Assembly: GCA_963662655.2 (NCBI GenBank)
Contig: CAXXTU010000002.1
Location: 1,792,001-1,856,000, forward strand
Length of the DNA: 64,000 nucleotides
Origin: Candidatus Cloacimonadales bacterium
Lineage (GTDB): Bacteria > Cloacimonadota > Cloacimonadia > Cloacimonadales > JAIOQZ01
Direction: 5' to 3'
The notes below the pieces were generated by a model that saw nothing but the letters and a program-made list of their open reading frames with translations, was not told the DNA's origin and ran no database searches. Position 1 is the first letter of the stretch. Each line of letters opens with the position of its first letter. Below, in pieces: positions 1-64,000 of the stretch. Made by a program: the position numbers and the translations under genes.

Positions 1-63
1 GAGTCAAGGACTTTATTTACATAAGAAGACGCGATACTTGCAGAAAACACTTGTAGTAACCTT

Positions 64-102
64 AAAAAAGAACCGATAACGTCATCGACGCATCGGTTCT
101 TT
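64..102 (-). terminator. Intrinsic terminator after the response regulator
   Basis: Inverted repeat aaagaaccgat (67-77) / atcggttcttt (92-102); A-run at 64-69 gives a U-tract on the minus strand. Confidence 0.7.
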
Positions 103-138
103 CATTGGATGTTGTGGATTATATTGTGGGACGAACCG

Positions 139-825
139 CTATTCGTCCTTCATGATGTAACCTTTTCCGCGCACGGTATAGATCAGTTTCTTGCTGAAAC
201 CGCGATCCATTTTGTTGCGCAGGTGATGAATGTAAACGTTCACCACGTTGGTTACCGGGTCGTAGCTCATGTCCCAAACGTTTTCGACAATCTCGAGCTC
301 GGAAACGACTCTTCCTTTGTTCCGCATCAGGAATTCAAGCAAGGCATATTCCTTGCCGGTAAGCTGAACAACCTTGCCAGCGCGGTTCACGCGTCTGCTG
401 AGGAGGTCAAACTCAAGATCGGCAACCTTGAGGATAATACCCTTGTATTCCTGATCGCGACGAATCAAGGCCCTGATGCGAGCGATTAATTCGCTGAATG
501 AGAACGGCTTGCACAGATAGTCATCCGCGCCGGCGTCGAGTCCCTTGATCTTATCGTCGATGGTATCCTTACCCGTAAGCATGATGACTGGAGTCAAAAT
601 GCCTTGTTTACGCACGTTTTTACAAACTTCAACACCGTCTTTTCCGGGTATCATGATATCCATTATTATAAGATCGAATTTGTTCTTTGAAATCTCTTCG
701 ATTGCTTCATTGCCGTTGGCAATGATTTCGACATCAAACGACTCTTCTTTGAGGCCTTTTTGAATGAAATCGGCAACCTTTTTTTCGTCTTCAACAAGTA
801 GTATTCGCATAGCGCGTACCTCCAT
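139..825 (-). CDS. OmpR/PhoB-family response regulator (CusR/CzcR-like); start may be 810
   Basis: Receiver motifs RILLVEDE, DLIIMDIMIP, GADDYLCKPF; winged-helix C-terminus VNVYIHHLRNK...TVRGKGY. Confidence 0.93.
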   Translation of the reverse strand: MEVRAMRILLVEDEKKVADFIQKGLKEESFDVEIIANGNEAIEEISKNKFDLIIMDIMIPGKDGVEVCKNVRKQGILTPVIMLTGKDTIDDKIKGLDAGADDYLCKPFSFSELIARIRALIRRDQEYKGIILKVADLEFDLLSRRVNRAGKVVQLTGKEYALLEFLMRNKGRVVSELEIVENVWDMSYDPVTNVVNVYIHHLRNKMDRGFSKKLIYTVRGKGYIMKDE

Positions 826-976
826 TTAATCTAAGACCAAAACTCACTCTCGTGAATCCACTTAGCATCTATGTAAAAATATTTATCATAGATATATTAA
901 AGCATTGTGTCGAAATGCCGATAAAAAAATGAAAAATATTTTTTCGTGAATGCAAAATAGATTCAGGGAGGAAGAA

Positions 977-1117
977 ATGAGCATTCGGAATGAAAAACCA
1001 AAGAGCGGAACGAACAGCATCGACTCGATCGAAAAGCTGGCAGTTTTAGTGCACGACAGTATCATTGAACACCGCAGGGACGCGATTGTTGCACAGATCG
1101 TCCAGATTCCCGCATAA
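977..1117 (+). CDS. Putative 46-aa small protein MSIRNEKPKSGTNSIDSIEKLAVLVHDSIIEHRRDAIVAQIVQIPA
   Basis: GGGAGG 5 nt upstream of ATG 977, open to TAA 1115-1117; followed by hairpins and a terminator; below the ORF-track cutoff. Confidence 0.45.
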   Translation: MSIRNEKPKSGTNSIDSIEKLAVLVHDSIIEHRRDAIVAQIVQIPA

Positions 1118-1221
1118 ACTGAATCGGAAAGCCTGCCAATGTTCGGCTGCTCCTGTCTTCAGGAGCCCATAAAAAGTTTGTTCCAGACCTCGCTTCACCA
1201 CGAAGCGACTGTCTCCATTGT

Positions 1222-1258
1222 AAAAGAGCCGCCCCATCTCCGGGAGCGGCCCTTTTTT
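1222..1258. terminator. Probable bidirectional terminator
   Basis: aaaagagccgcccc...gggagcggccctttttt between the small ORF and the convergent ABC operon. Confidence 0.65.
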
Positions 1259-1274
1259 ATTATCTTCTCAATAA

Positions 1275-3086
1275 TTATCCCGTCAGTAGCGCTTTCTCGT
1301 TCTCTTCCAGGAACTGATTCGTGTACAGATTGTAGTAATGTCCCTTCAAACGAATCAGGTCGTGGTGCGATCCCTCCTCGATCACCTCGCCCTTGCTCAG
1401 CACCAGGATGCGGTCCGCGGAACGTATCGTGGAGAGCCGGTGCGCGATCAGGAAACTTGTGCGACCCTTGAGCAGTTTGTCGATCGCGTCCTGGATCAGG
1501 TGCTCGGTTTCCGTATCGATGGACGAAGTCGCTTCGTCGAGAATGAATATCTGCGGATCGGATATGATCGCCCGTGCAAAGGAGAGCATCTGCTTCTCGC
1601 CGGTAGAAAGCATGTTTCCGCCCTCGCCCACAGAAGTATCGAGTCCCTTCTCCATCCGCGCGATCAGCTTGTCCGCATTTACAAGACTCAGCGCTTTGAG
1701 AATTTCCTCGTCGGTAGCGTCAAGCTTGCCGTAGCGGATGTTATCCCGGATGGTTCCGTTGAACAGGTGCGGTGTTTGAAGAACAACACCAATGTTAGAC
1801 TGCAATTTCTCCAGCGGGATATCGTGGCTGTCGGTGCCATCGAAGCTGATGCTTCCCGATTGCGGCTGATAAAACCGGCAGACCAGATTCACGATCGTCG
1901 TCTTGCCGGAACCGGTCTCGCCCACCAGGGCAATCTTCTCTCCGGCGCGAATCTTCAAGCTGAAATCCCTGAGAACAGTCTCCCCTTTCTTATATGCGAA
2001 GCTCACATTCTCAAAGCAAATCTCCTTATCGATGCTGAAGGGCTTGTCGCCCCAGCCTTTCGTCCGGGATTCATCATCCTTGATCTCCACTTCCGTATCC
2101 AAGAGCGAGAACACCCGTTCTGCCGAGGCTTGCGCGTTCTGCATCTCCGCGAATATCCGCGCGATCTGCCACACCGGCTCGAAGAACTGCACGATGTAGG
2201 AGGTAAAGGCCACCAGCGTACCGTACGTCATTACGCCGGCAATAACGCCCGAGCCGCCGAACCACACGACGAGCCCCGATCCCAGCGCGCTGATGAACAG
2301 CACCACGGGAAAGTAGATCGCCGAAAGGATCGCCGCACGCACCGAAGCGCTGTACATCGAGCCGGTGAGACTCTGGAACTCCGAAAGGTTCTCCTTCTCC
2401 CGCACCAGCGTCTTGGTGGTCTTGGCGCCGTTGATTCCCTCGTTGAATGCGCCGGTGATTTTCGAATTGATCTTGCGCACCTTGCGGTAGGAGCCGAGGA
2501 TCACCGTCTGGAACTTCAAGCTAACGATCACCAGCACCGGCACGACCGACAACGCGATCAGCGCCAGCTTCCAGTTGAGAATCAACATCACGACTGATAT
2601 GCCGATCATCAGCGCGATACCCCAAACCATGTCGACGATGCCCCAGGCAATGGTCTCGCCCAGACGTTCGCAGTCGGAGGTCATTCGCGCCATCAGCCAG
2701 CCCACGGGCGTCCGGTCGAAATAGGTGAAGGAAAGCTCTTGCAGCTTGTTGAATCCATCCCGCCGGATGGTGTAGATCATGTTGGTCTCCAGCTTACCGG
2801 CGATCAATATGAACATGCAAATATTGAATCCGAACACAACGACGATCCCGAAATAGATCGCGGCGAATCGCCAGATTCCGTCCAGATTCTTCGGAACGAT
2901 GTAGTGATCGATCACGTACCTCGTGAACAGCGGGAACACGGTGTCCATCAGTGCCGTCAGTAGCATGCAGACGAGCAGAAACCCCAGCATGACCTTGTAT
3001 TTCAGCGCATACTGGAACACGCGAACCCACAGTTTGTAGTCGAATCGCTTTGTATAATCTTGTTCTTCGAATGCTGTATGTGCCAT
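1275..3086 (-). CDS. ABC exporter, fused permease/ATPase (MdlB/BmrD-like subunit)
   Basis: TM domain plus Walker A GETGSGKT, signature LSTGEKQ, Walker B ILDEATS, IAHRLST. Confidence 0.95.
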   Translation of the reverse strand: MAHTAFEEQDYTKRFDYKLWVRVFQYALKYKVMLGFLLVCMLLTALMDTVFPLFTRYVIDHYIVPKNLDGIWRFAAIYFGIVVVFGFNICMFILIAGKLETNMIYTIRRDGFNKLQELSFTYFDRTPVGWLMARMTSDCERLGETIAWGIVDMVWGIALMIGISVVMLILNWKLALIALSVVPVLVIVSLKFQTVILGSYRKVRKINSKITGAFNEGINGAKTTKTLVREKENLSEFQSLTGSMYSASVRAAILSAIYFPVVLFISALGSGLVVWFGGSGVIAGVMTYGTLVAFTSYIVQFFEPVWQIARIFAEMQNAQASAERVFSLLDTEVEIKDDESRTKGWGDKPFSIDKEICFENVSFAYKKGETVLRDFSLKIRAGEKIALVGETGSGKTTIVNLVCRFYQPQSGSISFDGTDSHDIPLEKLQSNIGVVLQTPHLFNGTIRDNIRYGKLDATDEEILKALSLVNADKLIARMEKGLDTSVGEGGNMLSTGEKQMLSFARAIISDPQIFILDEATSSIDTETEHLIQDAIDKLLKGRTSFLIAHRLSTIRSADRILVLSKGEVIEEGSHHDLIRLKGHYYNLYTNQFLEENEKALLTG

Positions 3087-3200
3087 CTTGTTACTCCAAA
3101 TCTATTAAACGTAATTCCACGCAGAAATTTGAATTACCATTTGTTGTGCGTCTTGTCCCTGTTCATGCCGTCGATCGTGTAAGGATAAAAGAGGACATCC

Positions 3201-5072
3201 TTACGCGGGGCGCGGCTCTTTCTTATCTTCCATGCCGGAACGTTCAGATAACATATCAACTTCTTCATCCAGTTCATTTTGAACATCCTTTTCCAGAGCG
3301 TTCTGGATATTCCATATCCTCTGGTACAAACCTTCCTGCCCCACAAGCTCGCGGTGCGTTCCCTGCTGAACGATACGTCCGCCGTCCAGCACCAGGATCA
3401 TATCCGCCTCCACCAGCGTGGTGATGCGGTGGGCAATTATGAAGGTCGTTACCTTGTCTTTCTTGCTTTTCAGGGCGGCCCGAATGCGAGAGTCCGTCTC
3501 AGTGTCAACCGCGCTGAGCGAGTCGTCGAAGATCAAAATCGGCGCGTTCATGATGATCGATCTCGCAATCGCCACCCTCTGCTTCTGTCCGCCGGAGAGG
3601 GTCACGCCCTTTTCTCCGACAACGGTTTCATAGCCATCCTCGAATCGCTCGATCACATCGTGGATCGAAGCGACTTCCGTCGCCTGCGCGACGTGCTCGA
3701 ACGTTGATCCGGGAGTACCCAGCCGGATGTTCTCCTCCAACGTTCTGGAGAACAGGAAGGGCTCCTGCAGGACGATTGCCGTGTTCTGCCGGAGATACTC
3801 GCGATCGATCTCGCGGATGTCGTGACCGTCCAGACGAATGCTACCCGCCGTCACGTCGTACAGCCTTGGAATCAGGTTCACCATGCTGCTTTTTCCGGAT
3901 CCGGTCGGCCCCAGGATTGCCACGGTTTTGCCAGCCTCCACTTTGAAGCTGACATCCCGGAGGATCGGATTCTTGCCATCGTAATCGAAGCAGACGTTCT
4001 CGAACTCGATGTTCCCTCTGATCGGCGCTGGCTTGATGCCGGTGTTCTCCAGCGGCTCTTCCGGCTCGTCCAGTACCTCTTGTATACGGGTTACCGAGAC
4101 AAACGTCTTACCCATATCGGTGAGGATTCTTCCCATCTGCCGAATCGGCCACAGGAGTGAATGGACGTAGCTCACGAAGGCCACCAGCGTTCCGATGGAA
4201 ATCTCCCCCTGCACCGCGCGATACGATCCGATGATCATGATCACCAGCACCTGCAGGAAGCAGAGCGTGTCCGACGAGCCCCAGTAGAAGCCCATCAGCC
4301 GGATGAACCGGTACCACTTGTCGCGATTGTCGCTGTTCTTTCCGTGGAATTTGTCGATCTCGAACGCCTGCCGGTGAAACGCCTTCACAACGCGAATACC
4401 GGAGAGGTTCTCCTGCAGCATTGCCGACATCGCGCCTTCGGCTTCGTCCGCAAGCTTGAAATTCCTCTCTACCTTCATGAAGAAGATCACCGCGAATGTG
4501 AAGATGATCGGGATCACGGACATCGACGCAAGCGTCATACGCCAGTCAAGCGAGATCATGATCGGCAGCACCATGGCCAGCATGAAGAGCGCTCGTCCCA
4601 CTTCAACGAACTGCATCGCCAGGAAGCGTCGGATCGTTTCGACGTCCGACGAACAGCGCTGAATCAGGTCCCCCGTCTCCACCTTGACATGGTAGGAGAA
4701 GGGAAGCCGCTGAATGTGATCATACAATTTATCGCGCAGATTTTTCGCGGTTGATTCCGACGCCTCCGCCAGCCATTTGCCCTTCACAAAGAAGAAGATT
4801 CCCTGCGAGGCGGTGATCAGCACCAGGATGCTCGCCAAGCGCCACAGGTTCGTCTGCAACGTATCTCTTCCTCCCAATGCGCCGAGAAAGCGCTCACCCA
4901 GTGTTCCGCTGGCGACCTGCATGTCGCCGATCACCGAGTCGATGGTAATCCGCATGACCAGCGGTGACAGAAACTGGAAAAATGCCGCAAAAATAATCGC
5001 TACTACCGAAAGCAGATAAAGCGTTCGGTTACCTTTCATGTAACTCCATAAAATCTTTAATTTTTTCTTCAT
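3201..5072 (-). CDS. ABC exporter, fused permease/ATPase (MdlA/BmrC-like subunit)
   Basis: GPTGSGKS, LSGGQKQR, degenerate Walker B IFDDSLSAVD typical of heterodimeric exporters. Confidence 0.95.
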   Translation of the reverse strand: MKKKLKILWSYMKGNRTLYLLSVVAIIFAAFFQFLSPLVMRITIDSVIGDMQVASGTLGERFLGALGGRDTLQTNLWRLASILVLITASQGIFFFVKGKWLAEASESTAKNLRDKLYDHIQRLPFSYHVKVETGDLIQRCSSDVETIRRFLAMQFVEVGRALFMLAMVLPIMISLDWRMTLASMSVIPIIFTFAVIFFMKVERNFKLADEAEGAMSAMLQENLSGIRVVKAFHRQAFEIDKFHGKNSDNRDKWYRFIRLMGFYWGSSDTLCFLQVLVIMIIGSYRAVQGEISIGTLVAFVSYVHSLLWPIRQMGRILTDMGKTFVSVTRIQEVLDEPEEPLENTGIKPAPIRGNIEFENVCFDYDGKNPILRDVSFKVEAGKTVAILGPTGSGKSSMVNLIPRLYDVTAGSIRLDGHDIREIDREYLRQNTAIVLQEPFLFSRTLEENIRLGTPGSTFEHVAQATEVASIHDVIERFEDGYETVVGEKGVTLSGGQKQRVAIARSIIMNAPILIFDDSLSAVDTETDSRIRAALKSKKDKVTTFIIAHRITTLVEADMILVLDGGRIVQQGTHRELVGQEGLYQRIWNIQNALEKDVQNELDEEVDMLSERSGMEDKKEPRPA

Positions 5073-5160
5073 CGTTCTACTCCGAGTCGAAAATAATCGT
5101 TCTCTGTCGAATTCCTGTCCTGTCTGAAGCGTCCGCGCTTATATAAAATGATCTTATCAC

Positions 5161-5240
5161 AACAAAAGCCACCGATCCGTTTGGACCCGTGGCTTGGACA
5201 AAAAGAAAGCCACGGACATTTTTCAGAACGTCCGTGGCTT
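5161..5240 (-). promoter_or_regulatory. Two tandem intrinsic terminators (attenuator) in the 5' leader of the ABC exporter
   Basis: Hairpin A aagccacggac (5207-5217) / gtccgtggctt (5230-5240) and hairpin B aagccac (5166-5172)...gtggctt (5189-5195); each followed by a U-rich tract on the minus strand. Confidence 0.8.
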
Positions 5241-5255
5241 ATATTTATATTAAAA

Positions 5256-5354
5256 CTAATTCATATTCACCAACGGACGCATCTTGCCCCGACGACGATC
5301 AATAACGGATACAAACAATCTTCGAGACGTCATCTTACTGCTAAAGTCGAGCAT
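5256..5354 (-). CDS. Putative leader peptide MLDFSSKMTSRRLFVSVIDRRRGKMRPLVNMN (32 aa)
   Basis: GGAGGT 4 nt before ATG 5354; TAG at 5258-5256; codons 26-29 are complementary to the 5' arm of terminator A. Confidence 0.7.
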   Translation of the reverse strand: MLDFSSKMTSRRLFVSVIDRRRGKMRPLVNMN

Positions 5355-5466
5355 CGATACCTCCATTAATATTTTATTTTATGAGCCAATGATGTTCATC
5401 AATCATTTCGTGTCAAACAGTTTTTCCGCTTTTTCGAAATTTTTTATGAAATCCGGCCCCAATCGG

Positions 5467-6333
5467 CTACAAAATCGAATAGCTGAAACCGAGCGCCAGG
5501 TTCTCGCGATACTGAACATCATGGTCCTGCTGCTTGTCGAAGACCATCTCTACTTCCAGGTTCACGGTCAGGGATTTCCATATCTTGGCGTTGAGCGTGT
5601 TGAGCCACGTCACATCCGTCGATTTCCAGTCGTCGTTCGGGAGGTCGTCCGACTCCGAATTGAAAAGCGCCTGGAAGACGTTCAGCTTGCTCTCGAAGGT
5701 TACCGTCTCGTTCAGGGCTTTCATGTACTCGCCCACGAGCTCGAGACCGCCGTCGGTGACGGTATCGGTCTTCTGGTCGCCATTCTCATCGCGCGAATTG
5801 CGATCGATGTGCTGCCTTGCCGCCGCGCCAAATCTCGTGGAGAGTCGATGCGTCTCCTCATTGTAGAATATGTGAGCGACACCGGCGGACTCAGTGATGA
5901 GAACCGGATTGAAAGTCCGTGTGTTGTCCTCCTGGCTTTCATCGATGAACTGAGATTCCAACCTTACCGCCACGAACGGATCCACCACTTTTTTCAGCGT
6001 GAACCGGAACATCGATTCAAGATCGATAATGTCCGCGCTCTTCTCGGGCTTTGCCCAATACTTGTCGCCGTTCTCGTCAACTCCCTGTTGGTGTGCCTGA
6101 CCGAACGCGAGCTTCAGCGTATTGCGGTTGTGCAAGTAATCCTTAAGCTGTTTCTGCGCGGAGCCGTTGATCTTTGCCGTCCATGAAACGCCGCCCATCT
6201 CCGTACCATTCCAGTTGTTCGAGTAAGCGCTCTGGTTCATGAGGAAGCTGAAATCCGATTTGATTTCCCACTCTTCCGCAAAAAGAACGCTCATAAAAAC
6301 GACCATTATCAAAGCGATTATTGTTTTTTCCAT
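5467..6333 (-). CDS. Outer-membrane beta-barrel protein, DUF3078-like
   Basis: Signal peptide, NQSAYSNNWNG motif, alternating beta-strand pattern, C-terminal LGFSYSIL. Confidence 0.7.
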   Translation of the reverse strand: MEKTIIALIMVVFMSVLFAEEWEIKSDFSFLMNQSAYSNNWNGTEMGGVSWTAKINGSAQKQLKDYLHNRNTLKLAFGQAHQQGVDENGDKYWAKPEKSADIIDLESMFRFTLKKVVDPFVAVRLESQFIDESQEDNTRTFNPVLITESAGVAHIFYNEETHRLSTRFGAAARQHIDRNSRDENGDQKTDTVTDGGLELVGEYMKALNETVTFESKLNVFQALFNSESDDLPNDDWKSTDVTWLNTLNAKIWKSLTVNLEVEMVFDKQQDHDVQYRENLALGFSYSIL

Positions 6334-6564
6334 TTCTCCTCCTTATTCCGATGAAACATTATACAAGCAGGAGTTGATGTCAATATAAACGCCGTGCACG
6401 CATACTCCCATTTTTTCATAAAGCTATGGTTCGTTGCCTGTTTGATGATGTTATCAACCGTTTGTCCTTCGATTATTTTGCACATTATTAACCACCACGA
6501 CACCCAAACTGTCATAGTTATTTTATCTGCACAGAAGTAAATCGGAGTGCATACGAACCGTTGT

Positions 6565-7821
6565 TCATCCTTCTGAAGGAATAATCGTAACGGCCTTCCG
6601 GTGCTTCCTGTACATCCTCCAGTTGATAAGCGCGCCTGTCAGATGGAAACACGAAGCCAGGATAAAAACCGCCCGAATCCCGATCAGCTCCATCACGATA
6701 TAGCCCAGGAACGGGGCGAGTAACCCACGCACGCCAGTCAGGGTAATATGTACGCTCTGGTACATGGAGGCATCCTCGTCACCGGCGAAATAGATTGAAC
6801 TGATGTTCCAGGATACATTCACAGCGCTCATGGCAATACCATAGATCAAGTAGGAGACGAATACCATGACAATCGAAGCGGTAATCGTCGGAGCAATATC
6901 CGCTACGACCAGGCTCAACGGGTACATTGATATCAGGATGAAACCTATACAGGTGAAGAGCATGGGATCGCGGCTATCGTGAATTTTCCCCGCAAGCGGC
7001 GAGAGAAACAACAGGCCCAGTTGCGAAACAACGCCCTTCGCGAGAAATGCGGTGGTGTATGTCATTCCGAGATCGATCACAAGGAAACGGGGGATGACGG
7101 GAACCACCATGATGAATCCCAGACCATAGACAAAGAAGCTGAACTGGAAAAGAGCAAAATCCCGGTTGCGGTTCAGGAGATTCCACGTCCGTACAAGGGG
7201 AGCCATGATGATGGTCTTCACCGCGATTCCCGATGATTTTTCCTGCGTCTCCTGCTGGTTGATCCTGATTCTCGATATTACGGCTGTCCCGATGAAGCCG
7301 AGAACGCCAATCGAAGCCAGGACATGCCGGAAGAAATGTTCGTTCGTATCGAGCAGCCTACCGCCGATAACAGTCGTGATCAAGGCCAATAGCGTCGCGA
7401 TGCTCGATATATAGCCGAAAACGCGGCCTCTGTTTTTCGGACGGAAATTCCTTTGCAGGATTGAATTCTGAATGGGAATATATAGTGCGTTGAAGGAATA
7501 CACCATCGTGAGGATAAACAGCAAGTGGTAGAAATTCGATATCCAAAGCGCCCCAAGCAAGACGAGACGTCCTCCGAAGCCAACCACCCACATGTAACGT
7601 GACTTGTTGTTGGAGCTCTCCAGAAGGCGTCCCCACCAAATGGAAAAGAAATTGGACACCGGCCATACCATTGCCAGAAGCGTGATTTGCCAGTCGGCAG
7701 CATCCAGGGCTTTCTTGGCAATGATATCCTGCATCGCGCCCAACGCCATGAAAAACCCGTTGAGCACTCCGCCCGGTAAAAACCTGCTGAGAGTCTCTTT
7801 TTCGATGCGATCCATCTTCAT
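6565..7821 (-). CDS. MFS transporter
   Basis: About 12 hydrophobic segments, NRGRVFG and AGKIHD loop motifs. Confidence 0.85.
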   Translation of the reverse strand: MKMDRIEKETLSRFLPGGVLNGFFMALGAMQDIIAKKALDAADWQITLLAMVWPVSNFFSIWWGRLLESSNNKSRYMWVVGFGGRLVLLGALWISNFYHLLFILTMVYSFNALYIPIQNSILQRNFRPKNRGRVFGYISSIATLLALITTVIGGRLLDTNEHFFRHVLASIGVLGFIGTAVISRIRINQQETQEKSSGIAVKTIIMAPLVRTWNLLNRNRDFALFQFSFFVYGLGFIMVVPVIPRFLVIDLGMTYTTAFLAKGVVSQLGLLFLSPLAGKIHDSRDPMLFTCIGFILISMYPLSLVVADIAPTITASIVMVFVSYLIYGIAMSAVNVSWNISSIYFAGDEDASMYQSVHITLTGVRGLLAPFLGYIVMELIGIRAVFILASCFHLTGALINWRMYRKHRKAVTIIPSEG

Positions 7822-8005
7822 AAGCTGTTTTCCATATTGAGAAGATATCCAAATCCAAATGCCATGCTCGATATTTTCTCAATCTTGCCAATCGATTTTC
7901 CTTACCGGAATGATAATTATAATTTTTACATAACGATACAGGTTTTTTGCTGAAGCGCAATCATTCCTCGTCGGTATAACCAATGTACCTTGCAAAGGAG
8001 ATAAT

Positions 8006-8812
8006 ATGCATCCAGCGCTACCGAATTTCTTTATCATCGGCGGAATGAACTGCGGCACGACCAGCCTGCTCGAATACCTGAAGCTTCATCCCGAAATATT
8101 TATGTCAACTCCTAAAGAGCCGAGCTTTCCTGGATGGAAAGGGAGTTGCCTGGTACAAAAGCCTGTTTGACGGGTCTTACCCGCTACGTGGCGAATCAAC
8201 GGACAACTACACAAAATTCCCTGGGTACAAGAACGCCCCCGATCGCATCAAGAAAATGGTCCCCGATGCGAAGTTGATCTACCTTGTGAGGAATCCCGTC
8301 GATCGCATCGTTTCGCATTATCGCTGGCAGGTATTTCATGCGGGAGAGCGGAGAAGCTTCAGCGAAGTGATGAAATCCCCCAAGTGGTATGTGATGGTCA
8401 GCAGCTACTATTCGCAACTGGCGCAATACCTCAAACATTTTCGCCTGATCAGATCAAGATCATTCAATTCAACGATCTCGTGAAGAATCGGGTCGAAACC
8501 ATACAGAATGTTTTCCGCTTTCTGGGAGCGGATGATACGTTTGTGCATGAAGGTTTTCACAAGACCCACAACCAATCGAAGGATCGGAAAGTATTGAACT
8601 CTCTTGGACTGGTATTAGCGAGAAACCCGCAATATCAAAGGCTTTTGCGCAACGAGGTGCTGCAGGAACCTCATAAAAATTTATACCAGGCAGTGGAGAA
8701 GCCTTTGGTGACGCCGGCAATTCGGCAACGGCTTCTGGAAAGGCTGTTTCCGGATATCAGCAAGCTCGAAGCTTACACCGGCTGGGACCTCAGAGAGTGG
8801 TACGCCATGTAG
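8006..8812 (+). pseudogene. Sulfotransferase family gene interrupted by two frameshifts (decay or assembly error)
   Basis: AAGGAG then ATG 8006: MHPALPNFFIIGGMNCGTTSL...HPEIFMSTPKEP; continues in the +1 frame (WYKSLF...GEST...KLIYLVRNPVDRIVSHY) after ~8126-8130 and returns after ~8438-8441; the 5'-PSB Lys appears as Asn. Confidence 0.8.
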
Positions 8813-8876
8813 CGTCTTCGTCCAACCCGAAATGCAGGTGTCCAGCTTTCAACCCGGGTTGAACGAATCCGCTACA
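8808..8876. repeat. Inverted pair of GTAG-type REP-like units
   Basis: TGTAGCGTCTTCGTCCAACCCG ... CGGGTTGAACGAATCCGCTACA; internal perfect palindrome ttcaacccgggttgaa. Confidence 0.6.
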
Positions 8877-8899
8877 CCAATCCATTCGAAGGCGAGTTA

Positions 8900-9367
8900 T
8901 CAGTCCTGGAAGAACTTGCGAAGAGGCTCCGGAATTTCTTCCATCAGTTTTGGCCCGGAGCCGATAATGATCTTGCCTTCCGCGTAACGCTTCCGGCTCT
9001 CGGTCGCTTCTTCCTGCGCCCAGCGCTCCACTCCGATTTTCTTCATCCGCATGAGATTGTAGACCTTCTGGTTCTGGGGGTATCGATCTGCCTGCCAAAC
9101 ACACGGATGCAGAATCTTGCACGGGAATTCATCGCATTCGAAGCAGAATTCAATACCTTTGGCATTGATGCATTCCTTGCATTCACACCTTGCATTACCG
9201 ATAACTGCGCACCCATTGATCTTGCAGCCTTCGCAGGCCATGTCTTCCGGCTTGAGTCCCCGCTTTTCAGCGATAAACGAGGCAAGTTCCGGGGTGATGT
9301 TGTCCTTGTAAACCTGGCAGTTGAAGCAATCGATTCCGCAATGCGAAACGAGTTTCTTGTAATCCAT
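8900..9367 (-). CDS. DUF3795-like Cys-rich protein
   Basis: CGIDCFNC...CEGC...C...CKEC...FCFECDEFPC pattern; AGGAGG 4 nt upstream. Confidence 0.85.
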   Translation of the reverse strand: MDYKKLVSHCGIDCFNCQVYKDNITPELASFIAEKRGLKPEDMACEGCKINGCAVIGNARCECKECINAKGIEFCFECDEFPCKILHPCVWQADRYPQNQKVYNLMRMKKIGVERWAQEEATESRKRYAEGKIIIGSGPKLMEEIPEPLRKFFQD

Positions 9368-9443
9368 TTTTCCTCCTGATTTTGGACTTCCAGATGAGGT
9401 TTCACTCGGAAGCCCTGCAATGAATCATCACTTTCTAATATGA

Positions 9444-9472
9444 TTAGAGTCAGGAAGGGGGATCAGGTTACA
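9444..9472 (-). promoter_or_regulatory. Putative ECF-sigma-dependent promoter of the DUF3795 gene
   Basis: TGTAAC-ctgatcccccttcctga(17 nt)-CTCTAA directly after the ECF gene stop. Confidence 0.5.
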
Positions 9473-9479
9473 AAGTTTC

Positions 9480-10286
9480 TTAATTTTTATCGTTCAGGAT
9501 GTGGAGGCGCCCCTCTTCGCGGAGTTCCTTGATGTGTTTTTTGAACTCGGGGTAATTGATCCCCCGGATATCCGTATAATACAGGTGCTCGAAATCGAGG
9601 ACCGTGTTCAGTTCCTCTCGATAGCGACGAGCGCTGTCCCGCTCCTGCTGAGGGATTGCGCGAATTGTCAGCAGCTTCTCGGTCTGCCTGTTCTTGTATA
9701 GATGATTTGCGAATGTGCTGCAGCAGCACACGCCGTCTTTGCAAACCAGCGAGCATCTGCCGTCGAAATGGGATTTTATGATCTCACGTGCGCGGTGCAG
9801 GTCGGTTTTCACAACCGCCTCGCTGCATTCGAGTATATCCGCGGTATCCGCGACAGTGAACTCGAGGATAACCCGTAATGTGAATACAACGCGATACTTG
9901 GGAGGCATGCAATTCATAAACATTTGCAAGCACGATTGCTTCACGCGCTCGACAAGATACTGATCCTCCGAATCGCCGGCAGAATTGATGACATGATATA
10001 CCTGATTCTCCGTCATCTGGTGCTCCTCGGCGTAGTTCGTCACGTGGAGCCGCCGTTCTTTCTTCATGGTCTGGCGTGCGGTGTTCACCGTAATCCGGTA
10101 CAACCATGTGAAAGGCGAGCTATCACCACGGAAGTCGTCCCATCCCTTGTACGCGTTCAGAAAGGCGTTTTGCAGAACATCTTCCGCGTCTTCTTTATTG
10201 CCAGTAAACCTGAAGACCATGGTGTAAAGTCGCTGATAGTGCTCTTTGAATAGGTTATCAAATGTTCTTTTTGCGCTCTCGGTCAT
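9480..10286 (-). CDS. ECF sigma-70 factor with Cys-rich C-terminal extension
   Basis: Region 2 DAEDVLQNAFL...FTWLYRITVN; region 4 VVKTDLHRAR; extension RCSLVCKDGVCCC; AAGGAG upstream of ATG 10286. Confidence 0.9.
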   Translation of the reverse strand: MTESAKRTFDNLFKEHYQRLYTMVFRFTGNKEDAEDVLQNAFLNAYKGWDDFRGDSSPFTWLYRITVNTARQTMKKERRLHVTNYAEEHQMTENQVYHVINSAGDSEDQYLVERVKQSCLQMFMNCMPPKYRVVFTLRVILEFTVADTADILECSEAVVKTDLHRAREIIKSHFDGRCSLVCKDGVCCCSTFANHLYKNRQTEKLLTIRAIPQQERDSARRYREELNTVLDFEHLYYTDIRGINYPEFKKHIKELREEGRLHILNDKN

Positions 10287-10392
10287 CCAATCTACTCCTT
10301 GCTGAATTGCGGGCATTTTTTAAGGAAATGCCGATCTGTCAACGGGTTTCTGCTAAACTTCGAACACGTCTGGAAGTCTTGGGGTTACTGCT

Positions 10393-10574
10393 GCCTGGGG
10401 GCGCGGCGTGGGAAGCCCTGCGACCGCAGCAGCATGTTTGAATTGATCAAATTATTCGAACAAACATGCTGCTGCGGTCTTATCGGGGCTTCCCGTAACA
10501 CTGCTGGGCGGTTTCTTATTGGAAACCGCCCAGCAGTGTTACGTGTGCAAGGCACACACGCCGCGCCCCCGGGC
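10393..10574 (+). repeat. Four-way-junction palindromic element, copy 1
   Basis: P1 10393-10409/10558-10574; P2 gggaagccc..gggcttccc with an inner 19-bp perfect stem; P3 21-bp perfect stem 10495-10515/10522-10542; P4 gtgtgc-aag-gcacac. Confidence 0.85.
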
Positions 10575-10654
10575 TCGGTTGGTTGCTCGCCATCGAGTCG
10601 TGAATCTGTTTGACAGGAAAGCATCTCCGATAATCCTGACTGGAAGGAGACAGG

Positions 10655-11284
10655 ATGTCAGATACATTATACACGATCGAGAATGATCGCTCGCACGAGA
10701 TCAAGATTCAGCGATCGAGGTTTATCTGTTCCATGCGGCACGTAACCAGCCTGGAAGACGCGAAGGCGTTCATCTCGGAGATCGCAGCGCAACACAAGCA
10801 GGCAAATCACAACTGCTGGGCCTACGTCGTGGGCGATAACGGCGAACTCTTTCACGCGTCCGATGCGGGAGAACCTTCCGGCACAGCCGGCAAACCCATG
10901 CTGAATTCCCTGAAGCGGCACAACCTGACGAAGGTATCCGTCGTCGTTACACGCTATTTCGGCGGAATCAAACTGGGCATCCGCGGCTTGATCGAAGCTT
11001 ATACTCAAGCCGTTGAAGAATGCATCCAAACCCACCCGCTCAAGAAAATCTTGTACCTGCGCCATTTCAATATCGTTACAGATTACGGTTTCGCCGAGAC
11101 CCTGAAGCACCGAATCTCCGGTTTGAAAGGCAATGTCGCCGACGCCTCGTACACTGATAAGGTTACACTTACGGTGGATGTGGAAATGGACAATAGCCAG
11201 TCGCTCTTCGATTTCCTTACCGAATTGCAACAAAGCGGAACGCTGAAGTTTCACGAGATGGACCACGCCGAAGTCGAAGAATAA
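10655..11284 (+). CDS. yigZ: YigZ/IMPACT family protein
   Basis: SRFI, ANHNCWAY, SDAGEPSGTAGKPML, VTRYFGGIKLGIRGLIEAY. Confidence 0.93.
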   Translation: MSDTLYTIENDRSHEIKIQRSRFICSMRHVTSLEDAKAFISEIAAQHKQANHNCWAYVVGDNGELFHASDAGEPSGTAGKPMLNSLKRHNLTKVSVVVTRYFGGIKLGIRGLIEAYTQAVEECIQTHPLKKILYLRHFNIVTDYGFAETLKHRISGLKGNVADASYTDKVTLTVDVEMDNSQSLFDFLTELQQSGTLKFHEMDHAEVEE

Positions 11285-11505
11285 ATAGGAAACGCTATCA
11301 AACACATTTGCCACAGACGAGAAAATCATTGACATGGAAGCCAATCCTCAACATTATTCAATAATATGAAAAATCCGTTGCATATTAATGAATTACGCGC
11401 ATCATTAAGTAATCCAAATATGCTGCGGAACGCGTTTTGCATTATAATATATAGTAGCGGGATGGCATCGAGTCATCGCGCTTACGGGGAATGCAAACAG
11501 GAGAG

Positions 11506-12318
11506 ATGGAGGAAGAATTGTCATACCGGGTAGGATTCTTGCAGTTTAAGCCGGTTCATCATAAGCCCGATGAAAACCTGAGCTACATACAGAAACAGCT
11601 TTCCGGAGCGCCGGAAGCCGATCTGATCGTGTTGCCGGAACTGGCTACAACCGGCTACCTCTTCAAGGATCGAGCAGAGCTCGATGCGCTTGCGGAAGAT
11701 CCCTGCACCGGCTCGACTGCGGTTTTGCTCAAGAAGCTTTCCCAAGAGAAGAATACAAGCTATGTCATTGGCTTTGCGGAGAAAGCGACTAATGGACTCT
11801 ACAACTCGTCCATGCTCGTCAATCCCGACGGCAACATCTACCTCTATCGCAAAATACACCTGTTCGATGATGAGAAAAGAGTGTTCGATTCCGGAGACTT
11901 GGGCTTTCCGGTGTACGAAGCAAAAAACGGCATCAAAGTCGGGCTGATGATCTGCTTCGACTGGATATTCCCCGAATCTGCACGAACCCTCGCCCTCAAA
12001 GGCGCGCAGATACTCTGCCATTCTGTTAACCTGGTTCTACCATGGTGCCAGCAGGCAATGCTGACAAGGACGCTGGAGAACGGCGTTTTCGCCATCACTG
12101 CCAACCGTTTCGGCAGGGAGACTTACGCAGGTAGCGACCTGACATTCACCGGCCAGTCACAGATCGTCACGAACAAAGGGGCGATTGCTTATCGGGCCTC
12201 CGAGCAAACTGATGAGATCGTCATCCGTCAGATCGAGCCGGAAGAGGCTTTGAATAAAATGATTACGGGCAGAAATCATCTGCTCGATGACAGACGTCCA
12301 GATATGTACAAAAAATAG
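11506..12318 (+). CDS. Carbon-nitrogen hydrolase (nitrilase superfamily); start uncertain (11491/11506/11518)
   Basis: Catalytic Glu-Lys-Cys triad: LPEL, YRKIHLF, MICFDWIFPE. Confidence 0.93.
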   Translation: MEEELSYRVGFLQFKPVHHKPDENLSYIQKQLSGAPEADLIVLPELATTGYLFKDRAELDALAEDPCTGSTAVLLKKLSQEKNTSYVIGFAEKATNGLYNSSMLVNPDGNIYLYRKIHLFDDEKRVFDSGDLGFPVYEAKNGIKVGLMICFDWIFPESARTLALKGAQILCHSVNLVLPWCQQAMLTRTLENGVFAITANRFGRETYAGSDLTFTGQSQIVTNKGAIAYRASEQTDEIVIRQIEPEEALNKMITGRNHLLDDRRPDMYKK

Positions 12319-12362
12319 AAGTAATAAAAACGAACAGTAAAGAATCACAAGGAGAGAAACTC

Positions 12363-15300
12363 ATGCGAAATCTGTTACTTACAATAGTACTGGTTTTGAC
12401 CGTATTTTCGCTGGCAGCCAAATCGGTTGACTTCAGTGCGACCGTCAATAACCCACCGATCGAACGAAGCGGAAATCCGGCTTCGGACGCAAACTTCGTA
12501 ATGGCGGAAACTGGCGAACCCATGCTTCCCTTCGAGAGCTACAACCTGGTTCTTCCTTACGGAACCTCGGTTGACGACATCGTCGTCGAACTCACCGATT
12601 ACACCGTTCTTGGTGGAGAATGGGACATTCCTCATGTCAACGCTCCATCCCGTACCGGCGCCCCCGTTTTCGAAACACCACGCAACGAAGCGATCTACAG
12701 ATCGAATGCCCCTTACCCGGCAAACGATTTCGAACTCGTGACCGTTCAGCGTCTTGCAGGTATCGACATCGCTGTCATCAACGTTTATCCTTACAAGTAT
12801 TCACCGGCATCCAAGGAACTTGGATACTATCGGAATATCGATATCCATATCGATGCCCAGGACGACAACTCGGTCCGCGAAGAACAAAATCGTAAGATTT
12901 GCAAGTCCGAAAGCGTCATGAAGCGCATTAATATCCTTACCGCTAATCCTGAAAACGTTTCAACCTATCCAAACTACAACACACCGAATCACGAGAGAAA
13001 CCTGGTTGATCCTAACGATCCATACCAGTACATTATCGTTTGTGGCGCGGCCTACGTTGACCTCTTCGAGGACTATGCCGATTGGAAGGGCGAACACGGT
13101 GTAACCGCGGGTGTTTTCACAATCGAATCGATCTATACCGAGTACTCCGGTACCCAGCAGGGCAAGCTTCGTGCTTTCATTACCGATGCCTATGAAAACT
13201 GGGCAAACTCTTCAACTCCTCTCGAATACGTGCTTCTCGCCGGCGATGACGAAATCATCCCGATTCGTGGGGTATGGGGTCACGTAAACGAGACCGACAA
13301 CTCAATCCCCTGCGACATGTACTACGGCTGTCTCGACGGTACCTGGAACGCCGATAACGATCAGATTTACGGCGAAACAAGCGATAACGCGGACCTTTAC
13401 GCCGAAGTGCACATCGGACGATATCCTGGCGACACCATGGAAGACTTCGAAAACATGATCTTCAAGACAATCCAGTATGTTGACTTCCCAGCGGCCTCCA
13501 TCGACAAGTGTACGCTCGTCGGTGAGCAGCTTGACGATTACCCGACATACGGTGGCGACTACAAAGATGAAATCGCGAACAGCACAACCATGCTTCCTTC
13601 GTACTATAACGTCTCTACCTTCTATGAAAGGGACGGGACCTTCGATACCGGCGACCTGATCGATCATATCAACGATGATCAAGCTGGCTTGATGAACCAC
13701 ATGGGACACTGCGACTACAATTATGCGATGAGCCTCACACCTGCTCAAATCCAGAATCTTCATAACACCGAATATCCATTCGTCTACTCTCAAGGCTGCT
13801 ACGCGCTCGCGTTCGATCAGCAAACCAGTGGCGACGTGGAATGTATCGGCGAAAACATGCTTTTCAACGATGCCGGCTGGTTCGCTTTCTGCGGTAACAC
13901 CCGTTACGGCTGGTATGCAAACGGAAGCACCAACGGTGCATCACAGCAGTTCGACAAGAAGTACTTCCAGTCACTGTTCTACAACGAAATTCGCGAAATG
14001 TCCGCGGCCCTCGCAAACTCGAAAGAGCAGCTTGTGGCTTACGTCAATTCCGGTAGCGGAACCTATCGCTGGGTCTACTACGAAATGGTTCTCTTCGGCG
14101 ATCCGGAAGTGGCAATCTACAACGGCGAAGGCAACATGCCCGACCTCGACATCTTCTATCAGCAAGTGCTTGAATATGGCGGAGACGGCGACGGCATCCT
14201 CAATCCCGGCGAGCAAGCCCAGGTTGTCATCATGTTGATCAACAACCCGGGAACCGGCGTTGCAGCAAATTCATCCGCAACCCTGGTTACCGATAACGAA
14301 TATGTCGAAATCATCGACGGTCATCGTGATTTCGGTAGCCTCGCTGCCGGCGCAACAGCTGACAACTACAGCTCACCGTTTATCATCCAGCTTTCGGAAG
14401 ACTGCCCGGTTGGCGAAATCAACTTCACCGTTGAACTCAGCGCCAACGCAGGTTCCGAAACTTACTTCGTGAAGCAATACGCGCTCACGGCGACCAGTCT
14501 GCTTTACTACCCGAACTTCCCATTCACAACGCAGACTTCCGTATACTCGTCACCGATCGTGGCGGACGTCGATGCCGACGGTAACGAAGAAATCGTTTCC
14601 GCCGACGCATCTGGCAATATCTATGCCCTCAGATCAAACGGCAACAACATCAGCGGATTCCCTGTGGCAACCGGTTCCAATATCAGAACCAACGTCGCTA
14701 TGGGTAACCTCGACGCGGACGAGCAGCTTGAGATTGCCTCCATCTCGTTCGATCACATCCTTACGATCGTGGACAACGATGGAACCATCATGTATCAGAA
14801 TTCAGATTACCAGGTGTTCATGAATTCTCCGACCATCGCCGACATCGCCGGTGACGCAAGAGAAGAAGTGATCTTCGGTAACATGAACCATTACCTTTAC
14901 GCTCTCGATGCTACCGGCACTCCGGTGACCAACTTCCCGGTCGAGCTACCGGACAGGATCCTTGGCGGCGCGGCAGTCGGCGATGTTGACAGCGACGGAC
15001 AGAAGGAAATCGTTGTGGGATGTTTCAACGGCAACCTTTACATCGTTGAATCCGACGGAAGCTACCGCAGCGTGACTCTCAGCGGTCAATTCTCGACCAC
15101 TCCGCTGATTTTCGGAAGCGGCAAGATCGCTATCGGCAGCAGCGACAGTCATGTCTACATTATCGAATCGGATGCCGTCGTGCAGGATATTACTCTCGAC
15201 GCGAAAGTATCGAAAGGGATCATCGCTGCCGATTTCGACGGTGACGACGATTACGAGCTTGCATTCTCGCTCGAGAATGGCACAACATACATCATGGAAG

Positions 15301-15977
15301 ACGACGGTACGGTCTTCAACGGCTGGCCTATTGACCTCGGCGCGGGTGTCGATGGAACCCCGGTTGCCGGAGATATTGACGGCGACGGAATGATCGACCT
15401 GCTCGTTCTGAACTCGGAAGGTACGATCCAGGGCAAGAACATCAGCGGCGAAGACCTTCAAAACTTCCCGATCGGCTACGGGATCCCGACCCAGAGCTCT
15501 GTAAGCATCTGTAATGTCGATCGCAACGCTTCCGCTGAACTTGCTGCCGGAACCAACACCGGCGTTTCTCTGTGGGATATCAAGTTGAACTGCGGCGATC
15601 TGAACGTGTGGCCGTACCTTTACGGAGACATCGGTCGTACATCCTGTACCCAGACCATCGTAGCGAACGACGACGATACCGTTCCCGAAGTGATTACTTC
15701 GCTGACGGGCAACTATCCGAATCCGTTCAATCCCGAAACCACAATCAAATTCTCGATCTCAGATCAAGACAGCAAGCAGCCTGTAAGTCTCAAGATTTAC
15801 AACATCAAGGGCCAGCTTGTGAAGACGATCGTGAACGAAAAACTCGCTACGGGCGAGCATTTCCTGACCTGGCAGGGTAACAGCGATACCGGTAAATCGG
15901 TTGCATCCGGTATTTACTTCTATCGCCTCACCACATCGTCATCCAGCCAGAACCGCAAAATGCTCCTGCTGAAATAA
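12363..15977 (+). CDS. Secreted C25 (gingipain-like) cysteine peptidase with FG-GAP repeats and FlgD-Ig/T9SS-like C-terminal domain
   Basis: Signal peptide, propeptide (GEPMLP), YVLLAGD, catalytic NHMGH and SQGC, LFGDP, several DxDxDG repeats, GNYPNPFNPET...SGIYFYRL...KMLLLK. Confidence 0.9.
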   Translation: MRNLLLTIVLVLTVFSLAAKSVDFSATVNNPPIERSGNPASDANFVMAETGEPMLPFESYNLVLPYGTSVDDIVVELTDYTVLGGEWDIPHVNAPSRTGAPVFETPRNEAIYRSNAPYPANDFELVTVQRLAGIDIAVINVYPYKYSPASKELGYYRNIDIHIDAQDDNSVREEQNRKICKSESVMKRINILTANPENVSTYPNYNTPNHERNLVDPNDPYQYIIVCGAAYVDLFEDYADWKGEHGVTAGVFTIESIYTEYSGTQQGKLRAFITDAYENWANSSTPLEYVLLAGDDEIIPIRGVWGHVNETDNSIPCDMYYGCLDGTWNADNDQIYGETSDNADLYAEVHIGRYPGDTMEDFENMIFKTIQYVDFPAASIDKCTLVGEQLDDYPTYGGDYKDEIANSTTMLPSYYNVSTFYERDGTFDTGDLIDHINDDQAGLMNHMGHCDYNYAMSLTPAQIQNLHNTEYPFVYSQGCYALAFDQQTSGDVECIGENMLFNDAGWFAFCGNTRYGWYANGSTNGASQQFDKKYFQSLFYNEIREMSAALANSKEQLVAYVNSGSGTYRWVYYEMVLFGDPEVAIYNGEGNMPDLDIFYQQVLEYGGDGDGILNPGEQAQVVIMLINNPGTGVAANSSATLVTDNEYVEIIDGHRDFGSLAAGATADNYSSPFIIQLSEDCPVGEINFTVELSANAGSETYFVKQYALTATSLLYYPNFPFTTQTSVYSSPIVADVDADGNEEIVSADASGNIYALRSNGNNISGFPVATGSNIRTNVAMGNLDADEQLEIASISFDHILTIVDNDGTIMYQNSDYQVFMNSPTIADIAGDAREEVIFGNMNHYLYALDATGTPVTNFPVELPDRILGGAAVGDVDSDGQKEIVVGCFNGNLYIVESDGSYRSVTLSGQFSTTPLIFGSGKIAIGSSDSHVYIIESDAVVQDITLDAKVSKGIIAADFDGDDDYELAFSLENGTTYIMEDDGTVFNGWPIDLGAGVDGTPVAGDIDGDGMIDLLVLNSEGTIQGKNISGEDLQNFPIGYGIPTQSSVSICNVDRNASAELAAGTNTGVSLWDIKLNCGDLNVWPYLYGDIGRTSCTQTIVANDDDTVPEVITSLTGNYPNPFNPETTIKFSISDQDSKQPVSLKIYNIKGQLVKTIVNEKLATGEHFLTWQGNSDTGKSVASGIYFYRLTTSSSSQNRKMLLLK

Positions 15978-15995
15978 TTAGCTTTCAAGCAAACG

Positions 15996-16032
15996 AAAAA
16001 CGCCCAATCGTCGATTGGGCGTTTTTCTTTTT
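15996..16032 (+). terminator. Intrinsic terminator after the C25 peptidase
   Basis: aaaaacgcccaatcg-t-cgattgggcgttttt followed by ctttttt. Confidence 0.85.
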
Positions 16033-16059
16033 ACGAGGTACAAGCTTCAGGTTGTGTGC

Positions 16060-16223
16060 CCACCAGCGCGGCGGGGCGGCGTTGGAAGCCTGGCATGTGC
16101 AAGTCATTATCTGATTCGGGAACTTTGCGCTGAATGGAGTCTTGAGAACGCTGGTCGACCGGCTTCCTGATCGATGTACATCGATCGTGCGCGAAGCGCA
16201 CACGCCGCCCCGCCGCGCGGTGG
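16060..16223 (+). repeat. Four-way-junction palindromic element, copy 2
   Basis: P1 gcgcggcggggcggcgt/acgccgccccgccgcgc; P2 ggaagcc (16084-16090)..ggcttcc (16161-16167); P3 gatcgatgtacatcgatc; P4 gtgcgc-gaa-gcgcac. Confidence 0.85.
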
Positions 16224-16284
16224 ATCGACGGTTGGAAGTAGAAGCACGTTAGCGGAAAGAGATGGATGAACGGGGTATGGTGAA

Positions 16285-17262
16285 CTAAAGGATCGCCTGG
16301 TTCATCTTCTCGATGAACGCGATGGTTTGAACGAAATCCTCGGGCAGTGGAGCCTTCAAGAGAAGTCTTTCGCCGGTGATCGGATGTTCAAAGGCGAGCG
16401 AGGACGAATGAAGCGCCTGACGCTGCATGTGATTCGCAACGAGGTATTTCATGCGTTTCTGGAGATTCAGCGGCAACATACTCAGCTCGCGTTTGAGCGT
16501 CGAGTAAGTCCGATCCCCCAGAACAGGGTAGCCGATGTGTGAAAGGTGTACTCTTATCTGATGGGTTCTTCCGGTCAGGATGCAGACGTCCAGCAAACCA
16601 AAGTATTCGAGATCCTTCTCGATACGGAAGATGCTGATCGCATCCTTTCCGCCTTCGACAACACTCATCTTCTTGCGATCCGAACCGCTCCTGGCGATTC
16701 CCGTACGGATTTCGTTGTCCAGGTCCCGAGGTAAACCCACCGTCAACGCCAGGTAATGCTTCTCGATCTTCCGCTCCTGAAAAATGCGCGATAGCAGCGA
16801 ATGCGTCCTGTCGTCCCTGGCCACGAGAATGATCCCACTGGTGTCCTTGTCCAGCCGGTGAACGATTCCCGGGCGGGTCGGGTCCGACCCGGTAGAAAGC
16901 GTTCCCGAAAAGTGGTGCATCAGAGCGTTAACGAGCGTGCCGTTCCAGTTACCCGGTGCGGGATGAACCGTCATACCAACCGGCTTATTCACGGCGATCA
17001 AATAGGGGTCTTCGTAGACGATGTCGAGAGGAATCACTTCCGCCTTAACCTTGCTCGATTCCGGCTCGGGAATGCTCAACTCGATCTCGTCTCCCTCTTC
17101 AACCAGATAGCTCTTTTTCACGGGCTGCCCGTTGACGAGCGCTTCGCCATTCTTGATCAATCGATCGATAAACGAACGGGAATAGAGTTCGTCGAGCTGT
17201 AAGTCACTCAGGTACTTGTCGATACGAGGCCTTGAAGAAATATCGCAGAGAATCTTCATCAT
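16285..17262 (-). CDS. rluD: RluA/RluD-family 23S rRNA pseudouridine synthase
   Basis: N-terminal S4-like domain, NKPVGMTVHP, catalytic GIVHRLDKDTSG, TGRTHQIRVH. Confidence 0.92.
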   Translation of the reverse strand: MMKILCDISSRPRIDKYLSDLQLDELYSRSFIDRLIKNGEALVNGQPVKKSYLVEEGDEIELSIPEPESSKVKAEVIPLDIVYEDPYLIAVNKPVGMTVHPAPGNWNGTLVNALMHHFSGTLSTGSDPTRPGIVHRLDKDTSGIILVARDDRTHSLLSRIFQERKIEKHYLALTVGLPRDLDNEIRTGIARSGSDRKKMSVVEGGKDAISIFRIEKDLEYFGLLDVCILTGRTHQIRVHLSHIGYPVLGDRTYSTLKRELSMLPLNLQKRMKYLVANHMQRQALHSSSLAFEHPITGERLLLKAPLPEDFVQTIAFIEKMNQAIL

Positions 17263-18071
17263 TCGTCGGAATCTTTACCTTTCTCGCCTTTCTTGCGATC
17301 GATATTGAACACGCCCAGAACAACACCGATAGGCATTCCACCCACATCGCGTACCATGCTGCTCTTGAGCGTGATATGTCGCTTCAACGATGGTATGAAA
17401 TACTGCTGTGAGGGCTGAACGCTTCGATTCTGCAAGATCGGGAGCGCATACTTGACGATGCTGTTGTTCACCTCCGGCTGGAAGCTCGAATCGAAGAGAT
17501 TGAGGTTCTCCGCAAGAAGCGGGAACACATCATTCAGGTTGTCGCTGAGGAACTTGATGTCTCCATCGATATCGATGACGATGAATCCGTTCTCAGACAG
17601 CTTCAAAATGCTCAGAATGCGGTTCATGTGCTCGATGATCTTCTCTTTCTTCGCTTGATCGAAATGAACGACCGAATTGAGCATCTTCTTGACCTGAAGG
17701 ATCAATTCCATCACGTCTTCATCGTTGCGACCGCTCAGCTCGGTTTCGTCGATATCGAGATTGTAGTTACCTCGCGTAATCTCCTTTAGTAGCTTGTTGA
17801 CATCCGTGAACCCACGATGGAGAAACACGGGAACGTAAAAGAAGAAGATAATCGCGACCAGAAATTGCAAGAACAGGAATATCCACAAAATATTGCCGAT
17901 GTCCTTCTTCATCAGTTCCGCGCGCTCCCTTAGCATGGTCGCATCGTCCATCGATCCCATCGCGCCCTTGTGAGTCGCCATGGTGAACCAGATAACAACA
18001 CCCTGCGCTGCCGTCAGCAGAAGCAACAGAATGATGAAATAGCGTATCTTGCGAGTAATGAAGTATTTCAT
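17259..18071 (-). CDS. Membrane protein with two TM helices, HAMP-like and PAS-like segments, no output domain
   Basis: Two hydrophobic stretches; KEITRGNYN...EDVMEL HAMP-like; SENGFIVIDIDGDIKFLS...GMPIGVVLGVFNI PAS-like; protein ends soon after. Confidence 0.65.
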   Translation of the reverse strand: MKYFITRKIRYFIILLLLLTAAQGVVIWFTMATHKGAMGSMDDATMLRERAELMKKDIGNILWIFLFLQFLVAIIFFFYVPVFLHRGFTDVNKLLKEITRGNYNLDIDETELSGRNDEDVMELILQVKKMLNSVVHFDQAKKEKIIEHMNRILSILKLSENGFIVIDIDGDIKFLSDNLNDVFPLLAENLNLFDSSFQPEVNNSIVKYALPILQNRSVQPSQQYFIPSLKRHITLKSSMVRDVGGMPIGVVLGVFNIDRKKGEKGKDSDE

Positions 18072-18075
18072 AGGA

Positions 18076-18774
18076 TCAATCCTGCATCGTTTCCTTGATG
18101 ATTTCGTTGATTCTCGGCTCGGGCCCCAGAAGGACAAGCTGATCGCCTTCCTTTATCACGTCGTTTGCTCCGGGAAGATCGTTGATACGCTTCTCGAGCT
18201 TGTTCTCGCCATCCTCCGAAACCGTGAGATGATCGTACTTGATCGCGACAATGTGAACGCCCTTGCTCGCTGGCAAGGCAAGCTCCTGAAGCGTCTTGCC
18301 CACGTAACTGTCCGGCACGGAGATTTCCACTATCGAGTGCCCGGTGGCGAGGTTGTAGTAGCGTATCACATTGCGAGAGAGCAGAGAATGCGCCAGTTCG
18401 AGCCCAATCTGCTCCTCGGGAAAAACAATGTGCTTCACGCCGATGAGTTCGAGAATCCTCGCGTGGAGCTTGCTATCGACTTTCGCGTGTATGTTTGCCG
18501 CACCCAGCTTGGTGAGAATAACGCTGGTGAGAACGCTGACCTCGATATTGTTACCGATCGCCAGGATCACGGCGTCCATGTCGTCCACACCCACCTGCTT
18601 AAGCGCTTGTTCGTCCGTGCTGTCCATGCAAATGGCAGCCGTAACGCTGTTCTTTATCTCGTCGATCAATTTCTGATCCGAATCGATGACCGTTACCTCC
18701 GCGCCGTTCTTGAACAGCGTCGACGACACGGTCATACCGAATTTACCCATTCCAATAACCAGGAACTTAGCCAT
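18076..18774 (-). CDS. trkA: TrkA/KtrA potassium uptake regulatory subunit
   Basis: VIGMGKFG Rossmann (RCK_N), IVFPEEQIG, RCK_C domain. Confidence 0.92.
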   Translation of the reverse strand: MAKFLVIGMGKFGMTVSSTLFKNGAEVTVIDSDQKLIDEIKNSVTAAICMDSTDEQALKQVGVDDMDAVILAIGNNIEVSVLTSVILTKLGAANIHAKVDSKLHARILELIGVKHIVFPEEQIGLELAHSLLSRNVIRYYNLATGHSIVEISVPDSYVGKTLQELALPASKGVHIVAIKYDHLTVSEDGENKLEKRINDLPGANDVIKEGDQLVLLGPEPRINEIIKETMQD

Positions 18775-18786
18775 ATAGACTCCTCA

Positions 18787-20718
18787 TTATCCTATTGAAA
18801 TTTTCTCGACTGTATATGCAAGCGTTTTTTTCGTTTTGGATTGAGTCAGAGCGAAGATCAATGTGAGAGGCCCCACCCTCCCGAGGTACATAAGCAAGAT
18901 GATGATGATCTTTCCGCCAATCGTGAGATCCGCAGTAATGCCCATGGAAAGCCCCACCGTGCCGAAGGCGGAAAAGGCTTCGAAAACAACCTTCCGGAAC
19001 GATTTCTGTTCGCTCCACTGATATTGCGTATCCACTTTTTCATACTGGGCCAAGCGCTGCGGTTCACGCACAATCACCGAATCGGAGATTGCGGCAACCG
19101 AAAGACTTTCCGCAGGAACCATCTCGGCAGGAATCGCCGTTTCCCAAGTCTTTCGTGTTTCGCTTACAACAATCGATTTCGGTGGCGTTGTCTCGAAAAA
19201 AAGGAGCAGGAAGATCATGATCGAGATAAATCCGATCGAAGTGGCGATGAGGGCCAGCACCCGTTTGAGCATCTCGTCCGAGATACGCCGTTTGAATATG
19301 GAAACCCCTTCCCCGCCTTTGATAATGGCAAGAACGGATAGAATAATGATTGCGAAGGTTGTCGTTTTCACGCCGCCACCGGTAGATCCAGGGGACGCAC
19401 CGATGAACATGAGCAGGTTGGTGATGAACACCGAGGAATTACTAAGCTGCGCGTTATCGATTGTGTTGAACCCGGCTGTTCTGGTCGTAACCGACTGGAA
19501 CATCGAGGCAAGTAAGCGCTCCAGGAACGAGAAATCTCGCATGGTGTGATTGTATTCCGATATGAAAAACGCCACAAAGCCGATCAGAATCAAGCAGACT
19601 GTCATAAGCAGAACAAGCTTGGTATGAAGGGTCAATCTCCCCGGATTGTATCGTTGGACTACGTTTCTTCGTAAATCGACCAGTACCGAGAATCCTATAC
19701 CGCCCACAATAATGAGGAACATGGTAATCAGGTTCACCCCAAGCGAACTCTTGAACTGGACCAGGCTGTCGCTGAACAGGCTGAATCCCGCGTTGCAGAA
19801 TGCGGAGATCGAGTGGAATACCGCGTAGTATCCGGCACTGCCGGTGACCAATGGATGTCTGCGGAACATGAAGTAGTAAACCGCTGCCCCGCCCATCTCG
19901 AAGAGCATTGTCACCAGGAAGATATCCTTGATCAGCGTGAGCATATCCAGCCGGTTCGATTCCCCCATCACATCTTTCATCACGTTTTCGCTGCGTTGGG
20001 TGAGTTTTTCACCGAGTAAAATTGCAAAGGCAGTCGATATCGTCATAATTCCCAGGCCGCCGATCTGGATCAGAATCAGGATGATGATCTGCCCGAAGGA
20101 TGTGAAGTATGAACCGGTGTCCTGCACGATGAGGCCGGTTACACAGGTGGCGGATGTCGCTGTGAAAAGTGCGTCGAGGTACGGCGTATCGCTATGGTGG
20201 TTGCTGGATACCGCCCACGGCAACGAAAGCAGGAACGAACCCAGGATAATCACAACGAAGAAGCTGAGCAGGAAAAACACCGGCGGATTCGCGGAAAGTT
20301 TACGGAATATTTTCTCGTTGTAACTAACGTATGCCAGTCCTTTCACGATCATATACGTTTGCCGGCCGATCAGGTAGAGGCTGAAGAACTGGTAGCCTTT
20401 GAATTTCGTAACGATCAACGCCGCAACGATCATCAGATCGATCAGCATCGAGCGAATACGTATCGGCGAGAATCCAATCCCGATCAGCCTTACAGCCATG
20501 AAGCCCACGAAATAGAGCATGGAAGAAACGGAAATGACTCGCGAGAAGAGGAAGAAGGTCTTGTCGTCCGAGAAGTGATAGCTCAGTAGCAGCATCGCCA
20601 GGCTTACAAGCGCAAAGCCATGCAACATCCACTGCATGGTGGATGACAATCTGCCGAAGAAATTGATGAAGCTGCGATATAGCGATTCCGCAGTCTTTGT
20701 CGCTTTGTTTTTACTCAT
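18787..20718 (-). CDS. trkH: TrkH/KtrB potassium uptake membrane subunit with N-terminal TM extension
   Basis: Pore-loop motifs SATCVTGL, SAFCNAGF, RTAGFN, SPGSTGGGVKTTT, SAFGTVGLS. Confidence 0.93.
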   Translation of the reverse strand: MSKNKATKTAESLYRSFINFFGRLSSTMQWMLHGFALVSLAMLLLSYHFSDDKTFFLFSRVISVSSMLYFVGFMAVRLIGIGFSPIRIRSMLIDLMIVAALIVTKFKGYQFFSLYLIGRQTYMIVKGLAYVSYNEKIFRKLSANPPVFFLLSFFVVIILGSFLLSLPWAVSSNHHSDTPYLDALFTATSATCVTGLIVQDTGSYFTSFGQIIILILIQIGGLGIMTISTAFAILLGEKLTQRSENVMKDVMGESNRLDMLTLIKDIFLVTMLFEMGGAAVYYFMFRRHPLVTGSAGYYAVFHSISAFCNAGFSLFSDSLVQFKSSLGVNLITMFLIIVGGIGFSVLVDLRRNVVQRYNPGRLTLHTKLVLLMTVCLILIGFVAFFISEYNHTMRDFSFLERLLASMFQSVTTRTAGFNTIDNAQLSNSSVFITNLLMFIGASPGSTGGGVKTTTFAIIILSVLAIIKGGEGVSIFKRRISDEMLKRVLALIATSIGFISIMIFLLLFFETTPPKSIVVSETRKTWETAIPAEMVPAESLSVAAISDSVIVREPQRLAQYEKVDTQYQWSEQKSFRKVVFEAFSAFGTVGLSMGITADLTIGGKIIIILLMYLGRVGPLTLIFALTQSKTKKTLAYTVEKISIG

Positions 20719-21363
20719 TCAGGATAAGTTGATGTGACGTTCGTTTAGAACCCTCACGACCTCTCTGTGAATTACATCGGGTTTCTGGTCGGCGTCGATG
20801 GTTCGTAGTTTGCCCTGGTTGCGGAAATACTCGATCGCCAGATCGGTTTGTTTATGGAAATCATTTATTCGCTTCTGAATCGCCTCTTCGTTGTCGTCGC
20901 TACGCATGACGAGTTTTCCGCCACAGTGATCGCAGATTCCTTCCTGCTTCGGTTTGCGGAAAAGCACGTTGAAATCGGAGTGGCAGTTGACACATATACG
21001 CCGAGCAAGGAGCCGTTCCATCGATTTCTCGTCCGAAAGCACGAACAGAATCGCCAGATCGATGGGATAGTGCTCGTTCAGGAATTCGGCTTGCGCCATA
21101 TTGCGCGGAAAACCGTCGAGAACAAACCCCTTCGGGCATGCAGCCATTTTCTTATCGATAACATCAAAAACGATTTCATCCGGCACCAGCAGTCCGTTTT
21201 CGATGAAGTACTTCACTTTCATGCCGGTTTCCGTATCGTGCTTGATATGCCAGCGAAACTCGTTTCCAACGTTGATATGGAAAAGCTCGAAGCGCTCTTG
21301 CATCAACTCGGCCTGGGTTCCCTTACCACTTCCCTGGATACCCATAAATACCAGATCGACCAT
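20719..21363 (-). CDS. adk: Adenylate kinase (Zn-lid type)
   Basis: GIQGSGKGTQA, LVPD, LDGFPRN, CxxC...CxxC lid, RSDD. Confidence 0.93.
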   Translation of the reverse strand: MVDLVFMGIQGSGKGTQAELMQERFELFHINVGNEFRWHIKHDTETGMKVKYFIENGLLVPDEIVFDVIDKKMAACPKGFVLDGFPRNMAQAEFLNEHYPIDLAILFVLSDEKSMERLLARRICVNCHSDFNVLFRKPKQEGICDHCGGKLVMRSDDNEEAIQKRINDFHKQTDLAIEYFRNQGKLRTIDADQKPDVIHREVVRVLNERHINLS

Positions 21364-21550
21364 GGATCCTCCCTTGAAAGATTCACATGAACTTTCTCAA
21401 AGTGTAATTTGATGACATTCGGATAATAAGTCAAGTTTTCTGAGCGAATATACAGAATATATCCCTGAGCGACAATGTTTCCACTGCTTGAATATACTTG
21501 TTTTCCCTCCAACTTCTCAAGCCAGTTCGAAGCCCCGGAGAGGGCGCGGA

Positions 21551-21671
21551 TTCCCGCGCCGGGGGGCGGCGCCGCAAGCCCGTATGGGCTTGCGGCCTGC
21601 TTTTGAAATGCCTTCAGCAAGGCATTTCAAAAGCAGGTTAGTGCGCTACGCGCACGCGCCGCCCCCGGCGC
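21551..21671 (+). repeat. Four-way-junction palindromic element, copy 3
   Basis: ttccc then P1 gcgccggggggcggcgc/gcgccgcccccggcgc; P2 cgcaagccc-gtat-gggcttgcg; P3 19-bp perfect stem cctgcttttgaaatgcctt; P4 gtgcgc-tac-gcgcac. Confidence 0.85.
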
Positions 21672-21790
21672 TGAGCTGGGCACCAATCTTCCTATTCCCT
21701 TACTCCGCGAGCAGAGAAAAGATAAGAAAAAAACTGCTTGCCATGAGCACTGTTTGCCGAAATACTATCCTCAAGCACACGGAGGTAAGA

Positions 21791-22213
21791 ATGGAAAGTC
21801 AAATCATCGAGTCGACCCACATCCTGCGGTTGGACCCGGGGGAAGAGATCGTGACGTCTCTCATTGACTATTGCGAGGAGCAGGGAATCCAAAGCGGACT
21901 CGTTACGGCAATCGGCGCGGTTAACGATGTGACGATCGGGCTCTTCGATCCAGATACAAAGGAGTACGCTTCGGAGCGGAAGAAGGGTAACTTCGAGATC
22001 GTCGCCCTCACGGGCAATATCGCGACCAAGGACGGCGAGGTCTACGCTCATCTGCATATCGGTTTTGGCGACGACCAACATGCTATGTACGGCGGTCACC
22101 TGAATCAAGCTTTCGTCAGCGCAACCTGCGAAATCTACCTTCTGGCATTGAAGGACAAGGTTGAGCGTTTCTACAGCAGTGAAATCGGTTTGAATCTGCT
22201 AAAACTCAAATAA
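21791..22213 (+). CDS. PPC/DUF296 domain putative DNA-binding protein
   Basis: RLDPGEE, AIGA, EIVALTGN, HLHIG...GGHL...TCEI; GGAGGT upstream of ATG 21791. Confidence 0.9.
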   Translation: MESQIIESTHILRLDPGEEIVTSLIDYCEEQGIQSGLVTAIGAVNDVTIGLFDPDTKEYASERKKGNFEIVALTGNIATKDGEVYAHLHIGFGDDQHAMYGGHLNQAFVSATCEIYLLALKDKVERFYSSEIGLNLLKLK

Positions 22214-22222
22214 GGAAATCAC

Positions 22223-22417
22223 ATGAAAAAAGACTGGAAGAATCTTCTTATCGGCTTCCTGGGAGCCTGCCTCCTCTTCGCGCTCATCGGAAGCAGCCAG
22301 GGTGGAAACACGGGCAAGTACCAGGTTTCCGCCGTTCAAACAAAGCAATACCCCGCCTACATCATTATCGACACTGAAACCGGAGACATCGTCAAGACAG
22401 GATATTTCGGGAATTAG
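22223..22417 (+). CDS. Small exported/membrane-anchored hypothetical protein (64 aa)
   Basis: AAGGA upstream; hydrophobic N-terminus; GKYQ...IDTETG. Confidence 0.65.
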   Translation: MKKDWKNLLIGFLGACLLFALIGSSQGGNTGKYQVSAVQTKQYPAYIIIDTETGDIVKTGYFGN

Positions 22418-22426
22418 GCCAATCCC

Positions 22427-24744
22427 TTGATCCGCATTGCCGTACGCTCGCTGATCGAATTCGTTCTGCGTTCGGGCGATTACCGTTGCGAATTCACATC
22501 GCCTGCGCGTCCTCTGGAAGGTGCACGTGGACATCGTCGTGTCCAGAAATCGAGACCGGAACATTACCGTAGCGAAGTGGCGTTCAAGCACACGTTCAGC
22601 GTCGAAGACCTCGAGATTCAGCTTCAAGGTCGCATCGACGGCATTTTCGACGAGGAAAGCGGTCCCGTCATTGACGAGATTAAAACAACCTACGGCGAGC
22701 TTACCCACGACGGCCACGACATGCACTGGGCGCAGGCGAAATTCTACGCCTGGATCATCCTGCTCGAGCAGAATCTCGACCGGATCGACGTCCAGCTAAC
22801 CTACCTGCAACTCGAATCGAACGAAATCCGGGAAATACGCAAAACGTTCTCCGCCGGGGAACTACAGGATTTCTACCGACCTGTCCTCGAGAGCTATGCT
22901 GAGTGGGCTCGCCTACGCTCCCATTGGGAAAACCTCAGAGAGGAATCGGCGATGGCGATCGAGTTCCCGTTCGGTGATTACCGGAAAGGTCAGCGCGAGC
23001 TGGCGGTAGCGGTATGGAAAGCGATCGATGCGAAGAACAAGCTGTACATTCAAGCCCCGACCGGCATCGGAAAAACCATCGGCACCATCTTCCCCGCCGT
23101 AAAAGCTTCCTCATCGTTCGCAAAGCTGTTCTACCTCACGGCCAAAACAACCGGCAGAGCTGTCGCCGAGAAGGCGTTCGCTCTTCTGAGAGATAACGGT
23201 CTGCGCTACAAAACCCTTACCCTTACAGCCAAAGAGAAAATCTGCTTCATGCCCGGCGCGGCTTGCATACCGGAAGAATGCCCTTTCACCGTCGGTTACT
23301 ACGACCGCCTGCGGGGCGCGGTTGAGGACGCTCATCTCTTCGACAACCTGGATCGCCAAACCGTCGAAGAGCTTGCGAAGAAGCATCGAATCTGCCCGTT
23401 CGAGTTCTCGCTGGAGCTCTCCCTGTGGGCGGACGCGGTCATCTGCGACTACAACTACGTGTTCGATCCGAGAGTATACCTCCGAAGATTCTTTCAAGAC
23501 ACCGCAGAGCCATACGTGTTTCTGGTGGACGAGGCCCACAACCTGCCTGATCGTGCGCGAAGCATGTTCTCCGCCTCACTCTCCAAGAAAGACACATTAC
23601 AGCTCTCGCGCACCTGCAAGGATTATGCCCCGCAGTTAACAACTCCTCTCAAGAACCTGAACAAAATCCTGATCGATAAACGAAAGCAGGCCGAAGCAAT
23701 CAAGCAAGAAGCCTTCACGGGAGAATGAAGCCCCAGCGGAGATCGTCACCCTCGTGAAGAAATACATCGCAGAGGCGGAGAAATGGTTGGCAATAAATCC
23801 GAAAGTCGGATGGCAAGCAGGAGATACTCGACTTCTATTTCCACTGCCTCGCGTTCGTGAGGACATCCGAGTTCTTCGATGAGCGCTACGTCACGCTTTA
23901 CGAGAAGCAGCGCGACGAGCTGATCGTCAACCTGTTCTGCATGGACCCGTCGTACCTGCTCGGACTCGCCTTCGAAAAGAGCGTCTCGTCGATCGTATTC
24001 TCCGCCACGCTGACTCCGCTTGATTACTACATGGACATCCTCGCTGCCAAGCCGGAAGACGGCTCCCTGCTCCTCGAGTCGCCCTTCCCGGGAAGAAATG
24101 TGGCTGTTTTAATTGCGAACAGAATCCCGACCACCTATAAGCAACGGGAAAACTCGGCGATGGAAGTCGCCCAAATGATCCATGCCGCCGTGAACAGCCG
24201 GAAAGGCAATTACATCGTCTACTTCCCATCCTATCGCTATATGCGGCAGGTGCTGGATTTCATCAACCTCCCGGAAACCGAGATCATCGTCCAGGAATCG
24301 GGAACCACCGAAGAAGAGCGAGATGTTTTCCTCGCCAAATTCTCCAGCGCGAACGAAAAGACGCACGTTGGATTCTGCGTTATGGGTGGCGTGTTTGGAG
24401 AAGGGATCGACCTGGTCGGAGACCGCCTTATCGGCGCAATAATCGTCGGCGTCGGATTGCCGCAAATCAATCCGAGGCTCGACTTGATTCGCGACTACTA
24501 CAACCATCTCGAAGGCTCGGGATTTCAATACGCTTACATGTTCCCCGGCATGGGGAGAGTCCTGCAGGCCGCCGGCAGGGTCATCCGCACCCCGGAAGAC
24601 AAAGGCATGATCTTTCTCATCGACGAACGCTTCGCCCACCAACGCTACCTGCAACTCTTCCCGGAACTTTGGCGAAACTGGCGTCCCATTGGAAAACCGG
24701 AAGAAGCGGAAAGACTACTGAATGGATTCTGGGAAAGAGTCTGA
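22427..24744 (+). CDS. PD-(D/E)xK (Cas4-like) nuclease fused to a Rad3/XPD/DinG Fe-S helicase; split by two +1 frameshifts near 23720 and 23808
   Basis: GRIDG..IDEIKT..HWAQ..Y nuclease; APTGIGKT, four-Cys Fe-S motif, DEAHNL, SATL, EGID, QAAGRVIR; removing one G at each site restores one ORF. Confidence 0.85.
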
Positions 24745-24751
24745 AACAAGA

Positions 24752-24880
24752 GGACGCGAGCAGATTGGTTCGATCCTCTCTTCAGCGTGGTGCTTCACAG
24801 CGTAGTGTTCAATTTCCAATTCCTTACGGAGCTGTGGTATATCCACGGTGAAGAGAGGATCGGGCGAAGATGCCGCGTCC
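24752..24880. other. Long imperfect hairpin between convergent genes
   Basis: Nested pairs ggacgcg/cgcgtcc, cgatcctctcttca/tgaagagaggatcg (14 bp), cgtgg/ccacg, cacagc/gctgtg. Confidence 0.6.
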
Positions 24881-24898
24881 GTCACGGTTGTATGACAA

Positions 24899-25634
24899 TC
24901 AGTGCTGTACGGTTCCTGAATAAAAAGGCTGAATCATGCCGTTCTCCAGACGAAGAAGCAGGCGCTCCCTCCCGGTTGACTCCCGCAACTTCGCCTTCGA
25001 ATCGCTTGAACGGGGTCTCCAGGACAATTCGTTTCCCCTTCAGGAAGCAGTTCTCACGATAGATCGGCAGAAAGTACTCCCACCCGTTTTCAATAAACGC
25101 CGGCAACGATGCTGCAAAGCGATCGAACACGGCCTTCATGATCTCGATTAAATCTCTTTCACGGCCGGTCTCAGCCACGATCGATGAAGCGATTCCCGAT
25201 AAATCCTGGGGAAACTCCCGATTGTTTACATTGATTCCAATTCCCACCAGATGGTAATGCTGAAACGAGAGATGCTCCGTGTGAATACCGCATATCTTCT
25301 TATCATTCAGCATGATGTCGTTGGGCCATTTGATACGTGTATCAGCATCACACAAAACCTGCTTCAAGGCCTGAAGAACACACACGCCGGTAAATAACGT
25401 GAAATTCGAGGCGGCTTCAAGATTCAATAATCCCATCGTCATCCATATCCCACCGGGCGGTGAGAACCATGCGTTACCTTTTCTTCCTTTACCGGAAGAC
25501 TGCTCGTCGGCATACACCAGGAAATTGCCCGTAATCATCCGGTTTCGCACCATGCTCTCGGCTTTCGAGGTCGTGCTTCCGATACGCTTCAGATGATAGA
25601 TTTCATCGAAAAAGGGATGTTCGAAATCACTCAT
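24899..25634 (-). CDS. birA: Biotin-protein ligase (no HTH) with a frameshift near 24961
   Basis: QSSGKGRKGNAWFSP, KWPND, KICGI, GIGINV; removing one base gives the expected tail GALLLRLENGMIQPFYSG. Confidence 0.88.
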
Positions 25635-25642
25635 GATATTCC

Positions 25643-26722
25643 TCACAGAATCAACATCGCATCGCCGTAACTGAAGAAGCGGTATTTCATTTCCACTGCC
25701 TCGTGATAGGCTTTCATGATGTTATCGTACCCTGCAAACGCGGAAACCAGCATCAGCAGCGTTGAGCCCGGCATGTGGAAGTTGGTGATCATCCCGTCGG
25801 GAATTGTCACCTGCTTCCCGGGATACACGAACAAGTCCGTCCACTTCTCTCCGGATTGTAGTTCTCCTGCCGAAGAGAAAGACTCCAGCGTCCGCATGCT
25901 TGTGGTGCCAACCGCCAGGGCGCGACGCCCATCGCGCTTCGCGCGATTGACCGCATCCGCGGTCTGCGGCGGGACGATGCAGAATTCCGAGTGCATCCGG
26001 TGCAGCCGAATATCCTCGGTGCGAACCGGCCGGAAGGTTCCCAAGCCCACATGCAGGATCACCTCGGTAAACTGGACGCCCTTGCACCGGAGCGAGCCCA
26101 TCAATTCGGGTGTGAAATGAAGTCCCGCCGTGGGCGCCGCTACCGACCCACGCTGCTCGGAGTAGACAGTCTGGTAGGTAAGCTGGTCTTTCTCTTCGGC
26201 CTCACGCTCGATATACGGAGGTAACGGCATCTTACCATACCGCCCCAGCTTCTCCCAGAAATCGCCCGTAACCTCGAAATCGACAACACGATTCCGTTCG
26301 TCGTTACGATCTCCAACCACAGCCTCAAATCCCTCGCCGATCAGTATCCTAGTTCCGCCTTTGATTCGGGCCGATGGCCGAACCATGCACTCCCATCGAG
26401 TGCCTTCCAGATGGTTGAGCAGGAAAATCTCCACCTGACCGCCGGACGTTTTCTTCCCGAAGATTCGCGCGGGAATCACCTTGGTCCTGTTGATAATCAG
26501 CAAATCGCCGTCCTGAAGAACATCGACGATATTCGAAAACTTCGTGTGAGCGATTGCACCACTGCTGCGATTCAGGTGCAGCATCCGTGAATCGCTACGG
26601 TTCTCGAGCGGATACTGCGCGATCAATGACTTGGGTAAATCGTATTCGTAGCTGGATCGTCTGTATTGAAACGGGATGCCCGGATCAGTATCCTGTGTTT
26701 TTTGCGTCTTCGAGAATTGCAT
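25643..26722 (-). CDS. queA: S-adenosylmethionine:tRNA ribosyltransferase-isomerase
   Basis: LIAQYP, PLPPYI, YQTVY, GSVAAPTAGLHF, LHVGLGTF, TNFH, YRFFSYGDAM. Confidence 0.96.
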   Translation of the reverse strand: MQFSKTQKTQDTDPGIPFQYRRSSYEYDLPKSLIAQYPLENRSDSRMLHLNRSSGAIAHTKFSNIVDVLQDGDLLIINRTKVIPARIFGKKTSGGQVEIFLLNHLEGTRWECMVRPSARIKGGTRILIGEGFEAVVGDRNDERNRVVDFEVTGDFWEKLGRYGKMPLPPYIEREAEEKDQLTYQTVYSEQRGSVAAPTAGLHFTPELMGSLRCKGVQFTEVILHVGLGTFRPVRTEDIRLHRMHSEFCIVPPQTADAVNRAKRDGRRALAVGTTSMRTLESFSSAGELQSGEKWTDLFVYPGKQVTIPDGMITNFHMPGSTLLMLVSAFAGYDNIMKAYHEAVEMKYRFFSYGDAMLIL

Positions 26723-27434
26723 AAAAATTCCACATACCTATTTTACTTCTTACCTGAACGGGAATCTTGAACGCGTCGTCCGTAAGCCAGATTTCAATCC
26801 TTCCCGATTGCTTGAAAATCGCGTCGCCTTCCAGAAGCGGCTCGATGAGGATGCACTGCTTCTCGCCGAACATCGTATCGATCGTTTCGTACTTGTGCAC
26901 CTGCACGGTAGCTCGATAGCTCCTGCCGTCAGCCACCACATTCACATACAGCGTGTCGCCCGGCACGAAATCCTTCATCCGCACCCAATACAGCGAGCTC
27001 AGGATATCCTGTGTGTCTTCTGGCATCTCCATCCGCTGCTCCTTCATCGTCTGTTTCTTGAAGTCGTAGCGATTGTAAATGGTGAATCCCTGCTCCGGGT
27101 AGTAGAAATGGATTCTGAGTTGCCGGTACGATCCCTCGTGAAGGTTCTTGCTGAACTTGTGCGTTACCTGCGTACGTGCGTCCCACACCGACGTAATCTC
27201 GTCCCGTACCTTGTAGAATGTGTCGAAGAACGAATTCGTTCGCGCCTTCGAAACAATCTCGAATACAGGAATCGTATCCTGCAACGTCGATTCGCTGAAG
27301 GTGATGTCGGCCTTTCCAGCGCTTATCCCAGCATACTTGACGTTGAATGTCAGCTTCTCGCCCGGCGTTACCGCAGCGAGCACGCTCGCCGCAAGGCACA
27401 GAAAGAGAATCGCGTATATCGTTTTATTCATCAT
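26685..27434 (-). CDS. DUF3108-like exported protein
   Basis: Signal peptide, GEKLTF..Y.GI.AG, FYKVRD, QDILS..Y, IWLTDD..KIPV. Confidence 0.75.
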   Translation of the reverse strand: MMNKTIYAILFLCLAASVLAAVTPGEKLTFNVKYAGISAGKADITFSESTLQDTIPVFEIVSKARTNSFFDTFYKVRDEITSVWDARTQVTHKFSKNLHEGSYRQLRIHFYYPEQGFTIYNRYDFKKQTMKEQRMEMPEDTQDILSSLYWVRMKDFVPGDTLYVNVVADGRSYRATVQVHKYETIDTMFGEKQCILIEPLLEGDAIFKQSGRIEIWLTDDAFKIPVQVRSKIGMWNFYAILEDAKNTGY

Positions 27435-27442
27435 TGTTTGGA

Positions 27443-28162
27443 TCAGACCTTCCCGCCCGTCAGATAAAATTCCTCACCGGACAGATACGTGTTTTCTTCT
27501 GAAACCAGAAACTTGCAGATTCCATACGAATCTTCCACCTTCGCAAGCCGCCCCTGCGGAATGCGTGAAAGCTGCCTGCGATAATACTCTTCCCGGAAAA
27601 GCCTATACATTCCCGAGAAGTGCGTGTCGTCTATTTCAACGGGCCCGGGCGACACAACGTTACACAGAACGTTCCGCTCCTCGAGCGCTATCGTGCGGCA
27701 CATATTGCTTATCGCGGCCTTGGAAGCGGCATACGCGCTGCCGTTCATCAATCCGATCCGGCTTACATCCGAACCAAAGAACACAATCCTCCCCGGCTCC
27801 GCTTTTCTCAGTGCCGGCAAGAATGCCTTGAGAACGTTGTAAGCGCCCATCACATTCGTGTTGAGGGTCGCGCGCCAATGCCCGGGATCCGTTTCTGCCA
27901 GCGGCATGAAATCCGTGCTTCTGACCGACGCCGTATGGATCAGCGCATCCAGCTTACCAGAGTGCGATTGTGCATACGACTGCACTGCTTCCCAGTCAGT
28001 CAAATCGATCCGGAGAATCTCCACCGCGTCGCTTTCGCCAAGCGATTCGATCCGATCGCTTTTTCGATGGCACCACAGGATCAGCCTGTGACCATCCTCC
28101 AGGAATTTTCGGGCAAGATACGAACCGATGTTGCCGTTCGCTCCCGTTATCAAGATCGTCAT
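27443..28162 (-). CDS. Short-chain dehydrogenase/reductase
   Basis: ITGANGNIG, YAASK, NVVSPG. Confidence 0.92.
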   Translation of the reverse strand: MTILITGANGNIGSYLARKFLEDGHRLILWCHRKSDRIESLGESDAVEILRIDLTDWEAVQSYAQSHSGKLDALIHTASVRSTDFMPLAETDPGHWRATLNTNVMGAYNVLKAFLPALRKAEPGRIVFFGSDVSRIGLMNGSAYAASKAAISNMCRTIALEERNVLCNVVSPGPVEIDDTHFSGMYRLFREEYYRRQLSRIPQGRLAKVEDSYGICKFLVSEENTYLSGEEFYLTGGKV

Positions 28163-29331
28163 ACGGTTTCCTTTCCGCAGGCAACAATATCGAGCATCCT
28201 GTTGGCAATATCGAACTTGTCCCCGGAAATCTCGATAACATTGTCCTTCGACACAAAGTGAACCAGGGACTCTTTCTGCCCGGATACCTTTATCAGATTA
28301 CCCGCCACATAGTCCAGGCGCTTCAATTCAAGCTTCTTGCGCGCGTTTTCGACGACATCCTCGCTCTCGGCGGCAAAACCGATCAGCGTTTGGCCGGTTC
28401 TCTTGATTTCTCCCAGAGATTTCAGCACATCCTTCGTACGTTTCATCGGAAGATTCAGGTCATCCGCCTTTTTCATCTTGCCTTCGACTCGTTCGGCAAA
28501 AGTGTAGTCCGTCACCGCGGATGCCATGAACAGGATATCGCATTCCTCGAATGCGTTGTGACAGGCGTCGTACATCTGCTGCGCCGTCTCAGCTCGAATG
28601 GCATCAATATCGTACGGTACCTTGTAATCGATGTGCGCGTGAATGAGCCTGACGTCCGCTCCGCGCAAGAAAGCCGCGCGAGCCAGCGCAAGACCCATGA
28701 GACCGGAAGAGTGATTGGTGAGAAAACGCATGTCGTCAAGGTGCTCCCTGCAAGCTCCGGCCGTAACCAGAACGCGCTTACCGACCATGTCTCTGCCATG
28801 TTCGAGATAGCAACGAATCGCGAAGAGTACCTCTTCCACATCCGGGAAACGTCCCTTTCCCTCATAGCCGCAGGCAAGCCTGCCGGTATCTGGCTCCAGA
28901 ATCATCCATCCGTGGCGTCTAAGCTTCTCGAGGTTCTCCTGCACAATGGAATTGGCGTACATGTGCACGTTCATCGCCGGAACCACGAGGCGTGGTTTGT
29001 GCATGGCCAGCACGGTCGTGGAAAGCAGATCGTCGCCTATGCCTCCGGCGAGCTTCCCGATGATGTTCGCGGTCGCCGGTGCCACGACAAGCATGTCCGC
29101 CCAGTCCGCCATATCGATGTGCGCGATGGGCTCATCCAGATTGAAGGCCTCCGTCTCGACCTGATTTCTCGTAATCGCCCGGAAAACGTCCGGGGTGACG
29201 AATTTCTGGCTGTTCTTCGTCAGAATCGTCTTGACCTCGGCTCCTGCTTTGATGAGCCGGCTGGCGAGATCGATCGCCTTATATGCTGCAATACCGCCAG
29301 TTACGCCCAGCAGAATTTTGGTGTTTTTCAT
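28159..29331 (-). CDS. coaBC: Phosphopantothenoylcysteine decarboxylase/ligase
   Basis: GGIAAYK, APATAN, PAMN, LACG..GKGR, RFLTNHSSGLMG, GFAAE. Confidence 0.96.
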   Translation of the reverse strand: MKNTKILLGVTGGIAAYKAIDLASRLIKAGAEVKTILTKNSQKFVTPDVFRAITRNQVETEAFNLDEPIAHIDMADWADMLVVAPATANIIGKLAGGIGDDLLSTTVLAMHKPRLVVPAMNVHMYANSIVQENLEKLRRHGWMILEPDTGRLACGYEGKGRFPDVEEVLFAIRCYLEHGRDMVGKRVLVTAGACREHLDDMRFLTNHSSGLMGLALARAAFLRGADVRLIHAHIDYKVPYDIDAIRAETAQQMYDACHNAFEECDILFMASAVTDYTFAERVEGKMKKADDLNLPMKRTKDVLKSLGEIKRTGQTLIGFAAESEDVVENARKKLELKRLDYVAGNLIKVSGQKESLVHFVSKDNVIEISGDKFDIANRMLDIVACGKETV

Positions 29332-29653
29332 CGTAACCTCTCAAGCTATGATAGGGTTAAAAAATTGACCCGCACGAAGTTGTAAAGGAAAAACAAATGC
29401 GCTCCCACGCATTCTGAACAGGAATCTCTTTTTTCTTTATTGCGGAAATTGTTCCCATAGAACGATTTCCCAATCATTCTTTCCAGCATTTATGCCACGT
29501 GAAATTAGAAATCGTATAACCGTTTGAAAATCAATAAAATGGATTTTCCGCGATTCAAAATAATGGCTTGACAAATATTACATTCGGAATTTTTTCGTAT
29601 CGTGTCTGTTTCACTCGCTGTGAACAACACAAAAAGCCAGATACTCGATCGAG

Positions 29654-29681
29654 AAACTGACAGTTCCAGTCAGTTTTTTTT
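29654..29681 (+). terminator. Terminator in the 5' leader of the rimP-nusA operon
   Basis: aaactgac-agttcca-gtcagttt followed by ttttt, about 60 nt before rimP and downstream of TTGACA at 29568. Confidence 0.65.
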
Positions 29682-29741
29682 ATGACAAAAAGTGGATTAG
29701 AATCGAGGTTTCCGACCCGAAAAATAATGCTTGAGGTTACG

Positions 29742-30215
29742 ATGGATAAACATTTTCAAGAGCTCGAATCCCTGGCAAAGGATATCTGCCAGAAAGAGGG
29801 CGTCGCACTGTACGACATCGAGGTGAAGAACACGAGAAAAGGCATGGTTGTCGCAGTGTTCCTGACCAAGATCAATGGCGTGAAGGTGGACGACTGCGCC
29901 CGGGTCAGCAGATCGATCGAGCAGGAACTGGATCGTGTGGACCTCTTTCCCGGGAGTTATTTTCTGGAAGTCTCTTCAGCAGGACTCGAGCGTCCGCTCA
30001 AGCTGAAGAAACACTTCGTCAGCGCGATCAACGAACTGATCCGCGTCACCTGGAAGACGGACGACAAAACCTTCTCGCACGATGGCATTCTCGCCGAAGT
30101 CCGCGAGGACGATATCGTGCTCCGTGTGGACGAAGAACAGATGAATATCCCCTACAAAGAAATCCGCAAAGCCAAGACTGTTTTTGAAATGAAGAAATGC
30201 AATAAAAGTCAATGA
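29742..30215 (+). CDS. rimP: Ribosome maturation factor RimP
   Basis: VDDCARVSR, YFLEVSSAGLERPL; first gene of the nusA-infB operon. Confidence 0.93.
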   Translation: MDKHFQELESLAKDICQKEGVALYDIEVKNTRKGMVVAVFLTKINGVKVDDCARVSRSIEQELDRVDLFPGSYFLEVSSAGLERPLKLKKHFVSAINELIRVTWKTDDKTFSHDGILAEVREDDIVLRVDEEQMNIPYKEIRKAKTVFEMKKCNKSQ

Positions 30216-30228
30216 GGGAGTCAAAGCA

Positions 30229-31464
30229 ATGGCAGCAAATTTGATGGCGATAGTAAACGAGCTGGCATCGATCAAGCAGCTCGATAAAAGTAAGGTTGCA
30301 GAAATTATCAAGGAAGGGCTTCTCGTGGCGATTTCCAAAAAACTGCTCCCCGAAAACGAACTCGAGATTGTCACCAATTACGAGAAAAGCGCCGTGGTTG
30401 CTAAATTCAAGCGTCACGTAGTCGAGCAGGATTATCAGCTTGGTGAGATTTCTCTCGAAGAGGCTCGCGATCTGCATGATCCGGGCGCAGAAATTGACGA
30501 CTGGATCGAAGTGGAAATGCAGATCCACGAATTCGAGCCGAAGGTCATCAAGAACGCCCGCAAGGCGATTCAGGAGAAGATCAAGTTGCTCGAAGAAGAA
30601 CGGATCATGTTCGATTACGAGAAGCAGCACAAGCAGATCGTAACCGGTAAAATCCGCAAGGTCGATTACAACGGCTACACCGTGGACATCGGCTATGCCG
30701 ACGCGCTGCTCCCCGTTGAAGAGCAGGTTGACGACGAGTATTACAAAGTCGGCGATCTGGTGAAGGCGTATGTTCTCAACATCCGCAAGCTGAAGACCGA
30801 CGTTAGGGTCATCCTCTCGCGCACGCATCCCGAATTTGTTAAAAAGCTTTTCGAAAGTGAAATTCCCGAAGTCTTCTCCGGCGACATCGATCTTCGCAAG
30901 ATCGTCCGCGAACCTGGCCTCCGCACGAAGGTGTGCGTCTTCTCGAAAGACAAGAACATCGACCCTGCCGGAAGCTGCCTGGGACCCAAGGGTATCCGCA
31001 TCGAACAGATCCGCAAGGAACTCCACAGTGAGCAAATCGATATCGTAGTCTGGGATGACTCGCCCGAGCAGTTCATCGCCAACGCCATCGGGAACGACCT
31101 CGTGGAACGCGTGTATCTGGCGGATCGCGGAAAATTCGCCCGCGTCATCGTGAAGGAGCAGAACAAGAACCTCGCGATCGGGAAAAAGGGAAAGAACGTC
31201 AAACTGGCGGCAAAGCTGACCGAGTTCAAGCTCGATATTTACACCGAAGAAGAATTCGAAGATAAAATTTCCGAAGAACGCCGTATCACCAGCCACGTTA
31301 TCGAGCTGGACGGTATTACCACGAAGATTGCGGACATCCTCAAGGATCATGGCTACACCTCGGTGCAGGACATCCACGATGCCTCGGTGGAGGAGCTCTG
31401 CAACCTGGAGGGTATCGGAGAGAAGACCGCGATCAAACTGAAGGAATCCGCGGCGCTGTTCTAA
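30229..31464 (+). CDS. nusA: Transcription factor NusA
   Basis: S1/KH motifs LSRTHP, EIPE, REPGLRTK, AIGKKGKNVKLA; C-terminal HhH. Confidence 0.96.
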   Translation: MAANLMAIVNELASIKQLDKSKVAEIIKEGLLVAISKKLLPENELEIVTNYEKSAVVAKFKRHVVEQDYQLGEISLEEARDLHDPGAEIDDWIEVEMQIHEFEPKVIKNARKAIQEKIKLLEEERIMFDYEKQHKQIVTGKIRKVDYNGYTVDIGYADALLPVEEQVDDEYYKVGDLVKAYVLNIRKLKTDVRVILSRTHPEFVKKLFESEIPEVFSGDIDLRKIVREPGLRTKVCVFSKDKNIDPAGSCLGPKGIRIEQIRKELHSEQIDIVVWDDSPEQFIANAIGNDLVERVYLADRGKFARVIVKEQNKNLAIGKKGKNVKLAAKLTEFKLDIYTEEEFEDKISEERRITSHVIELDGITTKIADILKDHGYTSVQDIHDASVEELCNLEGIGEKTAIKLKESAALF

Positions 31465-31703
31465 TGCCGAACCGATCATCTCACGCGGGGCACGTGCCGC
31501 AGCGAACCTGCGTCGCCTGCCGGAAAAAGGCGAACAAAGAATCGTTCTTGCGTATGGTGGTTCTGGATCGGAACTTGTATTTTGATTTGACGGCGAAGCT
31601 GCCGAGACGCGGCTTTTACGTCTGCGATGACAACCAGTGCCTGGCGAAGCTGGACAACTGGTTGAAGAAGAAATTGAGAAAAGCTGATAAAGGTAAGAAG
31701 TAA
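31464..31703 (+). CDS. ylxR: YlxR/RnpM family protein
   Basis: PQRTCVACR...RGFYVC; follows nusA. Confidence 0.88.
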   Translation: MPNRSSHAGHVPQRTCVACRKKANKESFLRMVVLDRNLYFDLTAKLPRRGFYVCDDNQCLAKLDNWLKKKLRKADKGKK

Positions 31704-32020
31704 TGGATACCGGTAAGGTGGAAGAAAAGATCATAGCCCTGGTGCATTTCAGCCGCAAGGCGGGGAAACTCGCCATCGGTTACGATGCCGTGAGACGCTC
31801 GATTGAAAAAGGAAACACGCGTCTCGCGCTCATCGCGACCGATCTCGAAAAAGGGCGGCAACGCAGCATGCGCTATCTCTGCGACCAGACGAATGTTCCG
31901 CTGCGGAGCATCTCGACCAAGAAAGAGATCGGCGAAGCGCTCAACGTCCGCGACGTGGGCGTGCTTGGAGTCGAAGACATCAACCTTGCCAAAGGTATGA
32001 AAAAATATCTGGATCATTAG
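31703..32020 (+). CDS. L7Ae/L30e-family RNA-binding protein (YlxQ-like)
   Basis: RKAGKLAIG...IGEAL; lies between ylxR and infB. Confidence 0.85.
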   Translation: MDTGKVEEKIIALVHFSRKAGKLAIGYDAVRRSIEKGNTRLALIATDLEKGRQRSMRYLCDQTNVPLRSISTKKEIGEALNVRDVGVLGVEDINLAKGMKKYLDH

Positions 32021-32039
32021 GGTTCAGCCGGGAGGAAAC

Positions 32040-34535
32040 GTGGCTTTACGAGTACATGAACTGGCAAAAGAGCTAAAAATATCAACCGCTGCACTTCGGG
32101 TGCATCTGAAGGACCTTGGGGTCAATGTGAAGAGCCACATGAGCTTCATCGATGACGACATCGTGATTAAAATCAGGAAGAAGTTCCAGGATCAGATTGC
32201 AGCGATCAAGCAGCAGGAATCCGTGCGCAAGCGCTACCATCATGCGCAAAAGCAAGAGCAGGCAAAGCAGAAGAGGATCGAGAGTCCCTCCGAAGCCGCT
32301 CTGAAGCAACAACCTGAGAAGCCTCAGGCCGAGATCGTCGACGTCGACAAGGTCGAGATCGCCCGTAAGGAGATACGAACCTTCATCGAGCGCCCGATCA
32401 AGAAATCGAGCTCGCCCAAGCCGATGCCTCAACGTACCGACAGACCTCCGAGGAAAGAGGACTATAAGGATACCAGGCCATTCAAGAAAGAAGCTCACAA
32501 ACCCGCGCCTCCGAAACCCGAGCCACAAGTTCAAGTTCCGGAAACGGCCGATAAAGACAATCAGCCCAAGAAGGAAGTCAAGGACTTCACTGAGCTGGGC
32601 AAGAAGAGCAAACACCTTCAGGCCAAGCTGAAACACACGAAAAAAGGTAAAAAGCGGAAAAGCTTTGCACCGACTGAAGTCGAAGAAGCCGAAATCTCGA
32701 AAAACATCAGGCAAACTCTTGCCCAAAGCAAGAAACCGAAGAAATATCGCAAAGACGATAGACACCAGGATAATTCGGACGAGCCGAAGAAAATCACCAT
32801 CAGCGAGTTCACCTCCGTGAGCGAGCTTGCCAAACTCATGAACCTGGCGCCAACCGACATCATCGCGCAGTTCTTCAACCTTGGCCAACTCGTGACCATC
32901 AATCAGCGCCTCGACAAGGAGTCTCTGGAGATGATCTGCGACGAATTCGAGTTCGATGTCGAATTTCAGGAAGAATACGGAACCGAGATACTCGAGCAGA
33001 AGAAGGACGACGTATCCGAAGGTGAGAGGGAAGAGCGTCCGCCGGTCGTTACCATCATGGGACATGTGGACCACGGTAAAACTTCCATTCTGGACTACAT
33101 CCGCGAAGCGAACGTCATCGCCGGTGAAGCCGGCGGTATTACGCAACATATCGGCGCATACCAGGTTACGTACAACGACAAGAAGATCACCTTCATCGAT
33201 ACCCCGGGGCACGAGGCATTCAGCGCCATGCGCTCCCGTGGAGCCAACATTACCGATATCGGTATCGTGGTTGTGGCTGCCGACGACGGCGTCATGCCGC
33301 AAACGGTCGAGGCGATCGACCACGTGAAGGCCGCCGGCGTTACCATGATTGTCGCCATCAACAAGATCGACGTGCGCGACGCGAACATCGACCGCGTAAT
33401 TAACGGACTCGCCGAGCAGAAAGTATACCTGGAAGGCTACGGCGGTGAAGTTCTCTGGACAAAAACCTCTGCGAAGACGGGAGAAGGCATCGATGAACTG
33501 ATGGAATTGATCATCCTCGCGGCGGAAGTCGGAGAAATCAAGGCTAGATCCGATGTCCCCGGCAAGGGTACCGTAATCGAGGCCCAGAAAGATCCGCGCA
33601 TCGGAACGATCGTTACGGTTCTCATGCAGGAAGGATCACTTAAAAAGGCAAGCTATGTCGTGTGTGGCGCTACGTACGGACGTATCCGTAAGATCGAGAA
33701 CGAGCGCGGCAAGGAGATCAAGAAACTTCTACCGTCTGACGTCGGTGTGATCTTCGGTTTGAACGACGTCCCCAAGGCGGGTGACATTCTTAACGTCATT
33801 CAGGACGAGAAACTTGCCAAGCAAATCAGTATGGAACGTCAGCAAATCCGCCACGAACGTGAAAAATATCAGGCGCAAACCAACCTGAACAACCTTTTCC
33901 AGAAGATCAAAGAGCATAACATGACCGAGCTCAACCTGATCGTCAAGGCCGACTTCGACGGTTCGGTGGAAGCGCTTTGCGATTCCTTCGAAAAGCTCTC
34001 CAACGACGAAATCATGGTCAACATCATTCGTCGTGGCGTTGGCGGAATCGTGGAAGCGGACGTCAACCTGGCCATGAGCTCCGACGCGGTTATCATCGGT
34101 TTCCACGTGCGCCCCAACAACCAGGCGCGAAAACTTGCCGAAGACAACAACGTCGAGATCAAGCAGTATCAGGTAATCTACGACGCAATCAACGATCTCA
34201 AGATGGCGATCCATGGTATGCTCAAGCCTGAATTCAAGGAAGAGCATCTGGGCAACGCGAGAGTCAAAGAAGCCTTCCGCATCAAGAAGGTGGGAACCAT
34301 CGCCGGTTGCGCGGTGGAGAAAGGCGTCATTCGCAAGAAAGCTATCGTTCGGATATACCGTAACGACACCATGATCCACGAAGGCAAGATTTCGTCTCTC
34401 AAGCACTACGAAAACGATGTCGAAGAGATCCGCGCAGGTACGGAGTGCGGTATCGGTATCGAGAACTTCCATGATATCAAAGAAGGCGACGTCATCGAAG
34501 CCAGCATCATGGTCGAGGTGCCAAAGGAATTATAA
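32040..34535 (+). CDS. infB: Translation initiation factor IF-2
   Basis: [41 protein letters not shown]. Confidence 0.97.
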
Positions 34536-34551
34536 ACGCTGAGGTTTCAGT

Positions 34552-34929
34552 ATGCCAAAGATAAGGATTCAACGCCTGCAGAGCGAACTCCTGCGGCTTA
34601 TCAGTACCGTCGTCGCGTCAGAACTGCGTGATCCGCATTTCGATTCGGTTTCGTTTACCGAAGTGATCCTGAGTCCGGACATGTCTTTTCTTAAGATATA
34701 TTTCTCGATCTTCGATGAAGAACAGGCGAACATCGACGAAATTGTCAAGCGGCTCAACCGTAGCACCGGCTTTGTTAAAAGCGCTATCGCGGACGCCCAT
34801 GTCATGCGCACCATCCCCGATATCCGTTTCAACTACGACAGCACGAACGAAAGAGTTTCGCGGCTCGATCAACTGCTGGACCAGATCCAGCACGAAAGGG
34901 AAGAGCGGGAATCGCAGGATAATGGTTGA
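34552..34929 (+). CDS. rbfA: Ribosome-binding factor A
   Basis: LRDP, LSPD, RTIPDIRFNYD; follows infB. Confidence 0.92.
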   Translation: MPKIRIQRLQSELLRLISTVVASELRDPHFDSVSFTEVILSPDMSFLKIYFSIFDEEQANIDEIVKRLNRSTGFVKSAIADAHVMRTIPDIRFNYDSTNERVSRLDQLLDQIQHEREERESQDNG

Positions 34930-35899
34930 GAAGTTTGCTGCGCTGAAGAAGCATCTTCTGCAAGAAGTCTCTTCGCAAGGCTCCATCTGCATGGTCACAC
35001 ATTCCAACCCGGACGGAGACGGTCTGGCAGCTTGTCTTGCCCTACAGGATATCCTCGTTGCGAGAGGCGTCCACTCGGATATCGTGCTGGAGTACCCAGC
35101 ACCCGAGCTGTACGAATACCTGGACGGCCCCGCGCGAGCGACTACCTATGAAGATTTCATGCAATACGATCTGGTTATCCTGGTTGATTGCCACGAGCAA
35201 AAGCGCATCGGGCGCTGCGCTCCGCTGATCGACCGCGCGAAATCGCTCATTGCCATCGACCACCACACACCCGGAGAGATCATTCCCGAAGCTTATACCT
35301 GCATCGAAACGGAAATCGTGAGCGCCGGAGGAATCATCTTCAGGATGTTCGAAGACGATATCGCGGGAATGAAGAACCGGAATCGCATCGTCACCGCGAT
35401 CTACACGACCGTGATCAACGATACGGACAACTTCCAGAACTCCAACACCAACGCGGACACGTTCGAGATTTGCGCCCGACTGGCCGATCTGGGATTGCAC
35501 GCCGGCGAAACCGTGCGGCTGTTCGTTTGGTCGAAAACCGCAGCGGAAATGAGGTTGGTGGGCGAAGTCCTCTCCACCATCGAGATGCTGCACGATGGCG
35601 ATATCCTCTTCATGCACTCCACCATAGAGATGCTGAGGCAGAATATGCTTAACGGCGAAGCAACGTCGAAAATGACACGCTGGGTCAAGGGGACCAAGGG
35701 TGCAAAAGCGATTGTCTATTTCAGACAGGTTGAGGACGAAACATGGCGACTGAGTCTGCGCTCCGAGTTTGTCGATGTGGCGGTTATTGCCAGATCGCAC
35801 AACGGCGGAGGGCATGTACGGGCCGCAGGATGCACCATGCACGGAACCCTTTCACAAGTTCAACGGGAAATACAGGCGGAAATTGAAAAACAGCTCTAA
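34922..35899 (+). CDS. nrnA: DHH/DHHA1 oligoribonuclease/pAp phosphatase
   Basis: HSNPDGD, IDHH, DT.NF, SLRS, GGGH..AAG. Confidence 0.9.
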   Translation: MVEKFAALKKHLLQEVSSQGSICMVTHSNPDGDGLAACLALQDILVARGVHSDIVLEYPAPELYEYLDGPARATTYEDFMQYDLVILVDCHEQKRIGRCAPLIDRAKSLIAIDHHTPGEIIPEAYTCIETEIVSAGGIIFRMFEDDIAGMKNRNRIVTAIYTTVINDTDNFQNSNTNADTFEICARLADLGLHAGETVRLFVWSKTAAEMRLVGEVLSTIEMLHDGDILFMHSTIEMLRQNMLNGEATSKMTRWVKGTKGAKAIVYFRQVEDETWRLSLRSEFVDVAVIARSHNGGGHVRAAGCTMHGTLSQVQREIQAEIEKQL

Positions 35900-36749
35900 T
35901 GGCTTGCTGCTGATCGATAAACCTACCGGAATCACCTCGTTCGATGTCATCAGGAAGCTGCGCAAGATCACCGGTATCAAGAAGATGGGCCACACCGGCA
36001 CACTCGATCCCTTTGCGTCCGGCCTGCTGCCCATCCTGGTAGGAAAAGCCACTCGGCTCAGTTCCCTGATCACCCACACGCAGAAATCATATCGCGCCGT
36101 CCTGAAACTGGGCGAGCGAACCACCACCGGCGATCCCGAAGGCGAAGTCGTAGAGAACAGCGACATTCCGGAAGATATTCTTGTCCACATGAGCGATCTC
36201 ACCGAAAGGATTCTCGCGATCGAAAACCAGACTCCGCCGGCTTATTCCGCCATCAAGGTGAACGGTAAACGCGCGTACGAACTGGCGCGCGCCAATCAGG
36301 ACGTCGAGCTGAAATCACGCCCCGTTAAGATCATCCGTTTCGAAGTGGAGAAGGTTGATCTTCCCTACCTCACCTACGTCGCAGAGGTTAGCGCAGGCAC
36401 GTACATCCGCGTCCTGAGCGAAACGATTGCCGAAATACTGGGAACTGTCGGCATGAGCCAGGAGCTGCGCAGGCTCTCCATCGGATCCACGAAAATCGAG
36501 AACGCAATCAGCCTGAGCGACCTGACGCCGGACAACTGGCGGGAACATCTCCAATCACCCCTCGCGATGATTGAGGATATTCCCGTTGTCCGCCCCGAAC
36601 CTGATTCCCGCGAGGCGTTTTCCCACGGGAATCCCGTTTCGATCGACGCCCCCGACTGCGATCGAGCCATCGCGGCAATCGACGGAGAAATCTGGGGTAT
36701 TGGGAAAATCATTGACAGGCAATTTTATCCGGCGAGCGTTTTGCTATGA
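35883..36749 (+). CDS. truB: tRNA pseudouridine(55) synthase (start approximate)
   Basis: IDKPTGITS, GHTGTLDPFASG, PPAYSAIKVNG, SAGTYIR. Confidence 0.95.
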   Translation: MKNSSNGLLLIDKPTGITSFDVIRKLRKITGIKKMGHTGTLDPFASGLLPILVGKATRLSSLITHTQKSYRAVLKLGERTTTGDPEGEVVENSDIPEDILVHMSDLTERILAIENQTPPAYSAIKVNGKRAYELARANQDVELKSRPVKIIRFEVEKVDLPYLTYVAEVSAGTYIRVLSETIAEILGTVGMSQELRRLSIGSTKIENAISLSDLTPDNWREHLQSPLAMIEDIPVVRPEPDSREAFSHGNPVSIDAPDCDRAIAAIDGEIWGIGKIIDRQFYPASVLL

Positions 36750-37678
36750 TCGACTTTCGCGGAGACTACCAATTGCTCACCCACCCGGTGGTTACGACCG
36801 GGACTTTCGACGGCATCCATCTGGGCCACAGGAAAATCCTGGAGGAAACCGTTCGCATCGCACGGGAAAACAACGGTGAATCGGTTGTGATTACCTACTT
36901 CCATCACCCGCTGGAAATCCTGCACGACAAGACCTTCCCCTACCTGCTTACAGAAAAGCATCGCAAGGAGCAACTCCTGCGGGAGATCGGCATCGATTGC
37001 GTGGGTTACCTGAACTTCGATAGCAGCATGGCGCAGATGAGTCCCATCGATTTCCTGCGAAAGGTTCTCGTCGATACCGTCCGTTCAAAGGATATCGTTG
37101 TAGGCTACGACACCCACTTCGGGCGGGGTAGAGAGGGGAATTACCGTTTTCTTGCCGACCACCAGGATGAGTTCGGGTATAAGACCCACCTGGTGGAACC
37201 GCTGTGCATCGGCGGAGAGGTGGTTAGCAGCAGCCGGATTCGCGAGCAGATACGGCGCGGAGAGGTCGACAAGGCGAAGGAGCTGATCGGAAGAAGCTAC
37301 ACGCTTCTGGGTATCGTGATTTCCGGAAAACGCATCGGGCGCGAGCTCGGTTTTCCCACCATCAACATCATGCCTCTCGACGAGCACAAGCTCATCCCAG
37401 GCACCGGCGTTTACATCACCCGGACAACCCTTCACGGCAAGACGTGGAATTCCCTGACCAACATCGGGACGAACCCCTCCGTGAAGACCGACGACCACCT
37501 TCAGATCGAAACGCACCTGCTCAATTTTACCGGGAACCTTTACGGGAAGAAAGTCGGAATCGAATTTCTGTCACGCATCAGAGACGAGGTGTTCTTTGAC
37601 TCGCGCGACAAACTCATCGAAGCAATACGAAGGGATGTGGAGTTCGCGAAAGATTTTTTCGCGCTGGAGAATGCATGA
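36746..37678 (+). CDS. ribF: Bifunctional riboflavin kinase/FAD synthetase
   Basis: GTFDGIHLGH, SSSRIR, GRELGFPTIN, ETHLL. Confidence 0.95.
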   Translation: MIDFRGDYQLLTHPVVTTGTFDGIHLGHRKILEETVRIARENNGESVVITYFHHPLEILHDKTFPYLLTEKHRKEQLLREIGIDCVGYLNFDSSMAQMSPIDFLRKVLVDTVRSKDIVVGYDTHFGRGREGNYRFLADHQDEFGYKTHLVEPLCIGGEVVSSSRIREQIRRGEVDKAKELIGRSYTLLGIVISGKRIGRELGFPTINIMPLDEHKLIPGTGVYITRTTLHGKTWNSLTNIGTNPSVKTDDHLQIETHLLNFTGNLYGKKVGIEFLSRIRDEVFFDSRDKLIEAIRRDVEFAKDFFALENA

Positions 37679-38670
37679 GAGCTTTCCTTATCGCCCTGAT
37701 CAAATCGTTCCGCGAGTGCTATGTGTTTTCTCGCGAGCAGGGCTGGAAATCTTCACTGCTTCTGACGCTCAGCGGATTGTTCAATGGCTGGAACGGCTTT
37801 CAATTCCTCTTTTTCGGTAGCTTCACCTTTGTCTTTGTGAATCGCTTGAGCTTTTTCCGCTGGTTCTTTCAGCTTTCCTACGATGTCCCCTATTTCATAC
37901 CCATTACCCTGTTCTACTTTGTCACAGTCATGCTCGTATTCTGGTTCTTGCACTGCGTTGGAGAAATCTTCCTGAACGCAGTCCTGATGCGGAAAACCAT
38001 GTCGCTCGGTCTGACTGTCAAGCTGTCGATCAACTTCGCGATCCCGGGATTGCTGACGATCCTATTCTTCTTCTTCCTGGCGGGGATCATCTGGAACGGC
38101 ATCTACATCGGATATCGCTTCGCGCTCTCGATGGGAATCAATCAGGACATCTCCTTCTGGCGGTGGGGAATCTACCTCGGAGCGGTAGCGCTGCTCTTCT
38201 CCATGTACTTTATGACCATCGTTACGGATCTGGTTATTCCGTTCATGATGAAGGGACAATCGTACAGCAAAGCGATGCTGCGAACGGTTCGATTGCTGCG
38301 GAGCAACACATACGAATTCATGGGGATCTATTCGCTGCGCATCCTCTCGGTACTGCTATCCACGGTAGTGTATATCTTTTTCTTCCGGTATGTGCTGTTC
38401 CGGCTGATGGTGTATATCTCTCCCGACTACTATTTCAATCCGCTGATCGTTCTGCGCGACATGTCAACCTTGCAGGATTCACTTTTCAACACAGGTGTGC
38501 TCAGCTTGTTCATGATCTTCTGTCTGGTTGTCGGAATCCCCTTTTTCCTGCCGTGCTATTTACTCCACAAGCTTTTGCTGGATAAAATGATAAACTTCCC
38601 CATTTTTCAAGACCCCACCCCAAACTCTCCGGAAAAGGATGAACACGATGGACCAGTTTGTTTGCAATGA
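37675..38670 (+). CDS. Hypothetical polytopic membrane protein
   Basis: Multiple hydrophobic segments; overlaps ribF and radA. Confidence 0.75.
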   Translation: MRAFLIALIKSFRECYVFSREQGWKSSLLLTLSGLFNGWNGFQFLFFGSFTFVFVNRLSFFRWFFQLSYDVPYFIPITLFYFVTVMLVFWFLHCVGEIFLNAVLMRKTMSLGLTVKLSINFAIPGLLTILFFFFLAGIIWNGIYIGYRFALSMGINQDISFWRWGIYLGAVALLFSMYFMTIVTDLVIPFMMKGQSYSKAMLRTVRLLRSNTYEFMGIYSLRILSVLLSTVVYIFFFRYVLFRLMVYISPDYYFNPLIVLRDMSTLQDSLFNTGVLSLFMIFCLVVGIPFFLPCYLLHKLLLDKMINFPIFQDPTPNSPEKDEHDGPVCLQ

Positions 38671-39976
38671 ATGCGGCGCTGAAACCCAGAAATGGGAAGG
38701 CAAATGCCCCGCTTGCGGCGCATGGAACTCACTTCGCGAAACAACCCGTATCGTAGGAAAAGGCAAGAAGAAGAACGCCTCTTCGATCATCGAGGAGAGC
38801 GCGAAAGCCATCCCCTTGCAGCAGGTGGACGATACGATCGTGAACCGCATGCAGACGGGTATCGGTGAGTTCGATGTGGTGCTTGGCGGAGGAATCGTGC
38901 CGGGAATGGCGGGATTGATCGGTGGAGACCCGGGCATCGGCAAGTCCACGCTGATGATGCAGGTGGCGAGTCGATGCGACAACGCGCTGTACGTCTCCGG
39001 CGAGGAGAGCGCTCAGCAAATCAAGCTTCGCGCGAGGCGTCTGGCGATCGACAATCACAAGCTCTACTTGCTCTGCTCAACGGATATCAACGCGATCGTC
39101 GATGAAATCCTGCGACTGAAACCCGAGCTTGTCATCATCGATTCCATCCAGTCCATCGGTGGAGCGCTGGAAGGTTCTTCGGCAGGGACGATTTCGCAGG
39201 TTCGAGAGGTGACCGGGACGCTTGTCCGCATCGCAAAGACGACCGGCAACGCCCTCTTCCTGATCGGGCATGTTACCAAAGACGGCTCCGTGGCCGGTCC
39301 CAAGATCATCGAGCACATGGTCGATACCGTGCTCTACTTCGAAGGAGACATGCCCTACCGGATGCTTCGGGCAGTAAAAAATCGCTTCGGCTCGACCAAC
39401 GAGATCGGCATCTTCGAGATGCGCGCGAACGGCCTGGCGGAAATCAAGAATCCCTCCGTGCTCTTCGTGGAGCATTTTCAGCCGAATCCCGGTATTTCGC
39501 TAGGCTGCATCCTCGAGGGATCGAGACCATTCCTGGTGGAGGTTCAGACCCTCGTCACTCCCGCAAATTACGGAACATCCCAGCGCGTCACCATCGGTTA
39601 CGACGCGAAAAAGCTTTCCGTGCTGCTGGCGGTGCTGGAGAAGTTCCTTTCCATCAGCCTGCGCCAGAACGACATCTTCGTCAACCTGATCGGAGGAATC
39701 CGGTCCAGCGATACCAGCCTCGATCTCGCTGTCGTGGCGTCCGTGCTATCCAGCGCACGTGAGAGCGTGCTTCCGCCTAAAACCCTCTTCCTCGGCGAGG
39801 TGGGACTCAGCGGGGAAATTCGCCCGGTGTCCCAGTACGAAAAACGAGTGAACGAAGCCATCAAGCATGGCTACGAGCAGGTCTTTATCGCGAAGAACGC
39901 CAGCCATAAGATTTCTGACATCAAGCTTCAGCGCATCGGGCACATCGCAGACCTCTATTCGCTGCTCTTCCCCTGA
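38639..39976 (+). CDS. radA: DNA repair protein RadA/Sms
   Basis: C4 zinc finger, GDPGIGKST, KNRFG, GEVGLSGEIR. Confidence 0.96.
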   Translation: MNTMDQFVCNECGAETQKWEGKCPACGAWNSLRETTRIVGKGKKKNASSIIEESAKAIPLQQVDDTIVNRMQTGIGEFDVVLGGGIVPGMAGLIGGDPGIGKSTLMMQVASRCDNALYVSGEESAQQIKLRARRLAIDNHKLYLLCSTDINAIVDEILRLKPELVIIDSIQSIGGALEGSSAGTISQVREVTGTLVRIAKTTGNALFLIGHVTKDGSVAGPKIIEHMVDTVLYFEGDMPYRMLRAVKNRFGSTNEIGIFEMRANGLAEIKNPSVLFVEHFQPNPGISLGCILEGSRPFLVEVQTLVTPANYGTSQRVTIGYDAKKLSVLLAVLEKFLSISLRQNDIFVNLIGGIRSSDTSLDLAVVASVLSSARESVLPPKTLFLGEVGLSGEIRPVSQYEKRVNEAIKHGYEQVFIAKNASHKISDIKLQRIGHIADLYSLLFP

Positions 39977-40947
39977 TCCTTCCACTCCTCCAGAACAGCC
40001 TGTTCGTTCTCGCGCGGGTAGCGCTTGTCGAAACTCTTCTTACCGTGCTCATTGTACCAGGCGATACAGTCCTTCATCGTTTCTTCCATCGGACGAAGGA
40101 TCAATCCGGCTTCCCGAGCCTTACGTCCGCTGACCTCATCAAGTCCCTCATAGCCTGTACCGGGCTCGAACATGTTCCACAGCGGATATTCGTGCTTGGT
40201 GATGATCTGATTGTCGACATAGAAGTATTTCGTATCGGCTTCCAGCGCTTCGTCGCACTTTCGCATGATGTCGCCCAGCGTGTTGCGCTTGGCCGGACCA
40301 ACCGCGTTGAACACACCCGTGATTCCGTTCTCGATCAGATGGAAACACCATCGCGCGATATCGCGAGAATCGATGAACTGGAAAGGCGCTTCGGGATTAT
40401 CCGGGCAGACCATCTCGCCGCCAAGCGAGTAGCGGATCGGGAAATAGCCGAAGCGATGCGAGTAGTCCCACAATCCGGCGATCAGTCCGGGCCGTATAAT
40501 GACGGCTCGATCGCCGAAGTGCTTTTGCACCGTCTTCTCGCATGCGCCCTTGAGCGCACCGTAGTTTCCGCCGTCGATTTGCGGAGGACGCTCCCCCTCG
40601 AACACGTCGATCTCGTCTTCCTCGACGATGCCGATCTTACTCATATCATGATACGCGGATACCGAAGAGAAGAAAATGTAGGTGCCGGCTCGATCCTTCA
40701 AAGCTCCGGCGGATAATTCCGTTTGCTCGGGGAAATAGCCGCAAGTGTCGATCACTGCGTCCCACTTCTCATCGGGAATCAGGTTGAATTCAGTGTCGCG
40801 ATCCCCGTGGATCTGGCGTACGTCGGTGAAAACGTTCGGGCGGGTTTTTCCGCGATTGAATAGGGTAATCTCGTGTCCGTTCGCAAGGGCGTAATCCGTT
40901 ATGGCTCTTCCCAGGAAAACGGTTCCTCCGATAAGGAGTATCTTCAT
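39955..40947 (-). CDS. NAD-dependent epimerase/dehydratase (extended SDR)
   Basis: IGGTVFLG, FNRG, YGALK, RPGLIAG. Confidence 0.9.
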   Translation of the reverse strand: MKILLIGGTVFLGRAITDYALANGHEITLFNRGKTRPNVFTDVRQIHGDRDTEFNLIPDEKWDAVIDTCGYFPEQTELSAGALKDRAGTYIFFSSVSAYHDMSKIGIVEEDEIDVFEGERPPQIDGGNYGALKGACEKTVQKHFGDRAVIIRPGLIAGLWDYSHRFGYFPIRYSLGGEMVCPDNPEAPFQFIDSRDIARWCFHLIENGITGVFNAVGPAKRNTLGDIMRKCDEALEADTKYFYVDNQIITKHEYPLWNMFEPGTGYEGLDEVSGRKAREAGLILRPMEETMKDCIAWYNEHGKKSFDKRYPRENEQAVLEEWKDQGKSSE

Positions 40948-41173
40948 AATTCACTCCAGTGCATGGTCTTGGGCATCTTGCTCTGTTCAAGACGCCTTGT
41001 TCGATTGATCTCTTGGAATCATCAGCGTATGCTGAGCGTGAAACATTCAGATTTGCCGGAATCGTTTTGATTCTACCCTGGGGAGTTGTTTGTCAAGGAT
41101 TGTTTATCTGAAAATAGATTTACGCTTGTATCTGTGTGAAAACGTGCCCGATATCCCGTTGATCCACCCATGA

Positions 41174-41308
41174 TCCTTCGACTCCGCTCAGGATGACAGA
41201 GAAAAAGAAAAGCTCAACACATTTGCTGAGCGGAGTCGAAGGACAGAACTACGGGCAGCTATGAAAAAATAATCGTTTGTCATCCTGAGCGGAGTCGAAG
41301 GACAGAAC
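41174..41308. repeat. Cluster of three REP-like repeats (GTCATCCTGAGCGGAGTCGAAGGA type)
   Basis: One inverted copy at 41174-41198 and two direct copies at 41226-41249 and 41278-41308. Confidence 0.8.
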
Positions 41309-41435
41309 GATTATTCTGAAGGCAGTACGAAATAGCACGTCAGTTCACAATAAGCACCACCAATTCTCATCAATGTTTAACCTCATGACGACTTGCACAT
41401 TTCATTACACTTCGGTGAATCACCTTTTCTAATAG

Positions 41436-41466
41436 AAAAGCGGGATCGGGCCGAAACCCGATCCGC
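41436..41466 (-). terminator. Terminator of the DUF134 operon
   Basis: gcgggatcggg-ccgaaa-cccgatccgc preceded by an A-run. Confidence 0.7.
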
Positions 41467-41805
41467 CTAAAACTTCGTCAGCTCGCCTTTCTTGAAGGCT
41501 TCGATGGCCTCTTCAACCGTCTTCTCTTCCTTGCAGAGATAAACTTGAATGCCTGCTGTTTGGAGTCCGCGAGCTGCGTTCCCTCCGGGACCGTTTCCGG
41601 TGATGACAACGTCGATAGCTGCGTCCGCGATCATCTGAACCGCGAGAGGTCCCGCACCGTGCGCAACCTGATCCACATTCGAGTTGTCGATCACATCGTA
41701 AGCATTACTTTCGTCGTTGAATACTACAAAATACTTCGTTCTGCCGAACCTTGGATCCAGCATGGCTTTCTGATCGCTTCCCTGCGCTGTAACTGCTATT
41801 TTCAT
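41467..41805 (-). CDS. NifB/NifX-family Fe-Mo cofactor-binding protein
   Basis: MKIAV...DPRFGR..YF...HGAG...GPG. Confidence 0.88.
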   Translation of the reverse strand: MKIAVTAQGSDQKAMLDPRFGRTKYFVVFNDESNAYDVIDNSNVDQVAHGAGPLAVQMIADAAIDVVITGNGPGGNAARGLQTAGIQVYLCKEEKTVEEAIEAFKKGELTKF

Positions 41806-42680
41806 TTTATCTCCTCGTTAAGAATTCTATCTGTAATCATTTCTATCCTGTCTTTGAACCTGCCTGGCGCATACTCGTTGATGGTTTTACCCGCTTTGAC
41901 GGCATGCTGGACAGCTTCGTCGTATTCGAACATTCCCAGCGTGGGAATCGCGTTCTCCAGAAGATATTGCTCGACTCGTTTCGTCAGATCCGGATTGAGG
42001 TCATGCTTGTTGATAATGCACCCGACTGGAATCCTGAATTTTTTCACCAGCTCGATGACCCGCTTCATGTCGTGGAATGCGGATTCCGTTGCCTCCGTGA
42101 CCAGAAGCACATAGGTTGCGCCACTCAGCGATGAAATCACCGGGCATCCGATCCCGGGCGAGCCGTCGACGAGGATGATATCGAGTCCTTTTGTCTCCGC
42201 CTGTTCGCGTGCGATTTTCTTCGTGTGGGCAACAAGCTTCCCGGAGTTTTCCCCGCCGGGAAGTAGGCGTGCATGAGCCATTACGGTTCCCGTCCGAATC
42301 GTGGAGACATACGAAGCGCCAACGTAACGAGACTTCATCGTGATCGCACCCTGCGGACAGATTCGCGCGCACAAGCCGCATCCCTCGCAAGCGAAGGGAT
42401 CCATCTCGATCGAATCTTCGCTCAACTTGATCGCCCCAAAGCGGCACTTCTCAACGCACAAACCGCACTGGATACAGTGTTCCACCGCCATTTCAGGCTC
42501 TTCACCACTGTAGAAATCCGTTTCCTCTTGCTGCATCGGCTTGAAGATGAGATGCATGTCGGCTGCATCCACGTCGCAATCGGCAACAACGCATCGATCG
42601 CCCATCGCATAGGCGAGCGCGCTTGTGATGACGGTCTTGCCGGTTCCGCCTTTCCCCGAAATTACTACAATCTCTTTCAT
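41802..42680 (-). CDS. MinD/ParA-family P-loop ATPase with inserted 2x[4Fe-4S] ferredoxin
   Basis: SGKGGTGKT, DCDVDAAD, CxxCxxC twice, GENSGKLV, DGSPGIGCPV. Confidence 0.9.
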   Translation of the reverse strand: MKEIVVISGKGGTGKTVITSALAYAMGDRCVVADCDVDAADMHLIFKPMQQEETDFYSGEEPEMAVEHCIQCGLCVEKCRFGAIKLSEDSIEMDPFACEGCGLCARICPQGAITMKSRYVGASYVSTIRTGTVMAHARLLPGGENSGKLVAHTKKIAREQAETKGLDIILVDGSPGIGCPVISSLSGATYVLLVTEATESAFHDMKRVIELVKKFRIPVGCIINKHDLNPDLTKRVEQYLLENAIPTLGMFEYDEAVQHAVKAGKTINEYAPGRFKDRIEMITDRILNEEIK

Positions 42681-43531
42681 TACACACCCTTTTCAGCAAG
42701 CTTCTCTTGCAGGAGAATCATCTGCTCGAGAAAGACAGGATTCTTGTCGTAGAGCGATAGACCGCGCGCGTACGTCTCGGCTATCGAACGCTGGTGCGGT
42801 ACTTTTACCAGGATTTCCACACCTTCCTCGCGGCAATAGCGGACAACATCGTTCTCCTCGCCATCGTCCTTGTTGATGATCACGCCGAAGGGGCGGTCGA
42901 GCTGCCGGACGGTATCCACCGCGAGGGTAAGATCGTGCAGCCCAAAGGGGGTAGGCTCCGTCACCAGCACCACGTAATCGCTGTAGCGTATCGTCTGGAC
43001 AACCGGGCATGATGTTCCGGGCGGTGCGTCGATGATGACAAGCTGTCCCGGGTACTGTTGCTCGATGAATTCGGCGGCCTGCTTGATCAGCGGGACGGCC
43101 ATCTCTTTTCCGATGTTTAATCGTGCCTCGACGAAGCGCAGGCGGTCCTGCCTCGTTTCCGTCAGAGCACCGAGTTCTTCGGGAACCATGACGAGCGCTT
43201 TTTGCGGACAGAATTCCACACACGCGTAGCAACTGTGGCATAACTGCGGGAAGATCATCAGGTGCTTGCCGAGTTGTGTTATCGCGTGGAAATTGCATAC
43301 CTTCCGGCAGATGCCGCAGAGGTCGCAAAGGGATTCGTTCACTTGTGGTACCTCTACGTAGCGCTTTAGCTGCCGCACCTTCTCACCTTGAATGAAAAGA
43401 TGCGAATCGGGCTCCTCGACATCGAAGTCCGTGAGCAAGACATCGCGACTTCTGCTCAGGTATAGTGCGAAATTAACGGAAAGGGTCGTTTTGCCGGTAC
43501 CACCCTTTCCGCTTGCAAATGCTATTCTCAT
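42680..43531 (-). CDS. MinD/ParA-family P-loop ATPase with inserted 2x[4Fe-4S] ferredoxin (paralogous partner)
   Basis: SGKGGTGKT, DVEEPD.HLF, CxxCxxC twice, DAPPGTSCPV, EPTPFGLHDL. Confidence 0.9.
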   Translation of the reverse strand: MRIAFASGKGGTGKTTLSVNFALYLSRSRDVLLTDFDVEEPDSHLFIQGEKVRQLKRYVEVPQVNESLCDLCGICRKVCNFHAITQLGKHLMIFPQLCHSCYACVEFCPQKALVMVPEELGALTETRQDRLRFVEARLNIGKEMAVPLIKQAAEFIEQQYPGQLVIIDAPPGTSCPVVQTIRYSDYVVLVTEPTPFGLHDLTLAVDTVRQLDRPFGVIINKDDGEENDVVRYCREEGVEILVKVPHQRSIAETYARGLSLYDKNPVFLEQMILLQEKLAEKGV

Positions 43532-43533
43532 CG

Positions 43534-43815
43534 TCAGGATTCGTCCAGTTCGTCGCGTTGCTTTTTGTAGAATTCGAGTTGCCGACTCAAGTTACTGATA
43601 ATCGTTTCGAGAAATGATTTATCGTCAGCCCTTCCTGCTCCGGTATCCTGCCCAAACCAGTTCCATCCACGGTTTCTTCGGCCCATACCTCCACGTCGTC
43701 CCATACGATTGAATCCTCTTCCGTAACTCGATCGCTGTCCTGATCCACACGGTCCGAAACCGCCACCGGTCATCGGGCCTTCGCCCATTGGCCCACTGCC
43801 ATCTCTTCCTGGCAT
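43534..43815 (-). CDS. DUF5320-like Gly/Arg-rich small protein
   Basis: MPGRDGSGPMGEGPMTGGGFGPC start with GGAGG upstream; coiled-coil tail. Confidence 0.82.
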   Translation of the reverse strand: MPGRDGSGPMGEGPMTGGGFGPCGSGQRSSYGRGFNRMGRRGGMGRRNRGWNWFGQDTGAGRADDKSFLETIISNLSRQLEFYKKQRDELDES

Positions 43816-43817
43816 AG

Positions 43818-44273
43818 TTACCTCCTGTTTCTGCCGCGACGTCCCCGACAACACCTGCCGTGGCCAAAGTCGCTGGCAAATTCTCTTCGGGTCACCGCCC
43901 CGCATTCGGGGCAGTAGCCGATTTCCTGTTCGATCGCCACGCTGAATCGGTGACCGCAATTGCCGCACTCGAACAAATTGTCTTTGAAATGAATCTGCCC
44001 CCCGTCGATCTCCAACGCCTTGCCTTCCAGGAGGAAGCCGGCTACCTTTTGATGCGCCTTATCCAGAAGACGCGTGAAGGTCGAACGGGAAATTTCCATC
44101 TGCTCGGCAGCCTGCGTATGATCCATCTGCTTGTAATCTGCGAGCCGTACGGCCTCCAGTTCATCGATGGACAACGTGACAGTCTCGAGCTGCTGCGATC
44201 TCAAACCCGCAGGCTTGAAACGCAGGTACTGCGGTGGCTCTTTTACAATGCGGCATTTTTTCGGTCTTGGCAT
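43818..44273 (-). CDS. DUF134 (UPF0251) putative DNA-binding protein with C-terminal zinc ribbon
   Basis: MPRPKKCR, FKPAG, ELEAVRLAD, AAEQMEISRSTF, CGNC..CPEC. Confidence 0.9.
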   Translation of the reverse strand: MPRPKKCRIVKEPPQYLRFKPAGLRSQQLETVTLSIDELEAVRLADYKQMDHTQAAEQMEISRSTFTRLLDKAHQKVAGFLLEGKALEIDGGQIHFKDNLFECGNCGHRFSVAIEQEIGYCPECGAVTRREFASDFGHGRCCRGRRGRNRR

Positions 44274-44299
44274 ATTTCATTCCTTTATCATTCGAGGCA

Positions 44300-44328
44300 A
44301 TATTGCACCATAGTGCATAATGTGTCAA
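44300..44328 (-). promoter_or_regulatory. Promoter of the DUF134 operon with an embedded palindromic operator candidate
   Basis: TTGACA-17 nt-CAATAT on the minus strand; tgcac-cata-gtgca (44304-44317) lies in the spacer. Confidence 0.55.
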
Positions 44329-44508
44329 TTTATTTCTGAAACTATCAGCAAGAATACATTAACATGCACAGCTTTAAAACATTGACATGATACAGACGGC
44401 CACTCTTATTTGAGTTATATTGGTTGTGTGGAATATTTGTTAACCTAACCCTTGATATCATCGTGTTTTTGCATCGGACGTGTATTCAATCGAAAACAAG
44501 GATGTATT

Positions 44509-44955
44509 ATGTGGTCAATGCTGGACTTTGTTTTCTTACCTTACTTTGTTATTGCGGCATTCGTGTACGGCACATACAATGAGCATGTTGGAACCGGTAT
44601 TGTAGCAAGCTTATATGCCGGAGTGATCCTGATTGCATACTTCATTGCCCTTAAGCTTTTCTTTTTGCTGGTCATGTTTATCCAGTTCATTGTATGGGTA
44701 ATTTTACCATTGGGGGACAAACTTCAGCATTTGACATTCGAGATTATACTAACCCTCACCAAGCTCTTTGCCATCTTCCTTGCTGAAGGCGTTGTAACTG
44801 AATGTGTAGTAAGCGATCGTCTCAACTTCCTGGACCCCATGACAAATCCTTTTGTTGAGAGATTCAGTGGCATCATCCATATAATCTTCATTGTCGGTGT
44901 TATATTGGATATCTATTTATTGATAAAAACAGGACATCGATTATTCAGACATTAA
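44509..44955 (+). CDS. Hypothetical AT-rich membrane protein
   Basis: About four hydrophobic segments; AAGGA upstream of ATG 44509. Confidence 0.6.
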   Translation: MWSMLDFVFLPYFVIAAFVYGTYNEHVGTGIVASLYAGVILIAYFIALKLFFLLVMFIQFIVWVILPLGDKLQHLTFEIILTLTKLFAIFLAEGVVTECVVSDRLNFLDPMTNPFVERFSGIIHIIFIVGVILDIYLLIKTGHRLFRH

Positions 44956-44964
44956 ATCAGATCA

Positions 44965-45366
44965 CTATTTATTATTCACGATTGAGTTCACAAATTCCCC
45001 GATTTTATCCCTCACCTCCCGGAACTTCTCGACTGGCTGCCCGTCCGGATCCTCGAAGCTCTCGTGCAGGCGTTTGCCGACGTTACCAATAAACACGGGG
45101 CAAGTCTCCTTCGCGGCGTCACAAACGGTGAGTACCACATCGAACGACTGATCGAGAAACTGCTTCACGTGCTTCGGTTTGTTATCGGAAAGGTCGATGC
45201 CAGCCTCCTCCATAACCTGAACGGCCAGCGGATGGACGCGCGGTCCGGGATTCGTACCCGCGGAGAACGCCTCGATATCATGATACTGATTGAGGAATCC
45301 TTCCGCCATCTGAGAGCGACATGAGTTTCCCGTGCAGAGTACGAGAATGCGTTTCTTGCTACTCAT
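44965..45366 (-). CDS. arsC: Thioredoxin-dependent arsenate reductase (LMW-PTP fold)
   Basis: CTGNSCRSQMAE, TVCD..KETCP, FEDP. Confidence 0.92.
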   Translation of the reverse strand: MSSKKRILVLCTGNSCRSQMAEGFLNQYHDIEAFSAGTNPGPRVHPLAVQVMEEAGIDLSDNKPKHVKQFLDQSFDVVLTVCDAAKETCPVFIGNVGKRLHESFEDPDGQPVEKFREVRDKIGEFVNSIVNNK

Positions 45367-45739
45367 TGCAAATAGCCTTCTCGATTATATCCACAACAAT
45401 CTTCGTATTCTCAGCGTCCGCCGGGCTCTCGCCCTTTGCGAAACCGAGATCGCCAAGCTGGAAATGATGCGTGACTTCCAGATTGTATTTCTCGATGCCC
45501 TGCTTTGCGCAATTCACCGGACAGCCGTCTATCGCGATGATCCCGGGAGCGCTCCCAGCTTTTTCAATGAAGCTGTCCAGCCCTGCGCCAATCCCCGCAA
45601 GACAATGCATGCTACCTGCCCCGCTCAGCGTCAGATATCGTGCTACCCGGTCTGTTAGCGCACCGACATCCGCTCCTCCCGAGCACGAGTAAATGAGCAT
45701 TTTCCCACCTTCATTCTCACAATTACATTTACAAGACAT
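45359..45739 (-). CDS. DGC-domain putative zinc-binding protein
   Basis: CSGGADVG, CLAGIG, IDGCPVNCA. Confidence 0.85.
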   Translation of the reverse strand: MSCKCNCENEGGKMLIYSCSGGADVGALTDRVARYLTLSGAGSMHCLAGIGAGLDSFIEKAGSAPGIIAIDGCPVNCAKQGIEKYNLEVTHHFQLGDLGFAKGESPADAENTKIVVDIIEKAICNE

Positions 45740-45740
45740 T

Positions 45741-46451
45741 TTATCCTCCAAATACAATATTTTTCAGTAAATCGTAGAGACGGTACAATCCATATAGAAT
45801 CAGAATCGATCCGCTTACATAGCGAAACCATTTTCCCAGGTTACCATGACGGCCAAGCGTTGAGAACCGTTCAAAGGATGTACCCACAACGATGATCACA
45901 ACGCAATGTCCCAGCCCGAATGCCAGGACAATACTCGCGGCGATGGCGATATCTGTAGAGAGCTTCTCGAGAAACATTCCCAGAACCGGAGCCATGAACG
46001 AAAACGTGCAAGGCCCCAGGCCAGTCCCGAAAAGCAAACCGGCGACAAAAATCCCCCAGAAACCTTTCTTGTGTGATTTCAGCGTAAAACCCGGGACAAA
46101 TGGAACCACGCCAAGAGTTGCCAGACCGAAGTAAACCAGCACAGCGATCAGAAAGAACTCTCCGAACAATCCGAGGTTTCCCAACATCATTCCAAGCAAA
46201 CCGGTAATCAGGCCGATTATGAGGATCGATATAAATATGCCGACCGAGAACAGTGTGGACATGATCAGCGTTTCCCGGGCTGTATTCGTTCCCCTGACGG
46301 TCATGTAGCCAAGCATCAACGGAATCCCTGTCAGATGACATGGAGAAAGCAGAACCGATGCGATTCCCCACAGAAACGACCCGAGCATCAAGATTGCACT
46401 CTGACTCGAATATGTCAGTTGCGACAAAGCCTCGAATAGAGCGTTCATCAC
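45741..46451 (-). CDS. ccdA: CcdA/DsbD-type transmembrane electron transporter
   Basis: LSPCHL and LGPCTF motifs in a 6-TM protein. Confidence 0.85.
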   Translation of the reverse strand: MMNALFEALSQLTYSSQSAILMLGSFLWGIASVLLSPCHLTGIPLMLGYMTVRGTNTARETLIMSTLFSVGIFISILIIGLITGLLGMMLGNLGLFGEFFLIAVLVYFGLATLGVVPFVPGFTLKSHKKGFWGIFVAGLLFGTGLGPCTFSFMAPVLGMFLEKLSTDIAIAASIVLAFGLGHCVVIIVVGTSFERFSTLGRHGNLGKWFRYVSGSILILYGLYRLYDLLKNIVFGG

Positions 46452-46852
46452 TTCTTTTCTTTGGGTGCAATACCGCGATCAGCGAACAGTTTTACAATCT
46501 CATCTGTTGCAAAGAATCCCTCGTGCCTGAAGAACTCGCTACCATCCTCATCCAGGAATATCTGTGTGGGAATGAGCCTGACCTGGTATTCCTCGGCGTA
46601 ATGCTTGTGCTCTTTTGTCCATACGTCATAAAAAATCACTTCCACCTGACCCTCGAATTTCGATTCGATTTCCGCCATGACGGGCTTCATCTGCTTGCAT
46701 GGAATACAGCGATCCGAACCCAGCTCAATGAAAGTGACGGTAGGTTTCGTTGCATTTTCTTGTGAGTTCTCTGGCTCATTGTCTTCGGCAAAGAGAGCCG
46801 ATGCGAGCAGAATACATACCGCAAATAGAACAGCAATAACACTGATTTTCAT
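46448..46852 (-). CDS. Exported thioredoxin-family protein
   Basis: Signal peptide, CIPC, IPTQIF. Confidence 0.88.
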   Translation of the reverse strand: MKISVIAVLFAVCILLASALFAEDNEPENSQENATKPTVTFIELGSDRCIPCKQMKPVMAEIESKFEGQVEVIFYDVWTKEHKHYAEEYQVRLIPTQIFLDEDGSEFFRHEGFFATDEIVKLFADRGIAPKEKK

Positions 46853-46860
46853 TTTACCTC

Positions 46861-48162
46861 CTATGAGAAGAACAACCCGAACAGGTATCCGCTGATCGTT
46901 GCCATCACAATGACCAGTCCCACAAAGACGACGGTCTTCTTGGTTCCCATCACGCTTCTGATAACGAGCATATTGGGCAGACTCAGCGCGGGTCCCGCTA
47001 GCAGCAGGGCCAATGCCGGCCCCTTACCCATGCCGTTTCCGATCAGTCCCTGTAAAATGGGGACCTCCGTGAGTGTCGCGAAGTACATGAACGCCCCCGC
47101 GAACGATGCGAAAAAGTTGGACAGCAGACTGTTGCCGCCCACAGCGCGATCGATCCACGATGAAGGGATCAGCCCCTCTTGCCCGACCCTGCCCAATAGC
47201 AGACCGGCCACCATCACACCGAAAAGGAGTAGTGGCAGAATCTGCCTGGCGAAATCCCATGAGGAGTTGAACCACTCAGCGCCTTCCCCTTTCCCGAAAA
47301 CGAGCACAAGCGAAAGCGCGAGAACGCCTGCGGAGAACGCGAAGACCGGCTGTTCCGGAAGAAGGATCGCAAAGAGAATCACGGGAATCGCGGCAATGAG
47401 TATCTTCCACCACCTCAGTTTGAACCAGCTCACCAGCATCGCGCCGAGTCCCACGGCAAACACAGCCGTGATCAACCACTTCGATTGATAGATAGCGTTC
47501 CAGAGCCCGTGATCGTGCATGGGTTTACCCCAGTTGGCAAAAATGAGAATTCCGGCAAGCGATGCGAAATATAATCCGTTCTGCCAAAGCGGACGCCCCT
47601 CGTCCGTATCGGGCATCGCCATTTGGATTTTCTGGCGTTCACCTTCCTCCTTGCGGAAGATTAGCTGCATCATAACACCGATCACGATGCTAAACACAAC
47701 CGCGCCAATCGCTCGGGCGATACCCAGCTCGAGACCGAGTATCCTCGCGGTGAGGATGATCGCCAAAATATTAACGGCAGGCCCGGCATACAGAAATGCC
47801 ACGGCAGGTCCGAGACCGGCTCCCATCCTGTAGATACCGCTGAACAAAGGCAACACGGTGCACGAGCAAACCGCCAGGACGGAGCCCGATACCGATGCAA
47901 CGCCGTAGGCGACTACCTTCTTTGCCTGTCCGCCGAGATACTTCATCACCGCGGCCTGATTGATGAAGACCGCAATCGCCCCAGCGATGAAAAAGGCCGG
48001 AATCAGGCACAGCAGAACATGTTCACGTGCGTACCACCGGACCAGGTGAAACGACTCCAGTACCGCGTTTTGAAACCGCGCGGAACCCACCGGCAGGAAA
48101 TACGCCACCAGGAATACCGCCGCGATCAGCAGCAGCTTTTTCCACTCCTGTTTCCAATCCAC
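46861..48162 (-). CDS. arsP: ArsP/DUF318-family permease
   Basis: AVCSCTVLPLF, YFATLTEVP, GPALSLP. Confidence 0.85.
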   Translation of the reverse strand: MDWKQEWKKLLLIAAVFLVAYFLPVGSARFQNAVLESFHLVRWYAREHVLLCLIPAFFIAGAIAVFINQAAVMKYLGGQAKKVVAYGVASVSGSVLAVCSCTVLPLFSGIYRMGAGLGPAVAFLYAGPAVNILAIILTARILGLELGIARAIGAVVFSIVIGVMMQLIFRKEEGERQKIQMAMPDTDEGRPLWQNGLYFASLAGILIFANWGKPMHDHGLWNAIYQSKWLITAVFAVGLGAMLVSWFKLRWWKILIAAIPVILFAILLPEQPVFAFSAGVLALSLVLVFGKGEGAEWFNSSWDFARQILPLLLFGVMVAGLLLGRVGQEGLIPSSWIDRAVGGNSLLSNFFASFAGAFMYFATLTEVPILQGLIGNGMGKGPALALLLAGPALSLPNMLVIRSVMGTKKTVVFVGLVIVMATISGYLFGLFFS

Positions 48163-48165
48163 GTT

Positions 48166-48405
48166 TTACCTCTCTTTGCCGATGAACTCTTTCACTTTTT
48201 CCACAGTGAGCACTTTCCCCACGGAAACGACCTTTTCATCGATCACAAGTGCGGGGATCGTCATGACACCATAGGATACTATCTTATCCAGATCCACGAC
48301 CTTCTCCACTTCGATTCCCAACCCAAGTTCCTGGACCGCCTTGATCGTATTGGCCTTGAGTTGCTCACACTTGGTGCAATTGGCTCCGAGTATCTTGATA
48401 TCCAT
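48166..48405 (-). CDS. Small redox-active disulfide protein (MTH895/thioredoxin_3-like)
   Basis: IKILG.NCTKC, YGVMTIPALVID. Confidence 0.88.
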   Translation of the reverse strand: MDIKILGANCTKCEQLKANTIKAVQELGLGIEVEKVVDLDKIVSYGVMTIPALVIDEKVVSVGKVLTVEKVKEFIGKER

Positions 48406-48420
48406 TTTCCTCTCCTTCTA

Positions 48421-48738
48421 TCATTGTAATATGTTCTTCGTTCGCTCGATGTTGCTGCGCAATATCGATATTGCCGATTCGTAATAGCGACGGACGCAAT
48501 CGCAGGCAATGCTGTAGTAGACGCAATTCCCCTCGCGCTCGTCACGGATCAATCCGCTGGCTTTCATCTGCTGCAAATGGCGCGATACGGTAGATATATC
48601 GTACTCCACCATCTCCGTAAGCTCTTTGACGCAGTACCTTCCGACAAGCAGTTTTTCCAGCAGGAACAGCCTCACCGGATGCGCCGTAGCCCTGATTATA
48701 GCCGCCAGTTGATCAAACCTGTTTTTATCGTATTCCAT
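48421..48738 (-). CDS. arsR: ArsR/SmtB transcriptional repressor
   Basis: AHPVRL, CVKEL, STVSRHL, GNCVYY..CDC. Confidence 0.9.
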   Translation of the reverse strand: MEYDKNRFDQLAAIIRATAHPVRLFLLEKLLVGRYCVKELTEMVEYDISTVSRHLQQMKASGLIRDEREGNCVYYSIACDCVRRYYESAISILRSNIERTKNILQ

Positions 48739-48748
48739 ATCATCTCCT

Positions 48749-48786
48749 TGCATGTTTGCAATATTTCGCAAACACGCAGCTGTCAA
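48749..48786 (-). promoter_or_regulatory. ArsR operator overlapping the ars operon promoter
   Basis: Inverted repeat tgcatgtttgc-aatatttc-gcaaacacgca next to TTGACA (48786-48781). Confidence 0.7.
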
Positions 48787-48953
48787 GCAGTTTTTTGACA
48801 TACCCGGCATTTTCCGGAGATTTTTGTTACGCGGTCGCTCCACGAAAGGTGTGTCAACCTATACTCGTAAGCCTCAGGAACTATATGTGCGGTTAGATAA
48901 ATGGATTGACAATCACTCAATAAAACAATCAAATATCCTTACAAGGAGGAAAC

Positions 48954-49487
48954 ATGGCACTGCGATGCTTATTGGGGCATATATGGGATGGTTGTACATG
49001 CAGCATTTGCGGAAAAGTGCGTGACGTCGATCATCATTGGGACGGTTGCAAATGCTCGAAGTGCGGAAAGATACGCAATACGGAACATACTATTCAATAT
49101 GGATTTTTAAAAGACCATGACGAAAACGATAACAGTTCAGCGCTCTGGTTCACGCTCTGTACAAGATGTGGCAGTAAAATCTATGAGCCACAATTACCTG
49201 AATACATCGAGCCATCATCGCCCCAAGAGATCGATGATTTTCTGCAAGATTATTTTGGTCAGGAATTGCTTACCGATATAACTACCGAGAAGAATTTTAC
49301 TTGTAAGGAAACGATGGATTTTATCGTGGATATCAGCAAGAATCCATACAAGTATAAAAGAGTCACGAAAAAACAGATTGTTTACAGAAATACGGATTCC
49401 AAGACCGGCCACGTTGTGATCGTCTTCCGGATGATAAACAAGCTATTTCAAATTGTTAGAGTCCCTTACCTCGAAGATATATCATGA
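48954..49487 (+). CDS. Hypothetical protein with Cys/His-rich N-terminal repeats
   Basis: AGGAGG 4 nt upstream; two H.WDGC.CS.CGK.R repeats and a third CTRCG. Confidence 0.75.
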   Translation: MALRCLLGHIWDGCTCSICGKVRDVDHHWDGCKCSKCGKIRNTEHTIQYGFLKDHDENDNSSALWFTLCTRCGSKIYEPQLPEYIEPSSPQEIDDFLQDYFGQELLTDITTEKNFTCKETMDFIVDISKNPYKYKRVTKKQIVYRNTDSKTGHVVIVFRMINKLFQIVRVPYLEDIS

Positions 49488-49535
49488 GCGTCGCGAGACA
49501 TCTCAGTTCGTTCAATCCCGATCCTGCATGAAGAG

Positions 49536-50555
49536 TTATAAATGCTCCTTCAGCTTCTCCACGAAGGCGTCTATGTCCTCTTTCGTGGTATCCCAGGAGG
49601 TCATCCAGCGGACTTCGGAAGCGGCTTCATCCCACACATAGAAGAATGTTTCTTCCTGCAGTAGGGCAATTCTGTCACGGGGAATGCGCGCAAACACAGC
49701 ATTCACTTCCACCGGACGCGTTAGTGTAACCTGTTCGATCTCTCCCACGCGCTCGGCAAGATACTTCGCCATCGCGTTCGCGTTCTCGGCGTTTTTCAGC
49801 CAAACGCCGTTGGAGAACATCGCCAGGAACTGTGCTGAGATATAGCGCATCTTCGATGCAAGCTGCATGGCTTGCTTGCGAATGTATTTGAAGTTGTCGT
49901 CAGCGTAGGGCGGAAAGAAGATGATCGCCTCGCCGTACATCATACCGTTCTTGGTGCCGCCAAAGGAGACAATGTCCACCCCGCAATCGCGGGTCAATTC
50001 CCTGAAGCTGTAGCCTGTCGCGGCGGCGGCATTGCTGATTCGCGCTCCATCCATGTGGAGGAGAAGATTGTTTCTATGCGCGAACTGAGCAATCTCGTAA
50101 ACTTCCTCCCACGAATACAGCGTTCCGAGCTCGGTGGGCTGGGTAATGGAAATCACCCTGGGCTGGACATGGTGCTCGAAGCCAACCTCCGTTAGATGGT
50201 GGCGGACATCCTCGATGTGAATCTTGCCGTCGTGGCTGGGAACGGTTAGGAGCTTGCAGCCGGTGAATTTCTCTGGAGCGCCACACTCATCAACCTGCAT
50301 GTGCGCAGTCTCTGCACAAATCACCGCTTGCCATGACTGGCATACCGCCTGGATCGAAAGCGTGTTGGCTGCCGTTCCGGTAAACACGAACCAAGCCATG
50401 ATATCCTCGCCGAATATACCCCGGAGCATCTCCATCGCCTGTGCGGTGTATGGATCGTCCCCGTAAGACACCTCGTGATCCATATTGACATCCTGGATCG
50501 CCCTTAGAACTTCCGGATGCACGCCGGAAGCGTTGTCGCTCGCGAACATTCTCAT
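49536..50555 (-). CDS. ltaE: Low-specificity L-threonine aldolase
   Basis: FASDN, GTAAN, DECGAPE, HMDGAR, SFGGTKNG (PLP Lys), LASKMR. Confidence 0.92.
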   Translation of the reverse strand: MRMFASDNASGVHPEVLRAIQDVNMDHEVSYGDDPYTAQAMEMLRGIFGEDIMAWFVFTGTAANTLSIQAVCQSWQAVICAETAHMQVDECGAPEKFTGCKLLTVPSHDGKIHIEDVRHHLTEVGFEHHVQPRVISITQPTELGTLYSWEEVYEIAQFAHRNNLLLHMDGARISNAAAATGYSFRELTRDCGVDIVSFGGTKNGMMYGEAIIFFPPYADDNFKYIRKQAMQLASKMRYISAQFLAMFSNGVWLKNAENANAMAKYLAERVGEIEQVTLTRPVEVNAVFARIPRDRIALLQEETFFYVWDEAASEVRWMTSWDTTKEDIDAFVEKLKEHL

Positions 50556-51469
50556 TCAGCCCCTCCGATTTCCTTGTATGGGGTCGGATTCCACGGCGGT
50601 TTTTTGGCGACTTTCTTTACTACCGTCGTCTCCGCTTCAACCGGCCTGAAAGAATCCACCTTGATATAGCACGCCATGAAACGATCGATCGCAGGAAGGT
50701 CGTCGTAGGTTTCCATATACTCGTATCGATGATTGTAGATCATGGTTCCTTCGATCAGATAAAACGTGTTTTCTCCAAGCGAAGCAACGGAGGTGGCATC
50801 CGGAAATCCCACACGAATCCCCACGGGGATTGCATATCGCGGATGTTCCGTGGGAATCGACATCCCAAAAATGACCTGATTTTCCGGCAGCTCTGGTTGG
50901 ACCTCCGACGAGTATATCCCCACAAACCGGAATTTATTCGTCCCCACGCGATCGAGCGTAACCGTGCGCTGCGAGAGTTTGGCTCCCTTCCGCCGAGAAT
51001 TCCATTCATCACGGATAATGCCATAAAGCTCTCTCAGATTCAGCTCGCAGACCTCATCCGAATTATAAAAAGGATACTCGATTTTCTCGATTTCATGCTT
51101 CTGCTTCACCACCGCCAGTGTATCGACAATATCGTAATACGTCTCTGAGCTCCGCAGATCCAGATCGACTTCGGCAAGTTCTTCCTCGTCGTATTCCTTA
51201 TCGTACGACATCCGCCAGAAGGCTAGCTGCAAAACGGAAACCATCAGCAGGATCCCGATGATCCACAGAAATATGCGGCTTCGCTGCTCGTCCTTCTTCT
51301 TATCATCAGAACGCATGGCATGGAAAAACTGATCGATTACGACCGCCAGCATCAAGAGGCAGGTAAACGCCAATCCCAAAGGCGGTCTCGGACTCGCTCC
51401 CGTAAGGAACAGAGTGATGATAATCAATGAGAGAAACAGGCTCGTCATAAGGAAAATCGTTTTTTTCAT
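50552..51469 (-). CDS. Hypothetical protein with three N-terminal TM helices
   Basis: GAGGA upstream; overlaps the ltaE start. Confidence 0.7.
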   Translation of the reverse strand: MKKTIFLMTSLFLSLIIITLFLTGASPRPPLGLAFTCLLMLAVVIDQFFHAMRSDDKKKDEQRSRIFLWIIGILLMVSVLQLAFWRMSYDKEYDEEELAEVDLDLRSSETYYDIVDTLAVVKQKHEIEKIEYPFYNSDEVCELNLRELYGIIRDEWNSRRKGAKLSQRTVTLDRVGTNKFRFVGIYSSEVQPELPENQVIFGMSIPTEHPRYAIPVGIRVGFPDATSVASLGENTFYLIEGTMIYNHRYEYMETYDDLPAIDRFMACYIKVDSFRPVEAETTVVKKVAKKPPWNPTPYKEIGGAE

Positions 51470-51489
51470 GTAAATATCCTCTCACATTA

Positions 51490-52212
51490 TTATGAATCAC
51501 TTCCGCTGAAATCAGGCAGGAAGTCGTGCTTGATATGTTTCATACTGCTGTAGATGTTATCCACAACATCGATACTCTTCTGTTCGTGTTGCAAATTTCT
51601 AACCAGTTCACGGATCATTTCCCGCTTTGTCCTGCCGGAGTGAGGGCATTTCTCCTTTACAACCGGAAAATTCCTCTCCCGTGCATACGATTCGATAAGA
51701 TTCTCCGGCACCGTGAAGAATGGCCGTATGATCCGGTACGCGCCGTCAAACAATTCCTGCTTCGGCGTCATCGTGCTGATCTCCCGCGAGAAGATCATGT
51801 TGAGCAGCAGGGTTTCCGTCACGTCGTTCTTGTGATGGCCTAACACGATTGTACGAATACCATGCCTTTCGGCGACCTCGAGGATTCTTCTGCGCCGGAG
51901 TTTGGAGCACTCGTAGCATGGATTCTTCCGACCGGGTAGTTGAGACAGAATATCCTCGTCCACGTGGTGAAATCGGCCGACTTTCGCGCAGTAATCCATG
52001 AATTCCGGCTCGACATCCGTTCCAACATGCACCAGGTCGAATGAAATCGGGAACAGGCGCAGCAGTTCGGGCAAGGCCATGCTGTCCTTGCCGCCGGAAA
52101 CCGCGATCAACACCCTCTCGTCCGGTTCGAAAAGCTGCCAGCGCAGATTCGCATCCGTCACGCGCTCCACAAGAAGTTTCTCCAAACGGCTTTCAGGCTT
52201 CATCGTATTCAT
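51490..52212 (-). CDS. ttcA: TtcA-family tRNA 2-thiocytidine biosynthesis protein (start approximate)
   Basis: PP-loop SGGKDS, PCYECS..RR, GHHKND, IIRP, CP. Confidence 0.82.
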   Translation of the reverse strand: MNTMKPESRLEKLLVERVTDANLRWQLFEPDERVLIAVSGGKDSMALPELLRLFPISFDLVHVGTDVEPEFMDYCAKVGRFHHVDEDILSQLPGRKNPCYECSKLRRRRILEVAERHGIRTIVLGHHKNDVTETLLLNMIFSREISTMTPKQELFDGAYRIIRPFFTVPENLIESYARERNFPVVKEKCPHSGRTKREMIRELVRNLQHEQKSIDVVDNIYSSMKHIKHDFLPDFSGSDS

Positions 52213-52312
52213 AATCGCCAAGTATCCGAACATTCCCTTTATCGGTCAAGAATAGAACAAGAAATCTCTTGCGCGAATGCATTCGAATCATCCAAATGCT
52301 TTCGAGGTACCT

Positions 52313-53605
52313 ATGAATCCAAACAGATTTCTCGGCATCACTTCCTTTGGTGAAAGCCACGGCCCCATGATGGGCGTTGTCATCGAAGACATCAAACCCG
52401 GAATCGATTTTCCGCATCAGGAATTGAGAATACTACTCGACAAGCGCAAGCCTGGCACCGGGGAATTCGACTCTCCACGCAAGGAGAATGACGACTATCA
52501 GGTCGTCTCGGGGCTTTTCAACGGAAAAACAACCGGAATGCCCATCTGCATCCTCTTCCCCAATCGAGACGCCCGTTCGGAAGATTACGAGCGCCTTAGG
52601 GATGTTTTCCGGCCCGGGCATGCCGATTTCACGTTGTTCAAGAAGTTCAAGATACACGATTACCGCGGAGGAGGACATCTCTCGGGGCGCGAGACCATTG
52701 CCCGTGTAGCGGCGTCAGCTCTGGTGACGGACGAAACATCTGGAATTATCGTCACGGCAACGACGGAAAGAATCGGAGAGTTAGCGGCAAACGAGCCTTC
52801 GGGAAAGGGAGACAACGAATTCCACTGGCCTGATGCCGAAACTCTTCCATCTCTTCGGGACTACATTCGAGCGATCAAGGCGGGGGGAGATTCCGTTGGC
52901 GGAGTCCTGCGAATGGAGATCAATGGCGTCCCATCCGGGCTGGGCGATCCGGTCTTCGAGAAGCTGGATGCGAATCTCTCCAAAGCGCTGCTGTCGATCG
53001 GCGGAGTGAAGGGAATCGAGTTTGGCGACGGTTTTTTACTGGGCGGCATGAAGGGAAGCCAGGCGAACGACAGGATGACCGTGGAAGGATTCACGAGCAA
53101 CCATTGCGGGGGAATCCTCGGCGGAATCAGCACCGGGAAGCCCGTCGTGCTGCGTATCGCGATCAAGCCGGTGCCATCCATAGGATTACCGCAGCAAACC
53201 TTACGCCACGACGGCAGCGAGACGATCCTGACGCACACAAGTCGTAGCGACGTGTGTTTGATCCCGCGCATCATCCCGGTCTGCGAGGCGATGATACGCC
53301 TTACGCTGGCCGATGCGCTGGCATATCAAAGACTTATCGAGGGCGCGGAGACAAAGATCGACGATCTTCGAGGTGCGATTGACCGCATCGATGAGGATAT
53401 CCTGAACGCCTTACACAGAAGGGACAGGATTGTCGATGCGATTGCCCTGCTCAAGCGGGAAAAGAACATGCCTGTTCGCGATAGCGCTCGGGAAAAGGAA
53501 CTCATGCAGCGTCTCCTTCAAAAAGCCGATGCCTGGAATCTCGACAAAAAACTTGTCAACCGACTCTGGGATGCAATAATGGAACATAGTCGGAGGAGAC
53601 AATGA
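52313..53605 (+). CDS. aroC: Chorismate synthase fused to a C-terminal AroQ-type chorismate mutase
   Basis: GESHG, RPGHAD, SGRET, NHCGGILGGIS; tail LRGAIDRIDEDIL...LK...VRDSARE...SRRRQ. Confidence 0.9.
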   Translation: MNPNRFLGITSFGESHGPMMGVVIEDIKPGIDFPHQELRILLDKRKPGTGEFDSPRKENDDYQVVSGLFNGKTTGMPICILFPNRDARSEDYERLRDVFRPGHADFTLFKKFKIHDYRGGGHLSGRETIARVAASALVTDETSGIIVTATTERIGELAANEPSGKGDNEFHWPDAETLPSLRDYIRAIKAGGDSVGGVLRMEINGVPSGLGDPVFEKLDANLSKALLSIGGVKGIEFGDGFLLGGMKGSQANDRMTVEGFTSNHCGGILGGISTGKPVVLRIAIKPVPSIGLPQQTLRHDGSETILTHTSRSDVCLIPRIIPVCEAMIRLTLADALAYQRLIEGAETKIDDLRGAIDRIDEDILNALHRRDRIVDAIALLKREKNMPVRDSAREKELMQRLLQKADAWNLDKKLVNRLWDAIMEHSRRRQ

Positions 53606-54930
53606 TCATACTTTCCCTTCCCTTTCTAAGCGGCAATTTCCTGAAAAACTATGCAAGCAATATCGGCAGCCGGTACGACTACATCGAGTACCGGCTGGAC
53701 ATGAATAAAGATCCACTGTCCGTGCCGGATGACCTCTTGAACGACCGATGTATCCTTACCTATCGAGGGACGCCGGTACCGAGGATCGCGCTCTGGATAC
53801 GAAAGCAGATTCTACAATACAAGTGTCTGACTGACATGGATATCGAAGCGTATGAGGAGATGGTGACGCCCATTCCGCCACAGAATCTCATCCTTTCACA
53901 CCACGATAACCGGCCCGACTGGAAAATCGAGGAGATTCGTACGATCGTCAAGCGATCGAACGCGATGAAGTCACGCATCCTGAAGCTGGCTCTCAGGATC
54001 GAGCGATACGAGCAGCTTCTTGCCATTCCGGAGTTGATCAAGCTCTCCAAGAAGCCGGTGCTGTTCGTCGGCCTCGGGCCTTTGGGGCATGTAACCCGCA
54101 TTCTGTATTTCGCGCTCGATTCCATCGGAACTTACGTAGGGCTCGATGGCTATCTCACCGCGGAGGGGCAACTCTCCCACACACAAGCAGAGCTGTATCG
54201 GATACGCAATCATCGCTGCGTACCTGGAGGGATCGTCGGCGGAAAGCAGGTGCTGCAATCGCGAGGGATTCCGTTCTACAATGAGTACTTCCAGAAGAAC
54301 GATATTGACGCAGTCTACATCCCATTCCCCGCAGGAGAATTACAGGATTTTCTCTCATGGATCGATCAGAGCGGACTGAAGTTCTACGGCTTCTCCGTGA
54401 CCATGCCGTTCAAGGAGCATTTTGCACCGGGAAATCTGCCTGCCGGAAATACCGTTTCATTCGGAAGAAAGGGTAAAGAGACTTTCTGTACCGATCTGGA
54501 CGCCTTCGAGAGATCGATCGAAGCCCTTGAGATTGAACCGGACGAGACAATCGTGATTTACGGTTCCGGGGCTACGGCTGAACTCGCGCTCCACGCGTTG
54601 AAGGATTACCCAAGTGTGACAATATGCGGCAGAAACCTTCAGAAGACTCAAGCGCTGGCGAGCAAATACGGCAGGAAATCCTCAGATACCATTCCCGGCG
54701 CCGATGTACTGATCAACTGCACCCCTGCGGGAGCCGGGATGAATCCCCTTCCGGAGTTTCCGGACACCGTACGGAAAATCATCGATCTCCCCTATTCATC
54801 GCAGGCAACGCGCCTCATGCGTTTCGCGCAAGAGAGGAAGCTTCCTTACATCGATGGCGTGCAATTCTGGAAGTGGCAGGCAAAGAGACAGCTCGATATA
54901 TTTCTTGCATCCATGGAGGAGAATCGATAA
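53602..54930 (+). CDS. Type I 3-dehydroquinate dehydratase fused to shikimate dehydrogenase (AroD-AroE)
   Basis: IEYRLD, ILTYR, LSHH, LKLA, TAEGQ; then SVTMPFKE, NT, TD, GSGATA, INCTP.G, DLPY. Confidence 0.82.
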   Translation: MIILSLPFLSGNFLKNYASNIGSRYDYIEYRLDMNKDPLSVPDDLLNDRCILTYRGTPVPRIALWIRKQILQYKCLTDMDIEAYEEMVTPIPPQNLILSHHDNRPDWKIEEIRTIVKRSNAMKSRILKLALRIERYEQLLAIPELIKLSKKPVLFVGLGPLGHVTRILYFALDSIGTYVGLDGYLTAEGQLSHTQAELYRIRNHRCVPGGIVGGKQVLQSRGIPFYNEYFQKNDIDAVYIPFPAGELQDFLSWIDQSGLKFYGFSVTMPFKEHFAPGNLPAGNTVSFGRKGKETFCTDLDAFERSIEALEIEPDETIVIYGSGATAELALHALKDYPSVTICGRNLQKTQALASKYGRKSSDTIPGADVLINCTPAGAGMNPLPEFPDTVRKIIDLPYSSQATRLMRFAQERKLPYIDGVQFWKWQAKRQLDIFLASMEENR

Positions 54931-55653
54931 ATGAAGAAGCTTATACTCTTATTGGTCATCGTCTCCGCCCTAGCTTTACAAGCGGCAGAGACCGGCAGAT
55001 TCCGGTTCGGCGCGGTGATGGACCCGATGCTCGATCCTACGACCATCGACTCGCTTTTTGCTGAGAGTGACAGCCTTGATCAGATACTATTCGCGGGAAA
55101 AATTGTCAAACCGAGCTTTTTGCCGGACAGCATGTTTGCCCGAGATTCGCTGATCGTAGCGACTGCTACGCAATACGGAGCGTTGTTGTATCCCGTCGGC
55201 TACTCGTTTTCTCCCGAGCTTCCAGCCTATTCGACCTCGATGGTTCGTTGCGGGAATGTTTCCGCTTATGACAATGTTGATATTTTCCATGTGGGAAATA
55301 CAAAAATACGCCTATTCTCGCTCTACACACCGGACACAATCGTGAAACACAAAATCGTTGAACCTTCGCGGTTCCAGTACGATCTGCCGGGTCTTGCGGA
55401 GAAGGCATTCGCGGAGAAAGACTCAGCCTGCTTCGACATCCTGGTAACGAACCTGCCCAAGCATGTCATCAAGAAGCTTTTCGATTCGCCACCTGCGGAT
55501 GCAATCATCTGCTTCGACTACGTTCCGACGAAAAACGAGAAGCTCTTCGATAATCGCACCGCCTTTTACAGTCTTGCCGGCAATCCCAAAGGGATTTTGA
55601 CCGTCTTTGCAGAAAGCGGTGAAATCCGGCTCGAGTGGAGCAAGAGGAAGTAG
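54931..55653 (+). CDS. Hypothetical exported protein
   Basis: GGAGG upstream; signal peptide; lies in-operon between aroDE and xerC. Confidence 0.7.
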   Translation: MKKLILLLVIVSALALQAAETGRFRFGAVMDPMLDPTTIDSLFAESDSLDQILFAGKIVKPSFLPDSMFARDSLIVATATQYGALLYPVGYSFSPELPAYSTSMVRCGNVSAYDNVDIFHVGNTKIRLFSLYTPDTIVKHKIVEPSRFQYDLPGLAEKAFAEKDSACFDILVTNLPKHVIKKLFDSPPADAIICFDYVPTKNEKLFDNRTAFYSLAGNPKGILTVFAESGEIRLEWSKRK

Positions 55654-55655
55654 GT

Positions 55656-56570
55656 ATGTCCCTCACGCTTTCCGAGGCGCGACAGCAATATTTGCGGAAC
55701 CTGAAGGCTCGTGCCCTCTCTGCGCACACCATCACCGCATACAGGAAGGATATCGAGCAGTTCGAGGAATTTCTCTCTCGATTCTTCGAGTCGGAAGGTA
55801 TTGCATTGAAAGAAATCACACGGCTCATGGTTCGCGACTTTTTGCGAAGCCTGAGCGAGAATGAGCGGTCCAACCGCACGCTGGCACGGAAGGTCACAAC
55901 AATCCGTGCATTCTTCAAGTACTGCGTTTCAAGCGAGCTCGTGGCGGAAAATCCTGTCGCAGGCATGCCGACACCGAAGTTTGGCAAGAAGCTGCCGAAG
56001 TATTTCACGGAAGAAGAGATTCGCAAGCTGCTGGAACTACCCGATCTGACAACGAAATTCGGGATTCGGAACCGCGCGATTCTGGAGCTCCTGTATTCCT
56101 GCGGAATGCGTATCAGTGAGATAGCCAACGCGCGTATCGGGCAGCTTGATCTGCGCCGTGAAATGATTCGTATCATCGGTAAGGGGAACAAAGAGCGGAT
56201 CGTGCCGCTGGGGCAATGGGCTTGCGCTTCTCTGAGAAGCTACCTCAAGGCGCGCGTTCGATTCGAATCGGAGGAGAGCGCGGACTTCCTGTTCCTGTCC
56301 AAGAGCGGAAAGCCTCTCACACCTGACGAGCTGCGGGAAATACTCGATCGCTATATTATTCTGGTCGCAGATACGAAAGGCTATTCCCCACACTCCATCC
56401 GGCATTCGTTCGCAACGCATCTGCTTTCGCACGGCGCGGACCTCAAGGCCGTCCAGGAAATGCTCGGCCACAGCAATCTTTCTACGACCGAAGTCTATAC
56501 CCACCTCACCATCGAAGACCTGCAAAAAGAATATCTGCAAGCACACCCAAGAAGCAAGAAAGAAGACTAG
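55656..56570 (+). CDS. xerC: XerC/XerD-type tyrosine recombinase
   Basis: HTITAY..D, LYSCGMRISE, GKGNKER, PHSIRHSFATHLL, LGH..LSTTEVYTH, HPR. Confidence 0.85.
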   Translation: MSLTLSEARQQYLRNLKARALSAHTITAYRKDIEQFEEFLSRFFESEGIALKEITRLMVRDFLRSLSENERSNRTLARKVTTIRAFFKYCVSSELVAENPVAGMPTPKFGKKLPKYFTEEEIRKLLELPDLTTKFGIRNRAILELLYSCGMRISEIANARIGQLDLRREMIRIIGKGNKERIVPLGQWACASLRSYLKARVRFESEESADFLFLSKSGKPLTPDELREILDRYIILVADTKGYSPHSIRHSFATHLLSHGADLKAVQEMLGHSNLSTTEVYTHLTIEDLQKEYLQAHPRSKKED

Positions 56571-56597
56571 TCCCCTCCGAGATTTACACCCGACGCA

Positions 56598-56717
56598 GCG
56601 CGGGGGCGGCGTGTGCGCTTTGCGCACGATTCATTGCCTTGCGCTTTTGGCGTGATTGAAAAGCGCAAGGCAATGAATCAGGAAGCCTTCGGCTTCCACG
56701 CCGCCCCCGCGCGGGAA
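56598..56717 (-). repeat. Four-way-junction palindromic element, copy 4 (inverted relative to copies 1-3)
   Basis: Minus strand: ttccc-gcgcgggggcggcgt-ggaagcc gaa ggcttcc-t-21-bp perfect stem gattcattgccttgcgctttt-gtgcgc aaa gcgcac-acgccgcccccgcgc. Confidence 0.85.
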
Positions 56718-56746
56718 CGCCACTCGCCGAAGTCGGACAAGCGGGG

Positions 56747-56778
56747 AAAAAAAAGGTCCGGACGATCGTCCGGACCTA
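56747..56778 (-). terminator. Intrinsic terminator after the secreted protein
   Basis: aggtccggacg-at-cgtccggacct with an 8-nt A-run (U-tract on minus). Confidence 0.8.
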
Positions 56779-56798
56779 ATAAGCAATCATCAGGCAGC

Positions 56799-59006
56799 TT
56801 ACTTCAGCAACACTGCCTTGCGAATGATTTCCTGTCCACCGGCGTTCAAGCGGACAAAATACACACCGCTGCCGAAGCCATTCGCGTCGAGAACCAGCGA
56901 GCCCTTTCCTTCAGGCTGGTGATAACGTGTTTCCTCAAACACCTTGCGACCTCTCACATCGTAAACCTTCACACGAACATCTGCAGGTTCAGACAGCGTC
57001 CACGCGATATTGGTCATCGGATTGAACGGATTCGGGTGTATCGCCAAATCGAATTCATATGGCGCTATCTGGCCGTCTCCGGACGCTTCCACAAACTGCA
57101 GCGTCACATCGACGTCTTCCAGAATAACACCAACTGTTACGTTCAGCATCTCGACAGTCACCGTTTCGTATGTTTGAAGAGAAAATTCCGCCGAATAAGT
57201 ACCCGGATCCAGGTAAATCAGGTAAACACCGTCTGCACCCGGATGATAAACATCCTCTCCGATGAGTATCGCGACATCTTCAACCGAGCCGGTACCGCCC
57301 TGGAGCGTGACCGTTCCCGAGATACCGCTCAATACAACTGGTTCCAGAACAGCATCAACACCATCGTGAATCTCTCCCTCGACAACCTCGATGCCTTCCA
57401 GCGTTTCGGTCTCGTATCCTTCGAGAGAATACTGGATCGAATAGGTTCCCGGGGCAAGCAGGATGTAATACAAGCCGTCCGCACCGGGATGGTACACATT
57501 GTCCCCAATCTGGATCGCGACATCCTCAACATTTCCTTCGCCACCGTTCAATATAACCAGCCCGGAAATGCCACTCGGTGGCGCAACCGGACCGAGATCG
57601 CCGTTAAAAGATATGTTCTGGGCGTAAATATCCGAGCTGCCGTTTCGACCATCCTCCCAGGCAGCAAAGCAGTAGGAACCATTCGGTGCGGAAACAACCG
57701 GATGTACTTTGTCGCTGGAAACCTGGCAGACGAATTCCGAATTCCCCATCCACGGCATTTCTCCATCCGAATCGACGCGCATGGCTTTAATGTAGCTGCA
57801 ATTAGGATCACCGGAATCGATGAGATAGAAAAGCAGCGCATTACCTTGCCCTGTGACAGTCTGAACAAGCTGCGCACCGAATGGGTACGGATTATCCGAA
57901 CCCATCGCGATGAGCATTGCGCCATTATTTCCCCAGATATGATCGCCATTCTGGTCGAGCCGTTGCCCCGAAAGACCCCGCATATTCTGATCGCCATCCA
58001 TCTCGTTCCAGAAAACCATGACGGTCGATTGCTCGGGATCAGTTACAACAAACGAGTAAAATCCCTGTGTAGCCTGGTTCGTCGAGGCGATCACGCCTCC
58101 ATCGGTATACACCGTTGAACCATCACCGCTCACCCACTGAACGTATATCTCACTCATATTGTCGCTGTCGCGGTCATCGTTCCAGCATATCGCGAAACCG
58201 CCGTTATCGTCCGGCGATATGGAAAGGCGCTGTGTCCACGCCGATATCCCACCTTGCGTGGAGATATTGCACTCAGCGTCCCAAACTTCCTCGAAAGCTC
58301 CTTCATACTTCATCGCGTGAAGGTGACGGGTAGGCGCCCATGTGGGGCCTGTATCCTTGTAATACTTCAGGATGAAACAATCATTCTCGACAGGAACGAT
58401 TTGCGGATGAGTGTAGGTGATTTCCGTATCCGTCAATTCAAAGTAAGGCGAAGCCATGAGCGTTCCATCTGCGGCAACCTTCTGCATGCCAATGCCGTCT
58501 TCCATAATCCAGGCCACGATGATGTAGCCTGATTGCGTTGCGGCTACAGTCGGAACCATGTGCGAAGTCGCATCGTTCGTGATGGCAATTCCGTCATCTC
58601 CCCAGGCGAAGGTTCCATCCGGCTCGATCTTGTAGACCATGATATCCGGGTTGTCGTGATATCGAGTATCCTGGAAGGAGAGAATGAGATTTCCATTCAT
58701 ATCCGAGCAGATATCCCACTGCGTCAACCAGGTCATCTGGGGATTGTCGCTAACAAGGAGACCATTCGCTTCCCATTGCTCGTTTCCATCGACATCGTAA
58801 TATTGAGCTCGCACGTCGTAGTTTCCGGCATCGTTGGAAAACCACGCGATATAGAAACTTCCATCAGCGCATATTGCAGTCTTGGGAATTGCTTGCTCTC
58901 CGCCAAGGTTACATACTACATTGTTTACAGTTGGATCACTGCTCCACTGTGAGAAACAGAACTGAAACGCAAGCAAAATCGAAAAGATCATCAGGAACTT
59001 TTTCAT
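56799..59006 (-). CDS. Secreted protein: beta-rich repeat region, two tandem ~82-aa CarboxypepD_reg-like domains, T9SS-like C-terminal domain
   Basis: Signal peptide; W.D.R..DIY.Q repeats; SGISG.V...YHPGADG.Y..L.PGTYS repeated 246 nt apart; HPNPFNP...SGVYF...KAVLLK. Confidence 0.85.
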   Translation of the reverse strand: MKKFLMIFSILLAFQFCFSQWSSDPTVNNVVCNLGGEQAIPKTAICADGSFYIAWFSNDAGNYDVRAQYYDVDGNEQWEANGLLVSDNPQMTWLTQWDICSDMNGNLILSFQDTRYHDNPDIMVYKIEPDGTFAWGDDGIAITNDATSHMVPTVAATQSGYIIVAWIMEDGIGMQKVAADGTLMASPYFELTDTEITYTHPQIVPVENDCFILKYYKDTGPTWAPTRHLHAMKYEGAFEEVWDAECNISTQGGISAWTQRLSISPDDNGGFAICWNDDRDSDNMSEIYVQWVSGDGSTVYTDGGVIASTNQATQGFYSFVVTDPEQSTVMVFWNEMDGDQNMRGLSGQRLDQNGDHIWGNNGAMLIAMGSDNPYPFGAQLVQTVTGQGNALLFYLIDSGDPNCSYIKAMRVDSDGEMPWMGNSEFVCQVSSDKVHPVVSAPNGSYCFAAWEDGRNGSSDIYAQNISFNGDLGPVAPPSGISGLVILNGGEGNVEDVAIQIGDNVYHPGADGLYYILLAPGTYSIQYSLEGYETETLEGIEVVEGEIHDGVDAVLEPVVLSGISGTVTLQGGTGSVEDVAILIGEDVYHPGADGVYLIYLDPGTYSAEFSLQTYETVTVEMLNVTVGVILEDVDVTLQFVEASGDGQIAPYEFDLAIHPNPFNPMTNIAWTLSEPADVRVKVYDVRGRKVFEETRYHQPEGKGSLVLDANGFGSGVYFVRLNAGGQEIIRKAVLLK

Positions 59007-59049
59007 TCGTACCTCCCTGTTTTGTGCTAAATGATATTCACTATGTCAA

Positions 59050-59078
59050 ATAGTACTCCACTCGGCAGAAATTGTCAA
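59050..59078 (-). promoter_or_regulatory. Sigma70-type promoter
   Basis: TTGACA-17 nt-TACTAT about 45 nt upstream of ATG 59006. Confidence 0.65.
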
Positions 59079-59119
59079 AGTTTGATTTTTTAAAAATTAA
59101 CGAACAGTCGAATACAGAC

Positions 59120-59152
59120 AAAAGGAGGTCTCTGAAAACATCCAGAGACCTC
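59120..59152 (-). terminator. Terminator after the AraC regulator
   Basis: gaggtctctg/cagagacctc stem with an A-run on the plus strand. Confidence 0.65.
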
Positions 59153-59170
59153 TCCAATCATGCGATACGT

Positions 59171-60028
59171 TTATTTAATGGGTATATAGATGTCCATTTC
59201 CGAATCTTCTTGACCATATTTGAAACGGTCGTCATAGAGCTCGAGTTGAGCCTTGGCGTCCATCTCCAGGCCATTCTCCGCAAGCGCGCTACGGAATATT
59301 TCGTTATATGTGTCCCCAAGTGTATCGAGCGCTCCCTTGTGCGTGAACACAGCATACTTTGCCGATGGAACGACATGGGTGATCATCCCCTCGGGCACAT
59401 GTTCCAGCGTTGATACCGATAATCCGACGATGTGCTCGAACGGCGTCTCTTCATCAAAGTCCTTCATATCGACATACGGGCATATTCCAAATGCACGATG
59501 ATCTTCAGTGCGGTTTGGTACCTGATAGCATCGTTTGTTGAATTCGTTCCACAACTGTGGTATCTTGTTTTCCTTCATTGTTGTAACGCATTTAAGCCCT
59601 ATAACTTTAAGTTCTCCAAGTTCAGCGATCCTCGGTTTCATGGTTCCTCCTTTAATGGGTATGACCGATTCCAACAGGTTGATCGGTGCAATGTAATACA
59701 CGGGATAGATGTCTCTCCTTAGTTTTCCTGGTGTCATTCCGTGCTGCTTCTTGAACGCACGGGTGAATGCTTCCTGCGAGAAGAAGCAATACTTCCTCGC
59801 AATGGATCGAATCGATTCTCGCGTGTACAACACTTCATTCCCTGCCTTCGACAAGCGACGAATCCGAATGTACTCCTTGGGAGTATATCCGGTATGCGCA
59901 CTGAATACACGCAGGAAGTGGAACATCGAGAACCCGGAATAGTCCGCGATCGATTCCAGATCGAGGTTTCCCGTCAGATTACGCTCCATGTAATCGATGG
60001 CACACTGCATCGTTCGGCGGTAGTCCAT
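59171..60028 (-). CDS. AraC-family regulator with C-terminal GyrI-like effector-binding domain
   Basis: AIDYME.NL, SMFHFLRVF, YIR.RRL, SQEAFTRAFKK.HG.TPG; C-terminal VPEGM..YAVFTHKG..ELY..DIYIPIK. Confidence 0.92.
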   Translation of the reverse strand: MDYRRTMQCAIDYMERNLTGNLDLESIADYSGFSMFHFLRVFSAHTGYTPKEYIRIRRLSKAGNEVLYTRESIRSIARKYCFFSQEAFTRAFKKQHGMTPGKLRRDIYPVYYIAPINLLESVIPIKGGTMKPRIAELGELKVIGLKCVTTMKENKIPQLWNEFNKRCYQVPNRTEDHRAFGICPYVDMKDFDEETPFEHIVGLSVSTLEHVPEGMITHVVPSAKYAVFTHKGALDTLGDTYNEIFRSALAENGLEMDAKAQLELYDDRFKYGQEDSEMDIYIPIK

Positions 60029-60192
60029 TCAATCTCCATTGCATTGTTTTTAGATCCTCAAGCGCTTTTTGATCTTAATTGCTGTATACACCCCCGTTTC
60101 AAATCGTCAAAGTTTTTCGGCACGCGCACATATAAAAAATCTTGCTCGCCCCAAACCAATCTACGTAAATGGAATGTGGTAAAGGAGGTCTC

Positions 60193-60492
60193 ATGACATT
60201 CACGGATCGTGTGATAAATATCATTCAAGCGATACCCGCAGGAAAGGTCTCCACCTACGGTAAAATCGCCTCGAAGGCAGGCTCCCCGCGCGGAGCGAGG
60301 CAAGTTGTCCGCATTCTGCACACCCAAACGGGGAAGCACGACCTCCCCTGGCATCGCGTCATCAATTCAAAAGGGATGATTTCGCTTCGGCCCGGAGACG
60401 GCTACGAGGAGCAGAAGATGAGATTGCTCATGGAGGGAATCGAGTTTGACAAGGAAGACCGAATCGATCTGAAACAATTTGGCTGGGAATAG
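60193..60492 (+). CDS. Alkyltransferase-like protein (ATL/YbaZ, MGMT family)
   Basis: IPAGKVSTYG.IA, ARQV, PWHRV (Trp in place of the catalytic Cys). Confidence 0.9.
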   Translation: MTFTDRVINIIQAIPAGKVSTYGKIASKAGSPRGARQVVRILHTQTGKHDLPWHRVINSKGMISLRPGDGYEEQKMRLLMEGIEFDKEDRIDLKQFGWE

Positions 60493-60521
60493 AAAAGGGC
60501 GCTCATCCAAGCGCCCTTTTT
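60493..60521. terminator. Bidirectional terminator
   Basis: aaaagggcgct-catcca-agcgcccttttt. Confidence 0.85.
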
Positions 60522-60540
60522 AATGTATCTATGCAGATGC

Positions 60541-62667
60541 TTATTTCAGCATGAGCATTTTCTGAATTTCGCTCTTGCTTCCAACTTCGAGTTTGTAGAA
60601 GTATACACCGCTTGAAACTGGCTTGTTCGTGTTATCAACACCGTGCCATGTGAATGCTTGAGTACCGGCATCGAGTTTTGAATCGACAAGAGTCTTCACG
60701 AGCTGACCCTTCACGTTGTAAACGGAAAGTTTCACGTCAGCTTTTTCAGGAATGCTGAATTCAACGGTTGTAGTCGGGTTGAAAGGATTCGGGAAGTTTG
60801 TGAGCCCGAAGCCAGCAACTGGAGCTACGTCTTCGTTGTCGTTCGCTGTGATGATTGGAAGGTCGGTGAAGTCGATGTCGACGGAGCAGTAGCGAAGCAT
60901 ACCGCCGTCGTTCGAACCCTGACCCTGGATGAATGAACCGAAGCTGTTGTCATCGTAGAACATAAGATGGAGAAGACCATGTTCTTCACCAAGGTCTTCT
61001 ACGATGTCGCCAGGATAGACATAAGTAGGAATCATGCCTGCGAGTTCAGGATTGTCGATCGAATTGAGGAAGATCGGATCCGACCAGTTCGCGCCGTTAT
61101 CAGCTGAAAGCGAGATAGCGATTTCCGGAACTGTTGCCCAATCTACATATTCTTCGTCGCCGGATTCGTTGTAGAAACGGCTGTAAAGACCATCATGCCA
61201 TACGGCAACGAGCCAGTTCTTGTCTTCGTTCTTCGCGATTTTGTATGTGTTCTCATGGAATGCTTCGTCCCAGCCATACCACCAGATCGGCCAGCTAAGA
61301 TTTGACATGAGGGTACCGTCTTCGTAGTACTCATCCATTTCGCCGTCCTGATTCTCGTCCCAAGGAAGGTACGGGAATGTAGGATTTTCTATTGTGCTCT
61401 GAGGATAGAGATCGTGGAATGTGATCTCGCTTGTCTCTGGATCGAATTCGCAGTGTTTCACTGTGCTGAAGTATGCCCAAAGGTTGTGTTCGCCATCAAC
61501 GTTTTCGTAACCGAGTACGTAGTTACCTACGAAGTGAAGCTTGCCCTGAGAATCGAACATCGCTTCCGGATGGCTGCTGTTCACCCAGTCAAAGAAGATT
61601 TCTTCGCCGGCTTCGATAGCATCGAAGTAAGGAGTTCCATCCTGGTTGGTAGGCATGTCCACAACGGTATGAGCGTCAACTTCGACAACTTCCCAGTCGC
61701 CTTCAGCCCATGTGTCGTTGTAGAAAACAACCATGTCCGAACCTTCGTGTTCGATGTCGTCAGCGCTGAGGTAACCGATCATTGCGATCTGACCATTGTC
61801 ATTACATGCAATACCCTTGTTGTAACGGCCCCAGTCGCCTTCACCCGAGTTGTAGTAGTCAAGGAGCGGGAAGGTAACGAAGTTCCAGTCGAGGGTATTC
61901 AGTGTACCAGCGTCAAGGTTTGATGTTGTGAAATCAGCGTAACCGAGAAGCATGTTTTCAGAAGGGTCTGCATGGTGGCTTGTGTAGTTGCTTGCCCAGA
62001 CGTAAACACGGCGAGATTGGTCTGTATCGTAGTTAGGTCCTTGAACTATCCAAACATACGGCCAGATAAATTCGTCATCTGAGTAAGGTGGTTCGAAGTC
62101 GTAGCCAGACCAGTCGTTGTTATCGATAACATCGAACGGAGTGCTGATAAGGCCAGGTGATTGAAGAAGGTGCCATGAGTCGTAACCGAGAGCATCTTCA
62201 TAGATCGTGTCATCGTCCATATCAATGTGCCAGATCGCCATAGGATCCTGGGTCTCATGGTCGATATCCATTCCGGGGTAACCTTCCTTGATATCTTCCT
62301 GGTTGAGGTAGTTAACGGAGTTGAGCGTACCGTCGGCATTGATGTAGCCGATGTAAACACGGCGTTCAGCGGAAGCTGTTTCGGTTGAATGGAACACACA
62401 GTAGAGACCATTCTGGCCAGCAACGTTGTTGGTTTGAACGCGAAGCGGGTTGGAGATGTAGCTACCAGGCATGTAGTCGTAATAGCTTGTTTGGATGTCG
62501 ATGGGTTCTACAACGAATGTACATGCTGGAGCGTCTCTGTGTTCAGCACGACCCTTGATAATCAGGTTGTCCTGTGCGAGTTCCTGTTTTGGAATCGCTT
62601 GTTGCGTATAAGCGAACATACTGCATACGAGAGCAGCGACCATGATCGCCAGTACTAATTTTTTCAT
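60541..62667 (-). CDS. Acidic secreted protein with FlgD-Ig/T9SS-like C-terminal domain
   Basis: Signal peptide; SYYDYMPGSY; S.DNG.NWS Asp-box; NFPNPFNPTT...SSGVYFYKL...KMLMLK. Confidence 0.85.
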   Translation of the reverse strand: MKKLVLAIMVAALVCSMFAYTQQAIPKQELAQDNLIIKGRAEHRDAPACTFVVEPIDIQTSYYDYMPGSYISNPLRVQTNNVAGQNGLYCVFHSTETASAERRVYIGYINADGTLNSVNYLNQEDIKEGYPGMDIDHETQDPMAIWHIDMDDDTIYEDALGYDSWHLLQSPGLISTPFDVIDNNDWSGYDFEPPYSDDEFIWPYVWIVQGPNYDTDQSRRVYVWASNYTSHHADPSENMLLGYADFTTSNLDAGTLNTLDWNFVTFPLLDYYNSGEGDWGRYNKGIACNDNGQIAMIGYLSADDIEHEGSDMVVFYNDTWAEGDWEVVEVDAHTVVDMPTNQDGTPYFDAIEAGEEIFFDWVNSSHPEAMFDSQGKLHFVGNYVLGYENVDGEHNLWAYFSTVKHCEFDPETSEITFHDLYPQSTIENPTFPYLPWDENQDGEMDEYYEDGTLMSNLSWPIWWYGWDEAFHENTYKIAKNEDKNWLVAVWHDGLYSRFYNESGDEEYVDWATVPEIAISLSADNGANWSDPIFLNSIDNPELAGMIPTYVYPGDIVEDLGEEHGLLHLMFYDDNSFGSFIQGQGSNDGGMLRYCSVDIDFTDLPIITANDNEDVAPVAGFGLTNFPNPFNPTTTVEFSIPEKADVKLSVYNVKGQLVKTLVDSKLDAGTQAFTWHGVDNTNKPVSSGVYFYKLEVGSKSEIQKMLMLK

Positions 62668-62776
62668 AATTCCTCCTCGATTTTGTTTCCTATTAATGCA
62701 TACCGAAATTCACTTTAACATGTGAAAGTGAATCCGAAGCCTTGCTCAGAGGCTCCGGATCCTCTCACGTATTGTT

Positions 62777-63814
62777 TTAAAACATCAGTTTCAATGAGAA
62801 GCGATGCGCGCTTTCCATGAAGCTTTCTTCAAGATAACCCATGTTCGTGTAGGCGTAATCCACATGAACCACGGCGATGCGGTTCGGGATCATGAAGCCG
62901 ACACCGAAAGTCGGGCGAGCTTCGCCATCACTGGTATCGTAGTTGAACTGAACGCCGGTACGAAGGAAGAATACGGAGTATTTACCTTCGAAACCGAGGT
63001 TGAATGTCTCTTCGCGGTCAACAACGTTATCGATCTGGAAGGAAGCCAGAACGTATGTGTCGCCGTCGCGATAGAGGTCGCCACAGATACCGAACGAGAA
63101 CTGCATGGGAATCTTGAATTCCATTTCTTCACGGTCTTCGTCAACAAGGCCGTCGCCGTCGTTGTCGAGAAGATCGAAAGGATCTTCGTCGGTCTGCCCA
63201 TCTTCGTCGTTATCGATCTCATACTTCAAGTCAGTACCAAAGTTACGCATCGCCATACCGATCGTAACGTTTCTCCATAATGTATTCAAACGAGTGCCGA
63301 CGTCAAATGCAAATCCTTCGACAGAGTAGTCGTACAGTTCTTCACGCAGATATTTCGCGGTAAGACCGAAGGAGAATTTGTCCGTGTACATGCTTGAATA
63401 GGTAAGCCCTACTGCAAGATCGCTACATGTGAATTTCTCTCCGGTTGGTTCCATTGTCTCATCGCTGATAACATCCATATCGTCCATGTGAAGATACGAT
63501 GCGCTGAAACCGAATGTGGCGAAATCAAAGAACTTTGAATATGCCAGATATTCGTGCATGATATCTGCCGGCCACTCGGTATGAGAGAACATAACCTGAT
63601 CCTCTTCCTGAATCGCCAGCCCCGCAGGGTTCCAGTAGATCGACGAGATATCGTCCGCTACGGGAGTATAGGCTTCGCCCATACCGATCGCACGAGCGTC
63701 GACACCGAGTTTGAGGAACTGGAGACCTGACGTACCGACCTTCGCAAATATCTCTGCACTCAACGCTGCCGGAAGCAAGCCGATTGCGATAATGACTATC
63801 AATAACTTTTTCAT
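62777..63814 (-). CDS. porV: PorV/PorQ-family outer-membrane beta-barrel
   Basis: FLKLGVDARAIGMGEA, YWNPAGL, DVG, NFG, DYAY...HRFSL. Confidence 0.78.
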   Translation of the reverse strand: MKKLLIVIIAIGLLPAALSAEIFAKVGTSGLQFLKLGVDARAIGMGEAYTPVADDISSIYWNPAGLAIQEEDQVMFSHTEWPADIMHEYLAYSKFFDFATFGFSASYLHMDDMDVISDETMEPTGEKFTCSDLAVGLTYSSMYTDKFSFGLTAKYLREELYDYSVEGFAFDVGTRLNTLWRNVTIGMAMRNFGTDLKYEIDNDEDGQTDEDPFDLLDNDGDGLVDEDREEMEFKIPMQFSFGICGDLYRDGDTYVLASFQIDNVVDREETFNLGFEGKYSVFFLRTGVQFNYDTSDGEARPTFGVGFMIPNRIAVVHVDYAYTNMGYLEESFMESAHRFSLKLMF

Positions 63815-63824
63815 CGTTGCCTCC

Positions 63825-64000
63825 CTATCGTATAATCACGAATTTACCGACTTTTAAATCACCGGAAGCTTTATCCTCCACGGAGAAGAGATAAACACCG
63901 CTGACAACAATTTGATCATTCTTCGAAAGAAGGTCCCAAGCATGGATACCGGAAGCTGCGACACCCGCGGTAGCTGCCTTGCTTGTGGAAATGACATCTT
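63825..64000 (-). CDS. 3' end of a gene truncated by the window edge; secreted-protein-like C-terminal tail
   Basis: Open frame ...AWDLLSKNDQIVVSGVYLFSVEDKASGDLKVGKFVIIR, stop at 63827-63825. Confidence 0.75.
   Translation of the reverse strand, partial: DVISTSKAATAGVAASGIHAWDLLSKNDQIVVSGVYLFSVEDKASGDLKVGKFVIIR

Follow-up and report, generated by a model that had tools for sequence, protein, structure and literature searches.

A branched intergenic repeat, predicted to fold as a four-way junction, is dispersed through the genome of a Candidatus Cloacimonadales bacterium (G000), in which we identified 76 complete copies of 100-200 bases each, compared to a single match in each of the three congeners (G001-G003) that were the closest relatives used for comparison. 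We favor, with a probability of about 0.6, the explanation that this repeat is a small, parasitic, non-autonomous mobile DNA element, with a trans-acting enzyme copying it in its folded single-stranded form. The difference in copy number, the element-free orthologous sites, and the likeness of sister copies, which runs from one P1 arm to the other, all support behavior of this kind, and the best reading is that the repeat resembles REPIN and bcr1 in behavior but is a member of neither.

Four copies in the analyzed window

The window, that is, the entire 64,000-nucleotide stretch of G000 that was analyzed, contains four copies (Table 1), and a covariance model scan of the window returned exactly these four places. 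The positions, strands, and P1-P2-P3-P4 order of the original prediction were confirmed, all the core variants that it had listed are present, and the contexts are two divergent and two convergent gene pairs, as claimed. The variable stems were also correctly described as free of G-T pairs, with P3 consisting of 21, 19, and 21 Watson-Crick pairs in copies 1, 3, and 4, respectively. Two points require revision. The copies in the window fall into two length classes, and the claim that P3 is unrelated between copies holds in the window but not genome-wide, where sister copies have P3 in common. The sister of copy 2, at C2:3139659 of G000, lies between unrelated flanks. Copy 4 has no unpaired bases at the junction and lies 28 nt beyond the stop codon of the XerC/D-type gene. 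None of 200 shuffled sequences folded as well as copy 1 (z = -19.1, RNA parameters), and the same holds for copy 2 (z = -6.2, DNA parameters; 0 of 200).

Independent Logan contigs were compared with the region of copies 1-3, copy 4 being outside it, and showed 0 differences to window positions 6000-16185 and 16191-23689, which argues against an assembly artefact for copies 1 and 3 and for most of copy 2; the sample is possibly the source of the window itself.

Table 1. Copies of the four-way-junction repeat in the window, with the arms of copy 1 and the neighboring genes
Feature	Positions	Strand	Class and arms	Neighboring genes	Basis
Copy 1	10393-10574	+	long P2	ECF sigma / UPF0029 gene, divergent	covariance model, 90.6 bits, outside training set
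Copy 1, P1a	10393-10409	+			sequence reading
Copy 1, P2	10410-10494	+	85 nt		sequence reading
Copy 1, P3	10495-10542	+	hairpin, 21 bp		sequence reading
Copy 1, P4	10543-10557	+			sequence reading
Copy 1, P1b	10558-10574	+			sequence reading
Copy 2	16060-16223	+	long P2 (85 nt), short P3 (7 bp)	C25 peptidase / pseudouridine synthase, convergent	83.1 bits, outside training set
Copy 3	21551-21671	+	short P2, P3 19 bp	adk / PCC-domain gene, divergent	covariance model and sequence reading
Copy 4	56598-56717	-	short P2, P3 21 bp	XerC/D-type recombinase / T9SS-type protein, convergent	covariance model and sequence reading

Genomic and phyletic distribution

The genome-wide scan proposed with the original prediction recovered many further copies in G000 (completeness 98.95%), and a relaxed core pattern matched this genome 88 times, compared to 5 times in its reversed version. 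The copies look randomly spaced (CV 0.98) and are split 37:36 between the strands across the replichores of C2, that is, without replichore bias. They show some traits of REP/REPIN sequences, being extragenic and multicopy, with conserved ends and an inner stem that is conserved in length and compensated. Another orphan repeat family in G000 is rod-shaped and has no junction, and its replichore bias is strong (26:87).

The family expands in bursts in single species and is otherwise rare. The short-form pattern was detected in 2 of 40 relatives and the covariance model hit 2 of 60, the scans of genome collections being sensitive to the short-P2 form alone. The same P1/P4 core and fold were identified in five gut Clostridia MAGs, where the pattern matched 21-68 times per genome; of 151 genomes in the Clostridia family, 3 are expanded. 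Together with G000, these five carriers make up the six expanded genomes considered below. One pattern had 0 matches in IMG/VR and a looser one had 8, none of which folds like the element; PLSDB yielded no match to the element pattern. Rfam had 0 matches in the window at the gathering threshold, and across 11 loci the elements were overlapped by sub-threshold matches only, mostly to miRNA hairpins. No description of the family was found in the main text of open-access papers, and the supplements of large RNA-motif or repeat surveys may contain one.

Empty sites, sister copies, and flanks

For 16 copies, both flanking genes could be located in the 51% of G001 that was analyzed (2.0 Mb), in which the relaxed core pattern had no match. 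Five of the 16 gene pairs are still adjacent in G001, and the element is absent at all five: four of the spacers measure 169, 47, 53, and 215 nt in G001 versus 270, 258, 346, and 381 nt in G000, respectively, and the fifth G001 spacer contains other DNA. The reverse case was found as well, with a copy adjoining a queD-like gene in G001 and G003 and a 198-nt spacer lacking a copy in G000. Hence the empty orthologous sites sought by the original prediction exist in both directions, although the congeners are too divergent for the insertion boundaries to be fixed.

Five pairs of sister copies are 81-91% alike over the P1-to-P1 core and at most ~20 nt beyond it. The G002 copy and the G000 copy at C1:115435 are 90.8% identical over 120 nt, compared to about 75% for orthologous genes, and their flanks are unrelated. 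Target duplications, in contrast to empty sites, did not materialize: direct repeats between the two flanks of a copy reach 4-8 nt at the longest and do not exceed those of cross-pair controls. About 20 nt of the flanks retain a weak consensus that is roughly palindromic and may reflect either the preferred target or an outer portion of the element that has decayed; the core-only likeness of sisters could therefore stem from gene conversion instead of transposition. G000 yielded no flank palindromes without an element, and no excised or empty allele was seen among the Logan contig joints listed, contigs being prone to drop rare variants. The pair at C2:2159049/2239179, examined as a candidate fresh insertion, proved to be a segmental duplication beside ISL3-like elements.

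The copies are enriched at breaks of synteny (5 syntenic and 11 broken, versus 93 and 54 for element-free spacers; p = 0.016), also after stratification by gene orientation (OR 0.31, p = 0.027).

Structural constraints on the arms

Arm statistics were derived from 72 parsed copies (71 in some tests), and the alignment mixing both strands was left out of the pair counts. Sequence conservation is confined to the junction-near parts of P1, P2, and P4, in contrast to strict pairing, which extends through all four arms. The 13-bp P1 arms match perfectly within a copy in 55 of 72 cases, compared to 5% across copies; 71 copies carry 37 different versions of P1, still matched within each copy, and its insertions and deletions are mirrored on both arms. 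P4 is perfect in 70 of 72 copies, in a search that tolerated at most one P4 mismatch, and comes in 8 sequence versions. The covariation score, 0.450, is well above those of shuffled (0.157) and slid (at most 0.184) alignments. Lengths are conserved too: P3 spans about 47 nt, long P2 has a typical length of about 89 nt and falls within 80-95 nt in 37 of 39 copies, and a short P3 was found only together with a long P2 (8 of 39 copies, versus 0 of the 33 with short P2). The claim that structure is maintained while sequence varies is thereby substantiated. The arms vary independently of one another (Spearman 0.06 for P2-P3, -0.06 for P1-P3, and 0.03 for flank-P3), and the copies are mosaics of modules, with internal loops in the long-P2 arm. 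The requirements readable from the 72 copies are the junction-proximal bases, the P4 triloop, and at least one long arm.

Several features favor a DNA-level element, as originally predicted. In P3, 9 G·T and 12 A·C mismatches stand against 1,239 Watson-Crick pairs; P4 ends in a triloop in 68 of 72 copies, with GNA in 53 and TNC in 5; and the junction has at most one unpaired base in 57 of 72 copies and none in 35. GNA triloops confer unusual stability on DNA hairpins, and the fold is about equally strong for both strands of the element. These signs point to the repeat acting as DNA rather than RNA.

Search for a candidate mobilizing enzyme

The Y1 transposase domain (PF01797) is absent from G000 (best E 0.38; tblastn with the congener Y1 proteins, best E 0.17 or worse) and from all five Clostridia carriers, which are fragmented MAGs, so that 0 of 6 expanded genomes have it. 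A six-frame scan for the HUH motif gave one match that is not transposase-like. TnpB (PF07282) was found in 0 of 9 genomes and Y2 (PF04986) likewise in 0 of 9, with control genomes also lacking a Y2 match. G000 has no IS110 (PF02371), and its one reverse transcriptase gene (PF00078) is interrupted by a stop codon and located 11 kb from the nearest element; none was detected in genomes G061-G066. Absences in the Clostridia carry little weight because these MAGs break at elements, so that a gene flanked by copies could be lost in binning. Within 12 nt of P1, in 71 copies, GTAG occurs 1 and 0 times and GGAG 0 and 0 times on the two strands, and CGTC 4 and 5 times. The proteins flanking the Clostridia copies have no mobile-element gene in common, and the genes between closely spaced copies are ordinary.

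Three other candidates were considered and rejected. A guide-RNA role is not indicated, as the long-P2 interior and P3 match their own flanks no better than chance (for an IS110-type guide in the long-P2 interior, 7.90 nt versus 7.87 nt for other flanks); none of 15 CRISPR-like spacers matches a copy over more than 11 nt, the best value; and a Xer/dif link is not indicated, as the XerC/D-type neighbor of copy 4 is present in G001 without the element and the dif-like site near the terminus is AT-rich and does not resemble it. The PF00589 matches comprise two genes of XerC/D type, three integrases located in a prophage-like region, and a single fragment.

The original interpretation therefore holds for the maintained structure, the independence of context, the DNA level, the mobile-like behavior, and the lack of an Rfam family, but its HUH/RAYT link found no support in the carriers, given the missing Y1 genes, the missing GTAG/GGAG tag, and the even replichore distribution. 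A HUH/Y1-type transposase, since lost or transiently supplied, is nevertheless the single most likely enzyme and carries about half of the weight of our explanation; we count in its favor the 3, 3, and 7 Y1 matches in the three congeners and the replichore bias of the rod family, and against it the location of the congener Y1 genes far from the single element copies there.

Under the favored reading, the P1-bounded core would be the unit moved or gene-converted, with the enzyme reading the junction-proximal bases and arm lengths of the single-stranded fold. Arms would be exchanged between copies, and copies would come to lie in permissive spacers, frequently close to the 3' ends of genes, and may seed rearrangements.

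Alternative explanations

The strongest alternative, although an unlikely one, is a Holliday-junction mimic that has no enzyme of its own: junction-processing and repair proteins of the host would bind and cut the fold, and the products would integrate or convert copies. The geometry of the tight junctions, the failure to find a dedicated enzyme in six expanded genomes, the independent variation of arms, and the enrichment at synteny breaks fit this mechanism. However, host proteins of this kind are universal, whereas the family is seldom found and expands in bursts within individual species; conserved sequence at three arms suggests a partner that reads sequence; the junction-free rod family is similarly enriched at breaks (7 syntenic versus 61 not); the dif-like site near the terminus is unlike the element; and no precedent was found in open-access full text. 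A wider proposal, which we regard as doubtful, is an enzyme-less class of mobile DNA in which single-stranded junction mimics, using host proteins or an unrecognized junction-specific transposase, cross phyla, swap arms, and seed rearrangements.

An RNA-level element benefiting the host, as a 3'-UTR stabilizer, terminator aid, or trans-acting ncRNA, is quite unlikely. Location argues for it, with 24 of 76 copies in convergent spacers, versus 141 of 849 long spacers in G000, and genes ending on the P4 side of 85 of 105 Clostridia copies (median 83 nt) and in a ratio of 46:30 in G000, as do the internal loops of the long-P2 arm. Yet copies occupy all four gene orientations in G000, including 16 in divergent spacers, in line with the predicted independence from context; the two phyla differ in the strand, relative to the adjoining gene, that bears the stable GNA loop; G·T pairs are not in excess over A·C; the loops are triloops, not tetraloops; no Rfam family matches; and congeners lack copies at the same sites. 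The copy numbers, 76 versus 1, and the element-free orthologous sites speak against the trans-acting ncRNA that the original prediction had kept in play, which is therefore unlikely. The repeat may act at the RNA level at the 3' ends of genes.

We consider it very unlikely that the repeat is an ordinary MITE mobilized by a DDE transposase, its P1 serving as the terminal inverted repeat and its inner hairpins being incidental. P1 qualifies as such a repeat, sisters are alike from one P1 arm to the other, replichore bias is absent, and G000 has multicopy IS elements, but no target-site duplication was found, the many P1 versions are each matched within their copy, the inner arms are strongly constrained in structure, the ends of the 12 ISL3-like copies differ from P1, and G000 yielded neither an unpaired left end nor a gene-bearing copy. 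Least credible are old insertions, neither mobile nor functional at present, in which template switching and gene conversion during replication keep the arms perfect, a scenario consistent with the mosaic modules, the decayed flanks around a perfect core, and the mirrored P1 indels, but one that leaves the fixed arm lengths, the GNA strand bias, and the initial spread unexplained.

Comparison with known systems

This family is a clean test case for how small structured repeats spread in bacteria without a visible partner enzyme: a burst in a near-complete genome lacking Y1, IS110, TnpB, and an intact reverse transcriptase, in contrast to congeners that have Y1 genes and one copy each, with the junction core present in a second phylum. 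Should a junction-reading enzyme or host resolvases prove responsible, single-strand transposition would have gained a new route, and the element would be a natural DNA substrate with a four-way junction.

Integron attC sites are variable in sequence and recognized by structure as folded single strands. The repeat shares the variable sequence and, as proposed here, the reading of a folded single strand by structure, but is branched and dispersed where attC sites are rod-like and arrayed, and does not follow a cassette gene at a set position or in a set orientation. Non-autonomous IS200/IS605 derivatives are described as biased toward the lagging-strand template (PMC5027513), unlike the even strand split on C2, and TnpA and TnpB were not found in the carriers examined. 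Bacterial MITEs (Correia, RUP, ERIC), as outlined in a review (PMC3184786), are likewise non-coding, shorter than ~200 bp, stably folded, and bounded by a terminal inverted repeat; the junction repeat differs in having no target duplication, no matching IS end found in the carriers examined, and a constrained inner structure.

The bcr1 repeat of the Bacillus cereus group, compared by its description in the same review, is similarly dispersed at non-conserved locations, with a cruciform-like fold and compensatory changes (PMC3184786). The review leaves the mechanism open and describes bcr1 as flanked by 5-bp direct repeats, transcribed, and, at the RNA level, folded into two independent stem-loops. 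Judged against that description, the junction repeat has no duplication, three closed hairpins, arms of variable sequence, two length classes, and a distribution over two phyla.

Among the closest known systems are also REPIN/REP-RAYT systems, which are likewise non-autonomous, extragenic, randomly spread, and species-specific, with conserved ends, an inner part whose length and pairing are preserved, compensatory changes, and with a single-stranded DNA fold as the proposed substrate (PMC3116915, PMC3733652, PMC6006769). The same gap, a missing partner enzyme, is noted for CGTC-tagged REPs by Di Nocera et al. (PMC3733652). Compared to a REPIN, which is a doublet of one REP, the junction repeat is branched, with three unlike hairpins, and has no GTAG/GGAG tag, no replichore bias, and no RAYT in the expanded genomes or beside the congener copies. 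If a lost RAYT was nonetheless responsible, the known RAYT substrates would widen from hairpins to branched folds.

Confirmation and census of the junction elements

The four predicted elements were found in the window where and as described, adjoining genes that are indeed mutually unrelated, and a covariance model trained on 29 copies, mostly of the short form and excluding copies 1 and 2, matched only these four elements in the window. Against 200 dinucleotide shuffles each, the fold z-scores were -19.1 for copy 1 and -6.2 for copy 2. No Rfam match was found in the window, and a permissive Rfam scan of 11 loci yielded only sub-threshold matches over the elements. Logan contigs from one sample, possibly the source, are identical to copies 1 and 3 and to the greater part of copy 2.

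Further copies exist outside the window: two merged searches identified 76 complete copies in the window's genome, G000 (3.81 Mb, two contigs, 98.95% complete; the window is C2:1792001-1856000), along with two partnerless right halves. The relaxed core pattern had 88 matches in G000 versus 5 in the reversed genome. By our own gene calls, 24 copies lie in convergent, 16 in divergent, and 14 and 22 in tandem spacers; spacing along the genome is as if random (CV 0.98).

Table. Coordinates of the repeats and of neighboring features
Feature	Location	Strand	Remarks
Junction element, copy 1	window 10393-10574	+	
Junction element, copy 2	window 16060-16223	+	
Junction element, copy 3	window 21551-21671	+	
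Junction element, copy 4	window 56598-56717	-	
Second repeat family	window 24755-24877	+	dispersed across G000
XerC/D-type gene 3' end, then copy 4	window 55635-56717		
Two inverted second-family copies around one gene	G000:C2:834936-836463		427 aa; UmuC/DinB-type polymerase by appearance (judged by eye)
Reverse-transcriptase gene	L143:3050-4609 (G000:C2:981049-982608)		Abi/defence-type-looking; one internal stop codon
Prophage-like (possibly Mu-like) gene set, several near-identical copies	G000 C1:12000-25000; C2:1-10000; C2:476000-509000; C2:2.72-2.76 Mb; C2:3.29-3.32 Mb		
XerC/D-type gene, then REP-like hairpins, 137-aa Y1 gene, DinB-like gene	G001:C1:315000-317100 (L197)		
Insert splitting a Clostridia P3 arm	L186:2500-2900 (G064:C23)		~300 nt, non-coding; short inverted ends
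T-box leader matches, sub-threshold (~65 bits)	L041:1276-1457; L042:1411-1592		two Christensenella MAGs; 80-100 nt downstream of junction element

Anatomy of the element

Of the 76 copies, 72 could be parsed (the four failures include window copy 1). P1, the closing stem, ends in GGCG plus one base; P2 opens with a GAAGCC-like stem; and P4, a 6-bp hairpin, occurs in eight versions and pairs perfectly in 70 of the 72 copies, under a search that tolerated one mismatch. The arms abut closely: 35 junctions have no unpaired base, and 57 have no more than one. P2 length is bimodal with a gap between the classes: 16-33 nt in 33 copies and 65-95 nt in 39, 37 of the latter falling within 80-95 nt. P3 spans 42-52 nt in 31 of the 33 short-class copies, and short P3 arms (17-23 nt) are confined to copies with long P2 (8/39 versus 0/33), so that at least one long arm seems to be required. 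Among 68 P4 triloops, 53 are GNA and 5 the complementary TNC; in DNA hairpins, GNA triloops have exceptional stability.

Pairing is a property of the individual copy: the 13 pairs of P1 nearest the junction match perfectly within the copy in 55 of 72 cases, compared with 5% across copies. In the 29-sequence alignment, 84.9% of the cells pair versus 66.9% after shuffling, and the covariation score, calculated ignoring relatedness, is 0.450 versus 0.157 for shuffled and at most 0.184 for slid alignments. Over 68 copies, between-copy similarity of flank and P1 correlates at 0.24, and the other pairs among flank, P1, P2 and P3 lie within 0.07 of zero; because these similarities are nearly uncorrelated, the copies appear to be mosaics. 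The flanks share a weak, roughly palindromic consensus over ~20 nt, and no copy-specific pairing was found in them.

Evidence for probable mobility

With the exact pattern, 2 of 40 relatives proved to carry the element; with the covariance model, at least 2 of 60 genomes did (at most 55 candidates scored in each; the long G003 copy was missed). The three congeners, G001, G002 and G003, have one match each. G001 and G003 share a copy adjoining a queD-like gene, in the short form in one and the long form in the other; this site in G000 has no copy and a spacer of 198 nt, versus 425 and 483 nt in G001 and G003.

Synteny was compared over 2.0 Mb (51%) of G001 for the 73 G000 copies in qualifying spacers. 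Both flanking genes were located in this portion for 16 copies, one for 27 and neither for 30. Five of the 16 pairs are still adjacent, and the check for empty sites found the element absent from all five: four have a shorter spacer and one is occupied by other DNA, the sequences being too diverged for insertion boundaries to be fixed exactly. The remaining 11 pairs are apart in G001, an excess over the 54 of 147 for element-free spacers (p = 0.016; stratified, OR 0.31, p = 0.027); the same tendency is seen for the second repeat family.

G000 has five sister pairs whose likeness, 81-91%, is confined to the core; a sixth pair was rejected as a transposed copy, being a segmental duplication. The G002 copy shares 90.8% identity with one G000 copy, the two sites being unrelated. 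The contig holding the G002 copy is 38 kb long, also carries both second-family matches of G002 and, over 14 kb compared, has only slight DNA likeness to G000, which suggests an acquired island.

A second repeat family in G000

The second family consists of rod-shaped hairpins, ~110-170 nt long, in which the internal loops are conserved, G·A and T·G oppositions occur in tandem, and the variable stems covary. In G000, 117 right halves were counted, against 0 in the reversed control, and a left half accompanies 105 of them; the exact pattern gave 50 matches in G000, 2 in G002, 1 in G003 and none in the other 38 relatives. The copies are biased between replichores (origin set by GC skew and dnaA), with 26 leading and 87 lagging (p = 7e-9), as lagging-strand transposition predicts (PMC5027513). 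No Y1 gene to move this family was found in G000, which shows that the genome can hold orphan single-strand-type repeats without their enzyme and weakens the argument from enzyme absence. The junction family has no replichore bias (37:36), showing that, unlike the second family, it does not behave as a replichore-biased single-strand-type repeat.

Twelve ISL3-like copies are present on contig C2 of G000. In two of them an end is no more than 26 nt from a junction element, and in three an end is no more than 150 nt from a second-family repeat; immediately beyond a truncated ISL3-like copy there is a third junction element. The repeated prophage-like sets may explain the break between contigs C1 and C2.

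Probably related elements in gut Clostridia

A two-sided pattern that detects the short form only matched 82 GTDB genome stretches and 27 metagenome stretches. Among 111 matches, 74 combine a perfect P4 with a strong fold; two of these 74 are G001 and G002. L064, a Streptomyces record, and L127, which lacks a junction fold, were set aside as likely chance. The other 70, including some duplicates, belong to gut Clostridia by record title or sequence type: Christensenella sp., Ca. Pelethousia gallinarum, uncultured Clostridia and one Oscillospiraceae MAG. Six Clostridia genomes contain 29, 21, 29, 68, 44 and 1 cores (reversed controls, 0), and expanded genomes number 3 of 151 for the Clostridia family and 1 of 121 for the Christensenella variant.

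In the Clostridia copies, the stretch between the two pattern-imposed ends folds into a P2 and a P3 hairpin, both perfect, with few bases left over. The P2 of two Christensenella MAGs opens with GAAG, a start not demanded by the pattern, and the Cloacimonadales covariance model scores these two at up to E 3e-10. Judging by these sequence features, we read the elements of the two phyla as probably homologous, convergence of GC-rich junction repeats being possible. The Clostridia P4 loops are mostly pyrimidine-rich on the same strand (TTT 30, TNC 34, GNA 1; n=118). The right end of the insert in the P3 arm of L186 is also present in L165; its ends resemble IS1182-type repeats, and the arms may thus be landing sites for other elements.

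Enzyme search and possible mechanisms

The HUH/RAYT enzyme of the original prediction did not materialize: no Y1/RAYT gene was found in G000 or the Clostridia carriers. G000 also yielded no IS110 and no TnpB, and its one reverse transcriptase is interrupted. Neither RT nor TnpB was found in the Clostridia carriers, where absences carry little weight because these MAGs break at the elements. The congeners have 3, 3 and 7 Y1 matches, away from the single junction copies; among the flanks listed, RAYT-like Y1 genes (L196-L209) have short REP-like repeats of their own on either side, in some cases as tandem arrays.

The family has undergone a burst, is missing from empty sites, has sisters alike only over the core, and is constrained in structure and length. 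We favor, with a probability of about 0.6, a non-autonomous unit moved in trans as folded single-stranded DNA, about half of this weight resting on a lost or transient HUH/Y1 enzyme. The enzyme, acting in trans, would read the junction of a P1-bounded unit folded as single-stranded DNA; arms would be swapped between copies, and copies would survive in permissive spacers. That the family spreads by mimicking a junction, or by means of a new enzyme, is doubtful, and a Holliday-junction mimic using host proteins is unlikely. An RNA-level role, which we consider quite unlikely, accords with the finding that 85 of 105 Clostridia copies have a gene terminating at their P4 side (G000 leans similarly, 46:30), but the P3 stems together comprise 1,239 Watson-Crick pairs, and among their mismatches G·T (9) is no commoner than A·C (12), so that the wobble excess expected of an RNA is absent on either strand. 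A DDE MITE is very unlikely, given that the check for target duplication found none in the flanks, and inert converted relics are the least probable.

Comparison with known repeats

No description of the junction family was found in open-access full text; it is real and apparently not described before. The family is one of non-autonomous structured DNA repeats. REPINs, like the junction family, have conserved ends around an interior that keeps its length and shows compensatory changes (PMC3116915); the junction family differs from them in having no tag, RAYT or doublet form (PMC3733652, PMC6006769). Closest in shape is bcr1, which PMC3184786 describes as a cruciform-like fold with compensatory changes; bcr1, however, is bounded by 5-bp direct repeats, whereas the junction copies have no target duplication around them.
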